Virus record (IMG/VR): IMGVR_UViG_3300033146_004404
Location: 64,001-128,000 of that record
Source of the DNA: a virus
Lineage: Duplodnaviria; Heunggongvirae; Uroviricota; Caudoviricetes
Length of the DNA stretch: 64,000 nucleotides
Direction: 5' to 3' (one strand)
Below the pieces are notes generated by a model, which ran no database searches, was not told the origin of the DNA, and worked only from the letters and a program-made list of their open reading frames with translations. Below are positions 1 through 64,000 of this stretch, piece after piece. Position 1 is the first letter of the stretch, and each line of letters opens with the position of its first letter. Position numbers and translations under genes: made by a program.

Positions 1-6
1 ACTGAT

Positions 7-828
7 ATGAAAGATCTTCTTTTTGAGATCAACAAAAGAAGAGAAGGAAGGAACTTCAAATACAGAGAAGATGCTCCTGTTATTGGGTTCGACTTTCAAG
101 AGATTGAAAACGAAACTATTAAGTTTTTGATGAACGAAGATTTTCGAACATACTGCACAGAACATTACATAAAGCTTAAAAGAGGAATAATGCTTCAAGG
201 AAAGCCTGGAACTGGTAAGACTCTTACTCTTCAGTGGCTAAGAAGACAAGCTGAAAAAGCAGGTATTCAATACAGACAATTCAAGTCAGTAAAAGAACTT
301 ACTGAGTCAGTAGATGAATACTACGGAGAGGGAAAGAAGATCTTTGTATTCGAAGACTTCGATGCTGCACTCTCAGAAAGAAACGATGGAAATAAAACCC
401 CAAATCAGATTCTTTCTCTTGTTCTAAACTTGCTTGAAGGAGTAGAAGAAATTAATGACGTTGTCTCTGTATTTACTACAAATAACATTGACGTATTCGA
501 CTCAGCTTTCATAAGGCCAGGAAGGATCGATAAAGTTTTTGATTATAACCTACCTAAAAGAGAAGATTATATGAACTTCTTCAATGCTTACATTAAAGCT
601 GAAGAAAAACATTTTGAATCAATGGCTGATAAGCTTGAGCATTTAAGTGTTGATGTTTCGTATGCAACACTAAAGGGAATTTGTGACGATATTAATATCT
701 TTAAATTCTCTACTCGTGAAGCTTCAACCTATATTAATATAGAAATCATTTATAATATCATAGATGAGAAAATTTCAGGAGCTAACAAAAGAAGCTCAGT
801 TGGAACTACAAGCAGTTACATACTGTAA
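7..828 (+). CDS. AAA+ family ATPase (may be 5'-truncated by window edge)
   Basis: Walker A GKPGTGKT, Walker B VFEDFD, sensor TTN and SRH-like RPGRID. Confidence 0.85.
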   Translation: MKDLLFEINKRREGRNFKYREDAPVIGFDFQEIENETIKFLMNEDFRTYCTEHYIKLKRGIMLQGKPGTGKTLTLQWLRRQAEKAGIQYRQFKSVKELTESVDEYYGEGKKIFVFEDFDAALSERNDGNKTPNQILSLVLNLLEGVEEINDVVSVFTTNNIDVFDSAFIRPGRIDKVFDYNLPKREDYMNFFNAYIKAEEKHFESMADKLEHLSVDVSYATLKGICDDINIFKFSTREASTYINIEIIYNIIDEKISGANKRSSVGTTSSYIL

Positions 829-843
829 AGATAAGGAGAAGAA

Positions 844-1269
844 ATGTTTAAAAACGAAAGACCTAAATTTTACACATCAAAGATTGGAACTGATGATTTA
901 GACTTCTATCAGAATAATGAAGTAATAAAACTTTTCACATCAAAGCATAAGTATTTTGAATATGTTTATATTCCGGAAGGATATAATGTTGCCTTTGTAT
1001 TGATTCATGAGAGCATGAAAGATTCTTTTGAAGATATGTGGAAGATTGAATTCTTCAAGAAAGCAATGAATAACTCTGGAACTATTACCCTCGACAACAT
1101 TGAAGAATTCAATGAGAGTGATAAAGAGTATGAAATTTATAAATCTTTTGATGGGTCTTTCGAAGACGTGATTAATGTTTCATGTGATATCATATCGAAA
1201 CACAAATTAAACATACTTGAGGAAGGATCAAGTGGAAATTCAGCCAGTGAAACAGGAAATGCTCTTTAA
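844..1269 (+). CDS. hypothetical protein
   Basis: 141-aa ORF with AAGGAG RBS; no recognisable motif. Confidence 0.7.
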   Translation: MFKNERPKFYTSKIGTDDLDFYQNNEVIKLFTSKHKYFEYVYIPEGYNVAFVLIHESMKDSFEDMWKIEFFKKAMNNSGTITLDNIEEFNESDKEYEIYKSFDGSFEDVINVSCDIISKHKLNILEEGSSGNSASETGNAL

Positions 1270-1411
1270 AAAAATACAACTCTTCTTTTTAGAAGGGATT
1301 CTAAATGAATGTAACGATAAAAGTAAAACAGACAACGAAAAGCTCTTAGGGTATATTAACAAGTACTCTAAGAGCTTTCGTGATTTATGGATAGAGAACG
1401 AAGATTATTAA
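1259..1411 (+). CDS. small hypothetical protein
   Basis: ATG at 1259 with AGGA upstream, overlapping previous stop; ORF track starts it at 1217. Confidence 0.45.
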   Translation: MLFKKIQLFFLEGILNECNDKSKTDNEKLLGYINKYSKSFRDLWIENEDY

Positions 1412-1430
1412 AGCCTTGACATTTTATAAT

Positions 1431-1462
1431 AAAAAAAGCCTGTCTAATTAAAGACAGGCTTT
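1431..1462 (-). terminator. Rho-independent terminator after major capsid gene (probably bidirectional)
   Basis: 11-bp inverted repeat AAAGCCTGTCT/AGACAGGCTTT, 6-nt loop, 7-U tract on minus strand, between convergent genes. Confidence 0.85.
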
Positions 1463-1487
1463 ACTATTTTATATTACTATTTTACTA

Positions 1488-3026
1488 TTAAGCAAGTAAA
1501 CCAACAACATTAATTTTAGCGTAGTACCATTCTCCTCTAACAACTTTTGTAACTGCGTATCGAGAGAAGAACCCTCTAATACTGTTAAAGTTATCAGGAT
1601 GTGTTACAGTATTACTCATCCAATTAGTGAATGGTGAGTAAACTACACCAGCACCGTATGCTGAACTATTTGATTTGTAACCCATAAGAATTTCGCTGCT
1701 TGAATTATTAGGATCAACAAGGATCTTAATATTTCCAGCAAGAACACCAGCGGTTGAAATATTCATGCTATTTGAAGAAGCAATTTCACCCTTAAAGTTA
1801 GGAAGCATTGCAAGAACTGAAGCAATCTGTGGTGAAACCACTGCCCAGTTAGCTGCGCCCTGTCTGTTGTACTGAGCGATTTTCGCAGAGCACATTGAAA
1901 TTTTCTGTGAAAGAGCTCTATGTCTATCAAGATAGTTTCCAGAAGTGTTGTTTCCACCAGCTCCTGCACCTGTACCAATAGCGTCATCACTCCAATCATG
2001 AGTAAATGAAAGTTCTGTAGGAACAATGTCACTAATATAAGTAAGTAGTTCTCTATCTACTTCGTAGTTCATTTCCATAGATGCAACTTTTACAAGTTCG
2101 CCCTCTACGTCAATTTTATGAAAAGCTTTCATGTCCTGTTCGGATTCTTTAGTCCATCTGATTTTAAGCTTTCTTTCAGTTGTATCAACAGTCTGACTAT
2201 TGATTGAGAATTCCATTTCAGGAATCTTACTTGATCCTTCCTGATCATATACTAAGTATATAGTAAGAACATCACCAACGCCCCAAGGAACAACAGGATC
2301 TAATGTATCAGTTGCAGTTTCTACTGACTTAAGATAAATAAGACCATTTGTAGAGTTATAACCAACGTTTGAACCAGTTACGCCAAAATCAGGAACGCCT
2401 TCTGCTACATCATCAAGTATAGTTGCGTATCTTATACCAGCTGCAGAATAAACTTCAATTCTTTTAATTGTGAATTGTGAAACATCAGCTCCAAAGAATG
2501 CCTGAGCATTTGAATCAACAGTATCATTAGTGTCATCAGTATCATTTGTAGTTACTGTAAATGGACCTACTCTTTCACTTGAATAGAACATTGCAAATCC
2601 AGGTGATCCCTGAGTTACATTTCCAGTATATTCATCACCTGAAGTGATATTACCTTTTGAGTCAGAGAAGTTATAAGCGATGTTATAAATAACACCAGTT
2701 CTAGCAGCTATTGGCTGAACTGAAACTATCTGATTTGCGATAAGAGAAGGCATTACTCTTCTAATTACAGGGAAAAGAACTTTTGGAATTACACTTGTTC
2801 CAACAGCTGATTGTGTCATTGGCGCTTCATTAAGCTCATCTTCATTAAGAAGTGATTCTAACCAACCCTCTCCAAGCTGACCCTCTTGAATCATTGATTC
2901 ATAAGAATTCTGTAGCACTAAGCTAGTATTAATTGCATCTTCACCTTCAAGACCTTCAGTCAACCAGTTCCAGTTATTCTGTACAGTTGCTGCTTCCTGA
3001 AGACGAGCATCTTTATTTAAATACAT
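1488..3026 (-). CDS. gp23: major capsid protein, T4 gp23-like
   Basis: VIRRVMPSLIA, RKLKIRWTKESEQDM, EMNYEVDRELL, GVVYSPF, RYAV motifs; lies downstream of protease/scaffold/portal. Confidence 0.93.
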   Translation of the reverse strand: MYLNKDARLQEAATVQNNWNWLTEGLEGEDAINTSLVLQNSYESMIQEGQLGEGWLESLLNEDELNEAPMTQSAVGTSVIPKVLFPVIRRVMPSLIANQIVSVQPIAARTGVIYNIAYNFSDSKGNITSGDEYTGNVTQGSPGFAMFYSSERVGPFTVTTNDTDDTNDTVDSNAQAFFGADVSQFTIKRIEVYSAAGIRYATILDDVAEGVPDFGVTGSNVGYNSTNGLIYLKSVETATDTLDPVVPWGVGDVLTIYLVYDQEGSSKIPEMEFSINSQTVDTTERKLKIRWTKESEQDMKAFHKIDVEGELVKVASMEMNYEVDRELLTYISDIVPTELSFTHDWSDDAIGTGAGAGGNNTSGNYLDRHRALSQKISMCSAKIAQYNRQGAANWAVVSPQIASVLAMLPNFKGEIASSNSMNISTAGVLAGNIKILVDPNNSSSEILMGYKSNSSAYGAGVVYSPFTNWMSNTVTHPDNFNSIRGFFSRYAVTKVVRGEWYYAKINVVGLLA

Positions 3027-3095
3027 ATATGTCCTCCATTTTAATTTATTATCTAATATTTACCTTAACAATATGCGTAAAATTATACTTTAATT

Positions 3096-3914
3096 TTACT
3101 TTGCAGAAAGATCTATCATTTCTGTAAGTAGACTGTTTACTATATTAGCTCTTTCTTCTTCGTTTTCGTCGCCAATTTCATCTTCGTTTATATAAGAATC
3201 GTCGTCGTCATCAAAGTCATAATCTTCGTCTAGATCATCGTCATCAAAGTCATAATCTTCGTCTAGATCATCTTCTTCATCTTCTTCATCTTCATCATCT
3301 TCATCATCTTCATCATAGTCTTCATCTTCATCATAGTCTTCATCTTCATCTTCATCTTCATCTAAATCTTCGATGCTTTCGATAAGTGAATAGAATTGTT
3401 CAGTAACGTCTTCTGAGTCGCCTTCTTTAATCATTGCAATTAGAATGTTCTGAGTCTTTGGTGCATAAGGAGCAATTAGTTCAGCAAGTGTTTCAGCACC
3501 TTCTTCTAATTCCATTGCTTCCATCAGAAGTTCATTCTCTTCTTTAAGAGTTTTGATTTCTTCTGCATATACATTACCAAAATATTCTTCATTCAATGCT
3601 GGTGCGATAAGTTCTTTAACTTTTTCAAAAATCTGAATCTCAGGGTTTGAATCAATCATTTCAGTAAGAACTTCTGACCTTATTTCATTTCTCATCTCGT
3701 CAAGAGCTAAGATCATTTTCTGTGAATATTCTTCTTTTAAAACTTCCTGATATTCTAGGTTAGCTTCTTCAAGCTCTTCTATCTTTTCAGATTTTATAAT
3801 TTCAACTTCTTCTGTAAGATTTGCATATACTTCTTCTTTCCAAGTAGAAAGACTTTCTCTAAGCAATGCTTCATCTTCTTCATTAAGTTCCATATGAAGT
3901 ATTTCTTTAGCCAT
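3096..3914 (-). CDS. prohead core scaffolding protein, gp22-like
   Basis: Glu-rich coiled coil immediately upstream of MCP, long Asp/Glu tract near C-terminus. Confidence 0.7.
   Translation of the reverse strand: MAKEILHMELNEEDEALLRESLSTWKEEVYANLTEEVEIIKSEKIEELEEANLEYQEVLKEEYSQKMILALDEMRNEIRSEVLTEMIDSNPEIQIFEKVKELIAPALNEEYFGNVYAEEIKTLKEENELLMEAMELEEGAETLAELIAPYAPKTQNILIAMIKEGDSEDVTEQFYSLIESIEDLDEDEDEDEDYDEDEDYDEDDEDDEDEEDEEDDLDEDYDFDDDDLDEDYDFDDDDDSYINEDEIGDENEEERANIVNSLLTEMIDLSAK
3205..3270. repeat. 33-bp perfect tandem duplication in the acidic tail of the scaffold gene
   Basis: TCGTCATCAAAGTCATAATCTTCGTCTAGATCA x2 (encodes DLDEDYDFDDD twice). Confidence 0.9.
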
Positions 3915-3965
3915 TATTTTCCTCCAAATTATTTTTTCTTTAACTAATATTATCTTTCATTAATA

Positions 3966-4595
3966 TTAAAAACAACGTTTAATTATTAAATTCTTTAAGT
4001 CTTCAGCTGGGTTTTGATCAAAATCTTCTTTAATCATATTAGCAAAATCACTACCATCTAGTTTTATATCTATATTACTAGAAAGCATTTTATTTTGTAG
4101 CTGCTCAACCAGTTTCATTTTTTTAAGAGCTTTTTTTGCTTTAACTATGTTAGATTCAATTTTCTCTTTAAGCTCTTCCCACTCTTCATCTTCCATGCCT
4201 TTAGGTTTAGACTTGTCTCTGTCTATATCATCTTCAAATACATCAAGCAATGATTCAAAAATATCTGCAAAACCTTCCTGATTAAATGATCTAAAAAATC
4301 TAAAAGGAGATTTTATTTTTCCAGTCATGCTCTGTGCTAGCGATAACTTCTGTGCTTTTCTACCACGAGGTATATCTGCTCTATCAATAGCTAGTCCTGT
4401 TATGCTTACTATATAAGGTTCAGGAGCGAAATTAAAGTAGACATGTATTTTCGATCCAAGTCTATTCTTTTTCCATTTTGTTATAAGTCCAGTGTCTTTC
4501 CATTCTTTCATATTATCGCTGAAGACCTGCAAAGATCTTCCTGAAAGAATTGGAGATGTAATGGTATATAATACTGATTCATTCATTCTATTCAT
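3966..4595 (-). CDS. hypothetical head-module protein
   Basis: Likely start ATG 4595 (MNRMNE...) just after the protease stop with GGAG RBS; ORF track extends to 4718. Confidence 0.65.
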   Translation of the reverse strand: MNRMNESVLYTITSPILSGRSLQVFSDNMKEWKDTGLITKWKKNRLGSKIHVYFNFAPEPYIVSITGLAIDRADIPRGRKAQKLSLAQSMTGKIKSPFRFFRSFNQEGFADIFESLLDVFEDDIDRDKSKPKGMEDEEWEELKEKIESNIVKAKKALKKMKLVEQLQNKMLSSNIDIKLDGSDFANMIKEDFDQNPAEDLKNLIIKRCF

Positions 4596-4596
4596 A

Positions 4597-5199
4597 TTAA
4601 ACTCCAAATGCGTCACTCCAAACTCGCTCAAAGCTTGAAGTTCCGCCGACATATTTATTACTATAAATATCTTCAGCCATGAAGTCTGGTCTACCAAATT
4701 CTCCAGCTGAAGGATCAAAAACTACATCTATAGCTTTCATTTTAAAGCCTTGCTGAACTTCAACAAGTCCTTCTCCTAGAGGACCACGGTAAGGTCTAAC
4801 TTCACCAAGTCCTCTAGTTGATACTCCCAATCTAACTCCACCATCAATTAATTTTTTAAGTGTTCGTCCTTCATCCGTGTCTAAAACAACCATCTCAGCT
4901 AAAACAGCCCCGTCAGGAGCCATTTTTAACTTAGTTATTTTATGGGATATTTTATTAACATTAATTTTAGGTGTAGGTGGGTGATCAAGTTCTCCAACAA
5001 ATCCACCGGCTATAACATCTTCTTGTAATTCTTCAATTACACTTTCCATTAAACCTTTTGGATAAATTCGTCTATTCTTATTCTTAATCCCAGCCCGTGA
5101 TACAATACCTCTAATGAAATAATCTTTTGCTTCTTTCGTAGCTTCCATTAGATGATAGTCGAAAGTATCATGGTCTTCTAAATATATTAATTGTCCCAT
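4597..5199 (-). CDS. gp21: prohead core protease, T4 gp21-like
   Basis: NKNRRIYP, GELDHP (His), GVSTRGLG (Ser), DVVFDPSA. Confidence 0.92.
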   Translation of the reverse strand: MGQLIYLEDHDTFDYHLMEATKEAKDYFIRGIVSRAGIKNKNRRIYPKGLMESVIEELQEDVIAGGFVGELDHPPTPKINVNKISHKITKLKMAPDGAVLAEMVVLDTDEGRTLKKLIDGGVRLGVSTRGLGEVRPYRGPLGEGLVEVQQGFKMKAIDVVFDPSAGEFGRPDFMAEDIYSNKYVGGTSSFERVWSDAFGV

Positions 5200-5209
5200 A
5201 ATACTCTCC

Positions 5210-5974
5210 TTATATCTGTTTGAATTTTATCGAAGCTGCTTTTTTCTTTACTGAATCTTTCCAGTTTTTAGCTCTTATTTTTGTATCTAAAATTCTTTTT
5301 TTAACATAAGTTTTTCTAAAGCCTGTTTGACTTTTTCTTTTACTTGTTTCTTTTTTGAATCTTTTTTTCTCGATACCTTCTCTTCCTGCTTGATAAATCT
5401 CTTTTTCTTTATTTTCTTTAATGCCTTTTTTCAATGCAGCAACTGAAACTTTTAAGCTGTGAATTTCTTTTTTAAGTTTTTCTACTTCAATTTCTTTTCT
5501 TTTAGTATCTCTAAGGATATCAGCTTTTTTTTCACTTGCTTTGAACTTTCTTTCGCCGGCATATTCTCTATTTATTTTTGCAGTAGAAATTTTTCTTTCT
5601 TTTTCGGCAGCTTTTATGAACGACTTAAATTGAACTCTAATAGAATCTAACCCTTCAGGTTCGCCAGTTCTTTTTACTTCCTCGATTTTTGAAAGGATTT
5701 TTCCCTTCATTTTTTTCAACTTCTGATAGTAAGGATGCCCTCTTTCTAAATTTCTAAATCTAGCATCGACTCTATCTTTTAAGTTGTTAAGTTCTTTTAT
5801 TACGCTCTTACTAATTTTTATTTGTTTCTTTATGTTTTTATTAGCTTTATTTAATGAGATAATTTCATTAATTAATGAAATTTCTTCTACTAAGCTATCA
5901 ACATATTCACATTCAAAAGTGATAAGATCTTCAGTGATATTTTCGTTATCTTCTTTTAGGTAAGACATATTCAT
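5210..5974 (-). CDS. basic coiled-coil hypothetical protein (head module)
   Basis: 254-aa Lys-rich ORF between portal and protease, RBS AGGAG. Confidence 0.7.
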   Translation of the reverse strand: MNMSYLKEDNENITEDLITFECEYVDSLVEEISLINEIISLNKANKNIKKQIKISKSVIKELNNLKDRVDARFRNLERGHPYYQKLKKMKGKILSKIEEVKRTGEPEGLDSIRVQFKSFIKAAEKERKISTAKINREYAGERKFKASEKKADILRDTKRKEIEVEKLKKEIHSLKVSVAALKKGIKENKEKEIYQAGREGIEKKRFKKETSKRKSQTGFRKTYVKKRILDTKIRAKNWKDSVKKKAASIKFKQI

Positions 5975-5984
5975 TGCTATCTCC

Positions 5985-7133
5985 TTAAAGCCCTAAGATG
6001 TAAATTGCTTCTTTTATAAGATCAGGTCTTGTGCCTTCATTAACGCTTCCGTCAAGTTTTCCTATAATTCCGTCAAGTTTTTCTTTTAGTTTTTCATCTT
6101 CAACTTTCTCAGCAACTTTTTTAAGTTCGTCAGAAAGTTTTGAAATTTGTTCAGGTGAAAGCTCAGGAGCAGGTTTTTTCTCTTCCTTCTCTTCGCCTTT
6201 TTCTTCGCCTTTTTCTTCAGCAGGAGCTTCGTCTTCCATGCTGTCTTCAGCTTCTGACAAGTAAAGTTCTCTTACGTTTTCAATATCTTGATCTTCAAAA
6301 AGCATTTCAAGACCTTTCTGTAGGTCAGCTCTTTCTTCTCTAAGAAGTTTATTAGCTATGATAGATTTTCCAAAAAGAGTTTTTCTATCAGCTGCATCTA
6401 AGAAGAATACTTGTGGGTAATCTTCAAGCAATGAAATGAATTCATCTTTACCAGCTTCAAAATCTTCTACGAAAGTTAAGGAAGCTTCTTCAAATCTTTC
6501 TTTGAAATCTTCTCTTTTCCATATATCATGAGCTTTTGAAGCTGTAGTAGAGTTTACAAGTTTTAATTTTTCGCTCTCAAGAAGAGAAACAATAACAGCA
6601 TCTTTGAAATTAATAAACTTAACTTCATTAACTGGATGTGTTTCAAGTCTTTCGGAATAATCAGCAAAGAATTTTTCGTTTTTAATCGCTAATCCTTCTG
6701 TAAGTTCTCTAACCTCTGAATAATCTACAAGATCATCAAAGTTTTTAGTTGCAAGTGCTTCATTAATAAGTTCATTCATAAACTTTTCCTGACCTAGCAC
6801 ATCTTCTCTATAGGCTTCTGTTAGTTCTTCTGATGAAGCGTCTTCATCTTCAAAGAAACTTTCTACAACTTTTTTGAATCCAGACTCTTCTTTTTCAAGA
6901 AAGATCTCTTCAAAATTTTCAACCTTAAGAGTTAAAGTTGTTGGGTTGAAATCATAATCTGCTGTATAAAAATCTCCAGAATCATGATCTAATAAAATTA
7001 CACTATCTTCAAACATGTTTACTAACACTGCATTTGAAGATTCGTTTATGATAGAAGATATAATTTTTTCCATACTTCTGTTTGAATACAGATTCATATC
7101 CTCGAATTCCCTTAATGACATTTCTAAAGCCAT
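5985..7133 (-). CDS. acidic prohead core-like protein
   Basis: 382-aa Glu-rich ORF with GGAGG RBS between portal and protease; function from position only. Confidence 0.6.
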   Translation of the reverse strand: MALEMSLREFEDMNLYSNRSMEKIISSIINESSNAVLVNMFEDSVILLDHDSGDFYTADYDFNPTTLTLKVENFEEIFLEKEESGFKKVVESFFEDEDASSEELTEAYREDVLGQEKFMNELINEALATKNFDDLVDYSEVRELTEGLAIKNEKFFADYSERLETHPVNEVKFINFKDAVIVSLLESEKLKLVNSTTASKAHDIWKREDFKERFEEASLTFVEDFEAGKDEFISLLEDYPQVFFLDAADRKTLFGKSIIANKLLREERADLQKGLEMLFEDQDIENVRELYLSEAEDSMEDEAPAEEKGEEKGEEKEEKKPAPELSPEQISKLSDELKKVAEKVEDEKLKEKLDGIIGKLDGSVNEGTRPDLIKEAIYILGL

Positions 7134-7155
7134 GTATTTGCCTCCATTTTTTTAT

Positions 7156-7590
7156 CTAAATATATTTACTTATTCCTCTATAAACACGTTTGATCGTTCC
7201 ATCAAAAATGTCGTGAAGTGAAATACTTATATACCTTATTTCATCTTTATTATAGTATTTTTTTTGAATCTCTTCAGTAATGGATCTGTTTATACATTTA
7301 GCAGTATAACCGTCCGTTTCAATCACTTCTAAGAAATCCCCTCTTGTATTATCTTTCGAAAACTCTAAAAACGGACTGTTATCTTTCTCAAATTGCCTTT
7401 TAGACTTCTGTGAGCAAGAAAGAGGAATTGTAAGCTTTCTGCCTTCAAAAATATAGTGCTTATCTTCATTGATAATTTTATCAGTAGGGTAAATGCTCTT
7501 TAGAGTTTCAAAGAATGTTCCTGTTTCGAGTTTAGGTGTCTGCTCCTTCAGTTCCTCTAAAAGAGCTCCTAGTGTATATAATTTACTCAT
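7156..7590 (-). CDS. hypothetical protein
   Basis: 144-aa ORF overlapping portal stop. Confidence 0.65.
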   Translation of the reverse strand: MSKLYTLGALLEELKEQTPKLETGTFFETLKSIYPTDKIINEDKHYIFEGRKLTIPLSCSQKSKRQFEKDNSPFLEFSKDNTRGDFLEVIETDGYTAKCINRSITEEIQKKYYNKDEIRYISISLHDIFDGTIKRVYRGISKYI

Positions 7591-9496
7591 TTATAGCTTT
7601 AACTCCACAGCTTACAACAATTTCCTCAAGAGACTTAACGGTTCCCGTTTCGTCCTTGTCCCAAAAACTAACCTCTCGCCTAGTAAGATCTAAGCCCTTA
7701 AATTCATTTATTGTCAATAGAGCAGTAACGTTGTTTTTTATAATATGCTTCTTGTCCCTAAAGTCTTCAATTACAAAATCTGATATAGCTTCCATTAATG
7801 GAATCGGAGTAGGTGGCTTATTAAATTTCTTCACTGCTTTAACCACAGTGAAGAAATCTTCTTTATTTTCAAGCAAGAAGTCTTTTCCAAACATATCAAC
7901 GATAGTTCCAGCTGTTAATTCTTGAGGTTCCGCTGCTGGAGTTTCGCCCTCAGTAGGAGGTGCGGCGACAGGCGCTTCAGGGGCGCCAGCGCCCATATCA
8001 GGAACTCCACCGGCCATATCCATTCCGCCATCCATTCCGCCAGCCATTCCGCCAGCTTGAGCTTCATTTCCTTGTAGTGATTTCTGTAATGTTAAATCAG
8101 CAACTTCTTTATCAGACATCTTGAATATATTCTTTAATATCCACTCATTATTAAAAATGTTGGTTGCTTGAATAGATTGAACTAATGTCATTCTTTGATT
8201 TATCAACTCTATTTCTGTTATCTCTTTCACGTTTGAAGGAGGAGTAAGCTCAATTTTAAAATTATTTAGATCTTCCTTCTTGTATCCAGTAAAGAAAAGT
8301 TCTATAGCCGCAATTTTATTAAGGCCTTGATTGATTTGTGCCTGCATTCTTTCAATGAACCTACCAAACTTCTGGTCAATAGTTGAAAGGTTTCTTGTAA
8401 GATCAGCTTGTTCTCCCATGTAAGAAGGTGGAATATTCATCGTCTTTAATATCTTACTTTTGAAGTAAGAAAGTAATGGATCTTCTGAACCACTAGCTCC
8501 CATTGACTGACCACCCTGAAGGGTTTCAATTCTTGTATTACTTGATCCTTCTTTTACAGGAACAAAGATATCAGATGTAATTGACATTACATTTGCTTTC
8601 TTATTAATGTTTCCGTTCTCATCTATAAAAGATTGTGATCTATAAGCATTCTTCATCTTAGTTAAGAATCTTCTTGACTCTACTGCATTCATATTACCAA
8701 CATCAATATAGAATACTCTTCTTTCCGGAGCTCTACTGATTCTGTAAACAAGCATTAAATCTTCTAGCATAACAAGCCGTCTATAAGTTCTAACACCAGC
8801 TTCTAATAAACTTCCACCATATGGCAAGAACGCTTTATTATCTACTTTAAAGTGAATTATCTGCCAAGGAAATAGTTTATACTCAAGAGTTTCCTTGATT
8901 TTATTTCCTTCTTTCTTTTCTACTTTATATGTAAAATGAGAAAGCTTTCCGTCTTTCTCAATTCGCTCCATCTTATCTGGTTCGAGATATCTTATTCTTT
9001 TTATCTCTTTTGGTTTCTTATAATCATCTGGAATAACTTCATAAAAGTTATCTCCCATCTTCACAGTCTCATAGAATATAGACCATAGCTCATTATTTAT
9101 GTTTAGCTTATTAGTAAATAAATCAAGAATAGTTCCTTTTATCTTTTCATCATCTGAGAAAACCTTTAGAACATCTCCATCTTCATTTTCCTGTGAACTG
9201 TCGTCAGCAATAATTTCAATTCCTCTATGAATGAATTCCATTCCATCCATTTCTCTATATACAGAATATCTATCCTTTCTACTGTTTGCTGTTCCATCAC
9301 CACCATAACCATTCTCGTCAAAGAATATATTCATATCGGATGAATCAAATGTATTTTCATCCGTTAGATTTATTTTTTTTGGATCAATATCTGTCTTTAG
9401 ATCTTGTGAGAGTTCTGGTATAGCATTTATATTAGTCTGTATACTTCTTGAAGATCTCTCATCAGAGAAGACCTCTATTCCATCTATAAGTGGCAT
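7583..9496 (-). CDS. gp20: portal protein, T4 gp20-like
   Basis: YRRLVMLEDLMLVYRISRAPERRVFYIDVGNM, IETLQGG, YFKSKILKTMNIP. Confidence 0.95.
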   Translation of the reverse strand: MPLIDGIEVFSDERSSRSIQTNINAIPELSQDLKTDIDPKKINLTDENTFDSSDMNIFFDENGYGGDGTANSRKDRYSVYREMDGMEFIHRGIEIIADDSSQENEDGDVLKVFSDDEKIKGTILDLFTNKLNINNELWSIFYETVKMGDNFYEVIPDDYKKPKEIKRIRYLEPDKMERIEKDGKLSHFTYKVEKKEGNKIKETLEYKLFPWQIIHFKVDNKAFLPYGGSLLEAGVRTYRRLVMLEDLMLVYRISRAPERRVFYIDVGNMNAVESRRFLTKMKNAYRSQSFIDENGNINKKANVMSITSDIFVPVKEGSSNTRIETLQGGQSMGASGSEDPLLSYFKSKILKTMNIPPSYMGEQADLTRNLSTIDQKFGRFIERMQAQINQGLNKIAAIELFFTGYKKEDLNNFKIELTPPSNVKEITEIELINQRMTLVQSIQATNIFNNEWILKNIFKMSDKEVADLTLQKSLQGNEAQAGGMAGGMDGGMDMAGGVPDMGAGAPEAPVAAPPTEGETPAAEPQELTAGTIVDMFGKDFLLENKEDFFTVVKAVKKFNKPPTPIPLMEAISDFVIEDFRDKKHIIKNNVTALLTINEFKGLDLTRREVSFWDKDETGTVKSLEEIVVSCGVKAINE

Positions 9497-9511
9497 ATAT
9501 TAACTCCTGTC

Positions 9512-10009
9512 TTATTGTGCTTTGTATTTATTATATAAGTACTCAGAAAATGGTTCACCTGTCAATTCTTCTGCTCTTTTACGTTTTACATCATCCATTA
9601 CTATTCTAAGGTTCTTATCTTTCATTGCCATCTCTTGAAATTTAGATACAGGAAAGGTTTTACCATTATATTTTAACAATGTAACTCCTGCAGAATTTTT
9701 AAGTGCAGTCAACCCATTTGATTGCTTAACAGGAGGTGCGGCGACAGGCTTTTGTTTATTATTTTGTTGAACTGTCATAGGCTGAAGTTTCTTCTGTTCT
9801 GCCTGAACTCCATTAGCTTTATCGCCTATTTTATTCGCAGCTTTATCTGCCTCTCCAGTTCTATTAACTATTCTGCCTATATTAGAAGCAGCAGACTTAA
9901 TAGAGCTTTTTGCTTTTTGCATCTTACTAGCTGCCATTACTGCATTCGCATCTGTTCTTCCAGCTAGTCTTTCTTTTAGTTTCTGAGTGTTTTTGTTTTC
10001 ATATCTCAT
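9512..10009 (-). CDS. hypothetical protein
   Basis: 165-aa basic ORF, ATGA-coupled to upstream gene. Confidence 0.65.
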   Translation of the reverse strand: MRYENKNTQKLKERLAGRTDANAVMAASKMQKAKSSIKSAASNIGRIVNRTGEADKAANKIGDKANGVQAEQKKLQPMTVQQNNKQKPVAAPPVKQSNGLTALKNSAGVTLLKYNGKTFPVSKFQEMAMKDKNLRIVMDDVKRKRAEELTGEPFSEYLYNKYKAQ

Positions 10010-10437
10010 TTTGTCTTCTCTCTAAAATAAATTACTGTCCCATCTTCATCATGAATTATATCATAGCCCATAAATTCGATCCAGTTTCTGTATTGAAAAT
10101 GCATTTTTATATTATCATAATCATAGTATATAATACTAGGATAATGTATACCTACATAAGTTTTCCCTATATGTTCTATCGTCCTAAAGACGCTTCTAAC
10201 ATTAGGGTTGCCTCCACGTATTTCTACGTCCCAGTCGAATCCTATAATATCAACTACATTATAATCACTAATTATATTATAAGTCTCAAAGTTTTTTTCT
10301 TCTGCGCTTAATAATAAGAATTCATCTAATGTAAATTCAACTAAGTCTAATATAACTGAATTATCGTTTCCGTCTTCGAACTTATATTGCCGACCAAAAT
10401 CTTCTTCTGTCTCTTTATATTCTAATAACCCTTTCAT
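10006..10437 (-). CDS. hypothetical protein
   Basis: 143-aa ORF, ATGA-coupled to terminase. Confidence 0.65.
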   Translation of the reverse strand: MKGLLEYKETEEDFGRQYKFEDGNDNSVILDLVEFTLDEFLLLSAEEKNFETYNIISDYNVVDIIGFDWDVEIRGGNPNVRSVFRTIEHIGKTYVGIHYPSIIYYDYDNIKMHFQYRNWIEFMGYDIIHDEDGTVIYFREKTK

Positions 10438-13415
10438 AAACTTCCTATTAACATATCATAATCTTCTTTAGAACATCCATACATTTCCATGTATTCATCG
10501 TCGTCATACTCTTTGTTGCTTTCAACAACATCAAAATTATCCTTGATCTTATCTAAGTTAGTTTGGTTACTATTGTTATCTTTACCGTCAGAGCTGATAA
10601 CTTCTCCATCAGGAGTTATCAAGAAGGACTCGCTAGACATGACTGCTTTAGCTCTACTAAATAACGCCAGCGCCATTGCTATAATACTATCATCGTGCGA
10701 ATTATGAACAATATATCCATTTGCTATATATGAATGATCCTCTTCTACTGATATATCATAATAATAATCTTCCCAATTAATTCTCTCTACTTTACTGAAT
10801 GAACTTTGTAATAAATTATTATTAAAATTTCTTAATTTACTAGTTTTATTTTGATTCTTATTTGTGATAAAGTTTTTAGTTTCATAGTATTTATTTTTTT
10901 TCATAAAGAGTTTTTCTGTTTTTTCGTTACTATTAAAAATTTTGACACATTCTTTCCCTAATATAGAGATACTCCATTGAGGGTTCGTATCTTCTCCATA
11001 TCTTTTAGGGTATTGTTTATTTAAATTAAAAGAAATATTATTCCTAAATAAAATTGAAGAAATGAAATACGACAGTTTATAAGATATAGAATTAGCTACT
11101 ATTTTTCCTGCTCTAAGTGGAGTATAACAACCATCTCCAAACAAATATCCATTAAGGATATTTGTTTGGAGATTAGGATCAATATATCTAAATTCTTCTG
11201 TTATATCTTTTTCTTTCGAGATTCCTATTCCTTTTAACCTTTCCCATATTGTTTTATCTTTAATGGTAAATCTTCTATATGATTCATTAGGATATTCAGA
11301 AATATATAGATACTCTACCTTTTCTTTAAAATAGTTATAATATGCATTGAAAACTTCTTTACTTTCTTCATTTTCGCTAGTTATAGTAATATTGTTTTTT
11401 TTAGATATAGTTCCATCTGATAGCATGTGCCCTATAAAAAAAAGAAAAATGTCATCCTTTATCCAACTATACTCTTTCACTTTCCTACTAAAACTTGAAT
11501 TGATTTTTAAGCTTTTGTAGTCATAGATATCATCAAAATTAATAAACTCTCCATTGTTTAGATAAAACTCTTGATTGGTTGTTATATTTAACTTCTCACA
11601 ACCCCATGCCTTAACTTCAAGCATCTTCTTTTTTTTATCTTTAAATTTAAATGTTTCATAGACCCTTTTAAAGTTTCCAGTATGAGTTAAAACATAATCT
11701 CCTGTTTTAACATCTTGTATTTTTTTAAATCCATCAACACAAGTTATTATAGTATCAAAAGACACACACCCAGGACTATGATCTGGCTTGTTTCCGCCTG
11801 CCCATATCCAAGTACACAACTCTAACCACAACCTTTTACTATATATGTTAATAGAATCGAATAATTCAGGAACTGTTATCCATTCTATAAAATCATTTGT
11901 TAATAACTTCCTTGTCTTCTGGTCTGTTATCCAACCAGTCATTCTTGTTACACCGTTCTTTGTCTTCTTCTGCTTATAAACATTATTATATGGATCATTC
12001 TCCGCATAATATACAGCATTAAATACTGCTTCACCAATACTATTACATTCTATTACAAGATATCCTTCGTTGTAGTATGTAGCAATTGCTTTTAAAAACC
12101 TTGCAAAGTTTGGAGTAGACATAAATCCTTTATATTCAGCGACTTGTTCTGATGAAGTTACATCAAATACTTCTGCTGATGAATAGTCACTTCCAGTTCC
12201 GGTTGAAATATCAGCACCAATTATATATCTATGGCCTGGAATTGGTTTCTTCCAAGTCCACCATCCTTCGTACTCTGATGTTCCAAAAGTATCTTTGAAA
12301 GCAGGGTCTTTTAAGCCTGCTTCAACAACGTCTAAGACACCTTCCGAGAATACTTTATCTCCGGAAACAATAAAGTCATGAAGTATTTCCTGTTTGTATG
12401 AAGCGGCACCAAGATCATCATATGCATCTTTTAGCCATTCATTGTCCATAAATAAATCTCTTTCAATAGGCTTGAAAAACTCTTTATATTTATCTTTAAC
12501 GTCTTTTTTATAGTAATAGCCTTCAGCGATTGCCTTCTTTAATATCTCATTATAATTTTTCTTAGATCCTGGGATTCTGATGTCATCGGGAACTTCCCAC
12601 CAGTCTATCTCAAGATATTTTGTATTCTTAGCTGATCCTGATTTTGCTGCAACTACTTGCTCGTAATAATAACCACCTTTACCAGCTACTCCATTCGGAG
12701 TCGATATTAATACAAGCTGTCCACCAGTCTTGTTCAATGTAGGCTGAGCTGAAGCTATAATATTTCTTGCCATTCTTTCTGATTGATAGAACGCAACTTC
12801 ATCCAAAATCAACACTGACAAGGAGTCACCACGACCAGCATTATCTGACTGTGATTCTGATAATATTGTTGATGTTGACGTACCGTGATCGAATGTAATT
12901 TCTTGCTGATTTTGATATTTTATAGGTGTTCTCATCCATACTGGGAGGCTGTTCATTGTTGAATTGATTTTCTTTACAAACTGCTGTGCTTTCTTCTGCT
13001 TGACTGAAACAACGTCAATCATCTCAGCAGGGAAGAAATGAGCTCTCCATAAACTATATAGAGCGAAGATTGTAGAAAGGCCAGACTGTCTAGTTTTATC
13101 TAACACAACCTTTCTATAATCCATTATTTCCTTTGCTAACTCCCTCTGGAAATAATAAGGGTCCATTTGTATTGTACCAAGTCCTGGTATATCAACTCTT
13201 CCATACTCACATAAGAAATATGAGAACGATTTCTTAATTAGGAATATTTCTATACCAACATCTACAAGTTCGGTTTTGTCAGTGCTGTATATTGCATATG
13301 CTAAATGTCCAATGCTTTTATCTACTGCTTCTTTTATGTTTGTTCTTATTGAATATCTTTTTATTTTATTTTTAATTGAATCTATAAATACTTTTTCTTC
13401 TCTTGAAAGTCCCAC
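10434..13415 (-). CDS. gp17: terminase large subunit (T4 gp17-like) with intein
   Basis: Walker A-like DKTRQSGLST, Walker B ILDEVAF, ISTPNG, nuclease GADISTG...DYS and HDDSIIAMALA split by an intein. Confidence 0.93.
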   Translation of the reverse strand: MGLSREEKVFIDSIKNKIKRYSIRTNIKEAVDKSIGHLAYAIYSTDKTELVDVGIEIFLIKKSFSYFLCEYGRVDIPGLGTIQMDPYYFQRELAKEIMDYRKVVLDKTRQSGLSTIFALYSLWRAHFFPAEMIDVVSVKQKKAQQFVKKINSTMNSLPVWMRTPIKYQNQQEITFDHGTSTSTILSESQSDNAGRGDSLSVLILDEVAFYQSERMARNIIASAQPTLNKTGGQLVLISTPNGVAGKGGYYYEQVVAAKSGSAKNTKYLEIDWWEVPDDIRIPGSKKNYNEILKKAIAEGYYYKKDVKDKYKEFFKPIERDLFMDNEWLKDAYDDLGAASYKQEILHDFIVSGDKVFSEGVLDVVEAGLKDPAFKDTFGTSEYEGWWTWKKPIPGHRYIIGADISTGTGSDYSSAEVFDVTSSEQVAEYKGFMSTPNFARFLKAIATYYNEGYLVIECNSIGEAVFNAVYYAENDPYNNVYKQKKTKNGVTRMTGWITDQKTRKLLTNDFIEWITVPELFDSINIYSKRLWLELCTWIWAGGNKPDHSPGCVSFDTIITCVDGFKKIQDVKTGDYVLTHTGNFKRVYETFKFKDKKKKMLEVKAWGCEKLNITTNQEFYLNNGEFINFDDIYDYKSLKINSSFSRKVKEYSWIKDDIFLFFIGHMLSDGTISKKNNITITSENEESKEVFNAYYNYFKEKVEYLYISEYPNESYRRFTIKDKTIWERLKGIGISKEKDITEEFRYIDPNLQTNILNGYLFGDGCYTPLRAGKIVANSISYKLSYFISSILFRNNISFNLNKQYPKRYGEDTNPQWSISILGKECVKIFNSNEKTEKLFMKKNKYYETKNFITNKNQNKTSKLRNFNNNLLQSSFSKVERINWEDYYYDISVEEDHSYIANGYIVHNSHDDSIIAMALALFSRAKAVMSSESFLITPDGEVISSDGKDNNSNQTNLDKIKDNFDVVESNKEYDDDEYMEMYGCSKEDYDMLIGSL
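10701..11768 (-). mobile_element. intein with LAGLIDADG endonuclease (356 aa) in terminase nuclease domain
   Basis: Starts CVSFDT, ends YYDISVEEDHSYIANGYIVHN, +1 residue Ser; motifs FIGHMLSDG and LNGYLFGDG. Confidence 0.92.
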
Positions 13416-13418
13416 TTT

Positions 13419-13745
13419 TTACCTCAGTCGTTTATTTAATTCTCTAACTGTTTTGTTATAAATTTCCTCTGCTTCTTCTTTTGTTTTTCTTTTAGCTTTT
13501 AAAGAAAACATAGTCATAGCCAGCTTACTTTTAAGACTTGCTATAGTATGTGGGTTGGATCCAGACTTTCCTTCCTTTCTTCCATAGCAATTACGAACAA
13601 GTTTATTTGCATAAACCTGAACGTCTGTCATTCCAGTATCCGCTAAAGCCTTATGCATACTGTTAAAGTCTCCTGCTGATGAAACATCTTTTTCATTAAC
13701 TCTTTCAATTAGTAATTCTATATAAGCGTCTACTTTATCATTCAT
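13419..13745 (-). CDS. hypothetical protein
   Basis: 108-aa ORF with AAGGA RBS upstream of terminase. Confidence 0.65.
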   Translation of the reverse strand: MNDKVDAYIELLIERVNEKDVSSAGDFNSMHKALADTGMTDVQVYANKLVRNCYGRKEGKSGSNPHTIASLKSKLAMTMFSLKAKRKTKEEAEEIYNKTVRELNKRLR

Positions 13746-13771
13746 TTTTTATTCCTTTATTTTAACTTTAC

Positions 13772-13800
13772 TTGACAAAAAAAGAATAATGTGGTATAAT
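13772..13800 (+). promoter_or_regulatory. sigma70-type promoter (copy 1 of 4)
   Basis: TTGACA-AAAAAAGAATAATGTGG(17 nt)-TATAAT with extended -10 TG. Confidence 0.9.
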
Positions 13801-13816
13801 TACTTAAGGAGAAAAA

Positions 13817-14164
13817 ATGAAAGTAGCGATAGTAGGAAGCAGGAACTTCAACGATTACGATAAGATGTGTGAAGTTTTATTTGAAGAAATCGGACCAAGT
13901 CAAGATGAAATAATTTCAGGTGGCGCAAATGGTGCCGACAAACTAGCAGAACAATTTGCTAAAGAACATGATTTTAAATTCACGGAATTTCCAGCTAACT
14001 GGAAAGGATATGGTAAAAATGCAGGAAGGATTAGAAATGCTGAGATGGTTGCTCAAGCGGATAGGGTTATCTCTTTTTGGGATGGAGTCTCTACTGGATC
14101 AAAACATATGATTGAATCCAGTAGAGAGCACGGACTTCAAGTTCTAGTTATAGACTATCCTTAA
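13817..14164 (+). CDS. SLOG-superfamily protein (DUF2493/YspA-like)
   Basis: IVGSRNFNDY, ISGGANGADKLAEQFA, AGRIRNAEMV, FWDGVSTGSKHMI. Confidence 0.8.
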   Translation: MKVAIVGSRNFNDYDKMCEVLFEEIGPSQDEIISGGANGADKLAEQFAKEHDFKFTEFPANWKGYGKNAGRIRNAEMVAQADRVISFWDGVSTGSKHMIESSREHGLQVLVIDYP

Positions 14165-14612
14165 TGTTGTTAAGAGATATGCCAGCTTGTTTTTCGCTGA
14201 TCCCTTGAATTAATATGTTTGTGCCATTGCCATTGCCTTTATCTTTTAAAACTTTGGCAAGGTCAATCATATTCTTATTAGCTCCGTTCTGTATGTCTAA
14301 AGCTTTCAGCATTGCTTCTTTAGAAGAAGTTGATCTGTCTTTTCCATGGAATACGTCATCGCTAAAGTTCTCAAAAACTTTTCTGGCATTATCTACGATA
14401 CCTAAAGACGTTTTAACAATTTCATTAGAAAGGGCGTTCTCGTCGTCTAAGTCTATCAAGGCTTCTTGAGGTTTTACTACAACAGAATTTGCTTCTTCCA
14501 TAGCTTCTGCTTCTAGCTCTACGGCTATTGATTGAATATCACCAGCCTCAATTTTCTTCGTATCTTCTTCCAGCCCTGAAAGAATATCATCTATATCCAT
14601 ATCTTCAATCAT
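14148..14612 (-). CDS. hypothetical protein, possibly terminase small subunit
   Basis: 154-aa helical protein near terL; assignment by size and architecture only. Confidence 0.4.
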   Translation of the reverse strand: MIEDMDIDDILSGLEEDTKKIEAGDIQSIAVELEAEAMEEANSVVVKPQEALIDLDDENALSNEIVKTSLGIVDNARKVFENFSDDVFHGKDRSTSSKEAMLKALDIQNGANKNMIDLAKVLKDKGNGNGTNILIQGISEKQAGISLNNIKDSL

Positions 14613-14642
14613 TTTTTTTCTCTCTTTTATCAGCCATAGATC

Positions 14643-14834
14643 CTATCCCTTCAGCTCATCAACTTTTCCACGCCATCCACATTCATAACATACAGTTACA
14701 TTTACTGTATCTCTATATTCTTTTCCTGGGACTGGAGTTGGTGGTGTCATAGACGTTTCTACTGCTTTTCTATTGCAGACAGGACATTTAATATGCCTGT
14801 CATAATATCTTTTCATTTCATCTGTTAATGTCAT
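14643..14834 (-). CDS. small zinc-ribbon protein
   Basis: CPVC...CYEC in 63 aa. Confidence 0.65.
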   Translation of the reverse strand: MTLTDEMKRYYDRHIKCPVCNRKAVETSMTPPTPVPGKEYRDTVNVTVCYECGWRGKVDELKG

Positions 14835-14855
14835 TATTAGCTCCTACAAGTATTT

Positions 14856-15527
14856 TTACTCTATTAACTCTTCAGCTTCATTAAACAGTTCAGCACCATT
14901 ATCTCGTATTGCTTTCATAAATTCTCTTATGTCAATACTTCTCATTCCGTATGATCTTGCCCAAGAATAAAAATCAGTCTTGCTAACAAACTTCTTTGTC
15001 TTACCAAGATAATCAACCAGAATCAGGGATATAGATATAAATCTAGTTCGTTTCTTTCCTACATAATGTCGATTAATTATGTCAATCAATGTATCTTTAA
15101 TCTCTTCAAGGTACAGATCAAAGTTCAAGTTTTTATTATCAGATAGATCAATCTGGTCAGCAATATCATTATGATTTCTATGCCTCTTTCTTCTATCTGT
15201 ATAATTTAAAAGACTTCTCTTGGATATAATAGAAAAGAAATTAAAAGCAGTTCCTTTCTCTTTCGTCCATTTCATAAAGTTAGTATAACACGACATACTA
15301 CCGTGTTGCAGGCAGTCATCGTAGTTTTCAAATATATAATACTTGTAGACCTGAATGATAGCTTTTACTATCTTAATAACTTCAATCATTATCAGTTCTT
15401 CTACGACAACATCTTTCCACACTACAACTTCAAGACCGTCTTCATTCAACTCTTTGACTGCAGATTGTTGATATTGTACTAATAGTTTAGTTACTTTTTC
15501 TTCGTCAAAATAATTATTTCCAGCCAT
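14856..15527 (-). CDS. phage late sigma factor, T4 gp55-like
   Basis: Region-2-like segment YDDCLQHGSMSCYTNFMKWTKEKGTAFNFFSIISKRSLLNY resembles the gp55 family pattern. Confidence 0.6.
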   Translation of the reverse strand: MAGNNYFDEEKVTKLLVQYQQSAVKELNEDGLEVVVWKDVVVEELIMIEVIKIVKAIIQVYKYYIFENYDDCLQHGSMSCYTNFMKWTKEKGTAFNFFSIISKRSLLNYTDRRKRHRNHNDIADQIDLSDNKNLNFDLYLEEIKDTLIDIINRHYVGKKRTRFISISLILVDYLGKTKKFVSKTDFYSWARSYGMRSIDIREFMKAIRDNGAELFNEAEELIE

Positions 15528-15528
15528 G

Positions 15529-16233
15529 TTATACCGTTTCTAGCGAATTTCTAAAAAATAAAATCTGCTTATTTATAATAGCCTGATCAAATTTTCCAGA
15601 TAGGATTTTACCGTCTTTCTTTATCATTATAGAAAATACATCTGTTCCAGCGTTCTTATTAATCTTAAAACCAATGCTAGACAGCTTACTGTTTCCATAA
15701 TCTAAATCAATTATTACTTTATCGCCTTTGTTTACGATATCACCAAGATTTCCGGTTCCACCTGCTCCTGCCAATAAAAGAATAATTTCTTGTATCTCAG
15801 GAGAAAGAATGTTTTCACCGGCAACAGATCCTTTCTTCTCAAGAACCTTTTCTACGATAGTTGTGCTTGTATGTTTTTTATCTGTTAGGTAGTCAATTAA
15901 GTCTTGGATGGTTTGAATGTTCATGGCATCTTTTCTAGGAACTACAAGTTCTCCTTCAAGTTTTCTCTTGAGAATAGCTTCAGTTAATAAAGTGCCTTTA
16001 AAATTTTCACTTTCTTGTGTTGGAATTGGCTCTTCAGCAGGAGCTGCGGCGACAGGAGCAACTGGCTCTTCAACTGGCGCAGCTACAATTTCTGGCTCTG
16101 CAGTAACTTCTCCCTCTTCTGGAGTTCCATCTTTAAATTCTTGGATGTATACATCTATATTATAATATAAATGTAGTGAAGCTTCTTTCTGCTCCAATAT
16201 AAGTTCGTTTACTAGTTCATTCAATGTTGACAT
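15529..16233 (-). CDS. hypothetical protein with capsid-targeting-like leader
   Basis: MSTLNELVNELILE N-terminus; Pro/Ala/Glu linker. Confidence 0.6.
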   Translation of the reverse strand: MSTLNELVNELILEQKEASLHLYYNIDVYIQEFKDGTPEEGEVTAEPEIVAAPVEEPVAPVAAAPAEEPIPTQESENFKGTLLTEAILKRKLEGELVVPRKDAMNIQTIQDLIDYLTDKKHTSTTIVEKVLEKKGSVAGENILSPEIQEIILLLAGAGGTGNLGDIVNKGDKVIIDLDYGNSKLSSIGFKINKNAGTDVFSIMIKKDGKILSGKFDQAIINKQILFFRNSLETV

Positions 16234-16235
16234 TG

Positions 16236-16448
16236 TTAGTCTCCTAATCGATTCTCTACGACATCTGTAAGACCGTTCACGAAACTAATAAGCTGCTCTT
16301 GATCGTGGAAAATAAAGCCAGTCTTTTCAGGATTAGCAACGTCACAAATCTCTATTTGTTCATCGTCTTCAGAAAAAAATATTTCAATCGTTTTATTTCC
16401 CACTTTTATTTTATAACAATTTTTATTGTTTTTACTTTGTTTATACAT
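16236..16448 (-). CDS. hypothetical protein
   Basis: 70-aa ORF with AAGGAG RBS. Confidence 0.6.
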   Translation of the reverse strand: MYKQSKNNKNCYKIKVGNKTIEIFFSEDDEQIEICDVANPEKTGFIFHDQEQLISFVNGLTDVVENRLGD

Positions 16449-16491
16449 ATGCTTTCGCTCCTTACTATAATATATGAAGCGAAACAGCTGT

Positions 16492-16791
16492 TTAGTCTAT
16501 AAGGTCGCTAAAATTCGTCCAGCCCTGATTTGCGCATAAAAAACCAAGGTATCCTAATAGATCTGATACATCATTTTTTCTAATTATGTCACTGTTCTTA
16601 ATTCTCTTCAGTTTATCATCAAGTCTTACAAGTATTCCATTTAGGCTTTCATTATTACCTTCTTTTACGAAAGAAGCGAATACTCCTATTGGTTGCGTGA
16701 CAGAGTCTCCATACCTTTTATTTTTTTCATCAATCAAATCTGCCATGCCTTCAAATACCTTTCTTACTTTTACTGAACCACTTTCTTCCAT
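16492..16791 (-). CDS. DUF1599 / nucleotide-modification-associated domain 1-like protein
   Basis: KNKRYGDS...ILVRLDDKLKRI...DVSDLLGY pattern. Confidence 0.7.
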   Translation of the reverse strand: MEESGSVKVRKVFEGMADLIDEKNKRYGDSVTQPIGVFASFVKEGNNESLNGILVRLDDKLKRIKNSDIIRKNDVSDLLGYLGFLCANQGWTNFSDLID

Positions 16792-18269
16792 TAAACATCC
16801 CTTTCTATTAATTTCAATATTTTCTTTGTTATTTTAGTAAAACCGTTAATTACATAATAATTACCATTTTTCTTATGAACGTCTGATTTATTCATATTTA
16901 TTAAACATACTTTACTACTAGGAAAGCATTTTTTTATATGCTCTACATCTTTTTCAGTTAGAGCTATTCCTTTTCTGTTTGTCCAGACGTAAATCATTTT
17001 TGGATTATTAATATTTTCTTTTATTTTGTTGATGTTTATTTTAGCTCTATCTTCTTGAGCGCCTTCTGCGTTTATTACATTTCTTGGGATTGTTCTTCTA
17101 ATTTCATGTCCACTGAAATTAAAAACTTTTCCGGATTTGATAGATGCCATATGAGCTATCTCAGCAGCTGTTAAGTCAAGAATATAATTACTCTTTTCAA
17201 ACATTCTATGTGACATATCAATAATAGAAATAGATTTACCATCAGAGGCTAAGTTATCAATTATTTTCGAATCTATAACTTTCTCAATCTCTTGAATTAA
17301 CTCTATATCCTGAGTAGTTCTAAGGTAAAGAGAGTTTTTAATAGCGAGCATTTCGACAACGTCAATATTATAATTGACATTGTCTTCCCTTGCTTTAATG
17401 AAAGCGTATAAGTTTGCTGTTACTACTTCTTCATTTGATCTATGAGTAGCTAAATACCTAAACAAGTCCTCTTTATTTTTATTTTCAAGAGCTGAACTAA
17501 AGACAAAGTCACTTAAGCAATTTCCAGGAATCATTCTTGAAGTCAATCTTTTTACAGATGGGTAGTTATCTATAGTGTCGTACTTTTCTACAGAGTTATC
17601 TGGATTATATCTTTTCATTTCTTCATAGAAAGAAACTAAAGGAAGTTTGTTTGCATAATCAATCCTCTCATTATCACTAACTGTCCCATTGATAATCCAT
17701 TTGAATAATAGGTTTTCATTCTTATTTCTTGGCTTAGGCTTAATTAATCTAAGAACGTCTTTCATCGACCAGTTGAATTTGGATTTTTCTTCTACAAACA
17801 TCGTCTCAAGAGTTTTAACGTCTTTATTAATGATCCATTTCTTTATGGCGTTATGGATAACACTACCAAACCCTCTATGTTTCTTACATAAATGTAGGAA
17901 TCGATACAAGTCATTTGGAGATTTTATTATTTTATTAAAACTTTCTTTAAAACATTTCTTCGAGTGAAAGGTTCCTGACGATAACATTATCAATGCAATA
18001 ATTAATGCATCTTTTTTTGTAGCAACTAAAGAACATTCAAGCATTAACTTATTAAGCTTTTCTGGCTCTTGACTTGCAGCCTTCTTTAATAGATACATAT
18101 CATTATCTTCAACCACATTAACATCTGAAGAGATACTATTAGAAAAAGAACCAGTTAAGATCCATTTTCTAATAGTTTTTAATTCTTCGTAAGTTACGCC
18201 AATTCTTTCTCTGCTCTTGTTAGTTCTCTTATGGACAACAACAATCTTCTTTACTTTTTGATCAGACAT
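16791..18269 (-). CDS. Ro60/TROVE-domain protein (divergent vWA)
   Basis: IRKWILTGS, RGFGSVIHNAIKKWI, NWSMKDVLRLIKPKP match TROVE patterns; vWA start IIDMSHRM degenerate. Confidence 0.75.
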   Translation of the reverse strand: MSDQKVKKIVVVHKRTNKSRERIGVTYEELKTIRKWILTGSFSNSISSDVNVVEDNDMYLLKKAASQEPEKLNKLMLECSLVATKKDALIIALIMLSSGTFHSKKCFKESFNKIIKSPNDLYRFLHLCKKHRGFGSVIHNAIKKWIINKDVKTLETMFVEEKSKFNWSMKDVLRLIKPKPRNKNENLLFKWIINGTVSDNERIDYANKLPLVSFYEEMKRYNPDNSVEKYDTIDNYPSVKRLTSRMIPGNCLSDFVFSSALENKNKEDLFRYLATHRSNEEVVTANLYAFIKAREDNVNYNIDVVEMLAIKNSLYLRTTQDIELIQEIEKVIDSKIIDNLASDGKSISIIDMSHRMFEKSNYILDLTAAEIAHMASIKSGKVFNFSGHEIRRTIPRNVINAEGAQEDRAKININKIKENINNPKMIYVWTNRKGIALTEKDVEHIKKCFPSSKVCLINMNKSDVHKKNGNYYVINGFTKITKKILKLIERDV

Positions 18270-18287
18270 TCAAGCTCCTATGTCTTA

Positions 18288-18316
18288 ATTATAGCACATT
18301 ATTCTTTTTCTGTCAA
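18288..18316 (-). promoter_or_regulatory. sigma70-type promoter (copy 2 of 4) driving Ro60 operon
   Basis: Minus strand TTGACA-GAAAAAGAATAATGTGC-TATAAT. Confidence 0.9.
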
Positions 18317-19245
18317 GTTCTCTTTCTGCTAATTCTTTCTTTTCGCTTTTTAAGAATTTTGTCTATTCGTTTTTTTTCGCTACTATCATTCTTTTTCTTC
18401 ATGCCTTTATCTATGTTTTTCTGGCCTTCAGCTGTTCCAATTGAAGGCATTACTTTTTCTTCTACGTATTTTTCAAGGCTACTATAACCAGCTTTCTTTA
18501 ATTCCTTAATGACTTGTACTGCTTCAGGTCTTGTTCCAGAACTTCCTTTTACAGAATTTGATAGTTCATATTCTATGTTTCTAATTCTATCGCTGTATCT
18601 AAGAGCATGGTTTAAATCTTCTACTTGTTTTTTTGTTATCGTTTTATTCATAAAAGACAAGAGAAGACTGAGTTCTTGTTTGTACATTGGGTCACTAATT
18701 TCCATAGCCTTACTTTTATTCTTATTTAAATAATCTTTTTTGTCTGTAAAAAAGAATGCAGGTATATTTTTCTGCGCTGCTGCATTCTTTATCCTTTCAA
18801 TTTTGCCATAATATTTGCTAAAATCGTCACCTTTTATTAAAACGTATATTGTTTTAATATATTTTGAGGCATTATTTATACTTGATTTATTCGAGAAAAT
18901 TCTATCTTCTGCCTCTACTCCCCGATTCTTAGATCTCCCTGAAGGAAACTTACTATTCTTGTCTCCCCAGTAATCTATTGCTTGACCTTTATAGTTATTA
19001 CTTAGTTTTGTACCATCTAACTCAAAACAGGCATCTCCATAATAAGAGCCTCTCATGTTTCTAGCTGTTGATAAAAAATATGATTCTTTTTTATCATGGT
19101 TAAGTTTATTTGCCATACTAGAAAGACTTAAAGTAAACTTATTAGATTTTAATATGTCGTAAGCTGTACTAAGATTCGTTTTATGATATAAAACGCTAGA
19201 GATCCCTTCATTAAGCTCTTTAGCTAAAAAGTTTTTAAGTTTCAT
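18313..19245 (-). CDS. putative head-packaged protein, possible ADP-ribosyltransferase-like fold
   Basis: Likely start 19245 MKLKNFLAKELNE; LYHKT, FLSTAR, EAEDR motifs; ORF track extends to 19437. Confidence 0.45.
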   Translation of the reverse strand: MKLKNFLAKELNEGISSVLYHKTNLSTAYDILKSNKFTLSLSSMANKLNHDKKESYFLSTARNMRGSYYGDACFELDGTKLSNNYKGQAIDYWGDKNSKFPSGRSKNRGVEAEDRIFSNKSSINNASKYIKTIYVLIKGDDFSKYYGKIERIKNAAAQKNIPAFFFTDKKDYLNKNKSKAMEISDPMYKQELSLLLSFMNKTITKKQVEDLNHALRYSDRIRNIEYELSNSVKGSSGTRPEAVQVIKELKKAGYSSLEKYVEEKVMPSIGTAEGQKNIDKGMKKKNDSSEKKRIDKILKKRKERISRKRT

Positions 19246-19249
19246 TATA

Positions 19250-20662
19250 TTACCTTTTCCAAGTCTTTTCAACTGTTTTATGCTTACGTCTATGACTTGT
19301 GCTATATTTACTAGAAAGTTTAACTCTTTTATCTTTAGGAATATTGTTCGCTCTCTGTTCTGCGTGGATAGCTTCTCTCTTATAAGCATCATGATATTCT
19401 GCAAGATCATCAAAGAGCTGTAATCTTTCAGCTTCATCTATATCTATTTCTTCATTATCTTTACGATCTTTATTTTGTGATGAATTTAAAAAGGCAGAAA
19501 TCATTCTTTTTGCTCTTGTATAAACTCCCCAGCCTTTAGGGTCATTAGATCTATTTTCAGTCATTACTGGCATCATCCTATCTATTTCTTTAAGAAGTTT
19601 TCTTGCTCCACCAAACGTAACTGATCCTTCACCAGTAATGTACGGATCAAGAACTTTATCTACTGCTTTTGTATGAGCTTTTCCAATTCTAAAATTAAGA
19701 CCTGATAACTTTTCTATAGATGAATTTTTAGCATTATGAGTTCTAAAAACTCGCTTAAGTTTTGTAGCTAGTCTTATAGAATCTTCTCCACTAGATAAAT
19801 CTCTGACCTTAACTATGAATTCTTTCTTTAACTCACCATTGTTTACAGTAACACCTTGCTTGATTAATCTGTCAAGCATTTTATTTAAATCAAAATCTGT
19901 TTTTGAATTACCAAGATCTGTAGAGATTCTTTTTGAAATTTCTCTATTTGTAGATACACTAGGATTAGCCCTTCTAAGTTTCACTAACTTTAGTGCTTGT
20001 TTAGTAGTCCATCCAGTTTCTTCTCTAGCTTCTGCTTTAGTCTTTCCATCTTTTATTGCTTTGTTGTAAGCAATTTCTCTTTTTTCCAAGTTTTGAGCAG
20101 AGATGTTTACTTCTGCCATTTTACTAAACTCTGCATGCTCTCCCTTTAATTTTTTTAATTTATCAGTATCTTTCTTAGGGTCATACTTCTTTTTTAGTAC
20201 TTTATCATGTACTTTATCCTGATTTGTCTTAAAAACTCTTTCCCTCTCTAAGTTTCGAATCTGTCTTCTTTTAACGTTTTTCACTGTGTCGTAAGCTTCG
20301 CCACCTCTATTTCCATAGTTAACGTCTATTCCTGTTTCTGCTTCCTTCTTTTTACTAGCTGGAGTCTTTTTTCCGTAAGTCTTATTTTTTTCTGGCTTTC
20401 GATATTCTTCTGGTATAGATTCCTTAAACTTTTTTAAGCTATGCTTTGAGTCTAATACAGTTCCAGTTGAGAGTTCATTTCCTCTTTTTTGCATAGCATT
20501 CCAAGATCTTGTAACTCCTCTGTTAGTACCACCTTTTGCAATGAAGTATGCAGCAGCTTCTTTATATTTATCATCTTTAAGTAAATCATTTATTTTTCCC
20601 CAAACGCTTTCGTTTTCGCCGACGGGTATTGCCATTTCGCTTAATACAGTTGTTAGTTTCAT
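19250..20662 (-). CDS. basic putative internal head protein
   Basis: MKLTTVLSE leader, Lys/Arg-rich 470 aa, AGAGGAAGG RBS. Confidence 0.6.
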   Translation of the reverse strand: MKLTTVLSEMAIPVGENESVWGKINDLLKDDKYKEAAAYFIAKGGTNRGVTRSWNAMQKRGNELSTGTVLDSKHSLKKFKESIPEEYRKPEKNKTYGKKTPASKKKEAETGIDVNYGNRGGEAYDTVKNVKRRQIRNLERERVFKTNQDKVHDKVLKKKYDPKKDTDKLKKLKGEHAEFSKMAEVNISAQNLEKREIAYNKAIKDGKTKAEAREETGWTTKQALKLVKLRRANPSVSTNREISKRISTDLGNSKTDFDLNKMLDRLIKQGVTVNNGELKKEFIVKVRDLSSGEDSIRLATKLKRVFRTHNAKNSSIEKLSGLNFRIGKAHTKAVDKVLDPYITGEGSVTFGGARKLLKEIDRMMPVMTENRSNDPKGWGVYTRAKRMISAFLNSSQNKDRKDNEEIDIDEAERLQLFDDLAEYHDAYKREAIHAEQRANNIPKDKRVKLSSKYSTSHRRKHKTVEKTWKR

Positions 20663-20673
20663 ATTCCTTCCTC

Positions 20674-21336
20674 TTATTTCTTAGCTACTAGAGCTCTAAG
20701 TTTAGCATGTCTTGGATCTTTTTTACTCAATAATTCATTCTTGAGATCGTTAATCGCTTTGATGTTTTTTGGGTCATCGTCGATTAACCAAACTCTGTCG
20801 TATTTATTAAGAAGTTTAAGCATTACATTCTTTTTCTTTGAAAAGTCTGTTGTGCCTTTATATTTTTTATTATCGTCATTAATAGCAAAAACAAGATCTC
20901 TAACTAATTTATCACCGACTGGCTTTAAGTCGCCGCCTTCTTTGAATTTTAAGAATGCGTGAATAGACTTAAAGATTACATTCTCTAATCCTCTTGCTGT
21001 AAGTATACCTATTTTCCAGCCATTCTTAATATACTTATCCATAGTACCTAAGTTGGAAATTATAGGAGTTCCAGTTAGAATAGAATTTCCAACCTTTTCA
21101 GGACTTCTAAACTCTTTATAGTCATAATAACCTTTTTCTTTATCTTCTTTTGTAACTGTTTCTTTTGCGTATTCATCAGGAGTTAATCCAACTGGACTTT
21201 TATCAGTCGGTCTTTTTCTCCATATTTTAATGCCTTGTGCTGTTAATAGAGTATCGTCTATATCCAACAGCAATAAGTTATTTCCTGTTCCCTCATTTAA
21301 AAAGAGGTCTTGTGTTATTATCTCTGAAAAGTTCAT
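20674..21336 (-). CDS. HAD-superfamily phosphatase-like protein
   Basis: Motif I LLDIDDTL, motif II ILTARG, motif IV LIDDDPKN. Confidence 0.8.
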   Translation of the reverse strand: MNFSEIITQDLFLNEGTGNNLLLLDIDDTLLTAQGIKIWRKRPTDKSPVGLTPDEYAKETVTKEDKEKGYYDYKEFRSPEKVGNSILTGTPIISNLGTMDKYIKNGWKIGILTARGLENVIFKSIHAFLKFKEGGDLKPVGDKLVRDLVFAINDDNKKYKGTTDFSKKKNVMLKLLNKYDRVWLIDDDPKNIKAINDLKNELLSKKDPRHAKLRALVAKK

Positions 21337-21545
21337 TAGCTCTCATCCTTTGATTTCCAGCCTCTATCTATTGCCTTCCAATCATCTTTATTCATATTCT
21401 TAAGCTCTTTGCCTAAAGCTTTAGTAGCTGCAGTTCTATAATTAGCATATGTTTTAAACTTCTTTTTGTTTTCTTCAGGAGTGGATTTCAAGCAACTATC
21501 GCTTCCGCCAAACCCTTGTGATTCCAATATTTCTCTTAATTTCAT
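21336..21545 (-). CDS. small putative internal head protein
   Basis: MKLREILE leader, TAATG-coupled to HAD gene. Confidence 0.6.
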   Translation of the reverse strand: MKLREILESQGFGGSDSCLKSTPEENKKKFKTYANYRTAATKALGKELKNMNKDDWKAIDRGWKSKDES

Positions 21546-21575
21546 ATTTAATTTCCTTTAAAGTGTTTATTACTA

Positions 21576-21587
21576 TTATCTTTACCT
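21576..21587 (-). promoter_or_regulatory. candidate late-promoter motif AGGTAAAGATAA
   Basis: Exact copy also at 33788-33799 and 57381-57392; each 27-30 nt upstream of a start codon. Confidence 0.55.
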
Positions 21588-21613
21588 CTTAAATAGAAGA
21601 GGAGGAAAGATGT

Positions 21614-21853
21614 ATGTTTTATGACTATGTATGTGATAATTGCGGCGAGATAAAAGAAGAGATGCATGGGATAAATGAAACCCCTGAAATTCTCTGTGAC
21701 AACTGTAAAATAGTAATGAAGAAAATAGTAACAGGCGGTAGCGGCTTCATCCTTAAAGGAAATGGCTGGGGCGGAAAAAACAGTGGCTCTAGTAACAAGA
21801 TGGCTAGAAGAGTAACACAAACATCAAAAGCACAACAAATAACAGGAGATTAA
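21614..21853 (+). CDS. FmdB-family zinc ribbon protein
   Basis: YDYVCDNCG...CDNCK...GGSGFILKGNGW. Confidence 0.85.
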   Translation: MFYDYVCDNCGEIKEEMHGINETPEILCDNCKIVMKKIVTGGSGFILKGNGWGGKNSGSSNKMARRVTQTSKAQQITGD

Positions 21854-21854
21854 A

Positions 21855-22178
21855 ATGGTAGATGTAATAGTAGTAAGTGGAGTAGTTTTAATATTAATTG
21901 GTGGAGCAGTTTTCTTCGACATAAAAACAAGGAGAGATAACAATAAGATTGACAAGGCAGAAGTTGCAGTCGCTGTATCTGAATCTAATGATGAAGATAG
22001 AACAACAACTATCGAAGATATAACTAAACACCAAGAAGATATTAAAGTAGAGGTTGAAAAAACAAAAAGAATAGTTGCTGAAAACAATGCCAATCACGAG
22101 AAAAAGAAAGATACTCTTAAAAAAAGACGAGCTGAGCTTAAAAGAAAAAGAGAGGACCTTAGAAATGAAAGTGTGTAA
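21855..22178 (+). CDS. i-spanin-like membrane protein
   Basis: N-terminal TM helix then long coiled coil; in lysis cluster; overlaps next gene. Confidence 0.55.
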   Translation: MVDVIVVSGVVLILIGGAVFFDIKTRRDNNKIDKAEVAVAVSESNDEDRTTTIEDITKHQEDIKVEVEKTKRIVAENNANHEKKKDTLKKRRAELKRKREDLRNESV

Positions 22179-22644
22179 AACATTATTCCTTGCGTTAGTT
22201 CTAATATTTGCTTCAACAGGTATTTATGCGCAAGATACAGATACAGAAACAGTATCAGAAACTTATTTTGAAGTTGAGTATGAATTGTTATTGGATGATT
22301 ATGAAGAATTGTTGGGTGACTACAAGGCTATAATCCTTAAACTCAAAGAATTGAATTACACTTATGAAAAAGAAATAGACGAACACGAAAAAGCTAAAGA
22401 ACAAATAAAAATAGATCAGCTAGAGATTAGTGGTCTTAGAGACAATCTTGAAGACTTGATTTATGTAACTGATCCAAGATACTTTTCAGCTTATGTAATA
22501 GGTGGTTATATGGGGGAATCACCATTAGCCGAATTGGCTCTTACTGTGGATATACCAAAGACCCCATTCTCTGTTTATGCAGGAACTGAGTATATTCACT
22601 TTAAAGGCGTTAATATGAAACTAGGAATAGGGTTTAAATTTTAA
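22165..22644 (+). CDS. secreted coiled-coil protein with C-terminal beta-strands (outer-membrane-anchored, spanin-partner candidate)
   Basis: Start 22165 MKVCKTLFLALVLIFASTGIYA|QD signal peptide; ends KLGIGFKF (beta-signal-like). Confidence 0.55.
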   Translation: MKVCKTLFLALVLIFASTGIYAQDTDTETVSETYFEVEYELLLDDYEELLGDYKAIILKLKELNYTYEKEIDEHEKAKEQIKIDQLEISGLRDNLEDLIYVTDPRYFSAYVIGGYMGESPLAELALTVDIPKTPFSVYAGTEYIHFKGVNMKLGIGFKF

Positions 22645-22910
22645 GCAGATGGATCCAGTTTAACTTCTGGATCTATCTTTAAAGTTTCTGCAATATTAAG
22701 ACCTTTATTTCCACCAATATATAATAGTGTTACAGATCCTGCAAAAGTTATAATAGTTGATAGAGGTAATATCACAGTAGGTATAAACAACTGAGAAATT
22801 ATAGCTAAAGGAATCATTGCAATCCATGTCACATTCAACCAAAAAGTTCTACTCTTAAATCTATTCTTTGATTTCTCTTCTCTGCTAATGTCTAATTCTG
22901 CTTTTGTCAT
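22641..22910 (-). CDS. putative holin
   Basis: KSRTFW followed by two TM helices, 89 aa, next to peptidase. Confidence 0.65.
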   Translation of the reverse strand: MTKAELDISREEKSKNRFKSRTFWLNVTWIAMIPLAIISQLFIPTVILPLSTIITFAGSVTLLYIGGNKGLNIAETLKIDPEVKLDPSA

Positions 22911-22919
22911 TCTTATCTC

Positions 22920-23579
22920 CTAAATAAAACTGTGTCGCCATTTACTTTGACTATGAAATGATTTAACTATCTTCTTCATATCAGCTGCTGGCATTATAAC
23001 ATCATCACCATTGTGATTGTTATACTTCATTTTGTAAATCCCATAAGGATCATCAATTATATAGCTATCTATGTTGTTAAGTTTTATGTTTTTTATTTTA
23101 TCTGTATATAAAATATTATCTAAGTTCTTAACTACAACTCCAACTAATGTAACTACATGATTATACTTATAAAAATATCCAGATAGTACAGATGGCGTAT
23201 CGTTAACTAAATCATATACAATATTTTCCAAAGGACAAGAAGAAGTAAATTCTGTTACATCTTGTCCCATATACTTATTTACACCTAACGAAAGCAGTTT
23301 ATGTAGCTCCCGTTTGGTATAAGTTTTCATATACTTCTTATATCTTGTCTTATACATATTGTCTATTTCTTTATCTTCTTCAATAATAGAATATATATCA
23401 TCAAACATTTGGTCGAAGGATTCATTGGGCTTATAGCCCTTGATCTTAAGACCCATCATCATTGCTGTAATCTGGCAAGTTGAATTTGGATCCTTCTTAT
23501 TATCTCTTTGTTTTCTATAATCACTTTTATCACTTGTATTAATATAATACAAGTTGTTCTTCTTCTCTATATTTATCAT
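22920..23579 (-). CDS. peptidase C39-like protein (candidate endolysin)
   Basis: STCQITAMMMGL (Cys), NHVVTLVG (His), IIDDPYG (Asp). Confidence 0.75.
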   Translation of the reverse strand: MINIEKKNNLYYINTSDKSDYRKQRDNKKDPNSTCQITAMMMGLKIKGYKPNESFDQMFDDIYSIIEEDKEIDNMYKTRYKKYMKTYTKRELHKLLSLGVNKYMGQDVTEFTSSCPLENIVYDLVNDTPSVLSGYFYKYNHVVTLVGVVVKNLDNILYTDKIKNIKLNNIDSYIIDDPYGIYKMKYNNHNGDDVIMPAADMKKIVKSFHSQSKWRHSFI

Positions 23580-26500
23580 TCAGTTCTCCAATTTCCTGCG
23601 CCTGTTGGTATATCTACATAGTCACCAATATCCATACATCCATCAAAACAGCCAGAGTGAGTAGCTGTTACTACAGCATCATCTATAAATTCATCTACTC
23701 CTGTAACATTTGTTGTTATATTAGTACATCCTTTAAACATATTATCGTATGTTGTAGCAGCTGTATTATATAATATAATGTCTGCAGGAATCGCTGTTAA
23801 TCCAGTACAGTTTTCAAATGCTTTAGAAAAATCAGTAGCTAAAAGACTATATCTAAACAGATCAACTGGGATTGCTTCTAAACTAGAACATCCACAAAAT
23901 TCTTCTTGAAACGTTGTATTTAAAACATTATATCTAAACAAGTCAGTTGGTATTGCTGTTAAATCAGAACATCCATAAAAAACTCTTCCTATAAAATAAG
24001 CTAAAATGTTTTCGTCAAATAAGTTATCTGGTATTTCTGTTAGTCCACTGTTTGCAAAAGTGTAACTCATAATTTCAAGGCTAGTAAGCTCATCAAATAG
24101 CCCACTAGGAATAGAGGTAAGTGACGAGCAATTATAAAATGTTTGGACTAGGCTTGTCATTTGACTCATATTGTCGAACAGAGTTGCTGGAAGTGCTGTA
24201 ATTCCAGTGCTTGCAAAAACATTATCTACACTAGTAACCAACGGCAAGTTTTCAAATAGTGTGACAGGTATAGATGTTATTGAGTTACACCCTTGAAATG
24301 CAGCATTTATATTCGTCAATTTTGGATTATTGCTTAACAACCCAGTCTGTATAGATCCTAATTGAGATAGGTGGCAAATATAAGAAACGTCTGTTAAATT
24401 TATACAGTTTTCAAAAGCCGTTCCGTCTAACCAATTTAAGTTAGAAGATTGAAATGCATTATTAAGCGTAGTTAATCTAACAGCATTCTTAAATAGCGCT
24501 GTTGTTGATCCTGGAATTGTACTAAGCGAAGAGCATCCTTGGAACATGTAACTTCCAATTATTAAACTTCCAATATTATTATATGTAGAATTAACCGAAG
24601 TTAATCCTGCCTGTCCTTGAAACTTCAATACTTTTAATCCCATATCTTTCGACATTGAATCAAGAGTAACTATATTTGCTTCAGCTCCAAATGCTAAGTA
24701 TTCAATATATCCTGTAATAGTTATTTGGTGAGTTCCAGAAGAATAAGTGTGAGAAGCATCATCATCATAAGAAGTTAATGTAGTATCTTCAGAACCATCT
24801 CCCCAGTTTATCACACAGTCAATGTCATAATTCGAATTATTTATTGGTAGAGTAAAAGTTCCACCTGTTGTTGTTATTGAGAATTTCATATTATTTGTTA
24901 AATCAGATAATCCTAATCCACCAAGATCTGTATCTAATATGTCATAATCTACTAGCTTAACGCAGCCGTCAAAACAGTCAGTCGTGCTATACACTCCATT
25001 AGCTAACATTGTTTGAATCCAATCGCTTGCGCTTCCTGTTAGACTTGTACATCCTTTAAACCACCACATGACATTATTAAGTTCTGTTAGGCTTGTAAAG
25101 AAGTCATCAGGAATATATTTTAAGTTAGTGCATCCTTGAAATAAGTTATTCCCATCTGTAATTAAAGGATTGTTTGCAAATAGTCCTTCTGGGATCATTT
25201 CTAGCGAAGTCCATCCATAAAAATTCATATATATAGAAGTAAGTAATGGATTGTATTTATATAAATTTACTGGGATTTCTTTTACTCCAGAGAGCAATCC
25301 TGTTGTTTGATATATAGAAGTAAGCTTAGTATTATATCTATATAAATCTTCTGGGACTTCAGTTACATTATTACATTGATAAAAAACACTAGGTAAAGAA
25401 GTTATATTATCTCCAGAATATCTAAAAATATTAGCTGGTATTACAGCTAATGAACTCTGCATAAACATATTGTTGAAGTTAGTTATTAATGGATTATATT
25501 TAAAAATATCATCTGGAACAGAAACTATTGCATTGCAACTTTGAAACATCCTTGAAACACTTTCAAGCAGAACATTGTATTTAAAAGTATCTACATCAAC
25601 AGTTTGTATCTTAGTTGAATTAAAAAGACTGTAGAACGAAGTAACCTCTATATTGTTAGCAAATAAAGTAGCTGGGATTGTTGTGAATAATACATTCGAA
25701 CAGTTAGAAAATGTTTGTGCAAATGTTTCAGTTTTTACGTTATATTGAAATAAACCAGCAGGAACAGACTCTATTGAGTCACAATTATAAAAAGTTCCAT
25801 TAAAGTCAATGATCTCTGTATTATATTTAAATAGATCCTCTGGTATAGATTCTATACCAGCCTCAAAAAAAGTTCTAAGAGCACTTGTTATTTCTGTCAT
25901 GTTACTAAATATAGTTTCTGGGATTGATGTTAGTGAACTACATCCTCTAAACATATCAGTTATTTCTGTTACACTACCAAGCTTACTTAAGTCAGCACTT
26001 ACAGAAGTCATATTACTTTGTCCGTAGAAGGATAGAGCTTTCACTCCCATATTTTTTGTAAGACTATCAACCGATGTTATATGTGAGTTATCATTATTAT
26101 ATTTAAAGTATTCCATAAAACCAGTTACTGTAACTGTTCCTGTATATGCAGCTGTATAAGTATGAGAAGCTGTTTGATTTGTTCCTTCTATTACAGTATC
26201 TGCGCCTTCGCCCCAATCAATAACTAAATCACAATAATCGTCAGTCCCAGCATTATTTATAGGAATGTAAAAAGTTTCATCTATGGGAACATCAACTGAT
26301 AATGTTAATGTATTAGTCCATGAACTTTCAAGACCACCCCAAGCTGCATCTAATACGTCATAATCTGTAAGAACAGTACATCCAGTAAAAGCTCCAGCTG
26401 TATTTAAAGTAAGAGTATTTGCTGTAGCTACTGCTTCAATTTGTCCTACAATATCTTCAGGATAAACATCAGCTGTTCCTGTCAACGCTAAACATCCACT

Positions 26501-29500
26501 AAATAATGAGCTATAATCTGTAGCTACTATGTTATAATTAAAAAGAGTAGGAGGTACTGTTTTAAGAGCTTCGCATCGCCAGAATAAGCCGCTAAAGTTT
26601 GTTACAGCTGTGTTATATCTAAAGATGCCTACAGGAACATCTACTAGATTATCGCAATTTATGAAAACCCTGTAGAATGTATCTACGTTGACATTATATC
26701 TAAAAAGATTCTCGGGGACTGTAGTAAAAGCATTGTCGTTAAATATACTAGCAAAGTCAGTAACTAAAGTATTATATTGAAATAGTCCTTCAGGGATTGT
26801 ATCTAATAATTGACAGCTAGAGAAAGTAGAATCAAATTCTAATACTGCTGTATTATATCTAAATAGATCTTCAGGTACTGTAGTGAAGTTATTACTCTGG
26901 AAAGTTGAGTTGAAGTATTCAACTAAAGTATTGTGCTGAAATAATCCTACAGGAACAGATGTTAAACTTCCACCTAGAAAAGTCTGAGTAAAACTAGCAA
27001 TTTTAGTATTATATCTAAAAAAGTCTTCATGTATAGAAGTAATAGGACAGCTAGCAAATGAGCTCTGTGCTGTCATTAGTTCTGTATTGTTATAAAGTAA
27101 ATCTATAGGTAAAGTAGCTAAAGAAGCACAACCGCTAAATACTCCATAAATATCTTCAAGTAGAATTAGATTATCAAAAAGTCCAGATGGAAGTTCAGTT
27201 ATGTCTACTCCATAAAAACAACTAGCTAGGCTTGTTATACTTGTATTATATTGAAATAAATTTGCTGGTATTGTTGTTAGTCCAGTTTGTAAAAACACGG
27301 CACTTAAAGTCTCAAGCTTTGTGTTATACTGGAAAAGATTTTCATTTATAGATGTTATTCCAGAACAACTATAAAACATTCTATCTAGTATAATAAGCTC
27401 TGTATTATATTTAAATAAATCAGTAGGTATTGAAGTAATAGAAGTACATCCTTCAAATACTGCACTTAACGAAGTTATATCAGGAGCATATCTAAATAAA
27501 TCTGTTGGTATTGTAGAAACATCTGTTCCTAAGAACGCATCATCCCAGTTACTTATTTTTGTGTTATACTTAAATAAGTCCGTTGGTATAGCTGTTATTC
27601 CTCCATTTCTAAATAAATTTGAGATATTTGTTAGCTCAGTGCATGAATCAAAAACATTAGCCGGTATTGTAGTAAGGCTTGTATAAGCGAAAGCATAATA
27701 AAGATTATCAAGTTTTACCATTTTAGAAAATATGTCTGGAACTGTCGTTAGTCCAGTACAGAATATAAACATTGAGTGTCCATTAACTAAACTTCTCATA
27801 TTTTCATATGTAGAATCTATTGTTGTTAATCCTTCTTGTTTTCTCATTGAGAATCTTTTTATTCCCAGATCTTTTGACATTGAGTCGAGAGATACGATAT
27901 GATAATCAATATTTGCAAGATAAGCCAACATTTCTATATATCCAGTAATTGTAATTTGATAAGTCCCTATTGCTGCAAAAATATGAGTAGCGTCATCACT
28001 GTAAGAAGTTAAGACTGTATCGCTAGTTAAATCGTCCCAATTTACTACACAATCAATATCATCATCTGTTCCACCATTATTTATTGGAAGAATAAATACT
28101 TCATCTGTACTTGTTGTAGTAACAGTGAATTTCATATTGTTTGTTAGTGTAGCGCCACCTGCGCCACCCCACGCTGCATCAAGAATTTCATAATCCACTA
28201 AAGAAGTACATCCATTAAAAGCATCAGTTGTTGTTAGAGTAAGAGTTTCAGCTGTTGCTACCGCTTCAATATTTCTTATTATATCTCCAGCTTTATAATC
28301 TGCTGTTCCACTTAATTCAGTACAACTTTTAAATGTATCTGTATAGTTTGTAGCAACAATACAATTATCAAATAAATAAGGAGATACTCTAACTAAAGAA
28401 GAACAATTTTGAAATGTTCCCTGAAATGACTCTACAAGCGTGTTGTATGTAAATAAATTATCTTCAACTCTACTAATTTCACTTCCGTATAATGCACCTC
28501 TAAAAGTTGTAGCTAGAGTATTATATCGAAATATATCAGTAGGTAATGAAGACATCGCAGTTCCATAAAATACATTTTCAAAATTTGAAGCTAAAGCATT
28601 ATATCTAAAAATATCTACAGGTATTGTTTCTATACTAGGACAATTATAAAAAAGGTATCTAAAGCTTTCATTTAATGTGTTATATCTAAATAGATCTACC
28701 GGAACAGTTGTTAATGAAGTACAGCCAAGAAATGTTCCATTAAAGGTTTCTATAAGAGGACAATTATCAAATAGCCCTGCTGGGATCTCTGTAATTGCTG
28801 ATCCACCAAAAGTAGAATTTAAGTCTTTAAGTTTAGTGTTATTATCAAGAAAACCAGAAGGAATAGTTGCAGACCCAATATTTTGAAATGCACTTTGAAC
28901 ATTTTCTAGGTTGTAACATCCATCGAGCATACCTGCTACTAATGAAGTAACTCCTGTATCATAATATAGCTGAAGAAGCGATTTCACTGAATGCATTTTA
29001 TTTAATACTGTATCGTTAATAGTAGTTATTCCAGATTGTGATCTTAATGAGAATATTTTTAACCCATTATCTCTTGAAAGACTTGTAAGTTCTGTTACGT
29101 GCTTGTCAGGAGATGTGAAAAATAAATGTTCCATATAACCAGTAATAGTTATAGTCTGTTCTTCTGCTACAGCAAATGTGTGAGAAGCATTATCATTATA
29201 TGCTGTAAGAGTTGTATCAGCTGTTCCATCACCCCAATTTACTACACAATCAATATCATCATCTACTCCACTATTATTTATTGGAAGAGTAAAGACTTCA
29301 TCCACTCCAACTGTTGTAACTTTTATAACTAATTCATTTGTTAATTCAGATAATCCTAATCCACCCCAAGCAGTAGGAATTGTGTCAACATCTACAATCT
29401 CAGGTGCTAAACCAATAAACGTAGAGGGGTGATATAGTGTTTTTCCATTAGCTGTAGCTTGTGCCTCTAATAATGGAATCATATCTGTTGATTTCATATT

Positions 29501-30982
29501 AAATCTTCCTGATAGCTTGCTACACGAATAAAAAGTATAATTTACGTTCCATAATTCAGTAGAACTATTAAATAGATTAGATGGAACAACTCTAAGTTCT
29601 GTTGCTCCTTGACACATCCAAGAGAAATTTTCTACTAGTGTACAGTTATCAAATAGCCCTTCTGGTATAACTTCTATTTTACTAGAAGTAAACAAACTTT
29701 CAAAAGTGACTACTTTTGTATTATAGGCAAATAAACCACCTGGAACTGTTTTTATATTTAGCATTATAAATGCTGCTCTAAAATCAACAACTTCTGTATT
29801 ATATCTAAATAAGTCTTCTGGTATCTCAGTTACATCTATGGCTGCAAAAACACCAGACATAATAGTTGTTTTTGTATTATATTTAAATAAATCTTCTGGT
29901 ATCTCTGTCAAGCCTGAAGAAAATAATGTGTAATGAAACGTTAAAACTTCTGTATTATATCTAAAAAGATCTACTGGTAATGTTTCTATAGAAGAACAGC
30001 TTTGAAATAAACTTTCGAAACTAGTTACTTCTGTATTATATCTAAAAAGATCTACTGGTAATGCATCTATAGAGGAACAGTTTTGAAACGAGCCTTCAAA
30101 GCTAGTTACTTCTGTATTATATCTAAAAAGATTTACTGGTAATGTTTCTATAGAAGAACATCCATAAAAAACCTCTTCGAAACTAGTTACTGCTGTATTG
30201 TATATAAAAAGATCTACAGGAATTTCAGTTATTTCACTACACCCAAAAAACGTACTAGTAAAAGAAGTTAAAGAAGGACTATTATTAAATATTCCTTCTG
30301 GGATAGCGTTAAGGTTAGTACAGTTTCTAAATAGATAATCTACATTTGTAAATACAACATTGCTAATACTAGGGTGAACTGACTCAAGATCAGTACATCC
30401 GTCAAATCTAACGTATTTTATGTTATCAGCTTTTCTAACTTCAATAACTTTTGTAAGTCTTGTTTCATTATAAAAATCTAATCTTTCAAATCCACCTTTG
30501 ACTTCAATGTCATAAGTGCCAGGGTCAGCAAAAGTATGTGTAAGTTCTGCAGCATCATATGATAAGATTTCATCAACAGAGCTATCACCCCAATCTATAA
30601 GACAATCTAATGTATCTGATGCATCTGTAATAAAAGTATAGTCCTCATTTGATCCAGTTGTAACTATTCTGAACTTAGCTCTATTATTATATTCAATAGA
30701 AAGGTTGTTACCTGCAAGATCCTGAATAACGGAAACTCTAGTTCCGGATCCAATTTTTACAATTAAATCATTCAAGACACCTTCAGTCCAATCAAGATCT
30801 GCGCCAAGCATATCTAAAGGCATTTCAGTATCAATAATTGTGTCTCCACTATCTATCTGCGCATTTAATATTTTTTGTGCGTTTAATATCTCTTTCTCTT
30901 CACCTAACACTGTAGAAGAGAAATCTCTTTTACTCTTCTGCAGTGTTACTTTCTTAATGAAATCTATTTTCTTTTGTGACAT
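23576..30982 (-). CDS. giant Ig/PKD + BspA-like leucine-rich-repeat protein (2468 aa), candidate receptor-binding/fibre protein
   Basis: Five modules, each an Ig/PKD-like unit (four with PINN...[IV][ND]W[GD][DE]...HT[FY]) plus 26-27-aa LRRs (F.GC..I..IP.DLF.YN) and a cap ending ..GG. Confidence 0.8.
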   Translation of the reverse strand: MSQKKIDFIKKVTLQKSKRDFSSTVLGEEKEILNAQKILNAQIDSGDTIIDTEMPLDMLGADLDWTEGVLNDLIVKIGSGTRVSVIQDLAGNNLSIEYNNRAKFRIVTTGSNEDYTFITDASDTLDCLIDWGDSSVDEILSYDAAELTHTFADPGTYDIEVKGGFERLDFYNETRLTKVIEVRKADNIKYVRFDGCTDLESVHPSISNVVFTNVDYLFRNCTNLNAIPEGIFNNSPSLTSFTSTFFGCSEITEIPVDLFIYNTAVTSFEEVFYGCSSIETLPVNLFRYNTEVTSFEGSFQNCSSIDALPVDLFRYNTEVTSFESLFQSCSSIETLPVDLFRYNTEVLTFHYTLFSSGLTEIPEDLFKYNTKTTIMSGVFAAIDVTEIPEDLFRYNTEVVDFRAAFIMLNIKTVPGGLFAYNTKVVTFESLFTSSKIEVIPEGLFDNCTLVENFSWMCQGATELRVVPSNLFNSSTELWNVNYTFYSCSKLSGRFNMKSTDMIPLLEAQATANGKTLYHPSTFIGLAPEIVDVDTIPTAWGGLGLSELTNELVIKVTTVGVDEVFTLPINNSGVDDDIDCVVNWGDGTADTTLTAYNDNASHTFAVAEEQTITITGYMEHLFFTSPDKHVTELTSLSRDNGLKIFSLRSQSGITTINDTVLNKMHSVKSLLQLYYDTGVTSLVAGMLDGCYNLENVQSAFQNIGSATIPSGFLDNNTKLKDLNSTFGGSAITEIPAGLFDNCPLIETFNGTFLGCTSLTTVPVDLFRYNTLNESFRYLFYNCPSIETIPVDIFRYNALASNFENVFYGTAMSSLPTDIFRYNTLATTFRGALYGSEISRVEDNLFTYNTLVESFQGTFQNCSSLVRVSPYLFDNCIVATNYTDTFKSCTELSGTADYKAGDIIRNIEAVATAETLTLTTTDAFNGCTSLVDYEILDAAWGGAGGATLTNNMKFTVTTTSTDEVFILPINNGGTDDDIDCVVNWDDLTSDTVLTSYSDDATHIFAAIGTYQITITGYIEMLAYLANIDYHIVSLDSMSKDLGIKRFSMRKQEGLTTIDSTYENMRSLVNGHSMFIFCTGLTTVPDIFSKMVKLDNLYYAFAYTSLTTIPANVFDSCTELTNISNLFRNGGITAIPTDLFKYNTKISNWDDAFLGTDVSTIPTDLFRYAPDITSLSAVFEGCTSITSIPTDLFKYNTELIILDRMFYSCSGITSINENLFQYNTKLETLSAVFLQTGLTTIPANLFQYNTSITSLASCFYGVDITELPSGLFDNLILLEDIYGVFSGCASLATLPIDLLYNNTELMTAQSSFASCPITSIHEDFFRYNTKIASFTQTFLGGSLTSVPVGLFQHNTLVEYFNSTFQSNNFTTVPEDLFRYNTAVLEFDSTFSSCQLLDTIPEGLFQYNTLVTDFASIFNDNAFTTVPENLFRYNVNVDTFYRVFINCDNLVDVPVGIFRYNTAVTNFSGLFWRCEALKTVPPTLFNYNIVATDYSSLFSGCLALTGTADVYPEDIVGQIEAVATANTLTLNTAGAFTGCTVLTDYDVLDAAWGGLESSWTNTLTLSVDVPIDETFYIPINNAGTDDYCDLVIDWGEGADTVIEGTNQTASHTYTAAYTGTVTVTGFMEYFKYNNDNSHITSVDSLTKNMGVKALSFYGQSNMTSVSADLSKLGSVTEITDMFRGCSSLTSIPETIFSNMTEITSALRTFFEAGIESIPEDLFKYNTEIIDFNGTFYNCDSIESVPAGLFQYNVKTETFAQTFSNCSNVLFTTIPATLFANNIEVTSFYSLFNSTKIQTVDVDTFKYNVLLESVSRMFQSCNAIVSVPDDIFKYNPLITNFNNMFMQSSLAVIPANIFRYSGDNITSLPSVFYQCNNVTEVPEDLYRYNTKLTSIYQTTGLLSGVKEIPVNLYKYNPLLTSIYMNFYGWTSLEMIPEGLFANNPLITDGNNLFQGCTNLKYIPDDFFTSLTELNNVMWWFKGCTSLTGSASDWIQTMLANGVYSTTDCFDGCVKLVDYDILDTDLGGLGLSDLTNNMKFSITTTGGTFTLPINNSNYDIDCVINWGDGSEDTTLTSYDDDASHTYSSGTHQITITGYIEYLAFGAEANIVTLDSMSKDMGLKVLKFQGQAGLTSVNSTYNNIGSLIIGSYMFQGCSSLSTIPGSTTALFKNAVRLTTLNNAFQSSNLNWLDGTAFENCINLTDVSYICHLSQLGSIQTGLLSNNPKLTNINAAFQGCNSITSIPVTLFENLPLVTSVDNVFASTGITALPATLFDNMSQMTSLVQTFYNCSSLTSIPSGLFDELTSLEIMSYTFANSGLTEIPDNLFDENILAYFIGRVFYGCSDLTAIPTDLFRYNVLNTTFQEEFCGCSSLEAIPVDLFRYSLLATDFSKAFENCTGLTAIPADIILYNTAATTYDNMFKGCTNITTNVTGVDEFIDDAVVTATHSGCFDGCMDIGDYVDIPTGAGNWRTE
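29947..30189. repeat. three near-identical 81-bp coding repeats (LRR units)
   Basis: CTTCTGTATTATATCTAAAAAGAT recurs at 29947, 30028, 30109. Confidence 0.85.
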
Positions 30983-30983
30983 C

Positions 30984-33758
30984 TTAGCCTCTTCTAGTAA
31001 TCTTAATTAATGCGTAAACTTCTTCATCTCCATCTGATATTGCAACTCCACTTCCTGTAGCTGCTGTTGTTTCAACATAATGCTGAAGTTCAACATTTGC
31101 TCCTGCTGCTAGAATTATTTGTCCAGATAGAACTGAAACTGATGTGCTGTCTATTGTGCTATCACTATTAGCATTAAGTCCTGTTAGTAATGTAGCTGTA
31201 TTTGTTGTATCTCTTAATCTTATTTTGTGAGCGTCTGTTTTATATCCTATTGCAGATGCTTCTATATCATATGTTCCTGCTGCTAATGTAATTACACTAG
31301 TTGCAATACTACAGCCGGCTATAACATTTTTCTTAGTTTCATTTATTCCTACTTTATTCCATGTAGCTGTTGTCAATGAATGACCGTCAACTGTTGTTAA
31401 TTCTTGATAAGTAAATTCTGCAGCATCTGGATTTAATAGTCCTTCTAATAATTGCTGTAAGTTTGAATCAGCACCAGAAGTTAATGCGGTTGGAGTTACT
31501 CCAGCCATTCCATCTACTCCTACGAGTGATGCTCCTGCAGCAATCTCATAAGAAGATCCTTTAATTGCTACTAATTCTACATACGCAGATAAATCTTCTC
31601 TATTTGTTTTAATCGCTTCTGGAATAGTCGCAGGTAATGTTTCACCTAGAGTTCTTGTAGTCCAATCAAAATCTCCTTGGCTATCAAAATCAAACTCTGT
31701 AGGTAATGTTCCTAGTGGAACAATAGATGAACTACTTATAATCTTACTACTTCCGTTATCCCAAATAACACCAACTTGATCTGTAAGAGTTGCTTGATGT
31801 GTTATATCGTCAAAGTTTGGATCTGTTTCAAGTCTTTTATTTGTTTCGTTCCAAATCATTCCTTTAGCGTTAGTAGGAGTATCTTCACGAAGCATAATTG
31901 CATTTTCTGCTCCGGAGATTCCTGCTTTCCACTCATCATCACTCTCATCAAATATTAATGTAGCGTTTGTTTCGCTTCCTCTTTCTACTTCAACACCTGA
32001 AGTTCCTGCAGTAACTCCTGCTCCTGCTTCACCTTCATTAAGTAAAATAACGTTATCAGAAATTGATAAGTCTGTAGTGTTTACTGTAGTCTGAGTTCCA
32101 GTAATTGTTAGGTTTCCGTCTATAGTAACAGGACCTTGGATAGTAGGTGAGTTAATCTTATCTGCAAAAACTTCTTTCCATCTTTCAGTGTCAGTCCCTA
32201 TATCAAACACTGAATCTTCATCTGGATTAAGGTTTCTTCCAAAGTCAATATCAAATCCAGGAGTTACATTCATTGCTACATCTACTGCATCTACTGCATC
32301 ATTTTGATCTCTAAATCCGATCTGGAAATCTTTATGAGTATCTTCAGCAACATCTTTCAATAATCTTATACCAAATACAGAATCTCCATTCTTATAGTTT
32401 TGATTGAAAAGATCCATTGTTTGAATTCCTTCAACTATATCAACTCCAGCTACAGTTCCAGATACAACACTTCTAATACTTAATCCTATAGTTGCTTCTC
32501 TCTCAAGATCATCTTTTCCTGGATCTCCATCCCAATCAGCACTAAGCACATAATCGCCAGCCCATCCTGATGCTGCTAATTCAGAAGCAACATTTAATAA
32601 AGTATGAAACTCTCCATATCTCTGTATTCTTAATGTATTATTTACTACATCTTGTGTTGATACATTTATATCTCCACCACTGCTTAAAAATGACATATTG
32701 TTATATTCGTCAATATCCATTTGAGATTTTACTTTTATATTATTTGTAGCATTAAGCTCAAGAGTTGTTTGTGAATTAAGATCTATTTTTCCAGCCGCAT
32801 TAACATCAATACCACCAGCTGAATTTAACGTCATAGAATCTTCATCAGTAGATGTAGTTTCGAATACTTTCTTTTCATTAAGTAATACGTGAGAGTTATC
32901 TATAGTTCCTGTAAATGCTCCTGCTCCAACGTTAGTTACATTAACTGCTGATAATTGAAACTCTGTAGCATCTGGAACAGTTGTTATAACTTTTATCATT
33001 CCATCTTCTTTGTCTATAACAAAGTAATACTGATCTACTGAATCTATTTTAAACATAGGTTCAAGTTGAATAACTGTCAAGTCTCCAGAAATAGCAGCTC
33101 TAAAATAATCTATAAGATCTACTTCGTTATATATATCAGTAATTAGTTCAACACCTGTAAGTTTTCCTGTAACTCCAACGTCATCAAACTCAGATAAGTC
33201 AGCACAACCATAGAAATATTCTGTATATGTATTTGCATTTAAATTTTTCTTATTTATTCTTGCTTTGAAGGAGTCAGTAGTACTGATATATTTTATCTCT
33301 ATATCTTCAACTCCTGAAGGTAGATTCATGCCAAGAATTTTAGAGATTTGTCTTTCAGCTATTTTTAGTGAAGGTGCATTTACTGCTATGTAAGGATTTA
33401 CATGCTCTTGATTTACTGTATCAACCCAAGTAATTCCAGCGATCCCAGGAGGTATTCTTATATAGTTCTCAACAGAACCATCTACTGTAACTTGAGTTAT
33501 ATCACTTGCTGTGATTTGAAATTCGTTATTTAATGAGTTTTCAAGCACTCCATCTAAACCAGTCATGCTCTTAGCAAAATGATCTAAGAAGCTTATGATT
33601 TGAAACTGATTCTCATAGATATTTTCTATAGGTCTTTCTATGTCATGGCCTGTTTTTGTATCGTTGTTTGTGTAGAATTCAAGATGTCTGTAAGTTGTAC
33701 TTCCATCAAAAGATTCTTCATCTCTAACTATATTGTTTCTGCCGAAAAATTTTAACAT
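30984..33758 (-). CDS. virion structural (tail/baseplate-fibre) protein
   Basis: Likely ATG 33758 with GGAG RBS; fibre module GNLTITGTQTTVNT...DNVILLN...GVEVERG shared with 53771..55195. Confidence 0.7.
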   Translation of the reverse strand: MLKFFGRNNIVRDEESFDGSTTYRHLEFYTNNDTKTGHDIERPIENIYENQFQIISFLDHFAKSMTGLDGVLENSLNNEFQITASDITQVTVDGSVENYIRIPPGIAGITWVDTVNQEHVNPYIAVNAPSLKIAERQISKILGMNLPSGVEDIEIKYISTTDSFKARINKKNLNANTYTEYFYGCADLSEFDDVGVTGKLTGVELITDIYNEVDLIDYFRAAISGDLTVIQLEPMFKIDSVDQYYFVIDKEDGMIKVITTVPDATEFQLSAVNVTNVGAGAFTGTIDNSHVLLNEKKVFETTSTDEDSMTLNSAGGIDVNAAGKIDLNSQTTLELNATNNIKVKSQMDIDEYNNMSFLSSGGDINVSTQDVVNNTLRIQRYGEFHTLLNVASELAASGWAGDYVLSADWDGDPGKDDLEREATIGLSIRSVVSGTVAGVDIVEGIQTMDLFNQNYKNGDSVFGIRLLKDVAEDTHKDFQIGFRDQNDAVDAVDVAMNVTPGFDIDFGRNLNPDEDSVFDIGTDTERWKEVFADKINSPTIQGPVTIDGNLTITGTQTTVNTTDLSISDNVILLNEGEAGAGVTAGTSGVEVERGSETNATLIFDESDDEWKAGISGAENAIMLREDTPTNAKGMIWNETNKRLETDPNFDDITHQATLTDQVGVIWDNGSSKIISSSSIVPLGTLPTEFDFDSQGDFDWTTRTLGETLPATIPEAIKTNREDLSAYVELVAIKGSSYEIAAGASLVGVDGMAGVTPTALTSGADSNLQQLLEGLLNPDAAEFTYQELTTVDGHSLTTATWNKVGINETKKNVIAGCSIATSVITLAAGTYDIEASAIGYKTDAHKIRLRDTTNTATLLTGLNANSDSTIDSTSVSVLSGQIILAAGANVELQHYVETTAATGSGVAISDGDEEVYALIKITRRG

Positions 33759-33772
33759 GTTTATCTCCAAGG

Positions 33773-33819
33773 TTTATACTAATATCTTTATCTTTACCTA
33801 TTTATGATATTAGTATAAA
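33773..33819. promoter_or_regulatory. 14-bp inverted repeat whose 19-nt loop holds the AGGTAAAGATAA motif
   Basis: TTTATACTAATATC (33773-86) / GATATTAGTATAAA (33806-19). Confidence 0.7.
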
Positions 33820-33830
33820 ACAGAGGAGGC

Positions 33831-34457
33831 TTATTTAACTAACTTTGGATAAGAGAAATGGTTAGATACAATTCTAAAGAATGCATACATCCCTTTGAAT
33901 TCTTTTATTTCTCCATAGTGCCTAAATCCTAGCCAACTGAAAGGAACTTTTGTAACAAGATCTCTAGTACTTGTTACTATTAGAATTTTCTTAAGTCTAT
34001 CTTCAAGCACCTTACTGTTTTCAGTTGTAAATACTCTAGGACAACCAAATACAATCGTGTCAGCTTCAACGCCATAATTGAAAAATATATCCTCATGTGC
34101 TAAAACTGAAAGAGCTGCTCCTTGAGAGAATCCTCTTATTTTAATTGAGTATCCGTCTTTTAAAGCTTTCTCAGCCTTCTCGTGAACCTTATCTCTCACA
34201 GAATGATACTTCTTTATGAACCCTCTGTGAACTTTGAATTTCTCTTTCATTTCTTTGTATGGCTCTTTACCAGTCCTAAAATTCTGCCACCAATCCATGA
34301 AGCTTCCACTTCCCTGAAATGAAATTGTCATACTTAATTGTCTTATATTATATACAAAATTAACTTCTGTATCTGTATCTGTATTTACATGATTCCATTG
34401 AAAGTCATGTGCGTCATCCCACGCCTCTAATAAATTTAGTTTATCTGTATAAATCAT
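33831..34457 (-). CDS. class 3 lipase (alpha/beta hydrolase)
   Basis: SFQGS, VHRGF, nucleophile GFSQG, FGCPRV, DLVTKVP, C-terminal His. Confidence 0.85.
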   Translation of the reverse strand: MIYTDKLNLLEAWDDAHDFQWNHVNTDTDTEVNFVYNIRQLSMTISFQGSGSFMDWWQNFRTGKEPYKEMKEKFKVHRGFIKKYHSVRDKVHEKAEKALKDGYSIKIRGFSQGAALSVLAHEDIFFNYGVEADTIVFGCPRVFTTENSKVLEDRLKKILIVTSTRDLVTKVPFSWLGFRHYGEIKEFKGMYAFFRIVSNHFSYPKLVK

Positions 34458-35205
34458 CAGTAACTACTCTCCTTTCTGTCACACCTATGTCATCTGGCGT
34501 ATCAATGCTAAGCCCTATATGTCTTATCTTTGCTAGATTTAAACCAAAAGGAATAAATTTGTTTTGTTCTAAACTTTCTAAATCTGCATTGATATCTTTT
34601 GCCCACAATCTCTTACCGTACTTATTAAAAATCTCCTTTGGAAATATAAAGAGACCTATGTGTCTCTTATAACTTGAGAGTGGATGTTTCATTCCACTCT
34701 TACTGGCAGGTATTACTGCCCTTGACGTATAAAGAACTCTTTTGTTCTTATCTACAATCTTACAAGTATTTATACTATCTATATCTTTATAGTCATAAAA
34801 TTTGCTAAACAACGTAGTGATCATATCAGTTGGATGATTCTTCACCTTCTTCCAAACTTTATTAACTTCTTCTGGATCTATTGACGGCTCATCAATAGGC
34901 AGCGAAATATATGTATTATATCCCTTTAGATTTTCTGCCTTACTTGCATAATAAACCCTCTCTGTTCCACATGTCATCTCACTTGATGTTAATACAAATT
35001 CAACTTCTTCTCTTTCACAAATTTCAATTACTCTTTGATCTTCTTTATCACTTGTAACTGCTATCTTACTAGCGAAACTAAACTTCTTTGCTATTCTTAT
35101 AGAGGTTTCTAATAGAGTTCTCCTTCTATAAATTGCTAATGCTTTCTCTGGAAATCTTGTACTATCTAATCTAAACGGAATTATAACACATACTGAATTA
35201 CTCAT
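34441..35205 (-). CDS. kdsB: KdsB-like acylneuraminate/3-deoxy-manno-octulosonate cytidylyltransferase
   Basis: IIPFRLDSTRFPEKAL, GTERV, DEP, HIGLFIF, LESLEQ, IDTPDD. Confidence 0.75.
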   Translation of the reverse strand: MSNSVCVIIPFRLDSTRFPEKALAIYRRRTLLETSIRIAKKFSFASKIAVTSDKEDQRVIEICEREEVEFVLTSSEMTCGTERVYYASKAENLKGYNTYISLPIDEPSIDPEEVNKVWKKVKNHPTDMITTLFSKFYDYKDIDSINTCKIVDKNKRVLYTSRAVIPASKSGMKHPLSSYKRHIGLFIFPKEIFNKYGKRLWAKDINADLESLEQNKFIPFGLNLAKIRHIGLSIDTPDDIGVTERRVVTDDLYR

Positions 35206-35208
35206 CTC

Positions 35209-36111
35209 CTACATCCTTTCATAGTTTGTTGAAGTAAGGCCAAGCCTTTTCTTCTTTTCATACTTACTATTATATATGATAACACTTTCATCATTATCAT
35301 ATAACTGATCACATTTACCACAAAGTAAATTCATGTAAGCTCCACTATGAAAACTCTCTATCTCTTTCATCATTTTACTCTCAAAAACCTCTTCTATAGT
35401 TTGACTTTTCAGGTCGCCAAGTAACAACAAACCATTAAAATCAAAACAACACATGTTAATTGTACCATCAACCTGTATCTGCAATGGCCCATTTTTCGGG
35501 CGCCCGCACGTAGTTTTGGTTGTGGCTCCTTTTCTATATGTCTTCCAAGAACTCCAGTTATGAACCTTCCACACTTCAATTAAATCAACGTAGCTCTTGA
35601 AGTATTTTTCTAAGAGCTTTGCTTTGTATAGATCAGGTTCTATTTGATCTGCTGTAAGTATAAACTTCGTATTCTTTCTCTTAGATCCAAAGTTAGTAAT
35701 GAACTGAAATGCATTCAAGTAACTTTTTTGACTTGATCCTGTTATTTCTACATACTCCTCAACACCTATGTAATGAAAGGAAACTCTAACACTTTCTATA
35801 TCAGCTTCAATTAATTGTTCTACCATCTCTTCTGTTATGCAAGAACCATTAGTAAGAATATTTACTTTGTAGCCATTCTCTTGAAGTATTTTAATCTTAT
35901 CGAAGATGTCAATATCTAGGAACGGCTCTCCCATTCCTGATAGAGTAACTGTTTCTATTTGAAGAGGAAGTTTAAACACTAACTCCTCAAATATTTCATT
36001 AGACATCATAGTTCGACCTCTCTTAAAACCTGATGTGTTTAAAGGACAAAAAATACAATTGTGATTACATACAGTACTTATTTCTATCCTTGCTTCTTTT
36101 GAAGTTGTCAA
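35209..36111 (-). CDS. radical SAM protein with twitch (short SPASM) domain
   Basis: CNHNCIFC, GMGEP, C-terminal CGRP...GTINMCC...CGKCD; likely TTG start 36111 with AGGAG RBS (ORF track 36183). Confidence 0.9.
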   Translation of the reverse strand: MTTSKEARIEISTVCNHNCIFCPLNTSGFKRGRTMMSNEIFEELVFKLPLQIETVTLSGMGEPFLDIDIFDKIKILQENGYKVNILTNGSCITEEMVEQLIEADIESVRVSFHYIGVEEYVEITGSSQKSYLNAFQFITNFGSKRKNTKFILTADQIEPDLYKAKLLEKYFKSYVDLIEVWKVHNWSSWKTYRKGATTKTTCGRPKNGPLQIQVDGTINMCCFDFNGLLLLGDLKSQTIEEVFESKMMKEIESFHSGAYMNLLCGKCDQLYDNDESVIIYNSKYEKKKRLGLTSTNYERM

Positions 36112-37133
36112 TTCATTACTCCTGTCACTACATGTATTACCTGTCTCATATAACAATCTAACCCTATTGATACACGGATCCAATCTTTCATTATATCACA
36201 ATCAAACTCTGTCCTGATAGCTATCAGATAATTCTCAAGCAACTCTTTTCTTATTATCTCTTTGTTCTCTTCTCCAACTTTAAGTAATACAAAATTGGCA
36301 TAAGTAACTCTAGCATAATCAAGTTTTTTAAACTCTCTTCTCCATTCATTTACTTGGTGAAGATTATAAGTACAGTCTCCACCAAAACGTATTTCGTTGA
36401 TTACAGCTTCACTACAAGCAACTGAGTTCACTTCTTGCATCGGTCTATACTGTCTTAATAAATCAATATTTTCTTTACTTGATCTTATACAACCGAGCCT
36501 TATGCCGGCTAGGCCATGGCTCTTTGAGAAGGAATTTATTAATACAACATTCTCTTCAAGAGTTTGATTCATGTAGTGAAGAAAATTAACACCTAGGTCA
36601 GACCAAAGATAATAGTCATAGTAAGTTAAATCTAATACTAATGTCACATTGTTTTCTTTAGCTGCTTGATAAACAGGATAAAACTCTTTAAGCGTTGGCA
36701 TGAATCCTGTTGGATTGTCTGGCAATATTAATAAACAAAACGCTAGCTCGTCACTATATTTCTCAATGTGATCTACAAGAAGCTCTGCATAAGATTCCTT
36801 ATTAAGGTCTTCATCATATCTAATCTTAATAGGAAGTATATTAAACTCGTCTTCAAATACCTCAAGCATACCAAATGAAGGAAACATCCTTAACACTTTA
36901 CTTTTATTTGCTGAAGTAAAGGTTCTATAACAATTTCTTAATGCTTCTTCAGCTCCTCTAGTTAATAAGAGATTATCTTTTCTGCAATTGTACTTATCTG
37001 TTAACGTTTTATACATAGGATAAGTATAAGGATAATCCTTATATGGTCCATACGGAGCTTGGTTGTTATCGAGTCGAACAATTTCTTCTTCAATTAATTT
37101 ATCTTTTTTTACGATAGGTCTTTCTATATTCAT
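36108..37133 (-). CDS. PLP-dependent class I/II aminotransferase (HisC/CobD-like)
   Basis: RLDNNQAP, LTRGAEEAL, PDNPTG, DLTY, SFSKSHGLAGIRLG (PLP lysine). Confidence 0.88.
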   Translation of the reverse strand: MNIERPIVKKDKLIEEEIVRLDNNQAPYGPYKDYPYTYPMYKTLTDKYNCRKDNLLLTRGAEEALRNCYRTFTSANKSKVLRMFPSFGMLEVFEDEFNILPIKIRYDEDLNKESYAELLVDHIEKYSDELAFCLLILPDNPTGFMPTLKEFYPVYQAAKENNVTLVLDLTYYDYYLWSDLGVNFLHYMNQTLEENVVLINSFSKSHGLAGIRLGCIRSSKENIDLLRQYRPMQEVNSVACSEAVINEIRFGGDCTYNLHQVNEWRREFKKLDYARVTYANFVLLKVGEENKEIIRKELLENYLIAIRTEFDCDIMKDWIRVSIGLDCYMRQVIHVVTGVMN

Positions 37134-37138
37134 TCTTA

Positions 37139-37167
37139 ATTATACCACATTATTCTTTTTTTGTCAA
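37139..37167 (-). promoter_or_regulatory. sigma70-type promoter (copy 3 of 4) inside the radical SAM island
   Basis: TTGACA-AAAAAAGAATAATGTGG-TATAAT, identical to 13772-13800. Confidence 0.9.
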
Positions 37168-37916
37168 GGTTTTTTAAAACCAGCAAGATCTCCACGAACA
37201 TCACATTTAGAACAATGTGAATTTTCTCTTCCATTCTCTCTAAACTTTCTCATGTTTTCACCATACCAAATATCAATAATACTTTCTTTATTTGTATCGC
37301 CAATAATTCCTTCTTTGTTGAAATCTTGGCAGCACGGCATAACCCTTCCGTCATAATCAACTGTCATAGAATAATGAGGATACATACATTCTGTCTTTAA
37401 TGGGAGATCTTCTTTAGTTTCATAAACTCCACCTCTGTTATTTAAAAACTCTAAATTACTGAACCTATCTATCACCTGAACTTGAGATGAGAAGCCATCC
37501 CACTTATCATACATTTCTAAAGAATAAGCTGATACTCTAATTGAATCAACAAAGTCATTAGTTGCTGATCTTTCTGTTAATAACAATCCATTTGTATTAA
37601 CTATTATATAACTCTTTGGTAGAAGCATTCTTGCTGTGATTATCATTCCTTTAAAGTCAGGATGCAATAATGGTTCTGAGAATCCTGAGAATACTATCAT
37701 CCCATTATAATTTCTATCTGTGTCATGAACTTCATATAATATCTTATGAAACAATTCCATGTCTAAGTAAGCTCTTCTCGGAATAAAATTTCTGTTCCCT
37801 GTTGGACAGAACTCACACTTCATGTTGCAGTAATTAGTTAGAGAAAACTCTAACATCCTGAATAAACTACTTTCTACTTCTATTATTTCTTTTCTACTTT
37901 CAAAACTATTTATCAT
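37164..37916 (-). CDS. radical SAM protein with twitch domain
   Basis: CNMKCEFC, GFSEP, CMYP...GRVMPCC...CSKCD. Confidence 0.9.
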   Translation of the reverse strand: MINSFESRKEIIEVESSLFRMLEFSLTNYCNMKCEFCPTGNRNFIPRRAYLDMELFHKILYEVHDTDRNYNGMIVFSGFSEPLLHPDFKGMIITARMLLPKSYIIVNTNGLLLTERSATNDFVDSIRVSAYSLEMYDKWDGFSSQVQVIDRFSNLEFLNNRGGVYETKEDLPLKTECMYPHYSMTVDYDGRVMPCCQDFNKEGIIGDTNKESIIDIWYGENMRKFRENGRENSHCSKCDVRGDLAGFKKP

Positions 37917-37925
37917 CAGAATTTC

Positions 37926-37993
37926 CTACTTAGTAGAAATCTCCGATTTCTACTATATTATTAATGAGAACTACAGTTCTCTTTAGTCAGAAA
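37926..37993. repeat. ~68-bp double-hairpin element, copy A
   Basis: Near-identical to reverse complement of 63823-63889; hairpins TAGTAGAAATC-TCC-GATTTCTACTA and GAGAAC-TACA-GTTCTC. Confidence 0.85.
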
Positions 37994-39007
37994 TATTTTT
38001 CTCTTTTCAAGATATTTATAAATCTCTTTATATATATGACAGGTGATCTTATCGTCTATTCCATACTCACCATTTTTATTATAATAGAACGCAGAACATC
38101 CAAAGTTGCATATATCTTTAGCATAACAGGTATCACATCCTATTGCTTTAACATACTCGTTCTTCTTTTCTATAAGAGAAATATATTTCTGAATTTGTTT
38201 CAGTTCAAGAAAATCTTTTCCTGTCTTGATTGGTATTGGTATATCATAGTTAGGACATAATGTTTCAGTGCCATCAGGTTCAATAGATATCATTGACATC
38301 CCAGCACCACAGAACATTGTATCACATGTACTCTTATTATTTGTTTTTCCATTTATTATATCATCAAATAATTCATAGATCTCAACGAAAGATGTATAGC
38401 CAGTATTGATATACTCATTTAAGAATAATTCATATGCCTTCTCAAACAAATTATCTATATAATCATTGGCTATAAAATTTACACAGTTCGCACCAAGTTG
38501 AGTTATTCCCTTTAGCTCATTAATGTTATCGTCATTGATTACAGTAGAGATAGTATAGTTGATATTGTATTTCTTTAATAGCTCAATTTTATCTAGGATA
38601 ACAGAGTTCTTTACTTCTCTACTTCTCTCATTACTTGGGCCATCATAGCTTACACCTAATGATACATTAAACCTAGAGAGTAGAACAGCCATTTCCTCAT
38701 CAATCAATACAGTGTTAGTCTGTAGATTAACTGAGTGGTTTATGTCAGTTAAAGTATTCTCTATATAGAGTAGGATCCTAGACAGCAGATTACTTCCAAT
38801 CATTAATGGCTCGCCGCCGAATAATGTAATGAAGATTCTGTCTGTTCTACTGTTCTTTATATAGTCAGCGTGAAGATGATCTATTGTGTTTTTTAATATA
38901 GGGAAAGTAATAGTCTCTTTGCTCTTATGTTTTTGGTAACAATAAGAGCAATTGAGATTGCATTGATTGGTTAGTCTAATTGTAAGTTGCTTTACTTGAC
39001 TAAACAC
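37961..39007 (-). CDS. radical SAM/SPASM maturase
   Basis: CNLNCSYC, FGGEP, SPASM CDTMFCGAG...C...CDTCYAKDICNFGC...C. Confidence 0.92.
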   Translation of the reverse strand: MFSQVKQLTIRLTNQCNLNCSYCYQKHKSKETITFPILKNTIDHLHADYIKNSRTDRIFITLFGGEPLMIGSNLLSRILLYIENTLTDINHSVNLQTNTVLIDEEMAVLLSRFNVSLGVSYDGPSNERSREVKNSVILDKIELLKKYNINYTISTVINDDNINELKGITQLGANCVNFIANDYIDNLFEKAYELFLNEYINTGYTSFVEIYELFDDIINGKTNNKSTCDTMFCGAGMSMISIEPDGTETLCPNYDIPIPIKTGKDFLELKQIQKYISLIEKKNEYVKAIGCDTCYAKDICNFGCSAFYYNKNGEYGIDDKITCHIYKEIYKYLEKRKIFLTKENCSSH

Positions 39008-41211
39008 TAGTAAAGGAAAGTAGGTTTTATAACATAGTCTACCTGTTTCTCCAGTAAAGGATTATAAAATTTATTCTTCTTATTTATATGCCTATCAAAT
39101 GTATTGCGTGGCATATTCCAATATCCTTTTATATAATCTCTTGTGACATTCCTTGTTGTTATAGAATCATAAGATATTTTATTTTCCATACTAGAAAACA
39201 TTGCAGAGTTAGCTAAGACTAACATTTCATCTATTATATCCATCACGCCTCCTGAGCCTATGTCTAAATCAACATACACTCGTGTTGCGCTTAGAGATTC
39301 ATTTATAATAATTGTTAACAAGTCCTTTACTTCTTCGTCTTCATTATAACTAAAGAACATATAATAATTATGTATCTTAGATAAGTCTTCTGATACTTTA
39401 GAGAACATTTGATTATTTAATTTATATACATTCTTCTTGTATAAGTAAAAGATCTCGTCTCTATATCTATCTATTAAGTCTTTCATGTTCCATTTATTGT
39501 TATCTATATTATATCGTATTTTAAGATTATTCTTGACAGAGATTAATGAAAGTACTCTAACATATAACATATTAGTAGGTTGTTTTTTTAAAAGAAAGTG
39601 TTCTATTCTTTTTTCAAGGTTCTCTATCAACTGCTCTATAAATAAATTGTTCTTAATCCAATGAGTTTCTATTGTTAAGTATCTTGTAAGAGTATAGGAT
39701 CTCGTAACAATCTTTATGTTATCGTATTCCATCCCTAAAAACTTATTCTTTTCTATTGTGTCTTTATTATAATTCTCAGCTTTAAGAGTTATATTAAAAG
39801 GCTCATAGAAAGTATTAATACTTTCTATAGCAAAGTATTTTTTAAAAGAATCTATATTATCTAACTTGAGATCTTTCTCTATTGCATCTAGTGATGCATT
39901 CTCTATACAAAACTTTTTGAATGTTTCATTGAGCTTCTTTTTTTCTTTACTTATATCTCTAAAAATAAAGAACTTCTCATATAACTTCAATGACAACTTA
40001 ATAAATAAATCAAGATGTGAATACTGAAAAGCTAGTACATAGACTTCATCTAATAATTCCCAGATGCCTTCATTGTAAGAATTAACTTTCATTGTTTTAA
40101 AAGCAACAACAAATAACTTAGAAACTAAATCTTTATTGTGTATATTTTCTTTTATTAGAACAAGTAACCTACTATAGAACTTAAGATCGCTTCTCCCTGA
40201 GAATATAAAGCATGTTTCAAAAATTTTTCTGTTATCAGCATCAAATAATTCCAGATAATCTTCTAATGAATAGAAGCTCTCTACAACAGTTTCATTGATC
40301 TGGACACAATCTTCAATTAACTCCTCAAAGTCTTGTGAGCGGCTCTTAACGTCGTACTCCTGATACTTAAAGAACTCTTTATAATCTTTTAACGTTTCTA
40401 CAGAAGACTTCTTTTTAACCTCATTAGTGTATTCTTTATTGTATTTATTAAACTCTCCTATTAAGTATTGAGCTTCAAAATAATTGTCACCTGTTATAAT
40501 ATACTTAATGTCTTTAGTCCAATCTATAAAGTTCTTTTCACCTGTTTTTATTTCTATTAAGTCTTCTTGTACAGGATCTAACCTTATCTCTTCATTCTCT
40601 ATATAATACAATGCGTCATTGTTATAGCTAGAGTCTATGAATGTAAAGTTTGTAATGCCTTTAAGAAACTCTGTGAACTTAGAGTTGTTTGATATACTCA
40701 TTCCTGGATCAAGAAGCTCTTCTATCTTTTTCTTAGCTATATATAAAATAGAGCTTATTATACTTTCATTTGTTATATATTCTTCTCTACTTTGTAATTC
40801 CTTTATTCTCTTAGCAGCCAACGAGATAATAGATTGATCATTATCTACAGTTATATAGTTACTGTACTTTGAAAGAAAAAGAACTATGTTTTCACTATAG
40901 TTCTCTGTTACAACCATCTCTTCATTGTAATATAAATTAAAGAGTTCTCTTAACAAGAAGAATGTTTCATCTAAAATAAAAGACTCATTATCTCCTACTC
41001 TTTTACACGCTACCTTATTTAATCCTGAGATATTACAACAATTCAATGATAATATATTATCATTCACTTTGACATCAAAGTAATTAGCAGGATAAATATA
41101 TATTTCTTCTGTCTCATTTACTGCTTTGATATACTTATCACGACAGCAATAGAAATACTCTATGTTATTTATTAACTCTGCTGACTTATTGCTATAGATA
41201 TACTTAATCAT
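39007..41211 (-). CDS. 734-aa hypothetical protein in radical SAM island
   Basis: Translationally coupled on both sides; no recognisable catalytic motif. Confidence 0.7.
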   Translation of the reverse strand: MIKYIYSNKSAELINNIEYFYCCRDKYIKAVNETEEIYIYPANYFDVKVNDNILSLNCCNISGLNKVACKRVGDNESFILDETFFLLRELFNLYYNEEMVVTENYSENIVLFLSKYSNYITVDNDQSIISLAAKRIKELQSREEYITNESIISSILYIAKKKIEELLDPGMSISNNSKFTEFLKGITNFTFIDSSYNNDALYYIENEEIRLDPVQEDLIEIKTGEKNFIDWTKDIKYIITGDNYFEAQYLIGEFNKYNKEYTNEVKKKSSVETLKDYKEFFKYQEYDVKSRSQDFEELIEDCVQINETVVESFYSLEDYLELFDADNRKIFETCFIFSGRSDLKFYSRLLVLIKENIHNKDLVSKLFVVAFKTMKVNSYNEGIWELLDEVYVLAFQYSHLDLFIKLSLKLYEKFFIFRDISKEKKKLNETFKKFCIENASLDAIEKDLKLDNIDSFKKYFAIESINTFYEPFNITLKAENYNKDTIEKNKFLGMEYDNIKIVTRSYTLTRYLTIETHWIKNNLFIEQLIENLEKRIEHFLLKKQPTNMLYVRVLSLISVKNNLKIRYNIDNNKWNMKDLIDRYRDEIFYLYKKNVYKLNNQMFSKVSEDLSKIHNYYMFFSYNEDEEVKDLLTIIINESLSATRVYVDLDIGSGGVMDIIDEMLVLANSAMFSSMENKISYDSITTRNVTRDYIKGYWNMPRNTFDRHINKKNKFYNPLLEKQVDYVIKPTFLY

Positions 41212-42187
41212 TGATCCCTATCGCTTCCTCGCTCAAATCGTAAAAGGCCAAACACGGCCCGTGACATAGCCCTTCTTTATTAAATCTACATACTTTACAT
41301 TCTTCTGGTAATTCTACTGTAGATTCCAGTATGTCATATCTCAGTTTTAATTCACTTGCTGCTGTTTCATAATTAGTATACTTATTAAGGTTTATACTTA
41401 TAGATTCTTTCAAAGGATATCCATGTGATAAAGTCATATTAGGAAATAAGTCTGCAGGTGCTCCATCACATATAGATCTTGGATTAAAAAACTTATTTAA
41501 GAACTTATAGTCTTCTCTTGAAAACATACACGGAAAAATTATACAATCTACTGATATAGGAGCCTTTATAGACATAGACTTCATTGCCATAGCTACAAAC
41601 TTCTTCCCTAACTCTTTATTGTTTATTACATAGAAATCCCCTTTGTCTTTTTGAGCACCAGGAAAATTTATACTTAGTCTCATTCTTTCTATTGCTACAA
41701 GATTCTCTATAAGGTAATCATAATAAGTCATGTAGTATTCTATAGACCTATTGTTGTCAAATGTTATACCACATGACATAGTGTCTTCCTTTCCTAATTT
41801 ATAAAGAAGTGAATAAATCATATTATAGTTCCTCTTGAACTTCTCCATTCTGTTCTTCTCATCTAACTCTGTGCTGTTAATAAGGAATCCTATGTGAACT
41901 TTACTTCGTATCAAAACTTCCATTAATCCTTTCAATACTTCTTCAGTAAATAGAAAGTTAGATATTATAACAAATTCTCTGTTTTGATCTACAAGATAAT
42001 TAATGAACTTTAAAAACTCAGGATGTATAGTAGGCTCACCACCAATTAATTTAATTACTTGATCAGTTTTAGAGACTATGTCTTTCAAGGTATCAAATGT
42101 CATTACATCTTTGCTCTCTGCTCTAAATTTAGATGCAAAACAATATGAACATCCTTTATTACATGATGGCGTTAATACTAAATTCAT
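41204..42187 (-). CDS. radical SAM protein with SPASM-like C-terminus
   Basis: CNKGCSYC, IGGEP, C-terminal CKVC...CHGPC. Confidence 0.9.
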   Translation of the reverse strand: MNLVLTPSCNKGCSYCFASKFRAESKDVMTFDTLKDIVSKTDQVIKLIGGEPTIHPEFLKFINYLVDQNREFVIISNFLFTEEVLKGLMEVLIRSKVHIGFLINSTELDEKNRMEKFKRNYNMIYSLLYKLGKEDTMSCGITFDNNRSIEYYMTYYDYLIENLVAIERMRLSINFPGAQKDKGDFYVINNKELGKKFVAMAMKSMSIKAPISVDCIIFPCMFSREDYKFLNKFFNPRSICDGAPADLFPNMTLSHGYPLKESISINLNKYTNYETAASELKLRYDILESTVELPEECKVCRFNKEGLCHGPCLAFYDLSEEAIGIND

Positions 42188-43446
42188 TTTTTCTCCATTA
42201 TAATTTGATTATCAACAATACTTAAAACACGCCCTTGATTCTCTATATATCTAGCAAGTGATGAATTTTTGTTTATATGATAGATAGTTCCACCAAATTC
42301 TATTTTTCTGTATTTCTTTATATACGTATCTATTATTTTTCTCTCGCTCTTTAATAAATACTTATAAAGATTCTTATAGATAGGACAAACTAATTCTGTT
42401 CTTATCCCTGTTTTACCTGTTTTGCTAAATTTAAATGCCATACATCCATGATCACATATTTTATCTGCATAACATGTATCACATTCATTCTCTATGACAT
42501 GTTTGTGTTTGTCGTATACAAAGTCTGTATATCTCTTTATGTGCTGCAAGTCAAGAAAATCATTGTCATCTATATGCCCAACATAAGCTTCTTTGAAATC
42601 CTCACTCCATCTTCCACAAATATGAAACTTACCATCAGGGCTCATTTCTATTACTCTAACTCCACCGCCACATATCTTCTCCCCACAGTTAGAATGATAG
42701 TCTAAATCACATAAAGATAACCTTGTAATAAGAAACTTCTTTATGAGTCTATCAACATTAGTGTCGTTAAACACTCCAGTTTGTATATAACTGTCTATCG
42801 CTGGCTTTAAAGAATATAAGAAGAAATCATACCCGCTTACCTCACCCCCAATGTTATTGACGTCTTCGGCGTAATTAACCTTAAGGGGCATGTTGTATTT
42901 CTCTTTGATATACTCTATGCTCTCATTGATATTGTCTATGTTGTGTTCTCCTAATACCATTATCAATCCAAAGCTTATATTATAAGCTTTTAGCATATCA
43001 AACTTAACTTCCATTGTATTCTCTAAAAACTTTCCTCTAGCGTCGTTGCCACCTTCTATTCCATCAAAGGATGCTCCTACCCCTACGCTGTAACGTGCGA
43101 ATAGGGCACATAGCTCTTCTGTGAGTAAGGTTAGGTTGGTCTGCATGTCAGTTACTATACTAAGGTGATATCTCTTATTAGTATAGTCTATATATTTGAA
43201 CATCTTGGCTAATAACGGAAGCTCTAAGAGCAATGGTTCACCGCCGTGTAGTGTGATAGAGAATCGACTGTTGTGCTTTCCAATTACTGTTAGATCCTTA
43301 GCGATCTTATCAACAGCTTTTTTGAACATATCTAGTGAAATTCTTTCACCTTTAAAAGAGTCTTTATTTTTTATATAACAATACTCACACCTTAAGTTAC
43401 AATCTCTTGTTGTCTTTAGAATAAGTTGATTAGCATTTTGAAACAT
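42184..43446 (-). CDS. radical SAM/SPASM maturase
   Basis: CNLRCEYC, HGGEP, CGEKICGGG...C...CDTCYADKICDHGC...C. Confidence 0.92.
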   Translation of the reverse strand: MFQNANQLILKTTRDCNLRCEYCYIKNKDSFKGERISLDMFKKAVDKIAKDLTVIGKHNSRFSITLHGGEPLLLELPLLAKMFKYIDYTNKRYHLSIVTDMQTNLTLLTEELCALFARYSVGVGASFDGIEGGNDARGKFLENTMEVKFDMLKAYNISFGLIMVLGEHNIDNINESIEYIKEKYNMPLKVNYAEDVNNIGGEVSGYDFFLYSLKPAIDSYIQTGVFNDTNVDRLIKKFLITRLSLCDLDYHSNCGEKICGGGVRVIEMSPDGKFHICGRWSEDFKEAYVGHIDDNDFLDLQHIKRYTDFVYDKHKHVIENECDTCYADKICDHGCMAFKFSKTGKTGIRTELVCPIYKNLYKYLLKSERKIIDTYIKKYRKIEFGGTIYHINKNSSLARYIENQGRVLSIVDNQIIMEKK

Positions 43447-43449
43447 AGA

Positions 43450-43653
43450 TTAACTCTTATTCATATTGAAGTCAATAGCTTTAACAAATTTATTAAAACA
43501 TTCTTGGCAGACTACTTCTTTGGTTTCCATTGACATGTTACCTATAGATTCCCAAGTTTCAATACTTGTTTCACGTTCAGCTTCTATTTTAAAGCCTATA
43601 AATAATTTTAATTCTTTGATTTTTTTGTTGCATCTTGTACATTCATTTATCAT
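43450..43653 (-). CDS. small CxxC-x40-CxxC protein
   Basis: CTRC...CQEC; paralog of 46204..46401 and of the C-terminus of 47628..48755. Confidence 0.75.
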   Translation of the reverse strand: MINECTRCNKKIKELKLFIGFKIEAERETSIETWESIGNMSMETKEVVCQECFNKFVKAIDFNMNKS

Positions 43654-44738
43654 TCTGTTATCTCCTTAGCGATATCTGTTAATAGTAATGAGATTTTACA
43701 TAAATTAGGATTAAGCTCTTCCAGACTGTTTGTATGTTGTTCATGCCCTGCAACGCATCCACCATTACACCAATAAGCAGCTTTACAATTTTCACAATCT
43801 TTATTTACTTTAAATTTATTAAAATCTGTTCTAGCTTTCATTACATCAAAGAAAGAATTATTAGTATATCCATTGAAGATATCTCCATAGAAATAATTAA
43901 AGTCTTTAGGGGCTTCTTCAAGATAAGAAAACATTTGATGACAAAATATCAATTGACCATTAGGGGAAATGGACACATTGCTTTGTGGGGTAAAACAAAA
44001 GTGATTGGAATCATTATCTTTATTTAAAGTTCTTAGAAGACCATTGAATAGTGGCTGCTTCTTAACTTTGAATAAATAGATCATTTGGTTATATAAAGAT
44101 TCTATCATTTCATCTGTAATCTCCATAGAGAAATTGAATTGTATATTTGGATGCAATCCTATTTTTACTAAGAAGTCATAACTATCAGCAAAGTCTTTAT
44201 AGTTATTCTCATGAACTACGAATAGTCCTGCTACTTGCTTATTGTATTGATGTGATTTAGACATCAGCTCAGGTAATCTTTTCATAGTGTCATTCCAAGA
44301 ACCACTCTTATCTATTTTATATCTATTCCTGTCATGAACTTCTCTTTTACCATCTAAAGATACACCTACTTGTATATTGTTTTCTATTAAGAAATCTATA
44401 TCTTTAGAATCAAAGAGAGTGAGATTAGTATTAAGATGAAGACGAAAGTCTATATTAGTTTTCTTTAACTCTTCTATAAGGCTAGTAACAAAAGTCCAAT
44501 TGACTGAAGGTTCTCCGCCGAATAGAGAGATCTCTATTTGTTCATCTGCTTTAGTTATTTCTATAAATTTTATAAGGTCAGGTATCATTTCTATTTGCAT
44601 GGAAGTATTAGCTTTTTTATCTGTTACTTTAGATCTGTCACAGTAGTGGTCGTCATAGCAATACTTGCACCTTAGATTACATTCTTCTGTTATTATCAAT
44701 TCGTAATAGTTAAGGCTTACTTCTTCTGGTATAAACAT
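43650..44738 (-). CDS. radical SAM/SPASM maturase
   Basis: CNLRCKYC, FGGEP, CFTPQ...C...CENCKAAYWCNGGC...C. Confidence 0.92.
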   Translation of the reverse strand: MFIPEEVSLNYYELIITEECNLRCKYCYDDHYCDRSKVTDKKANTSMQIEMIPDLIKFIEITKADEQIEISLFGGEPSVNWTFVTSLIEELKKTNIDFRLHLNTNLTLFDSKDIDFLIENNIQVGVSLDGKREVHDRNRYKIDKSGSWNDTMKRLPELMSKSHQYNKQVAGLFVVHENNYKDFADSYDFLVKIGLHPNIQFNFSMEITDEMIESLYNQMIYLFKVKKQPLFNGLLRTLNKDNDSNHFCFTPQSNVSISPNGQLIFCHQMFSYLEEAPKDFNYFYGDIFNGYTNNSFFDVMKARTDFNKFKVNKDCENCKAAYWCNGGCVAGHEQHTNSLEELNPNLCKISLLLTDIAKEITE

Positions 44739-44749
44739 TTATTATCCTT

Positions 44750-45499
44750 TTAAAGAGACAATAAGTCCTTTAACTCTTTTATTTCATTTAAGTATAAAGC
44801 TTTTGCCTCTTCACTGAAAGTGTTGTCGATTGAATATGAGAAACAATTAGTACAGTCAGCTCCGTGAAGAGTATTGAAGTTGTAACAAGTTCCACATTCT
44901 TTATTATTTATGCCTTGGAAGTTATCATAAAGAATCATATCAGGTAATAATATAATCTCTGGAACTACCTGTAATAGATAAGGAGTAAGTAATTCAAAGT
45001 CTTCTGGAAATTCTTCTTCTTTGTATTCTAACACTTTATTTAAATATTCTTTGAATAATTCAAGGTCTTCAATATTGTATGATTGAAGTTCTTCTATGAA
45101 ATCTTTTTTGTAATGAACTACATACTCTACATTATCTATAGAAGATTTAATGTCAAGGAATGTTCTCCACTCCTCTATATATAATTCTATTACTATTTTA
45201 CTTATAGAGTCTTTTAATTTACTGTAGTTTAATTCAACTGCTTGATTATTAAAATCTTTTTCTTTTATTCTAACAATAGAATCTCTCATATTGATGAATG
45301 AAAGAGATGATTTACTGTTTAGGTTAAGGACTATTCTGTTGTTTGCAGAATGTATTGAGAAAGCAGAGAGTAATTTTTCATAGTCAAATAAGTGTTCTCC
45401 GTAGAATAAAAGTTCTTCTTGATTGTTCTTGAGAAACTCTTTTAATGTTTCACTGAAGTTTACTTCTTGATCGTTCGTCTTAGGTAATATTATTAACAT
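44750..45499 (-). CDS. degenerate radical-SAM/SPASM-like protein lacking CxxxCxxC
   Basis: FYGEHL resembles GGEPL, LLPD resembles ISPDG, retains CGTC...CTNC; SAM-cluster cysteines absent. Confidence 0.5.
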   Translation of the reverse strand: MLIILPKTNDQEVNFSETLKEFLKNNQEELLFYGEHLFDYEKLLSAFSIHSANNRIVLNLNSKSSLSFINMRDSIVRIKEKDFNNQAVELNYSKLKDSISKIVIELYIEEWRTFLDIKSSIDNVEYVVHYKKDFIEELQSYNIEDLELFKEYLNKVLEYKEEEFPEDFELLTPYLLQVVPEIILLPDMILYDNFQGINNKECGTCYNFNTLHGADCTNCFSYSIDNTFSEEAKALYLNEIKELKDLLSL

Positions 45500-45502
45500 G
45501 TC

Positions 45503-46204
45503 TTAACCGTTTGAATAATTAACATGATTAGAATGGCTAGCGTGAGTTGCATTAGTCCCACTAAACGTATTCGTATAAGCATGCCAAGCAGTAATATCTT
45601 TTGTCCTTAATTCACTAACAGCTGAAGCTAATCCTTCTAATTCTTGCTTATCTATCTTATTAGCATTTTCTTCCTTCGCTTCATTAATTAAAGTAGGGTT
45701 ACCTAATTGTCCTAATAGATCATTGAACTGCGCTCCTAGATTTTTTACTTTATAAGCAGTAGCTAATTCATCGTCATCAAAAGTTAAAGCTGATGCAGCG
45801 AGAGTAACTCCATCTCCCTTCTGCGAAATTAAAGTATTTAAATTAGTTTGAACTTCTTCTAGCATATCACCTAAATTGTATCCTACCTTTTCACTATCTA
45901 ATACTTTAACAGAACCATTATCGTCGTCATCCCAATATGTCCAATTAAAATCTGTTTGTGCTAGTGCTCCACTTGTTATAGAATAACTTTTATGATTAGA
46001 GTAGCTATAATGTATAGCACAGTCATCGATATTATTTATGTAAATAACGTGATTGTAATGACTGTTATCGCTGTACCCTATTCTCCAGCAGTTATTGTCA
46101 TAATCTGTATAATCTGTATATGAATATTTATAACAGTATAAAGAGTTAGTATGAGTTCTACTATCACTTCCTTGTGCATAATTAAAGTATTCACTATATC
46201 CCAT
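45503..46204 (-). CDS. candidate radical-SAM substrate: His/Tyr-X-Asn/Asp/Ser repeat protein
   Basis: Likely start 46204 (TAATG overlap; ORF track 46237); N-term YTD-YTD-YDN, YSD, HYN, YSN-HKS; C-term HAS-HSN-HVN-YSN. Confidence 0.7.
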   Translation of the reverse strand: MGYSEYFNYAQGSDSRTHTNSLYCYKYSYTDYTDYDNNCWRIGYSDNSHYNHVIYINNIDDCAIHYSYSNHKSYSITSGALAQTDFNWTYWDDDDNGSVKVLDSEKVGYNLGDMLEEVQTNLNTLISQKGDGVTLAASALTFDDDELATAYKVKNLGAQFNDLLGQLGNPTLINEAKEENANKIDKQELEGLASAVSELRTKDITAWHAYTNTFSGTNATHASHSNHVNYSNG

Positions 46205-46401
46205 TATTCTTCCTTTGTATTCATATTGATAAAACATTCTTGAAACTTATCAAAGCAGCTAGAACAAACATTCTCATGGTCTAATACTGTGTTCTTAGAT
46301 ATCGCTTTAGATTTATCTAATATTATCTTTTCAGTTTCTATTTCTAACTCCATTTTTATACTAAAATCTTTTATTTCTTTATTGCATATGTCACATATCA
46401 C
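46204..46401 (-). CDS. small CxxC-x39-CxxC protein
   Basis: CDIC...CSSC; paralog of 43450..43653. Confidence 0.75.
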   Translation of the reverse strand: MICDICNKEIKDFSIKMELEIETEKIILDKSKAISKNTVLDHENVCSSCFDKFQECFINMNTKEE

Positions 46402-47635
46402 TACTTATCTCCAATGAATTCATCGTCGCACTTATTTTATTCTTAATGTTAAACTTCTTCAAACTCTTTATCTTATCATTAGATAGAACTTTAAAGTTAT
46501 TATCAACGCATGACTGTAATATAGAGTCTAAATTCTTTAGTATATAAGAATAAAAGCTCTTGTAATATCCACATATTAAGACTTGATCTATTCCATGTTT
46601 TTTGTGTTTAGAATAATAAAATGCGTCACATCCATGTGAACAAATATAACTCGCATAACATGTATCACATCCTGTTTCTTTATATGTCTTATCAGTAATC
46701 TTTCCTTTTTCTATAACTTTCTTTAATTGATATAATCCAAGGAAATCATAATCTAATGCATTCATCATATAAATTTCAGGAAAGCTTTCGCTGTGTCTAT
46801 CACAGTAATTAATTGTTCCGTTAGGTTCAATTCCTATCATAGATATGCCTGTGCCACACCATCTACTATCACATCCAGACTTTGAAGTTGTTTCATGTTC
46901 TGTTAATATATCTATTAGAGTTGACATAAGTAATGCTTGTATAGAACTATCTTTTGGCTTAATTCCTTCTATAAGATTATCTATTTCAGGCTTAGCTACT
47001 AATTCAAAAAACTCTTTTCCTGTTAGCTCAATCTTACTCTCTGCGTCTATCATCTCTTCTACAAAGTTTATCTTGTAGCTTCCTGATATTTTATCCATAT
47101 ATCTTTTCGTTGTTTCTATCTTATCGACATTGTCTTTAGTAGCAATTCCTATAAATCCAAAGTCTACTTTGCTATCTTCTAATAAGGTAAACTTCTCTTC
47201 GAAGAATTCTTGAGAAAAACTACATCTAGCGTTATTAGCTCCATCTATTCCATCAAATGATACTCCTATCTTCACATCAAATTTCTGTAATACTTTAGCT
47301 ATATCATCTGTTAATAATGTTATATTTGATTGACAACCAAAATTATAATTAAGATTGTTCTTGTCAAATACATTCTTCGCATAGTCTAATCTTTTATATA
47401 ACTCTTTTTCTCCTAGTAATAAAACTTCACCGCCGTGGAGAATGAAAGATAATTCTTCATTCTCTTTGCCGCTTACTACTCTCTGCTCTGCTATTCTATC
47501 TGTAATCTTTCTATATAATTCAAAGGATATAAGTTTCCCTTTATCTTCTTCTTTGTCCTTCATAAAACAATAAGAACAATTAAGATTACAATCTTTTGTC
47601 ATCCTGAATATTATTAAGTTAGTAAATCTAAACAT
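46391..47635 (-). CDS. radical SAM/SPASM maturase
   Basis: CNLNCSYC, HGGEV, CDSRWCGTG...C...CDTCYASYICSHGC...C. Confidence 0.92.
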   Translation of the reverse strand: MFRFTNLIIFRMTKDCNLNCSYCFMKDKEEDKGKLISFELYRKITDRIAEQRVVSGKENEELSFILHGGEVLLLGEKELYKRLDYAKNVFDKNNLNYNFGCQSNITLLTDDIAKVLQKFDVKIGVSFDGIDGANNARCSFSQEFFEEKFTLLEDSKVDFGFIGIATKDNVDKIETTKRYMDKISGSYKINFVEEMIDAESKIELTGKEFFELVAKPEIDNLIEGIKPKDSSIQALLMSTLIDILTEHETTSKSGCDSRWCGTGISMIGIEPNGTINYCDRHSESFPEIYMMNALDYDFLGLYQLKKVIEKGKITDKTYKETGCDTCYASYICSHGCDAFYYSKHKKHGIDQVLICGYYKSFYSYILKNLDSILQSCVDNNFKVLSNDKIKSLKKFNIKNKISATMNSLEISSDM

Positions 47636-48755
47636 ATATTTCCTTCACTTTTTCTAATGACTTGTAAAAGTTTTTAGCGCACTCTATACATAAATTTTCT
47701 TTAGAACTCACGTCCCAATTAGGAATGTATTCCCAATCCCATTCATTTCTTAGTCTATGCACTTCCATAGAGAAATTAATATTAGTTTGTATGTCTTCTA
47801 TTTCACTGTGACATTTAGTACAAGTCTTTTTATTTGCACTCTTTATAGGATATAAGTCTAACTTTTTAAAGTATTCAGCGTATTCTTTCCATACTCCAGC
47901 ACATCTATCATTAAATAAACATTCTATGCACTTATTAGACTTTACTTTCTCATTTAAATCATTAGAATTATAATCCTCACATATTCCATCAGCATCAAAA
48001 TTACCATTTCCTTTATTAGCAGGATCAAATCCTTTTCTATCACAACTATTCAATAAAACACTCATGTCTGAGTTTAGTACAATGTCTTGATAAGGATATA
48101 AATAACATATAGGTATTGCTTCAGTCTGGATTAAGTGAGCATAGTTCTTCAAGATGTCTTTGAGAATCGGTTCTAGCTCAGTTAACGAGCATAATACCAT
48201 ATCTCTATTATTCCATGCTTCTCCATTAGGATGAGGGTAAGTCATATTCATTTTTATCCCAGGAGATATTTTCTGTATGTAATCATAAGTCTCTTTTAAA
48301 TAAGGAGCATTCAATCTACTAATAACAGTCTGTGTAGTGCAATCAACATTATACTTCAACAGATTAATAAATCCCTTAATCGTTTTTATCCACATTCCTT
48401 CTTGTCTTACAATCTTATCATGGACATCTTCTCTATGAGAATGTATCGCTATCAATACAGAATCGAGATATTCACTACACTCTTTGGTGAATTGTTCGTT
48501 ATGGAACATAGCACCATTAGTCTGTAAGGAAGTCTTGTGTCCTGTATCTTTAGCGTATTTAAGAAGCTCTATAAAATCTTTTCTTATAGTTGCTTCTCCA
48601 CCTGTAAACCCTACAGAATTATCCAAAGGGATCTTATCTATAACTCTCTTAACTTCATCTGTAGTTAAATCATTTGTATCTCTCTTGTCCGCTACTACAC
48701 AGTGGATACAATCGTTATTACACTTGAATCCTACTTTTAAATCAAATCTACTCAT
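47628..48755 (-). CDS. radical SAM protein (HxsC-like) with fused C-terminal CxxC-x40-CxxC domain
   Basis: CNNDCIHC, TGGEAT, LQTNG, EAIPIC, CIEC...C.G; then CTKC...CIEC domain. HxsC likeness is from recollection of the family pattern. Confidence 0.8.
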   Translation of the reverse strand: MSRFDLKVGFKCNNDCIHCVVADKRDTNDLTTDEVKRVIDKIPLDNSVGFTGGEATIRKDFIELLKYAKDTGHKTSLQTNGAMFHNEQFTKECSEYLDSVLIAIHSHREDVHDKIVRQEGMWIKTIKGFINLLKYNVDCTTQTVISRLNAPYLKETYDYIQKISPGIKMNMTYPHPNGEAWNNRDMVLCSLTELEPILKDILKNYAHLIQTEAIPICYLYPYQDIVLNSDMSVLLNSCDRKGFDPANKGNGNFDADGICEDYNSNDLNEKVKSNKCIECLFNDRCAGVWKEYAEYFKKLDLYPIKSANKKTCTKCHSEIEDIQTNINFSMEVHRLRNEWDWEYIPNWDVSSKENLCIECAKNFYKSLEKVKEIYV

Positions 48756-48762
48756 AACCTAT

Positions 48763-49233
48763 TTATGTCATCATAATGAACATCGCAATCCGCTGCTCGC
48801 TTTTATCAAATTTACTAACAAGCGCTTTTCCCACCACTCGCCCAAAACCTATGTCATACCACCGTTTAACGGTGCATAGACCGTTCTTGCCTGCGATAAG
48901 GAGATCTCCTACTTTACAAGGTTCTGCTATCCTTACATTTACTCTACCTGCTAGCCCTATAGGAACCTTGTGACTCATATTGTCACTGCCTAGTACCATA
49001 CCATAGGTGTCACTATAGACACCTATAACTTTCCTATCTCCACGCTTAGTGCAACGTGTAGCGCCATTTGCGCCTTGAACGATGACATCGCCTGGAATCA
49101 TCAATCGATTATCGAGATTGACTGGAAAGAATTCAGCATAATCATTCCACATCGCACCATAAACTCTATTAGCGGTTAGAGCACCACCTACAATCAAATT
49201 ACCATAAACTGAACTATTACCTAAGACAGCCAT
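48763..49233 (-). CDS. short fibre protein with intramolecular-chaperone/peptidase G2-like autocleavage domain
   Basis: DYAEFF then GDVIV...VIGVYSD...VPIGLAGRVNVR...GDLL...VVGKAL. Confidence 0.7.
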   Translation of the reverse strand: MAVLGNSSVYGNLIVGGALTANRVYGAMWNDYAEFFPVNLDNRLMIPGDVIVQGANGATRCTKRGDRKVIGVYSDTYGMVLGSDNMSHKVPIGLAGRVNVRIAEPCKVGDLLIAGKNGLCTVKRWYDIGFGRVVGKALVSKFDKSEQRIAMFIMMT

Positions 49234-49234
49234 A

Positions 49235-51430
49235 TTATTCCTCCATTAATTCCCCAGCGAGGAAGATACCGTGTTTTGATATCTCCATAGCCTTGGGAAT
49301 ACTATTGTGCATTATGTCCAAATTATCTTCTAGTGAGATATACCTATCATAAATTCTTACATCATCTAAAAATCCATCAATCATTCTTGTGAAATATTGT
49401 GTGGTTAATGTAGGCTCCATTATATCTTCTTCTTTACTAGCAGCTTCTACTAGAAGATTTCCATCATGATAGATAGCCATAACTCCACTCCCAACATGTT
49501 TAGTGAAAGTCCAATGATGCCATGTATTTAATTGATTAGTTGTAGGATGGACAGCACTAACAGAATCAGATAATGAAATACCATCTGTTCCGCAAGTCCA
49601 TATTACATTACCGAAGTCACTAAACTTTATACCTGTATTGTCAAAACCATTAGTTGAAGTTTCAAATGCAAAAGAAGTTGTAGATGACAATGAACTGAAT
49701 TTTGCCCATAATGATATAGTTAATCCATCTACATAAGAAGGTATCAGTTCAACATCATCAGCAGCAAGATATTCTGTATCACTGAATGACTGAAGTGCTT
49801 TGTTAAATATTCCAGTTGTAAATCCCATACCTTGACCTGTAGAATCTATATTAGATACTCTACCCATCTCATCATTTAAGTTTGAGTTATCGAAATGCCA
49901 ATAAGAAATTAAACCTCTTGAAGTTACCCCCATTGGTTTTCTTCCGTAGTTTAGTTTAGCTGTAAGATCTGTCTTAATACCTTTATATAATCTTACGTCG
50001 GAGATATAACCATCGAAAGCAACTTCAGGATCTGTTATGTCATCAGACCCTATACTGAAAGAACCTGTCTCAGTCTTATAAGTTCCATCCCATTGATCGT
50101 TCTCATTATCTAATTCTCCATTAAGATATATTTGCATTACTCCATCTTGAGAGTTAAATATACATAACAGATGATGCCAATAATTTAATTGAATAGCGTT
50201 ATTAGAATACAGAGCAGTAGTATCACCTATTACATCATTATTTCTCATAAGAACATTTCCTGTATTTGCTACAACAATAGAGAATCCACTACTATTATAA
50301 TTACCTCCAAACATCTGTCCACTAGAAGTAATTGATCTGCAATAAAACCAAAGAGATACTGTATAAGAATATTTCAGGAAGTTTCTAAATCCTGATAAAC
50401 GAATTATTTCTTCTGCTGGATCTCCGCCAAACTCAACTGCAGATTTTCCTGTAATACTTTTAACTCTATTTAAATTAGTAGCAACTCCAAGAGCTGTTTC
50501 TGTACCATGAACTCCATTACCTGAATAATCCTTTGAGTCTTTATCAAGAGGCCAATAACCTATTATGTTTTCCATATCGCCTAATTCAGAGAACTGAGTG
50601 CATTCAATTTTGTTTTGTTGAAAAGATGGTGTTGTAACATATTCTATATCAGATACTTCTTCTAGTTCTGCATCGAGATGAGACTTGTTACCGCCTGAAT
50701 AAGTTGATCTATCATCGAATGTTGTTGAATCGTATCCATCTAATAATTCTTGTATAGAAGGTTCAGTACCATCCATTTTATCGAATCTAGGATAAACCAT
50801 CCATTGACGTTCTGAGGTATGGGTTGTATAATATAAATAACATCTATGATGTGAATATTCTATTGTAGAATTCCATATCCAGTCATGAACTATAGAATTA
50901 GTACTATATCTTCCATGCCTTGTGTAGATACCAGTGTCAAAATGCTCATCCCCTCCGGTACTTGTTCCTTCTTGCCATACATGGCCAACGAACAGATACC
51001 ATTCCTCGGGTTCTATTTTTGGATCACCACCATAGAAGTATGGGTTAGTAGAATTAGCACCATCGAACTTTCTTATAATACTAATGTTAGTATTGATATG
51101 GTCATATCCGTGAGTGCCGACATAAAAATTACCTAGACCTATAACGCTCTTTTTTACCCAAACAGAGAATCTATACATACTTTCTCTGTCGATAGGGAAA
51201 TTACTTCCATTCCATCCGCCATCAGAATTTGAAACAGCATCAGGTCTACATTCCCATAGAGGAACTTCTTTATCCCATGGATCTAATCCTAGAACTATAG
51301 CGTTTTCAGCAGTAGCTCCATTCATTGGAAATTCAGGTTGAGATCCAGTAGTTCCAGCAACCCATGTTTGATAATTTATTATATTTGAAGTAGGTCTATA
51401 AATATCTTTTGTTTCTTTTAATTCAACCAT
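49235..51430 (-). CDS. LamG/concanavalin-like lectin domain virion protein
   Basis: Two LamG-like domains (IIGYWPLD, WHHL, FDGYISDVRLY; LISYWHF, WHHWTF, GFLDDVRIY). Confidence 0.8.
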   Translation of the reverse strand: MVELKETKDIYRPTSNIINYQTWVAGTTGSQPEFPMNGATAENAIVLGLDPWDKEVPLWECRPDAVSNSDGGWNGSNFPIDRESMYRFSVWVKKSVIGLGNFYVGTHGYDHINTNISIIRKFDGANSTNPYFYGGDPKIEPEEWYLFVGHVWQEGTSTGGDEHFDTGIYTRHGRYSTNSIVHDWIWNSTIEYSHHRCYLYYTTHTSERQWMVYPRFDKMDGTEPSIQELLDGYDSTTFDDRSTYSGGNKSHLDAELEEVSDIEYVTTPSFQQNKIECTQFSELGDMENIIGYWPLDKDSKDYSGNGVHGTETALGVATNLNRVKSITGKSAVEFGGDPAEEIIRLSGFRNFLKYSYTVSLWFYCRSITSSGQMFGGNYNSSGFSIVVANTGNVLMRNNDVIGDTTALYSNNAIQLNYWHHLLCIFNSQDGVMQIYLNGELDNENDQWDGTYKTETGSFSIGSDDITDPEVAFDGYISDVRLYKGIKTDLTAKLNYGRKPMGVTSRGLISYWHFDNSNLNDEMGRVSNIDSTGQGMGFTTGIFNKALQSFSDTEYLAADDVELIPSYVDGLTISLWAKFSSLSSTTSFAFETSTNGFDNTGIKFSDFGNVIWTCGTDGISLSDSVSAVHPTTNQLNTWHHWTFTKHVGSGVMAIYHDGNLLVEAASKEEDIMEPTLTTQYFTRMIDGFLDDVRIYDRYISLEDNLDIMHNSIPKAMEISKHGIFLAGELMEE

Positions 51431-53763
51431 AAGTTACCGCCATTGTCTAATGAATATTTAGTAGCAAAAAGAGCCTTAACGTTTGTAGCGGACAATTCAC
51501 TTTGAAAAAACCTAACATCTTTAAGAGATCCATTTAAAAATCCAGAACTTGATCCATCACTTCCCATATACATATCTGAAGATATAGAACTTATTAAAGC
51601 ATTTGAATTAGTTGTCGAGCTACTCAATTCACCGTCTATATAAAATTTAGTTAAAGCAGATTCACTAACTGTGACAGTTACATGGTGCCATTCCAATGAG
51701 TCGAACCCTGCTGTACTTCTTACTGCTCCTGCGGCGCCTACTCTAATTAAATTAACTGATTCGGCTCCAGTTGTTTCTATACTAAACTTAAGGCCATTAG
51801 TTGATATATTAGAAAGTATATATTGCCCTGATGCACCTACTCCTGCAGAATCTTCTTCAAGATAAACCCAAGCAGCCATAGTGTAATCTCTTCCACCTAT
51901 GAAAGAGTACTCTTTCATTTTTAATGCTTGAGTACCATCAAAATTAAGGATATGATTAATGTTATCATAATTAGGAAGAGGATCTATGTCTGTAGTTAGA
52001 CTTCTAAATTTAACATCGTATAAACAACACTTTCCTGCTCCGTTCCCTCCATGGGAATGATTTGAAGTCGTTACCCACCAAGTAGCTCCTGCAGAATGCT
52101 CACCAGTATAAGTCTGTATTAATGATCCATTTTGATAAAAGAAAGTATCAGTTCCTGCTACTTTCACTTTAAATGTTGTTGGTGTAGTATGTACCCAAGT
52201 CGATGAAACAGTAGATGAATTAGCTGCATTGTAAGTATATACATTATTATTTGTATGTATATAAATTTTATGTAGGATATTTCCATAGCTATATCCTACA
52301 TCATTAGTTGTATCAAGACCTAACATATCAAGACCAAATCCAGAATCAAACACTGCAGTAAACTCAAGCTCACAATCTCCAGTAATTGAATACTTAGAAA
52401 CTATTCCTGAGTCCCACGAATTAGTCCTTCTTGTTTTATAGAACTTACCTACGTCCCACGTCATACCATATGTTCGGGTTGGATCTATTTCAAGTAGATC
52501 ATTATCTGGAACAAGAGATATATTATGATTTCCTGTAGAATCTGCTAAATGATAGTTTTCATTGAAGTTATTGTAACCTATAGTTGAAGTTCCAAACTTT
52601 CTTCTTTCTAATTTCATATCAGCAAAAACAAAGGAAACATAATCACGAAGAGAATTTACACCACAGGTATAACTGCCGTAATGGGTTTCTACCCATGTGT
52701 ATATACAATGTACTTGATACCAACTATCACCTAGATCTATTGCTGAAGTCTTTGTTAAACTATGTCTAAGAGAGCCGTTGTCAGTTATCCACCAACCTAT
52801 ATAAAAATCAGATAATGTTCCAGCTACAAGTTTTACTTTAAAACTCCAAGTCCAAGTTTCTCCTGCGATAAAAGGAGGTTTAAGACCACTATAATAGAGA
52901 TTAAAATCTCCATTAGTTCCATCGCCTCTCTCTAATAATACACCTTTACCATACTTAGTATCTCTTAAAGAAGAAGTAACAGCTGCACCACCAATACCCC
53001 AATTTTCCATACCATCTTCGAAGTTACCATTTACTAAATAATTAACTGTAGCTTCAGCTGTTGGAGTTTGCATAGAGTAATTGAATACTTCTTTCTTTGT
53101 TAGTTCTATGAATTGTTTATATGAAAGAGTTCCATCATAAACTCTTACATTTTGAAACTCACCTGTTCTCCAAGCATCGGTATCCCATCCATAACCACCA
53201 ATAGTTATATTATTTGCAAAAGGATATAAGTTAGTATCCCAGTCAACACCCTTACTTATTTCTTGATATCCTGATTCTTTAAAGAATCCTCTAAGTGTAA
53301 TTATATTATTATTGCATGATACTTCAATTAATTGCCAGTTCTGATAATCAGTTACTGTCAAATCTTCACTGAAATACATAGAAGGAGTAGATACTTTGTT
53401 TTGATAAAAAGTCAAACAAAACCTTGGAGTGGATGAGTTAGTTTGGTGACCGAACGTAATACTTGTTTGGTTATCTATATAGTAATTACCAAGTTCTAAG
53501 AAGTGATGTCTTGCTGATGTAGATACTATATTATCATAAGGAGGTTTTATCCAGAAGACAAAACTCCAATTATTATTATTTAAGTTTAAATCAAATCCAG
53601 TAGGAACTATTTTATAAGCTCCACCAGTTTCATTAACTTCATAAGCATTACAAGTAATTCCTTCTGCTGAAGAAGATAAACTTAAGTTTGAGGAAGAAGG
53701 AGATGCATCTCTTATTTGAGTATTTTCATTAGGAATTATTATATCTATTAGTGAAGCCATCAT
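51418..53763 (-). CDS. LamG/carbohydrate-binding multidomain virion protein
   Basis: FQNVRVY, NGNFEDG CBM-like unit, WHHVTVT...FYIDG...GSLKDVRFF. Confidence 0.75.
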   Translation of the reverse strand: MMASLIDIIIPNENTQIRDASPSSSNLSLSSSAEGITCNAYEVNETGGAYKIVPTGFDLNLNNNNWSFVFWIKPPYDNIVSTSARHHFLELGNYYIDNQTSITFGHQTNSSTPRFCLTFYQNKVSTPSMYFSEDLTVTDYQNWQLIEVSCNNNIITLRGFFKESGYQEISKGVDWDTNLYPFANNITIGGYGWDTDAWRTGEFQNVRVYDGTLSYKQFIELTKKEVFNYSMQTPTAEATVNYLVNGNFEDGMENWGIGGAAVTSSLRDTKYGKGVLLERGDGTNGDFNLYYSGLKPPFIAGETWTWSFKVKLVAGTLSDFYIGWWITDNGSLRHSLTKTSAIDLGDSWYQVHCIYTWVETHYGSYTCGVNSLRDYVSFVFADMKLERRKFGTSTIGYNNFNENYHLADSTGNHNISLVPDNDLLEIDPTRTYGMTWDVGKFYKTRRTNSWDSGIVSKYSITGDCELEFTAVFDSGFGLDMLGLDTTNDVGYSYGNILHKIYIHTNNNVYTYNAANSSTVSSTWVHTTPTTFKVKVAGTDTFFYQNGSLIQTYTGEHSAGATWWVTTSNHSHGGNGAGKCCLYDVKFRSLTTDIDPLPNYDNINHILNFDGTQALKMKEYSFIGGRDYTMAAWVYLEEDSAGVGASGQYILSNISTNGLKFSIETTGAESVNLIRVGAAGAVRSTAGFDSLEWHHVTVTVSESALTKFYIDGELSSSTTNSNALISSISSDMYMGSDGSSSGFLNGSLKDVRFFQSELSATNVKALFATKYSLDNGGNLWLN

Positions 53764-53770
53764 TCATCCT

Positions 53771-55195
53771 TTAAACGAAGATAAAGTCAAGCGATTTTGT
53801 TGTTGAGTTATACTCTATTTCAAAGTGGTTATCTTCATCTGCTGTTTTGCTATATATGGTCTTTCCTTTAAAAGTAGATTGAGTATTAACTGTTAAGTTG
53901 TCTGTAGTAATGTCAGCTACATTAATCGAGTCAATTGTGAATGTTCCATTTACAGTTAAGTCTTCTACTGTAACTAATACAGAGAATGTTGCTGAAGGAA
54001 CTGTGATCGTATCAGTTACATCATCATATTCAAATCCAGCCTCTGTTTTCATTAACAGATTAGTTCCATCCCAAAAAGCAATCCCTTTATTAGTGGGAGT
54101 AGCTTCTCTAGTAGCTACTGTCTGCAGTGAACCTTCTTCACCTATCATAAATGAATCAGTTGCTTCATCAAATATAAATTGATAATCAGGCAACAGTCCT
54201 CTGTCAACAGAGATACCAGCCGAGCCGGCTGTTACTCCAGAGACATCACTGAGGTTGTCGCCAAGGTTATTAATTATTAGGATGTTATCTTCTATCAATA
54301 CAGTTTCTGTATTAGCTATTATTTGTGTACCATTAACTGTTAGGTTTCCACCTACAATTAAGTCACCGTTAAATAGTTCTGTCTCTGCAGAATAAACGTG
54401 AGTATTATCTATACCAGATATATCAAGATCTAGATCAGTTATTTCGAATTGATTTATTTTAAAATGTCCTGCATGATCTGTCACTAGATTTATTATACCT
54501 ACTGAATTTAATGCCCAATAATAAACTCCAGTTTCTGTGACCTCTACAGTGCGCTCTAGATCGATCTTTGTTAAATCGTCTCCAATTGCATCTTCAAACA
54601 TTTTTGTCAGTGAGGGAGTTGTATACATCGCATGAAGCAATTCTACGCCTGTTGGATAACCAAGAGCTGTATCGTCATCATAATCAGTACCATTAGTATA
54701 TTCATAGATTTCCATATGATCATTAACAATTTTATGGATCTTTCCTTTGAAAGTATCTGTCACATAAGAGAACTTAATGTCTATAAACTCGTTATCAACT
54801 TCTGATGCTTGTATGTCAAGAATCTTATTTAGTTCTTGTACGCAAAGTTCGGTTGCTGGTTTATTACAATTAGCATATCCATTGAATGAAGCTATACCAG
54901 GAGTACATCTGGCATAATGTCTTGTTATATTATTTATGGTAAGGGAGACATAATCATCAGTAGTCATATCGAATTCATTACTGAAAGATGTTTGCATTAC
55001 ACCGCCGGCCCAGAACTTATCAACATTAATGCTTTCAAGCAGAGAGAGCATTTCTATATTGTCATTGAATATGTTTTTAATAGCGAGTGTATTATCTCCA
55101 TATTCAAGATACTGAGTTAGTCCATTGTATGTGTCTCTTTTATCCCAGTATTCTGAGTTGGCAACTGTGTCACCTTTACCAAAAACTTTAATCAT
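53771..55195 (-). CDS. virion structural (tail/fibre) protein
   Basis: GNLTVNGTQIIANT...EDNILIIN...GISVDRG module shared with 30984..33758; C-terminal beta-repeat. Confidence 0.7.
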   Translation of the reverse strand: MIKVFGKGDTVANSEYWDKRDTYNGLTQYLEYGDNTLAIKNIFNDNIEMLSLLESINVDKFWAGGVMQTSFSNEFDMTTDDYVSLTINNITRHYARCTPGIASFNGYANCNKPATELCVQELNKILDIQASEVDNEFIDIKFSYVTDTFKGKIHKIVNDHMEIYEYTNGTDYDDDTALGYPTGVELLHAMYTTPSLTKMFEDAIGDDLTKIDLERTVEVTETGVYYWALNSVGIINLVTDHAGHFKINQFEITDLDLDISGIDNTHVYSAETELFNGDLIVGGNLTVNGTQIIANTETVLIEDNILIINNLGDNLSDVSGVTAGSAGISVDRGLLPDYQFIFDEATDSFMIGEEGSLQTVATREATPTNKGIAFWDGTNLLMKTEAGFEYDDVTDTITVPSATFSVLVTVEDLTVNGTFTIDSINVADITTDNLTVNTQSTFKGKTIYSKTADEDNHFEIEYNSTTKSLDFIFV

Positions 55196-55209
55196 TACTT
55201 ATCCTTTTA

Positions 55210-55760
55210 TTATCTTGGTTCTACTTCATCAAACTTTTTCTTACTTAAATCAAGTAGAACTCTCTTAGCAGGTCTTGAATATTTATGTTTCTTGTATCCA
55301 AAGCCTAGTTTCCTTTCCTTAGAAACTTCCCTTCCTGCAATTGCTGCAGCAATTGCAGGACCTCCAAGTATAGGATTTAGTGCAGTTGCAGCAACTGCAC
55401 TAGCTACTAATGCAGTAGTTGTTTTTGTTTTATTCTTTTTGATTTTTTCTGCATCTTTCAGTATGTCTTCATATTTTTCTTGTAGGTCTGCATATGCAGC
55501 TTTAGCTTCAGCTTTAGAAAACACTTTTCTAGCTTTGGTTTCAGCTTTATTAAAAGCTACTTCTATAGTTTTTAATCTAGAAGGTAAGCTTTTAATTATT
55601 TTAAGAACTTCCTTATCTTTTTTCGATAAACTATCCTCTCCGTATTTTCAAACGCATCTATTCTAGCTCTTAAATCCTTAACCATGTGCGAAATTTTGCT
55701 GCCTTCATTTGCTTCATTGATATAAGCTGCTTTTCCCAGTACTTTGTCTTTCCAATTCAT
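55210..55760 (-). pseudogene. frameshifted gene (or -1 frameshift / sequencing error) of a putative internal head protein
   Basis: ATG 55760 with AGGAG RBS; adding one A to the A4 run at 55645-55648 joins MNWKDKV...AFE to KYGEDSLS... and the 55210..55524 ORF (183 aa). Confidence 0.6.
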
Positions 55761-55771
55761 TACCATTCTCC

Positions 55772-56185
55772 TTAAAAATTATCTTTATCTTGTTGTATTA
55801 ATTTATTATAGTTTGTTTTATGCCAAAAGACTTTCTGTTTATGTTTTATATTATGTATATGCTGTCGTTGATATCTTCTAACAAACTTAGCAACTTCAGG
55901 ATAGAAGTATTTCATTCTCTTCCATTTTTCTTGTTTATTAGCAGATAGAAGTCTAGCGAATCCATCTATATCATCTATTGCTGATGCAGCGTACTTTTTG
56001 TTCTTAAAATAATTAAGATTGAATCCAAGAAGATCTTCTCTTTGCCCATAGGTCTTTTGACCTTTTTGGCCTGGATATGAGAAGTCTAGAACTTTCACTA
56101 CAGGATGAGGATCTTCCTTAAAGTTTGAATATTTGAACTTAACCATATTAAGATCTTCTTTTAATAGTACGTCCTTTAACTTCAT
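55772..56185 (-). CDS. putative head-packaged protein, possibly T4 gp2-like DNA end protector
   Basis: MKLKDVLLKE leader; LLGFNLNY and RRYQRQHI recall gp2 GLNLHY / YL..HV. Confidence 0.4.
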   Translation of the reverse strand: MKLKDVLLKEDLNMVKFKYSNFKEDPHPVVKVLDFSYPGQKGQKTYGQREDLLGFNLNYFKNKKYAASAIDDIDGFARLLSANKQEKWKRMKYFYPEVAKFVRRYQRQHIHNIKHKQKVFWHKTNYNKLIQQDKDNF

Positions 56186-56209
56186 TATTTATTTCCTTTT
56201 TTCTTATTT

Positions 56210-56290
56210 TTAGTTATCTAAGTTATGTTTTGTCATAACTTCTTTCTTAGACATTTCAAGTAGATAATTGACTCTATTCTTTCAGTCCAT
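56210..56290 (-). pseudogene. nonsense-inactivated mini-gene remnant
   Basis: ATG GAC TGA AAG... = MD*KNRVNYLLE, with TGA where neighbours have Trp (MNWKDKV; VSWKENV). Confidence 0.45.
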
Positions 56291-56727
56291 TATTTATTCC
56301 TATTGTTTATTTTCTTCATTACCTTTTTAGTAACGCTGAAATGACTTATGATCTTTTTCTTTTTTTTGCGTTTCTTTTTTTTGTCATATGGTTCTGTATG
56401 TAAATCTGCTGCAACTCCTACATCAGTAGAAGTATTAGGTACTGATGTCATTTCATTCATTTTTTTCTCTCTTTTTTTTTCATTGTCTTTATCTAAAGCT
56501 TCATAAGCATCTTTGTCTTCATCTGCTCTTACAAACCTATTATATATTCTCTTTCTAAAAGTTCGTCCTTCTTTATCGTCATTAACGTTACTATAGATTT
56601 CACCGTACCAGTAACTAGCATCTTTCTCTGTATATCCAGAATAACCGTAAGGCTTTCTGTTTTTTAAATACCAAACTAGTTTTCCATCTATTAGTTTATT
56701 TGGCGTGTAGAAATCTATATTTTTCAT
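56290..56727 (-). CDS. hypothetical protein
   Basis: 145 aa, TAATG-coupled both sides. Confidence 0.65.
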   Translation of the reverse strand: MKNIDFYTPNKLIDGKLVWYLKNRKPYGYSGYTEKDASYWYGEIYSNVNDDKEGRTFRKRIYNRFVRADEDKDAYEALDKDNEKKREKKMNEMTSVPNTSTDVGVAADLHTEPYDKKKKRKKKKKIISHFSVTKKVMKKINNRNK

Positions 56728-57353
56728 TACTTATTTCCTTTTATGTATTCCTTGTAGATTGCTTTAACTTCATGGGATGGATCGTTCTTAGCACTCTTGT
56801 CGAACCTGCTAATGCTTTGTTTACCTGTCTTTGGGTCAAAAGAAGATAAGTAATAATATAACGCTCTAATGGCAGGGTATTTATCTCTCTTTGCGTCTTT
56901 ATCTAATCTTTTATCAACTTCAAATGTATCTTCATAGTATCTAAATCTTATGTCAGGAGACTCATCTTTCTTAGCTGCAGGTTTATTATATCCCTCCCGT
57001 TGATAATAATAATATCTAAACTCTTTATCTTTATGCTCTGCAAAAGCCTTATCCCTATTTTCTTCTGGAATACTATCAAAGAAATCATTAAATGCTTCAT
57101 AGTTAGCTTCACTTCTATTTTTTTCTTTTCTTTCTCTCTTGATGCTTTCTCTAAAATCTTTGTTTAGCAAATACTTAAGTCCATTCTTAGTATTGAGCTT
57201 AAGCACTCCAAATCTACTTTTTATATTATAGATATTTCCTGACCTAAATAGATCAGATAATCCTCCTGGATTGTTAAAAAATTCATTTAACTTTTCTTCA
57301 TTTATAACTGCGGCTCTTACCATAACATTCTCTTTCCAGCTTACATTCTTCAT
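56727..57353 (-). CDS. putative internal head protein
   Basis: Leader ...VINEEKLNE; 27 nt downstream of AGGTAAAGATAA motif. Confidence 0.6.
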   Translation of the reverse strand: MKNVSWKENVMVRAAVINEEKLNEFFNNPGGLSDLFRSGNIYNIKSRFGVLKLNTKNGLKYLLNKDFRESIKRERKEKNRSEANYEAFNDFFDSIPEENRDKAFAEHKDKEFRYYYYQREGYNKPAAKKDESPDIRFRYYEDTFEVDKRLDKDAKRDKYPAIRALYYYLSSFDPKTGKQSISRFDKSAKNDPSHEVKAIYKEYIKGNK

Positions 57354-57380
57354 TACTTATTTCCTTTTACATTATTAATA

Positions 57381-57416
57381 TTATCTTTACCTATTGAAAT
57401 TATTACGTAAAGATAA
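57381..57416. promoter_or_regulatory. two divergent copies of candidate late-promoter motif GTAAAGATAA
   Basis: TTATCTTTAC at 57381-90 and GTAAAGATAA at 57407-16, each 27-28 nt from a divergent start codon. Confidence 0.6.
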
Positions 57417-57444
57417 CTATAGTAAAACTTTTAGGAGATTAAAA

Positions 57445-57906
57445 ATGACTTTAGCCAATATAGACGTGGAAGACAACTACTCTAAAAAATTGAGTGTTCA
57501 AGCTTTTTATAACAGTATTGAAACTTATCATCAAAGAGTTGATAAAATTTTAATACTAATACAAGACTACTTTGATGAACACAAATCTAAAAGACATAAT
57601 CGAGAGTTTATGGCAATAGAAATAATTTACGGAGAAGTTATAGAATCTACACATGATCTAAATACTGAGCTAAAAGAAAAGGTAGTTTCTTGGTTAAGGA
57701 ATGAAAAGACAGAACTTGAAGAATCAATTTATACAATAGAACTAGATCATAAAATTTTTCTTTGTAAAATTTTTGAATTTAATGAAGGTGGAACTGTTCT
57801 TGCTGGATATGTTTTAAATGAAACAGCTTTTGTAAGAACTTTTATATCTAAATTTAGTGAAAAAAGAATTATGGAGAAATACGAGAAAATACTATCAATA
57901 ACTTAG
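57445..57906 (+). CDS. hypothetical protein
   Basis: Likely ATG 57445 with AGGAG RBS (ORF track 57394). Confidence 0.7.
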   Translation: MTLANIDVEDNYSKKLSVQAFYNSIETYHQRVDKILILIQDYFDEHKSKRHNREFMAIEIIYGEVIESTHDLNTELKEKVVSWLRNEKTELEESIYTIELDHKIFLCKIFEFNEGGTVLAGYVLNETAFVRTFISKFSEKRIMEKYEKILSIT

Positions 57907-57915
57907 GAAGATGAA

Positions 57916-58416
57916 ATGGCTAACGATACAGAGCAAGACTTAATAAACAGAAAAGCGCAAGAGCTTAGAGAAAAAGAAAAGATGGATGAAAAACTTGATG
58001 TCGTTATGAAATCAGCTTCAATTTATCCAGATGTAATTAAATCTTTAAGCGGCTTAAGAAAATCAGTAGAAGTTCTTGTTAGAACTATAACAGAAGTAGA
58101 AGAAAGACAAGACACTCATATAGATAATTGTGTGCAATCAGATGCTGACTTAGATCACGTCTTTGAAAAAGTTAGAGAAATAAGTAAAAATATAGAAGAT
58201 CTTGAAAATAAACTAGTTGATAAGAATAACGCAGGATCTTTAATTGAAGTTATATCTAATCTAATAGGAGCACAGAATAAGATGATGACAGATCAAAATA
58301 ACCCAGGATCTGTTTTATCAGTATTAAAAAAGAGTACAAATTTACAATCAAGAATTACATGGTTGTTGATGACCGTGGTGACTATAATAACCATGGTAGA
58401 TAGATTTTTTATGTAA
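57916..58416 (+). CDS. coiled-coil protein with C-terminal transmembrane helix
   Basis: Heptad-rich body, ends RITWLLMTVVTIITMVDRFFM. Confidence 0.65.
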   Translation: MANDTEQDLINRKAQELREKEKMDEKLDVVMKSASIYPDVIKSLSGLRKSVEVLVRTITEVEERQDTHIDNCVQSDADLDHVFEKVREISKNIEDLENKLVDKNNAGSLIEVISNLIGAQNKMMTDQNNPGSVLSVLKKSTNLQSRITWLLMTVVTIITMVDRFFM

Positions 58417-58527
58417 AAAATCTATCTACATCTTTAACTACATATAGTTTTGACAATATAGAATTAATATAATCAAGAATTATATCGAGCTTAATATAAA
58501 TATAGTTTTTGGAAAACTATACAGTAT

Positions 58528-58560
58528 AAAGACGGTCACTTAATAGTGACCGTCTTTTTT
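58528..58560 (+). terminator. Rho-independent terminator
   Basis: 13-bp IR AAAGACGGTCACT/AGTGACCGTCTTT, 4-nt loop, U tract. Confidence 0.85.
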
Positions 58561-58771
58561 ATTTGTTTTCCCAAATGATTCTTACTGAATAACCAAGCTC
58601 TTCAAGAACATCAATTCTTTGCTTGTCTGCTTTCCATATTTCCACAGCTGTTTTATGAACTCTTTTGTGATAATAGTCAGATGTATAACTTTTAGGGTTG
58701 CAATGCCAATAATCTCCAAAGCATTCTATTATCTCTTCATTTTCTTGTTTGTTATAGATTCCTATTATCAT
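58559..58771 (-). pseudogene. truncated Vsr/DUF559-like endonuclease remnant
   Basis: IECFGDYWH...D...R...L...GY.V..IWE is the C-terminal half of this nuclease family; N-terminal catalytic part absent. Confidence 0.6.
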
Positions 58772-58810
58772 AAACACCCTCCTATTAAGTTAATAATAGG
58801 AGGGTGTTTA
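58771..58810 (-). promoter_or_regulatory. 17-bp hairpin occluding the RBS of the endonuclease remnant
   Basis: TAAACACCCTCCTATTA / TAATAGGAGGGTGTTTA, 6-nt loop; AGGAGG and the A of ATG lie in the stem. Confidence 0.8.
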
Positions 58811-58836
58811 TCGTGGTTTAAAGACTGGTTACTGAA

Positions 58837-61800
58837 TTAAGAACAACGGCTCCAACCACAATTGTTGCATGCTTGGCATCCTTCTTTGAAAACAAGTTCT
58901 TTATTTCCACATTCCGGACAAGAAGAAGAACTCTTAACTACTTCGCCATCTCTTATGTATCTCTTAAGAACTCTAGCTGCGGTTCTTTCAAACCCAAGGA
59001 ATTCTTTAGTCTTATTTAACTGATCTACTATGAACTGAAGTGGTATCTTATGTCTTAAATCCATAGAAATGAATCTAGCAAGACCACCATTCTTTCCACC
59101 AAAATCTTCAGATAAATCCTTAGTTATTATTTTTCCATTAACCATTAATGAATATAAACCGTCCTCATCATTTTTAATTATTTTCCCTTTAAGATTCTTC
59201 AAAGAGTTAAATTTTTCGTCGTCAGTGGACGTCACGAAGATCTCATAGGGATAATTCTCATCATACATTCCTATCAGAATTACATATTTTTCATTCTCGA
59301 ATTTAACTGTATGAATGTCGCAATTAAGTTCAGTAGGTCTTTTCGGTGCAATTCTATCTCCAAGGTCAGCAGCTTTCTTAGCTTCGTTTGTTTCAAGAAT
59401 TCCTTTCATACTTCCTTCAGGATTAAAAGTAGTAAATCCTTTTAAGCCATTATTATAAGCATGCTTAAATAGATCTTTATATTCTTCAAATGTAGTTCCA
59501 TTAGGAAGATTTAGTGTCTTGCTAATGCTATGATCTATATATTTTTGAAAGATGATCTGTACTTCCATCGCATTATAAACATCAATGTCAAAAGTTGTTG
59601 CAAAGAAGTCTGGAGCTGGTTCATCATATCCTACAGGACAATCATTCTCTTTTCTCCATTCAATGTATTTTAACCAAGCATAATCATGAACTTTTTCTTG
59701 TTTTACTTCATCCCCAAACCCTGTTCTAATATTTCTATTGTATGACAGTGAGAAGATTGGCTCTATACCTGAAGAACAGTTCTGTCCTAGCGACAATGAT
59801 GTCGTTCCAGTAGGAGCTGTAGTATTTAATGCTATATTCCTTAGCCCGTGTTCCTCTATCTCTTTCTGCATTGACTCTGGTAAGTTCTTTATGAAATTAG
59901 ATTCTAAGATCTTTTTATCAAATCCAGGAAAGCTTCCTTTTTCTTTTGCTAATGTTATAGATGAAGCGTATGAAATATCTCTTAAATGTTCCCCGATCAG
60001 CTTTGAAAGATTAAAAGATTCTTGTGATCCATATGTAATTCTCATCATAGCGAATGCATCAGCTAATCCTGTAAAACCAAGACCAATTCTTCTCCATTTC
60101 TTTGACAGTTCTTCAATCTTTTCTAGAGGATATTTAGTAACAGATAACACGTTATCTAAGAACCTTACTCCAATTGCAACTGACTCCTGAAAAGACTGAA
60201 GATCAAAGTAAGCATCTCTAGTGAAAGAATTTTTTACAAATTGTGTTAGGTTAACTGATGATAGACAGCATAGTGAGTATGCGGGCATGCAATTATGCAC
60301 TAATATTCCATTTGCAAAAAAGTTATGATCTTCTTCTACTGTTATATCATAAACATCTTCTTTTTCTCCCCATCTTACATCATCTACAACGTTAGTATAA
60401 ACTGTATCTCCACGATGCTTTAAAACTGACTTCTTTTTTACTTTAACGCCTTGGTTATAATCAGGATGTCCTATGTTTGTTATAGAAGAATGTGTTTCAT
60501 GTTTTAATTTTTCTAAATTTTTTCTAGAATTATTTAAAGTATTTTCATCTAAATGATGAACATTTAAACCTTCTTCTGCTTTTTTTCCTAGAAGATTTAA
60601 ATGATGTTCTAAAACATAATCTTCTTGAGTAGAAGACTTTACTTTTACATAATGCTCATTCTGCATGCTTCTATTTAAATTTACTAAGTGAGGGTATTCT
60701 CCTCTTCTTTTAGCTCTCTTGCCTAAATCATTCCACATGTCCAGATATTCTTTCGCTGTCATTGTTTGAGTTGGGCTTATAAAAAGTTTGTGATTTGGAG
60801 TAAGTTTTAAAACTTCTTTATTTCTAAAGTGAATCTCTATAGTTTGACTCTTAACTCCTGTCTTATCTCCCCATGTAACAAGATTTGTGTTCAGTTTTCC
60901 TTTCTTATCAACGGAATAAGCTCTTACAGTCTCTCCAGAATTAACTTTCTGAATTAAGTCTTTTATTTGGAGAATTCCAAGATCTGTATTAACTCTAGTA
61001 TCTCCAGTAACACAAATTTCTCCACAATTATGAACTAAAACACCAGAACAATTTAAATAATTATCATCAGTTTTTGTAATTATATAAAAATTATGATTAT
61101 CTTCAACTGTTAAGTCAAAAACCTCTTCTGTATCTAAATTTTCTATACTTTCAACAAAAACATCATAAGAAAAATCAACATTTTTATCTTCTTTTATAGG
61201 CAAAGGTGGAAGCTTTTCTAAAGCTTCCAAAGTTCTATCTTCGCTCCAACTATATCTTTTTGCATTAGCTAAAACATTCTTATGTCTATTATAAATAGAT
61301 CTGTCTTCGAAAGACATTTTATTTATAGGGTTGTTTTTACCTGTCCTATCTGTTTTTACCTTATGCTCTACAATAGAAATTAACTGTAAGTTTTCTAACT
61401 TATCCAAAATAGAATTATTGTTTATGTGATCTATTTGATACTCACTAGTATCGTATTTTCCATTAGAAAATTCCCACAGCATTCTATACTGTCTTGCATA
61501 ACCATTACTTTTAGAATTAATAGTTCTATAAGATTTATTTGAGTTTTTGTTTGAATAGGAATAAAACTTTCCTAGGTTTATTCCTATAGCATCTTTTGCT
61601 TCTATATATCCACCGTCTTTCTTAGCTAATCTATGTTCTGGAGTACATTTAAAGTTTGTACCATCAGACAGATTAACTCTTACTACTTCTCTTTCGCCTG
61701 TTTTAAACGCAATTGCTTCTTTTATCTCTGCTTTCCAATGACCCTGAACCCACCTTCCAGAATATACTGGAAACTTTTCATTCTCTACAGCTAGAACTCC

Positions 61801-62658
61801 AATCTCTTCTGCGTTTCTTCCATCAGCAACTGCAACTAATGTTTCTCCAGTAAAACAAGGATTTACTTCCTGTATATCGAATGCATAGTAACCATTATTA
61901 TATTTATTTACAGTATCGAGATTTAAGATGCCAGGTTCATTATGCATATAAGCATTTTCTGTCATAAGGTTATAAAGATACTTAGCTTTAACTGTCTTAT
62001 AAACTTTATTGTCAAATACAAGATCCCAATTGCTATCGTTTTCTACAGCTTCCATGAACTTATCTGTAATACCTACAGATATATTGAACTGAGTTAATTC
62101 CTTATTTGAATCACCTTGTTTCGCTGTGATAAAAGCTTCGATCTCAGGATGATCTACATTAAGAATAGCTATATGAGCTGCTCGCCTTGCTCCACCTGTC
62201 TGTATAATCTTTGCGCTTTCATTAAATACTTTCATGAAAGATAATACGCCTGAAGATTTTCCTCCGGTTGATAAGCTGGCTTCTACTGGTCTTAGCTTAG
62301 AGAAATTCATTCCAACTCCGCCACCAGTCCTTGAAATCTGTGCGTCTTCTCTAAGAGAAGCGTAAATTTCTTCTATACTATCATCAACTCCAATTGTATA
62401 GCAGTTATTGTAATAAGGCATTCTTGCATTTGTTCTTGCATTAGCAAGTATTCTTCCTGCTGGGATAAGTCTATGTTCTGCTATTTCTTTATAGAATTTA
62501 TTCTTCCAAGTTTCTCTTAGCTCAGGAGTTTCTTCTGCTGCTGCAATAGTTTCTGCTATTCCTTCAAATACCTCAAACTCATTCTTTTCATCGTTTATCA
62601 TATATTTTTTAGCAAAGATTTCCTTGCTGATATTCTGCATCCATTTATACTCTGTCAT
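58837..62658 (-). CDS. nrdJ: class II (B12-dependent) ribonucleotide reductase with two inteins
   Basis: PAGRIL, RTGGGVG, NP|CGEI|C, TTAPTGT, C-terminal TSCPD-like and Zn-ribbon domains. Confidence 0.9.
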   Translation of the reverse strand: MTEYKWMQNISKEIFAKKYMINDEKNEFEVFEGIAETIAAAEETPELRETWKNKFYKEIAEHRLIPAGRILANARTNARMPYYNNCYTIGVDDSIEEIYASLREDAQISRTGGGVGMNFSKLRPVEASLSTGGKSSGVLSFMKVFNESAKIIQTGGARRAAHIAILNVDHPEIEAFITAKQGDSNKELTQFNISVGITDKFMEAVENDSNWDLVFDNKVYKTVKAKYLYNLMTENAYMHNEPGILNLDTVNKYNNGYYAFDIQEVNPCFTGETLVAVADGRNAEEIGVLAVENEKFPVYSGRWVQGHWKAEIKEAIAFKTGEREVVRVNLSDGTNFKCTPEHRLAKKDGGYIEAKDAIGINLGKFYSYSNKNSNKSYRTINSKSNGYARQYRMLWEFSNGKYDTSEYQIDHINNNSILDKLENLQLISIVEHKVKTDRTGKNNPINKMSFEDRSIYNRHKNVLANAKRYSWSEDRTLEALEKLPPLPIKEDKNVDFSYDVFVESIENLDTEEVFDLTVEDNHNFYIITKTDDNYLNCSGVLVHNCGEICVTGDTRVNTDLGILQIKDLIQKVNSGETVRAYSVDKKGKLNTNLVTWGDKTGVKSQTIEIHFRNKEVLKLTPNHKLFISPTQTMTAKEYLDMWNDLGKRAKRRGEYPHLVNLNRSMQNEHYVKVKSSTQEDYVLEHHLNLLGKKAEEGLNVHHLDENTLNNSRKNLEKLKHETHSSITNIGHPDYNQGVKVKKKSVLKHRGDTVYTNVVDDVRWGEKEDVYDITVEEDHNFFANGILVHNCMPAYSLCCLSSVNLTQFVKNSFTRDAYFDLQSFQESVAIGVRFLDNVLSVTKYPLEKIEELSKKWRRIGLGFTGLADAFAMMRITYGSQESFNLSKLIGEHLRDISYASSITLAKEKGSFPGFDKKILESNFIKNLPESMQKEIEEHGLRNIALNTTAPTGTTSLSLGQNCSSGIEPIFSLSYNRNIRTGFGDEVKQEKVHDYAWLKYIEWRKENDCPVGYDEPAPDFFATTFDIDVYNAMEVQIIFQKYIDHSISKTLNLPNGTTFEEYKDLFKHAYNNGLKGFTTFNPEGSMKGILETNEAKKAADLGDRIAPKRPTELNCDIHTVKFENEKYVILIGMYDENYPYEIFVTSTDDEKFNSLKNLKGKIIKNDEDGLYSLMVNGKIITKDLSEDFGGKNGGLARFISMDLRHKIPLQFIVDQLNKTKEFLGFERTAARVLKRYIRDGEVVKSSSSCPECGNKELVFKEGCQACNNCGWSRCS
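60292..61014 (-). mobile_element. intein 2 of NrdJ (241 aa) with HNH endonuclease
   Basis: CVTGDT...FFANGILVHN, +1 Cys; NVHHLDENTLNNSRKNL. Confidence 0.9.
61027..61857 (-). mobile_element. intein 1 of NrdJ (277 aa) with HNH endonuclease
   Basis: CFTGET...SGVLVHN, +1 = catalytic Cys of NPCGE; QIDHINNNSILDKLENL. Confidence 0.9.
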
Positions 62659-63743
62659 TATTTAGTTCCTGTGTTATTACCGCTAGAGCCGAATCCACCT
62701 TCTGCCCTACTTGTTAAATCAAAACTTTCAACTTCTTTAAATTTTGCGTGAATTATTTCTCTAGGGATTAACTGAACTATTCTATTTGGTAGTGTTAAGT
62801 CCTTAGCGTTTTCATCTATTTTTATTAAAGGAACTTTTATTGTTCCTTGATAAGTTCTATCAATAATTCCAACTCCATTAGCTAACATATATCCAGATTT
62901 TATTATTGAACTTCTCGGGACTAAGTCAAAATAGTATCCAAATTCTGGCTGAACTATTATTCCTGTGTCGTACAGTTCTACTCTTCCTATAGTTTTAATT
63001 TTTTCTATAACAGTTAAATCATAACCACTATCACTAACTCTTTCTTTAAAAGGAGCAGCTGAGTTTTTATTCTCTCTTTTCCACTTAAAAATTGAAAAAC
63101 CACTTTCTTTAATCTTATGGCCATAAAAGTTAACCTTTTTAAATTCTGCCCACTCTCTATATTGTAATTCTTTTCTGTCAAGAAAAACATTAGCTCCTTC
63201 ATAGATTTTTCCTAAAAAATCTAATGCATTATTTCCGCTCCAAGAAACTTGTTCTTTATTTATAGAACAAGGAATATTTATTTTTTCTTTTATAGTTTCT
63301 TTAACTTTTTCTGAAATTGACGATATTTTACAATCAATAGTTCTATCGATAGAACATTTTCTAATGCTTCCATCTCCATCAAACCATCCCCTTATCATAT
63401 GATAAAAAAGCTTGTCGTCTATTTCTGGAACACTTATTTCTTTTGATTTGTTATAATCTGTTATTTTAAACAATTTCATTAAGTCTTCTGATATTTTCCG
63501 AGAGTTAATAGTAAACCCAACTAGGTTTATTTTTTTTAATGGTGATTGTTTTGATATTATGTTTTTTAATTTAGTTAATGTTTTAATATCTTTTTTATGT
63601 ATATAGATATTAAAACCACTTTTATTTATACTACCATCTGCTGCTATCCACCCTAGTAAATATGCTTTTTCTTCTGTGTCGATTTTGCTGAAGAAATTGT
63701 CATCTACATCCTTATAAATGCATCCTTTTTTCCTTTCTGTCAT
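62658..63743 (-). CDS. dut: LAGLIDADG endonuclease-dUTPase fusion
   Basis: YLLGWIAADG and IRGWFDGDG, then all five trimeric dUTPase motifs (SGYDL, PRSS, GIIDRTYQG, RIVQL, RAEGGFGSSG). Confidence 0.88.
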   Translation of the reverse strand: MTERKKGCIYKDVDDNFFSKIDTEEKAYLLGWIAADGSINKSGFNIYIHKKDIKTLTKLKNIISKQSPLKKINLVGFTINSRKISEDLMKLFKITDYNKSKEISVPEIDDKLFYHMIRGWFDGDGSIRKCSIDRTIDCKISSISEKVKETIKEKINIPCSINKEQVSWSGNNALDFLGKIYEGANVFLDRKELQYREWAEFKKVNFYGHKIKESGFSIFKWKRENKNSAAPFKERVSDSGYDLTVIEKIKTIGRVELYDTGIIVQPEFGYYFDLVPRSSIIKSGYMLANGVGIIDRTYQGTIKVPLIKIDENAKDLTLPNRIVQLIPREIIHAKFKEVESFDLTSRAEGGFGSSGNNTGTK

Positions 63744-63769
63744 TAATTCTCCTTTTTGTTTTATATTTA

Positions 63770-63798
63770 ATTATAACATATTATTCTTTTTTTGTCAA
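63770..63798 (-). promoter_or_regulatory. sigma70-type promoter (copy 4 of 4) driving dut-nrdJ
   Basis: TTGACA-AAAAAAGAATAATATGT-TATAAT. Confidence 0.9.
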
Positions 63799-63822
63799 GT
63801 TCTTATCTATGATGTTACTTAT

Positions 63823-63889
63823 TTTCTGACTAAAGAGAACTACAGTTCTCATTAATAATATACGTAAAATCGGAGATTTTACTAAGTAG
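63823..63889. repeat. ~67-bp double-hairpin element, copy B (inverted relative to copy A)
   Basis: GAGAAC-TACA-GTTCTC and GTAAAATC-GGA-GATTTTAC; reverse complement aligns to 37926-37993. Confidence 0.85.
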
Positions 63890-63891
63890 AT

Positions 63892-63925
63892 AAAAAAAGC
63901 TGTGATATTAATTTATCACAGCTTT
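63892..63925 (-). terminator. Rho-independent terminator
   Basis: 12-bp IR AAAGCTGTGATA/TATCACAGCTTT, 6-nt loop, 7-U tract on minus strand. Confidence 0.8.
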
Positions 63926-64000
63926 AACTAATTTAATTATTTATTACAGATAGATAGACCACTGTGCTACAATTTCAGTATCATGTGATTTATAAATAGG

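Follow-up and report, generated by a model that had tools for sequence, protein, structure and literature searches.

The window analysed here, a stretch of 64,000 nucleotides, comes from an uncultured 200-kb phage and carries an island of radical SAM (rSAM) genes embedded among tail-fibre genes. In the island (34441-48755) are genes for eight radical SAM enzymes, each confirmed by Pfam, for small Zn-ribbon partners (two free and one fused) and for a 233-aa triplet-rich protein; all its genes lie on the minus strand, with intergenic gaps of -17 to +60 nt. LamG/chaperone fibre genes border it on one side and more fibre genes on the other. From the highest coordinates downwards, the features are:

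49235-51430 and 51418-53763: LamG fibres (Pfam)
48763-49233, minus strand: free-standing Peptidase_G2/IMC-like chaperone piece, 156 aa (Pfam, 35.8 bits), immediately upstream of the cassette
47628-48755, minus strand: HxsC-like radical SAM, 375 aa (Pfam Radical_SAM, 63 bits), with a fused C-terminal small Zn-ribbon (residues ~310-375)
46391-47635, minus strand: rSAM-B2, SPASM radical SAM, 414 aa, anSME/YhhB-like (TIGR04085, 36.3 bits, above the cut-off of 27)
46204-46401, minus strand: small CxxC-x39-CxxC Zn-ribbon partner, 65 aa, overlapping the substrate start with its stop
45503-46204, minus strand: candidate substrate, 233 aa (motif enrichment, 83-representative family, synteny in 12/12 loci, AF2)
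44750-45499, minus strand: unknown protein, 249 aa, C-terminal CxxC-x10-CxxC; no Pfam, PHROG or NCBIfam family
43650-44738, minus strand: rSAM-A, SPASM radical SAM, 362 aa, PapB/CteB-like (thioether-type; NCBIfam and PDB matches)
43450-43653, minus strand: small CxxC-x40-CxxC Zn-ribbon partner, 67 aa; homologs in related loci
42184-43446, minus strand: rSAM-B1, SPASM radical SAM, 420 aa, anSME/PapB/YhhB-like (Pfam, NCBIfam and structure matches)
41204-42187, minus strand: rSAM-C, radical SAM, 327 aa, C-terminal CxxCx7CxxxC; the most conserved cassette enzyme
39007-41211, minus strand: F6, 734 aa, mostly helical, conserved in the cassette; homologs in L001, L003, L004, L006 (two copies)
37961-39007, minus strand: rSAM-B3, divergent third rSAM-B paralog, 348 aa (Pfam Radical_SAM)
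37164-37916, minus strand: rSAM-E, short rSAM/SPASM, 250 aa (Pfam SPASM, 55.6 bits); orthologs in L003, L048
37139-37167, minus strand: candidate sigma-70-type promoter, TTGACA-17-TATAAT with TG (12/12 consensus match only)
36108-37133, minus strand: HisC-like class I/II PLP aminotransferase, 341 aa (Pfam Aminotran_1_2, 76.7 bits); orthologs in L003, L006
35209-36183, minus strand: rSAM-D, rSAM/SPASM, about 300 aa (Pfam); orthologs in L003, L004, L006, L048
34441-35205, minus strand: KdsB-like CMP-ulosonic-acid synthetase family protein, 254 aa (Pfam CTP_transf_3, 80.9 bits)
33831-34457, minus strand: class-3 lipase/esterase, 208 aa (Pfam Lipase_3, 76 bits), at the accessory-module end
30984-33770: tail fibre (PHROG)

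Enzymes and partner proteins of the island

The first-pass annotation, made from the sequence alone, had counted eight CxxxCxxC enzymes, and all eight (the HxsC-like protein, rSAM-A, the three rSAM-B paralogs and rSAM-C to rSAM-E) pass the Pfam Radical_SAM cut-off. As to SPASM and HxsC classes, SPASM is above the cut-off in 35209 and 37164 (Pfam) and in 46391 (TIGR04085), slightly under it in 42184 and 43650, and HxsC is the best NCBIfam match of 47628-48755 (105.5 bits, under the 267.9 cut-off). The reaction types given for the window enzymes are guesses, because none of them attains an NCBIfam family cut-off. The small Cys partners it had noticed are real, the third copy forming the C-terminus of 47628-48755. 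On the other hand, the 249-aa product of 44750-45499, taken for a degenerate rSAM, is not confirmed as such (hhalign probability of 0.35% against an rSAM profile); blastp gave no counterpart of it in the related loci. The placement between LamG/chaperone and LRR fibre genes holds by Pfam for the LamG and IMC flanks and by PHROG for the tail fibre, while the LRR part relies on a pattern, the 27-aa BspA/LRR_5-like repeats of a 2468-aa protein for which the Pfam search gave no match. The statement that no leader peptidase is present stands within the island; outside, 11 kb away, lies a marginal Peptidase_C39_2-like gene (22920-23579, 24.2 bits for a cut-off of 24).

Six of the eight rSAMs form the core. 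Their nearest structures and families are the maturases PapB, CteB (5WGG), anSME (4K36), ChlB (9GM3), YhhB and HxsC, instead of the cofactor or DNA-base-modification families that had been named as the contrary outcome. rSAM-A reaches 147 bits with NCBIfam PapB (cut-off 340), and among solved structures CteB 5WGG is closest to it (E 8e-23). The rSAM-B1 family comprises 71 clusters, exclusively metagenomic, with identities of 33-49%; rSAM-B2 falls in a tree clade with L005, L049 and L048 (support 100/98); rSAM-B3, on a long branch, is a paralog of both with an identical C-terminal Cys set, and shares 30-31% identity with rSAM-B of other loci. The core enzymes probably lack a RiPP-recognition domain of their own, judging from the SAM-cluster motif, which lies within the first ~25 residues. 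F6 has no family match and an AF2 pLDDT of 40.

In the window the HxsC-like enzyme carries the small Zn-ribbon as part of its own chain, whereas elsewhere the ribbon is a separate protein; the fused part aligns to free small proteins of L003, L004, L005, L048 and L049. The 43450-43653 product is 32-39% identical to small proteins of L001, L003, L004 and L005, its four Cys being conserved in the copies inspected. Homologs of 46204-46401, which has no aromatic triplets, adjoin rSAM-B in other loci (sequence or blastp match for nine loci).

The two other rSAMs, D and E, whose best matches are MoaA and W-cofactor maturase models, group with the KdsB-like protein (NCBIfam KdsB subfamily, 146.8 bits, under the 193 cut-off; orthologs in L003, L004 and L006), the aminotransferase and the lipase in a recurrent accessory module. 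A class-3 lipase also stands at the cassette end in L004 and L052. The rSAM-D orthologs (42-48% identity) align only from residue 25-28, so that the true start of rSAM-D is probably internal, near residue 25. The candidate promoter ends 5 nt ahead of the ATG of the aminotransferase gene, a start codon without a Shine-Dalgarno.

A triplet-rich candidate substrate and its family

The triplet-repeat protein noticed at first reading is confirmed by motif enrichment: 45503-46204 contains 17 [YH]-x-[NDS] triplets where composition-preserving shuffles give 8.5 +/- 2.3 (at least 17 in 1/5000), and at 7.0 per 100 aa its triplet density exceeds that of the 22 further proteins of the window that were counted (0-2.6). 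Its N-terminal cap carries Tyr/His-x-Asn/Asp/Ser triplets and three Cys, its only ones; its C-terminal cap reads H-A-S-H-S-N-H-V-N-Y-S-N; the middle is a folded core of a beta-hairpin and helices. In the AF2 model the caps have pLDDT < 50 and the core 60-88, a predicted arrangement of disordered caps around a folded core that fits a role of the caps as enzyme substrates.

In direct searches the protein is an apparent orphan. A profile search nevertheless places it in a family with about 83 cluster representatives, of which 61 reach E<=1e-10, and the start codon agrees with the family consensus M-x-Y-S-E-Y-F-N-Y. Triplet enrichment is family-wide (median z 4.0; z>3 in 54/69 members), X3 being Asn, Asp or Ser at about 47% of all aromatic-x-X positions. 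The members, of 200-590 aa, combine a conserved folded core with long, variable caps. The window protein itself shows no fibre domain and no fold match.

Enzyme content follows substrate chemistry

The co-occurrence of substrate and rSAMs in other phages, which the first-pass annotation had proposed to check, is borne out: each of the loci inspected (12/12) lies on a large phage-like contig and has its family member within a cluster of several rSAM genes. The usual order is rSAM-A, substrate, small protein, rSAM-B, rSAM-C. All 12 have the repeat protein and rSAM-B; rSAM-C orthologs (31-48% identity) occur in 9/11 other loci, being absent from L005 and L049 and shorter and more divergent in L054, and none was found in any cultured phage. 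No locus has a protease or exporter in its core. We found no paper describing such a phage cassette.

The enzyme set tracks the chemistry of the substrate. Among these 12 related, and thus phylogenetically non-independent, loci, rSAM-A is present in the eight with substrates of at least 3 Cys and absent from the four with at most one; likewise the HxsC-like enzyme is present in 7/7 loci with at least 7 H-x-[NSD] motifs and absent from 4/5 with at most 4, L001 being the exception. The rSAM-B2 clade is confined to loci having an adjacent HxsC-like gene and His-type caps (His-x-Ser/Asn).

Proposed function and comparison with known systems

That the target is a phage structural protein, as first proposed, receives support from the relatives of the substrate. 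A Peptidase_S74 fibre chaperone domain is present in eight family members tested, and Gly_rich_2 too in two. In six of the seven S74 members inspected the H-x-S cap stops precisely where S74 begins with "SD(K/E/R)xLK", a point that, after the endosialidase-type intramolecular chaperones, we take to be the autocleavage site; since the cap abuts this site, autocleavage would leave the His-x-Ser cap as the C-terminal tip of the mature fibre. An IMC-bearing fibre gene precedes the cassette in the window, L004, L006, L007 and L048 (in L054 it lies downstream, on the opposite strand), and the Peptidase_G2/IMC domain of 48763-49233 is, in those four other loci, the terminal domain of that gene. From these sequence features, the product is most likely a fibre-like virion component with the modified tail as its exposed tip.

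We lean, with some reserve, towards a system of the HXS/triceptide kind that the phage carries for protein maturation, with 45503-46204 as client, and in which the rSAM enzymes most likely cross-link the triplet-rich ends of a fibre-like protein. In the chemistry and site assignment that we infer, the core rSAMs would install radical cross-links in the client tails, as aromatic-to-C-beta rings on the triplets, and form thioethers on the client Cys, with the small Zn-ribbon proteins escorting them in the role of HxsD. Two enzyme sets might be combined in the single island: a "His module" (the HxsC-like::Zn-ribbon protein 47628, rSAM-B2 and small 46204) serving the C-terminal H-x-S/N cap, and a "Tyr/Cys module" (rSAM-A, small 43450, rSAM-B1 and rSAM-C) serving the N-terminal cap, before the protein would be incorporated into the virion. 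The accessory module probably yields a CMP-activated amino-ulosonic acid for further tailoring. If true, this would be a kind of finishing step so far unreported for proteins of virus particles.

The same enzymes and client could instead make an effector, the counterpart of HxsA, for superinfection exclusion or for countering a host HXS-type defence. The only characterised relative, HXS, does mature a protein of His-x-Ser repeats that then acts in the periplasm to block the entry of phage DNA (PMC13128918), the His-type family members come just under the HxsA4 cut-off (48.8 bits vs 55), and 47628 matches HxsC best. However, the client has no peptidoglycan-binding domain (Pfam, NCBIfam) and, by reading, no evident signal peptide at its N-terminus; the genes lie in a co-directional fibre gene array, the relatives bear the fibre domains mentioned above, and HXS is 99.7% confined to Pseudomonadota chromosomes, in the order D-B-C-A. 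We consider this alternative unlikely.

Somewhat less probable still is a client acting as scaffold, its modified caps being cut off as small cyclic peptides or as a cofactor of peptide origin (PQQ, mycofactocin and pearlins being precedents), and the released product then being decorated by the CMP-sugar module. In its favour, PQQ and mycofactocin are both produced from peptide tails by SPASM rSAMs that act with a small partner protein, a Ser hydrolase (the lipase) closes the cassette in the window and L004, sugar genes recur in the cassette and the C39-like gene could be counted as a peptidase; but the cores without protease or exporter, the size and folded core of the clients, some with fibre domains, and caps that are not one fixed core peptide argue against it. 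Least probable of all, the rSAMs would serve small-molecule metabolism, supplying, by an anaerobic pathway, some unusual ulosonic acid or a different sugar for use in LPS or in virion glycosylation, the repeat protein being a mere fibre neighbour: KdsB-like genes in four loci, KdsA-like in L004 and L048, a carbamoyltransferase in L004, TAL/FSA in L048, GT2 in L005, the matches of rSAM-D and rSAM-E and the separate promoter ahead of the accessory module speak for it, yet sugar genes occur in about half of the loci only, the core enzymes resemble peptide maturases and covary with client Cys and His content, and in the window phage neither KdsA, GT2 nor any glycosyltransferase for the CMP-sugar module was found.

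The maturation of a fibre-like protein, which we prefer, can be set against four known cases. The T4-like Campylobacter phages (CP220, CP21), cited at first as a parallel, do have large myovirus genomes containing a number of radical SAM genes, among them one 22% identical to rSAM-A; but the neighbourhood inspected, in CP220, is unrelated, with replication genes and a QueE-like gene beside the rSAMs and no triplet-repeat protein, Zn-ribbon partner, rSAM-B or rSAM-C ortholog. PapB (ranthipeptides) and CteB (SCIFF/sactipeptide) are the best matches of rSAM-A, which accompanies only Cys-rich clients. The distance from the PapB cut-off nevertheless separates them; rSAM-A also probably lacks an N-terminal RRE domain, judging from its CxxxCxxC at residues 20-27, and the client has no Cys-x3-Asp/Glu spacing of the PapA type.

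The bacterial HXS anti-phage system is the closest characterised system, followed by the triceptide cyclophane synthases, the island remaining under the membership cut-offs of both. With the three-residue cyclophane systems (3-CyFE rSAM/SPASM XyeB, GrrM/OscB, FxsB, YhhB, HaaB, HtkB, ChlB; PMC11499958) it shares the aromatic1-X2-X3 logic, including the His/Tyr types HNR, HAA, HTK and YDR, and SPASM rSAMs: rSAM-A and rSAM-B match the YhhB, AmcB, FxsB, GrrM and XyeB models (E 1e-15 to 1e-24), and ChlB is among the nearest solved structures. It differs in scores far under the cut-offs, a cross-link that is putative here, the absence of leader peptide, peptidase and exporter, tens of motifs at both termini of much larger clients, and a viral structural gene context.

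HXS, absent from the first-pass annotation, consists of the effector HxsA, the rSAMs HxsB and HxsC and the small HxsD (NCBIfam TIGR03976-03979; Li et al., Nat Commun 2026, PMC13128918). There too several rSAMs and a small partner mature a whole protein with His-x-Ser-type triplets, not a short peptide, and the partner is tied to the HxsC-type enzyme, by fusion in the window and by pull-down of HxsC with HxsD in HXS (PMC13128918); the family match of 47628-48755 and the His-type client relatives near the HxsA4 cut-off add to the likeness. By contrast, no window component reaches a family cut-off or is homologous to HxsD, and the phage client is repetitive at its two ends, chiefly with Tyr-x-Asn/Asp, and lacks a peptidoglycan-binding domain. 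HXS has two rSAMs in another gene order and its product is a periplasmic effector, not a structural protein, whereas the island has eight rSAMs and is phage-borne within a fibre module, with relatives bearing fibre chaperone domains and an optional CMP-sugar module.

Radical SAM enzymes of the island and their candidate protein client

The genes discussed here lie on the minus strand as follows:

47628-48755, minus strand: HxsC-like radical SAM (rSAM) enzyme
46391-47635, minus strand: rSAM-B2
46204-46401, minus strand: small Zn-ribbon protein
45503-46204, minus strand: client, the 233-aa candidate substrate
43650-44738, minus strand: rSAM-A, PapB/CteB-like
43450-43653, minus strand: small Zn-ribbon protein
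42184-43446, minus strand: rSAM-B1
41204-42187, minus strand: rSAM-C
39007-41211, minus strand: F6 (734 aa)
37961-39007, minus strand: rSAM-B3
37164-37916, minus strand: rSAM-E (accessory module)
36108-37133, minus strand: HisC-like aminotransferase (accessory module)
35209-36183, minus strand: rSAM-D (accessory module)
34441, minus strand: KdsB-like cytidylyltransferase (accessory module)
33831, minus strand: class-3 lipase (accessory module)

The eight rSAM enzymes counted by the first-pass annotation are confirmed: taking the CxxxCxxC motif together with a Pfam score above 29.5 bits as the criterion, eight island proteins have one N-terminal motif each and score 34.6–63.1 bits on Radical_SAM (PF04055). 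The additional “degenerate rSAM” falls away, as this 249-aa protein has no Pfam match and an hhalign probability of 0.35% against an rSAM profile. A SPASM/twitch domain (PF13186/TIGR04085) is found above cut-off in rSAM-D (35209, 32.9 bits), rSAM-E (37164, 55.6) and rSAM-B2 (46391, TIGR04085, 36.3), and just under the cut-off of 21.5 in rSAM-B1 (42184, 19.4 bits) and rSAM-A (43650, 20.2); the proteins at 37961, 41204 and 47628 have no SPASM match, yet each retains 4–8 C-terminal Cys. None of the eight reaches an NCBIfam family cut-off. By resemblance, five are close to SPASM peptide or protein maturases (PapB, anSME, YhhB, QhpD, DynA, CteB, ChlB), one (47628-48755) has HxsC as its best family match, and the two short ones, at 35209 and 37164, match best the tungsten-cofactor and MoaA-type models. 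A similarity to pVip given by PADLOC reduces to the generic rSAM core.

Besides, in two loci, L005 (8013-9950) and L049 (11777-13678), the HxsC-like enzyme and a second radical SAM domain form one fused protein of 633-645 aa, and two further radical SAM genes outside the window (G000:C1:12947-13288 and 33523-33936, both on the plus strand) bring the total of this phage to ten. Single-protein IMG/VR scans with F6 and with the HxsC-like enzyme gave no matches; for F6 the ESM Atlas held nothing, and its AF2 model, built from 6 sequences, is unusable (pLDDT 40.5). The small Zn-ribbon proteins (CxxC-x39/40-CxxC, 65-75 aa) keep their four Cys in every copy read and are devoid of triplets, so that we do not consider them as substrates; a third copy forms a C-terminal fusion on the HxsC-like enzyme of the window.

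Used alone as query, the 233-aa client retrieves nothing by phage tblastn or IMG/VR scan, and only itself in a word-indexed protein search; it seemed an orphan until homologs recognised by their position had been aligned and searched as a profile. Searching with rSAM-B1 (42184-43446) gave a tight family of 71 clusters, all metagenomic, with 33–49% identity. The contigs encoding these relatives bear the same cassette, where a protein of 300-340 aa always stands between the PapB-like enzyme and the small Zn-ribbon gene. BLAST finds no link between these proteins and the window client; they share its build, namely the start M-x-Y-[SN]-E-x-F-N-Y, [YH]-x-[ND] triplets in runs, frequently inside S-H-x-N-Y-x-D-x-C units, the core motifs W-x-x-x-W-x-G-D and I-K-E-I-R-D-N, and a C-terminal cap Y-[ST]-N-H-x-N-Y. 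A profile made of seven of them, scored against 1.84 billion representatives, finds 83 family members (61 at E<=1e-10); thus the client is not an orphan.

The aromatic1-X2-X3 pattern of triceptide precursors is enriched in the window client—17 triplets against 8.5 +/- 2.3 in shuffles—and its in-register runs reach 4, a length matched by 3 of 5000 shuffles. Across the family the median z of this enrichment is 4.0, and X3 is Asn, Asp or Ser at about 47% of the aromatic-x-X positions. The window client has a Tyr/Cys-type cap (triplet tail) at its N-terminus and a His-type cap, H-A-S-H-S-N-H-V-N-Y-S-N, at its C-terminus. Its AF2 model (pLDDT 63) shows disordered caps and, with modest confidence, a core of a beta-hairpin and three helices, for which Foldseek returns no PDB or BFVD match at E<=0.001; in the ESM Atlas the leads, to families of phage fibres, all stay below 0.9. 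The homotrimer prediction of the core, where the fold itself has a pLDDT <40, is evidence neither way.

Covariation of enzymes and client, and the accessory genes

We inspected 12 loci, the window and the phage-like L001, L003-L007, L048, L049, L051, L053 and L054. The client gene lies inside a multi-rSAM cluster in all 12; the candidate substrate and the rSAMs thus co-occur in other phages too, a point on which the first-pass annotation had staked its proposal. In counts that come from related loci rather than from independent events, the PapB/CteB-like rSAM-A occurs at 8/8 loci whose client has at least three Cys and at 0/4 where it has at most one, and the HxsC-like enzyme at 7/7 loci with at least seven H-x-[NSD] motifs in the client, while it is absent from four of the five with four or fewer. 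The exception is L001, with an HxsC-like enzyme despite few H-x-[NSD] motifs; there F6, the first cassette gene, is cut by the contig end and the upstream part is unseen. In the rSAM-B tree, 46391-47635 groups with the copies of L005 and L049 and one copy of L048 (support 100/98), and this clade corresponds exactly to the loci having an rSAM-B beside the HxsC-like gene together with His-x-Ser/Asn client caps. Covariation and tree therefore give the window island the look of two enzyme modules joined around a single client, and the match between enzyme sets and client residues offers directly testable enzyme-to-motif assignments. For rSAM-C, no ortholog appears in the cultured phages of the collection searched; in GTDB genomes it is confined to MAG contigs, which are probably binned phage DNA.

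All or some of the accessory genes recur at the cassette end in L003, L004/L052, L006 and L048, accompanied by KdsA-like (L004, L048), carbamoyltransferase (L004) or TAL/FSA (L048) genes, and in L005 two GT2 genes take their place. About half of the loci lack the module, which makes it one of tailoring rather than part of the core. The predicted cytidylyltransferase at 34441 (CTP_transf_3, 80.9 versus 22.6 in Pfam; best NCBIfam score 146.8 versus 193; TIGR00466, 95.5 versus 155) clearly belongs to the KdsB family, at the level of family only, its sugar not being indicated by the scores. Between rSAM-E and the aminotransferase gene lies the following element:

37139-37167, minus strand: sigma-70 consensus promoter TTGACA-17-TATAAT with extended -10 TG (12/12 match)

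This match overlaps the stop codon of rSAM-E and ends 5 nt before the ATG of the aminotransferase (36108-37133, minus strand), which has no Shine-Dalgarno; such proximity and the lack of Shine-Dalgarno suggest that the CMP-sugar module forms a separately driven, possibly leaderless transcript. BtrN-type rSAM dehydrogenases pair with aminotransferases, and by analogy the product of the accessory module could be a CMP-activated amino-ulosonic acid, formed without oxygen. KdsA and GT2 are absent from the window phage's own genome, and we identified no transferase for the CMP-sugar module. We also observe an 11-bp perfect hairpin at 37931-37955 (TAGTAGAAATC-GGA-GATTTCTACTA), within the 44 nt that separate rSAM-B3 from rSAM-E; the coding strand has no T-run, so that the hairpin may serve in processing or stability.

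Fibre context and fate of the product

The window covers bases 64001-128000 of a 201-kb IMG/VR virus record, estimated 80% complete, which encodes a T4-type major head protein, portal and terminase. All genes between about 53763 and 23576 share the minus strand; they overlap or are separated by tiny gaps, and stand in this order:

first, minus strand: two LamG fibre proteins, one of them at 49235-51430
48763-49233, minus strand: free Peptidase_G2/IMC-like chaperone piece, a separate 156-aa ORF starting 2 nt past the end of the LamG fibre gene 49235-51430
34441-48755, minus strand: the island
next, minus strand: tail-fibre protein (PHROG)
23576-30982, minus strand: 2468-aa protein with repeats of ~27 aa, C-S-S-I-E-T-L-P-V-D-L-F-R-Y-N-T-E-V-T-S-F

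In L004, L006, L007 and L048 the fibre protein itself ends with the IMC/Peptidase_G2-like domain, so that 48763-49233 would either come from the splitting of a gene or encode a chaperone acting in trans. A fibre gene bearing IMC precedes the cassette in these four loci and in the window, and L054 has one on the other strand, just downstream; the L048 cassette precedes a baseplate gene. The repeats of the 2468-aa protein are of BspA/LRR_5 type by their pattern, with no Pfam match; LRR_5 genes likewise adjoin and follow the L051 cassette.

Elsewhere in the window, the ribonucleotide reductase large subunit (58837-62658, minus strand, 1273 aa) has an HNH-endonuclease-like insert near residues 381-441 and the matches of the terminase large subunit (10434-13415, minus strand, 993 aa) are split; both interruptions are likely inteins or homing-endonuclease insertions. 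For the T4 late promoter, the motif TATAAATA is found 22 times where 14 would be expected, and with most copies lying within genes this count is uninformative. No public sequencing runs and no RNA holder are listed for the island.

Peptidase_S74 is above cut-off (27–64 bits, cut-off 22) in eight client-family members tested, two S74-bearing members having Gly_rich_2 as well; these include the clients of L005 and L049, which are Gly_rich_2 plus Peptidase_S74 fibres of 580-586 aa whose N-terminus bears an (S-H-x)n cap. Of seven sequences read, six have a C-terminal His-x-Ser cap that ends exactly where S74 starts, e.g. ...HGSHASSHASS / SDKRLKKNI. We take the Ser of S-D-x-x-L-K to be the autocleavage site, as in the intramolecular chaperones of endosialidase and T5 type, which are released after trimerisation. 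As this site directly follows the cap, in the S74-bearing relatives the cap would, by analogy, end the mature trimeric fibre at its C-terminus; a C-terminal S74 is absent from the window client, and in such stand-alone clients the cap already is the C-terminus.

That the machinery modifies a structural protein of the phage rather than a secreted peptide, as proposed at first, thus gains support from comparative evidence: the S74/Gly_rich_2 relatives and the fibre context. From the sequences we infer a putative cross-linking chemistry for the enzymes and a place on the virion for the client product. We further propose, tentatively and with somewhat more doubt than conviction, that in phages of anoxic habitats an rSAM battery converts floppy Tyr/His/Cys-rich fibre ends into a dense cross-linked, possibly sugar-decorated, host-contacting tip, its modular enzymes being swapped according to a Cys-, Tyr- or His-based tip; such a tip would be the first case of post-translational modification by radical-SAM (RiPP-type) chemistry on a virus particle, and the proposal would imply a shared origin with bacterial HXS.

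Comparison with known systems

Secreted natural products are the known setting of radical SAM peptide chemistry, joined since 2026 by one bacterial anti-phage effector. The same logic now appears in phages, wired into tail-fibre genes, with up to eight enzymes and a conserved protein client, clearly a fibre in its relatives; in the literature searched we found no published description of a phage-borne system of this kind. The rSAM neighbourhood of Campylobacter phage CP220 is unrelated, its adjoining proteins being neither repeat proteins nor Zn ribbons. Should the caps be cross-linked tips of fibres, host recognition would depend on a chemistry invisible to sequence-based prediction of receptor-binding proteins, and the cassettes would be a natural modular toolkit by which a folded protein receives numerous cyclophane or thioether rings.

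The island does not correspond to a canonical RiPP cluster: the client is 233 aa long with repeats from residue 3, and there is no short leader-bearing precursor. The first-pass annotation had noted the lack of a transporter or leader peptidase; this holds for the island and for the 11 related loci. One gene outside the island is of the family of C39-type peptidases, the classic RiPP leader peptidases, by a marginal score:

22920-23579, minus strand: 219-aa protein immediately downstream of the 2468-aa one; Peptidase_C39_2, 24.2 bits for a cut-off of 24

It lies 11 kb from the island, and the related cassettes compared contain no homolog. With the triceptide synthases, the phage client has in common the aromatic-X-X motif logic (PMC11499958); however, the phage system is without leader, peptidase or exporter, and on the 3-CyFE maturase models (XyeB, GrrM/OscB, FxsB, YhhB, AmcB) scores are 48–86 bits for cut-offs of 310–450.

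The closest characterised system is HXS. There, an entire protein bearing His-x-Ser repeats undergoes maturation by two rSAMs with a small partner, one repeat gaining 8 Da, and the mature product blocks phage DNA entry (PMC13128918). The phage system misses every family cut-off of HXS: 47628-48755 reaches 105.5 bits on HxsC (TIGR03977, its best match, cut-off 267.9); on HxsB (TIGR03978, cut-off 370) rSAM-A is the best at 82.9 bits and rSAM-B scores 49–61; on HxsA (TIGR03979 and variants) the window client has no match and the His-type family members P0140, P0148 and P0153 have 35–49 bits on HxsA4 (cut-off 55). It differs also by its enzyme number, gene order and genomic setting, and by a client with caps at both ends and no peptidoglycan-binding domain by Pfam. 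In bacterial HXS the small HxsD binds HxsC (PMC13128918); the small Zn-ribbon proteins have no match to HxsD (TIGR03976) at E<=1, so that their likeness to it, of which the fusion to the HxsC-like enzyme is the sole ground, is one of analogy and not of homology. Nevertheless the phage system has the same logic as HXS and an HxsC-like enzyme; and cross-linked fibre tips, if such the caps are, would provide an evolutionary bridge between a structural system of phages and the HXS defence.

Follow-up and report, generated by a model that had tools for sequence, protein, structure and literature searches.

The locus examined here raises the question of why a short protein should carry runs of aromatic-X-Asn/Asp/Ser triplets at both of its ends and be encoded among several radical SAM (rSAM) genes. 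The window is the whole stretch of DNA that was analysed, 64,000 nucleotides corresponding to bases 64001-128000 of a 201-kb IMG/VR virus record with a G+C content of 32.7%. On balance we consider it probable that the protein is a fibre-like substrate of the adjacent rSAM module, with roughly half of that confidence extending to links of the cyclophane type. The synteny of triplet proteins with rSAM genes and the fibre-like nature of some relatives make a virion protein modified by rSAM enzymes the most likely reading; the modification, its nature, the virion location and its purpose are all matters that we infer from sequence.

The longest open reading frame at the locus spans 45503-46237 (244 aa). 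The 233-aa form beginning at the ATG at 46204 is the better start, because 6-7 nt before it there is a Shine-Dalgarno sequence (AAGGA), the ATG and the stop codon of the preceding Cys4 ORF overlap as TAATG, and the resulting N-terminus, MGYSEYF, aligns with those of two homologues described below (MAYNEYF in L009 and GYKEYF in L010). The length of 233 aa used in the preliminary description is supported by these same features, and every triplet claimed there, as well as the three Cys residues, is present on the minus strand. The gene and its parts are as follows.

45503..46204, minus strand: target gene (P0002), 233 aa, fibre-like, with terminal triplet arrays
45965..46204, minus strand: N-terminal block, residues 1-80, with Tyr/His-X-Asn/Asp/Ser triplets, 3 Cys and a conserved GYxEYF start
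45584..45952, minus strand: central core, residues 85-207, predicted helical, homologous among family members
45506..45583, minus strand: C-terminal block, residues 208-233, HAYTN...HAS-HSN-HVN-YSN-G

The triplets of the N-terminal block are HTN(18), YTD(29), YTD(32), YDN(35), YSD(44), HYN(49), HYS(65), YSN(68) and HKS(71), and its Cys residues are Cys24, Cys39 and Cys62; the C-terminal motifs are W207-H-A-Y-T-N and HAS(221)-HSN-HVN-YSN(230). The N-terminal block is irregular and rich in Tyr, and some relatives have clean HxS arrays instead. The arrays begin near residue 1, and no leader peptide, peptidase or exporter/transporter was found in the target's cluster. No N-terminal hydrophobic stretch was seen in the sequence and no peptidoglycan-binding domain was detected with Pfam; more generally, Pfam, PHROGs, NCBIfam and PADLOC gave no match to the target. 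The core is predicted to be helical from low-confidence helices assigned by DSSP in AF2 models and from its being alignable among homologues, while the fold itself was uninformative at pLDDT values of 32 (single sequence) and 38 (8-row alignment).

Since the genome is AT-rich, Tyr, Asn, Ser, Asp and His are common residues in its proteins, and the triplets were compared with shuffled sequences. The whole target contains 20 [WFYH]x[NDS] triplets. There were 11 in the N-terminal 80 aa against 7.6 expected (P=0.06) and 5 in the C-terminal 32 residues against 2.4 expected (P=0.03), and because these counts are near the shuffle expectation the plain motif count reflects mainly composition. The register of the terminal triplets goes beyond what composition explains. 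Three in-register runs of at least three triplets are present, YTDYTDYDN and HYSYSNHKS in the N-terminal region and the four-triplet run HASHSNHVNYSN in the C-terminal region. In region-wise shuffles the two N-terminal runs and the single C-terminal run each gave P=0.005, and three runs per whole protein were reached in 1 of 10,000 shuffles (P=1e-4). When all ORFs of the 201-kb genome were scanned, none other than the target had several such runs.

The target gene lies in a densely packed block on the minus strand, flanked by LamG and tail-fibre genes. Upstream are two LamG/CBM fibre-like genes, which are followed by the first feature listed here. The others are given in gene order, the target falling between the 65-aa and the 249-aa protein.

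48763..49233, minus strand: 156-aa ORF that closes the LamG fibre genes, with an intramolecular chaperone domain of the Peptidase_G2 type
47628..48755, minus strand: HxsC-like rSAM, 375 aa, with a C-terminal Cys4 domain fused to it
46391..47635, minus strand: SPASM rSAM, peptide-maturase-like, 414 aa
46204..46401, minus strand: 65-aa CxxC-x39-CxxC (Cys4) protein, conserved rSAM partner
44750..45499, minus strand: 249-aa protein, C-terminal CxxC...CxxC, no known family
43650..44738, minus strand: SPASM rSAM, 362 aa, best match a PapB-type ranthipeptide maturase, below cut-off
43450..43653, minus strand: second Cys4 protein, 67 aa
42184..43446, minus strand: SPASM rSAM, 420 aa
41204..42187, minus strand: rSAM, 327 aa, conserved in related clusters
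37961..39007, minus strand: SPASM rSAM, 348 aa

A gene for a 734-aa protein precedes the last of these, and two twitch-type rSAM genes with an aminotransferase and a cytidylyltransferase gene come after it; past them lie genes for a lipase, a 928-aa tail fibre and a 2468-aa protein. Homologues of the 156-aa ORF form the C-termini of large fibre proteins in three related loci (L005, L009 and L011). No homologue of the 249-aa protein was found in the related loci.

The rSAM enzymes of the window resemble peptide maturases. The 375-aa enzyme has HxsC as its best NCBIfam match (2.4e-30, 105.5 bits against a cut-off of 267.9), the best family outside the Hxs group reaching only 72 bits; as it misses the HxsC (TIGR03977) cut-off, it is HxsC-like and not an equivalog. 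The four SPASM enzymes match only peptide-modifying maturases in NCBIfam (PapB, anSME, YhhB, QhpD, DarE/DynA, AmcB, FxsB, GrrM and HxsB), with PapB and anSME at the top. For YhhB, AmcB, FxsB, GrrM and XyeB the scores were 48-86 bits against cut-offs of 310-450, and the cyclophane families do not outrank the thioether or anSME families for the rSAMs of the window; for HxsB (TIGR03978) they were 32-83 bits against a cut-off of 370, with other maturase families scoring higher. No rSAM or other component of the module reaches the cut-off of any curated family, and all the rSAM matches fall far below. Among solved proteins, those closest to the 414-aa enzyme are CteB, a thioether synthase, and ChlB in its rSAM domain; the latter was reportedly shown by Morishita et al. 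in 2024 to form cyclophanes. Resemblance of this kind speaks for the target as a substrate of the enzymes.

By sequence search the target is an apparent orphan. It recovered only itself by tblastn against 50,697 phage records, in a word-indexed search of 5.8 billion proteins and in a full HMMER search of 1.84 billion representatives. The ESM Atlas gave 'phage fibre' leads, all below 0.9, and these were excluded from the evidence. Single-protein searches for related loci with an rSAM and the 249-aa neighbour as queries returned nothing. The adjacent 414-aa rSAM has 83 homologous metagenome clusters, many of them on contigs of 100-290 kb. Related loci were gathered from the contigs of these homologues and from a profile scan of IMG/VR, so that sampling began from the rSAM side, and their ORFs were scanned for runs of [HYWF]x[SNDTG]. 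Almost every close locus encodes a protein with triplet runs at both ends, and by synteny the target is a member of this family.

The member in L163 has 217 aa and reads MSHASHSSHANHSN ... HANHSSHGNHASHGSHASHGNHASHGSHVNHANEV, and that in L162 has 264 aa with about 15 triplets per end. Other members come from L008 (246 aa), L009 (307 aa), L010 (two paralogues of 316 and 331 aa), L007 (242 aa), L011 (248 aa), L166 (268 aa), L005 (281 aa) and L004 (624 aa). In BLASTP searches of a 10-sequence database the target aligned with one of the L010 paralogues (L010_7316) at 31% over 176 aa (E=1e-8) and with the L009 member (L009_8851) at 25% over 212 aa (E=1e-5), and these two connect in turn to the members from L005, L004 and L163. 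The common plan consists of a variable N-terminal region that closes with a triplet block immediately ahead of the core; an initial helix with the pattern I.aIK.lRDKL; a segment ATF.D...AT.E...QY.AL followed by a helix GD.ItK....LK.d...LA; and a C-terminal triplet block. The shared build is an N-terminal triplet array, a predicted three-helix core and a C-terminal triplet array.

The N-terminal block of the target aligns with those of the L009, L010, L005 and L008 members. In an alignment of eight sequences (A2) N70 and H224 of the target are invariant, and the blocks keep their position and period while their residues vary, position 1 being H, Y or W and position 3 N, S or D. The same swaps occur within a close clade of five further proteins (P0086-P0090) that were found with a family profile built without rSAM genes, as in NHSSHSSYSA, DHSNHSSHSS and NHGNHNSHSN. 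The family is fast-evolving. Scans of viral and metagenome collections with core profiles gave nothing, or only a twin of the L004 member, and reverse searches, which carry no bias toward rSAM genes, recovered few members. A degenerate DNA pattern, (His-X-Asn/Ser)x5, was also run on viral contigs; it matched mostly perfect 9-nt microsatellites and was unusable as an unbiased sample or control. N-glycosylation sequons (N-X-S/T) were considered as the meaning of the triplets and rejected, because many arrays (HAN, HDN, YAN) contain no sequon.

How closely, then, does the family follow the rSAM genes? Twelve distinct phage contigs, a sample taken from the rSAM side, have a gene closely homologous to that of the 414-aa rSAM, and 11 of the 12 encode a family member within 10 kb. 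The preliminary description had held that homologues occurring mostly without rSAM neighbours would speak against it, and the opposite was found. The exception, L165, has its rSAM pair among replication genes, with no family member nearby. In the de-duplicated rSAM-anchored loci L003-L042, triplet runs were found in 14 of the 96 ORFs lying within 300 nt of an rSAM gene versus 4 of the 508 remaining ORFs of these loci (odds ratio 21.5, Fisher P=5e-9, the phages being related and the observations therefore not independent). Even of those 4, three are no more than about 1 kb away from an rSAM gene.

The local gene order of the window is repeated in L009, where HxsC-like and SPASM-362-like genes, the target homologue, a Cys4 gene and SPASM-420-like and rSAM-327-like genes follow one another. 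A minimal form of the module is seen on contigs of the P0086 type, which encode a large fibre protein, a 230-aa repeat protein, a 310-aa rSAM, a 421-aa rSAM and an 88-aa protein. In the L011 twin, the counterparts of the last three genes are, by BLASTP, the HxsC-like, SPASM and Cys4 genes. One minimal-module contig has a holin gene two ORFs further on and a serine recombinase gene near its end. An ORF comes straight after the repeat protein on all three contigs examined for profile-found members, and an rSAM pair is present on 2 of the 3; on the third, the P0087 contig, that ORF is truncated at the contig end and was assigned to no family. A four-gene module of repeat protein, HxsC-like rSAM, SPASM rSAM and small Cys4 protein is therefore recurrent, and since its minimal form lacks sugar-pathway genes we argue that the repeat protein and the rSAM pair are one functional unit. 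Campylobacter phage CP220, which gave a distant HxsC-like match, was considered as a model and set aside, its rSAM lying in a DNA-metabolism context with no repeat protein.

The small Cys4 protein is encoded after the enzyme of the SPASM-414/420 type in nearly every close locus, with its four Cys unchanged throughout. The HxsC-like enzyme of the window has a copy fused to it (residues 305-375), from which it follows that the Cys4 domain works with the HxsC-like enzyme. The Cys4 proteins had no match to Hxs models at E<=10. They are a zinc-ribbon-like domain that is unrelated to HxsD and seems to take on the same role.

Evidence on the nature of the protein itself comes from two relatives. The L005 and L004 members contain a Pfam Peptidase_S74 domain (56.9 and 55.9 bits, respectively, against a cut-off of 22) that starts directly after the C-terminal block, as ...HGSHGSHGS|SSDRRLK in L005 and ...HASHTSHAS|TSDERLK in L004. 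A phage Gly-rich fibre domain is likewise found in the L004 member, which in PHROGs matches tail-fibre families. Tail fibres and spikes are brought to trimerise by S74 chaperones, which afterwards release themselves by self-cleavage. Should the cut fall at the start of the domain in these relatives, the mature protein would end in the triplet block as its C-terminal tip. The presence of S74 on two relatives marks the family as probably trimeric fibre proteins. The members are like known S74 fibres in that two of them end in S74 with a triplet block directly before it, and unlike them in that neither the target nor most of its relatives have a Pfam S74 domain; the target ends at the C-terminal block itself (...HVNYSNG). 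We know of no fibre with aromatic-X-polar triplet arrays or with dedicated rSAM enzymes encoded beside it, and a full-text literature search yielded no account of rSAM enzymes acting on phage virion proteins. The S74 relatives and the position in a tail module support the target as a structural fibre or tip protein. Of what was proposed in the preliminary description, the part that took the protein to be modified by rSAMs at both of its ends, in a virion or fibre setting, is strongly supported by comparative genomics and by these relatives.

Repeats matured by rSAM enzymes have so far been known from small secreted peptides, the triceptides (PMC11002830), and since 2026 from the antiphage effector HxsA (PMC13128918). 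Triceptides are RiPPs in which a SPASM rSAM joins the aromatic ring of residue i to the C-beta of residue i+2; the enzymes that form such three-residue cyclophanes include XncB, OscB, MscB, YxdB, HaaB and YhhB, and among the proven pairs are Trp-Asn/Asp/Arg, Phe-Asn/Ser, Tyr-Asp (YxdB), His-Ala (HaaB) and Tyr/His-Arg (YhhB) (PMC11002830). Given the known Tyr-X-Asp, Trp-X-Asn/Asp, Phe-X-Ser/Asn and His-X-Ala/Arg links, the YTD, YSN, HSN, HAS and HVN triplets of the target fit the rule. The phage module likewise has repeated aromatic-X-residue motifs beside SPASM rSAMs. It differs from triceptide systems in that its substrates would be structured proteins of 217-624 aa with no leader, protease or transporter, in that the locus has several rSAMs and a Cys4 partner, and in that the enzyme matches are sub-threshold and the cross-link is here only putative.

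In the HXS system, the rSAMs HxsB and HxsC and the small protein HxsD mature HxsA, which has five HxS repeats (Li et al. 2026, PMC13128918). HxsC binds HxsD; HxsA, the one HxS-repeat protein characterised so far, acquires a change of +8 Da (+C/-4H), of undefined structure, that maps to an SHRSS motif; and the mature protein, which is exported and has a peptidoglycan-binding domain, blocks phage DNA entry from the periplasm (PMC13128918). The two systems are alike in that a triplet-repeat protein rather than a short peptide is encoded beside an HxsC-like and a SPASM rSAM and a small partner, and in that this partner is tied to the HxsC-type enzyme, by complex formation in HXS and by fusion in the phage. 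They differ in gene order and at the aromatic position, which is Tyr, His or Trp in the phage proteins and only His in HXS. They also lie far apart in score, the phage enzymes reaching 105 bits for HxsC against a cut-off of 268 and 51 bits for HxsB against 370. The phage proteins, moreover, have arrays at both termini of a predicted helical core, are encoded by phages within tail modules and have relatives with fibre chaperone domains. The target had no match to HxsA (TIGR03979, including the A2-A4 variants) at E<=10, and the L008 relative matches HxsA4 and HxsA below cut-off.

We therefore considered what the enzymes might do to the protein. The target would be a short, probably trimeric, fibre-like virion protein whose helical core is capped at both ends by aromatic (Tyr/His/Trp)-X-(Asn/Ser/Asp) arrays, and the arrays would be substrates of the HxsC-like rSAM with its Cys4 zinc-ribbon partner and of one or more SPASM maturase-type rSAMs. 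The most likely chemistry would be a side-chain cross-link within each triplet; a C-C bond of the triceptide type, from the aromatic ring to the C-beta of i+2, would cost 2 Da per triplet. PapB-like thioethers may also form at the three Cys. Ends that are floppy and of low complexity would thereby become rigid tips that resist proteases. The poly-cyclophane stapling put forward in the preliminary description finds agreement in the motifs, although none of the enzymes passes the threshold of a cyclophane-forming or Hxs family.

A different modification, such as formylglycine made from Ser or Cys by an anSME-like enzyme, thioethers from Cys to Asp/Asn only, as with PapB, or an HxsA-type change of +8 Da, is rather unlikely in our view but is the alternative that survives best. 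It would agree with the leading NCBIfam matches of the SPASM enzymes, with the mass change described above for HxsA and with a Cys beside a DDC motif that is common to the target, both L010 paralogues and the L009 member. On the other hand, the arrays of many members (L162, L163 and L008) are free of Cys, and position 1 is kept aromatic while position 3 keeps a residue with a C-beta hydrogen, as a cyclophane requires.

Metal binding may be an alternative to stapling. The fibre tips of phage T4 bind metal via His motifs, and the ends of the target are rich in His, so that the protein could be an unmodified metal-binding or adhesive fibre tip, with the rSAMs acting on other proteins or in a Kdo-like sugar pathway. 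The cluster and its relatives do hold genes suggestive of sugar chemistry (aminotransferase, cytidylyltransferase, Kdo-8-P synthase-like, transaldolase-like and twitch-type rSAM), and some of the rSAMs surely have other substrates. We nevertheless regard an unmodified tip as distinctly unlikely, because position 1 swaps freely among His, Tyr, Trp and Phe, two of which (Trp and Phe) do not coordinate metal, the minimal module pairs the repeat protein with rSAMs even where sugar genes are lacking, the adjacency to rSAM genes is highly non-random, and the enzymes resemble peptide maturases and not sugar enzymes. A non-structural, HXS-like effector acting in the infected cell, for instance in superinfection exclusion or against host defences, would be in keeping with the parallel in gene content (HxsC, HxsB, small partner and repeat protein), with the blocking of phage DNA entry by HXS and with two viral contigs (L073 and L081) that encode an 87-aa HxS peptide after a SPASM and HxsC-like pair, but it is very unlikely given that no hydrophobic N-terminus or peptidoglycan-binding domain of the kind that serves the periplasmic HxsA was detected in the target, that relatives carry the fibre-specific S74 chaperone and the phage Gly-rich fibre domain, that the genes are placed within tail modules, behind large fibre genes, and that a loosely related group, Class B, includes large tail-type triplet proteins, one with a LamG and one with a tail-fibre PHROG match.

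Returning to a fibre-like protein modified by its neighbouring enzymes, we hold it as a tentative possibility, short of an even chance, that a RiPP-like phage module staples tail-fibre tips with strained cross-links and is evolutionarily tied to bacterial HXS. If the reading is right, it would add a new kind of post-translational chemistry in virions and a new class of post-translationally stapled structural protein, and it would explain the puzzling batteries of rSAM genes in large phages. Natural stapling of the cyclophane type on folded proteins, at both termini and with no leader, would be useful for protein engineering. The HXS defence would likewise gain a phage counterpart, with the same chemistry on both sides of the conflict between phage and host.

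The Cys4 domain, a small CxxC...CxxC partner of the radical SAM (rSAM) genes, is found three times in the window, with a spacing of CxxC-x39/40-CxxC: two copies are free-standing proteins and the third is part of the HxsC-like enzyme. All related clusters examined keep free-standing copies.

Window 46204-46401, free-standing Cys4 protein
Window 43450-43653, free-standing Cys4 protein
Window 47628-47842, fused Cys4 domain, C-terminal ~70 aa of the HxsC-like rSAM

On phage and metagenome contigs (L loci) the rSAM enzymes themselves can be joined into double-rSAM proteins, 640-670 aa long, in which the C-terminal half resembles HxsC.

L004:6040-8001, fused double-rSAM protein
L006:8072-9997, fused double-rSAM protein
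L162:8064-10001, fused double-rSAM protein
L163:7985-9997, fused double-rSAM protein

In L004, L162 and L163 the repeat protein comes immediately upstream of the fusion; L006 has no repeat protein next to it. In one phage contig (L165:9138-11586) replication genes surround an HxsC-like, SPASM and Cys4 trio. No triplet-repeat protein was found within 10 kb of these genes, and their substrate may be encoded elsewhere or be of another kind.

In one family member, L009:8851-9774, residues ~30-150 consist of ~11-residue units, SNSNN(Y/A)CSTS(H/Y), and the single Cys in each is a possible thioether site for PapB-like enzymes.

Two viral contigs carry a canonical-looking trio reminiscent of HXS, the bacterial antiphage system.

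L073:5087-7918, possible HXS-type trio
L081:2657-5488, possible HXS-type trio

Each pairs a SPASM rSAM (~482 aa) with an HxsC-like rSAM (~378 aa); the third member, an 87-aa HxS-repeat peptide, matches the HxsA, A2 and A4 models, always below cut-off. These may be HXS-type systems carried by phage or prophage.

Large rSAM clusters recurrently keep company with Kdo-8-P synthase-like, CMP-Kdo synthetase-like, transaldolase-like and aminotransferase genes, which suggests a separate sugar-tailoring branch.

L003:9489-11560, sugar-pathway genes, baseplate genes adjoining
L005:15141-16498, sugar-pathway genes, baseplate genes adjoining
L163:13672-16604, sugar-pathway genes
Window 34441-37133, sugar-pathway genes

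Elsewhere, HNH endonuclease-matching segments break up the 1273-aa ribonucleotide reductase large subunit (window 58837-62658), a pattern consistent with inteins.

A second class of phage triplet proteins (Class B), unrelated to the target family, was observed at five loci.

L022:7418-8005, Class B protein
L026:9371-9955, Class B protein
L029:2272-3393, Class B protein
L032:14826-15512, Class B protein
L039:9051-9980, Class B protein

Three N-terminal GS(I/L)W(V/I)EG..L.YID units precede a long tail of His/Tyr/Trp-X-Asp/Asn/Ser triplets (at most ~50, in L029), and none of the five proteins has a Pfam or PHROG match. A single, distantly related SPASM rSAM lies within ~25 nt of the gene in four of the five loci; in L022 two ORFs (~2 kb) intervene.

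Short triplet runs, such as HSDYTDYTDHFD, also occur in large proteins of 727-1179 aa.

L021:6432-9971, LamG domain, SPASM rSAM directly after
L035:7351-9960, tail-fibre PHROG match, SPASM rSAM directly after
L018:7081-9264, no family match, SPASM rSAM one ORF further on

Given the LamG domain and the tail-fibre match, the triplet theme may reach as far as full-size fibres.
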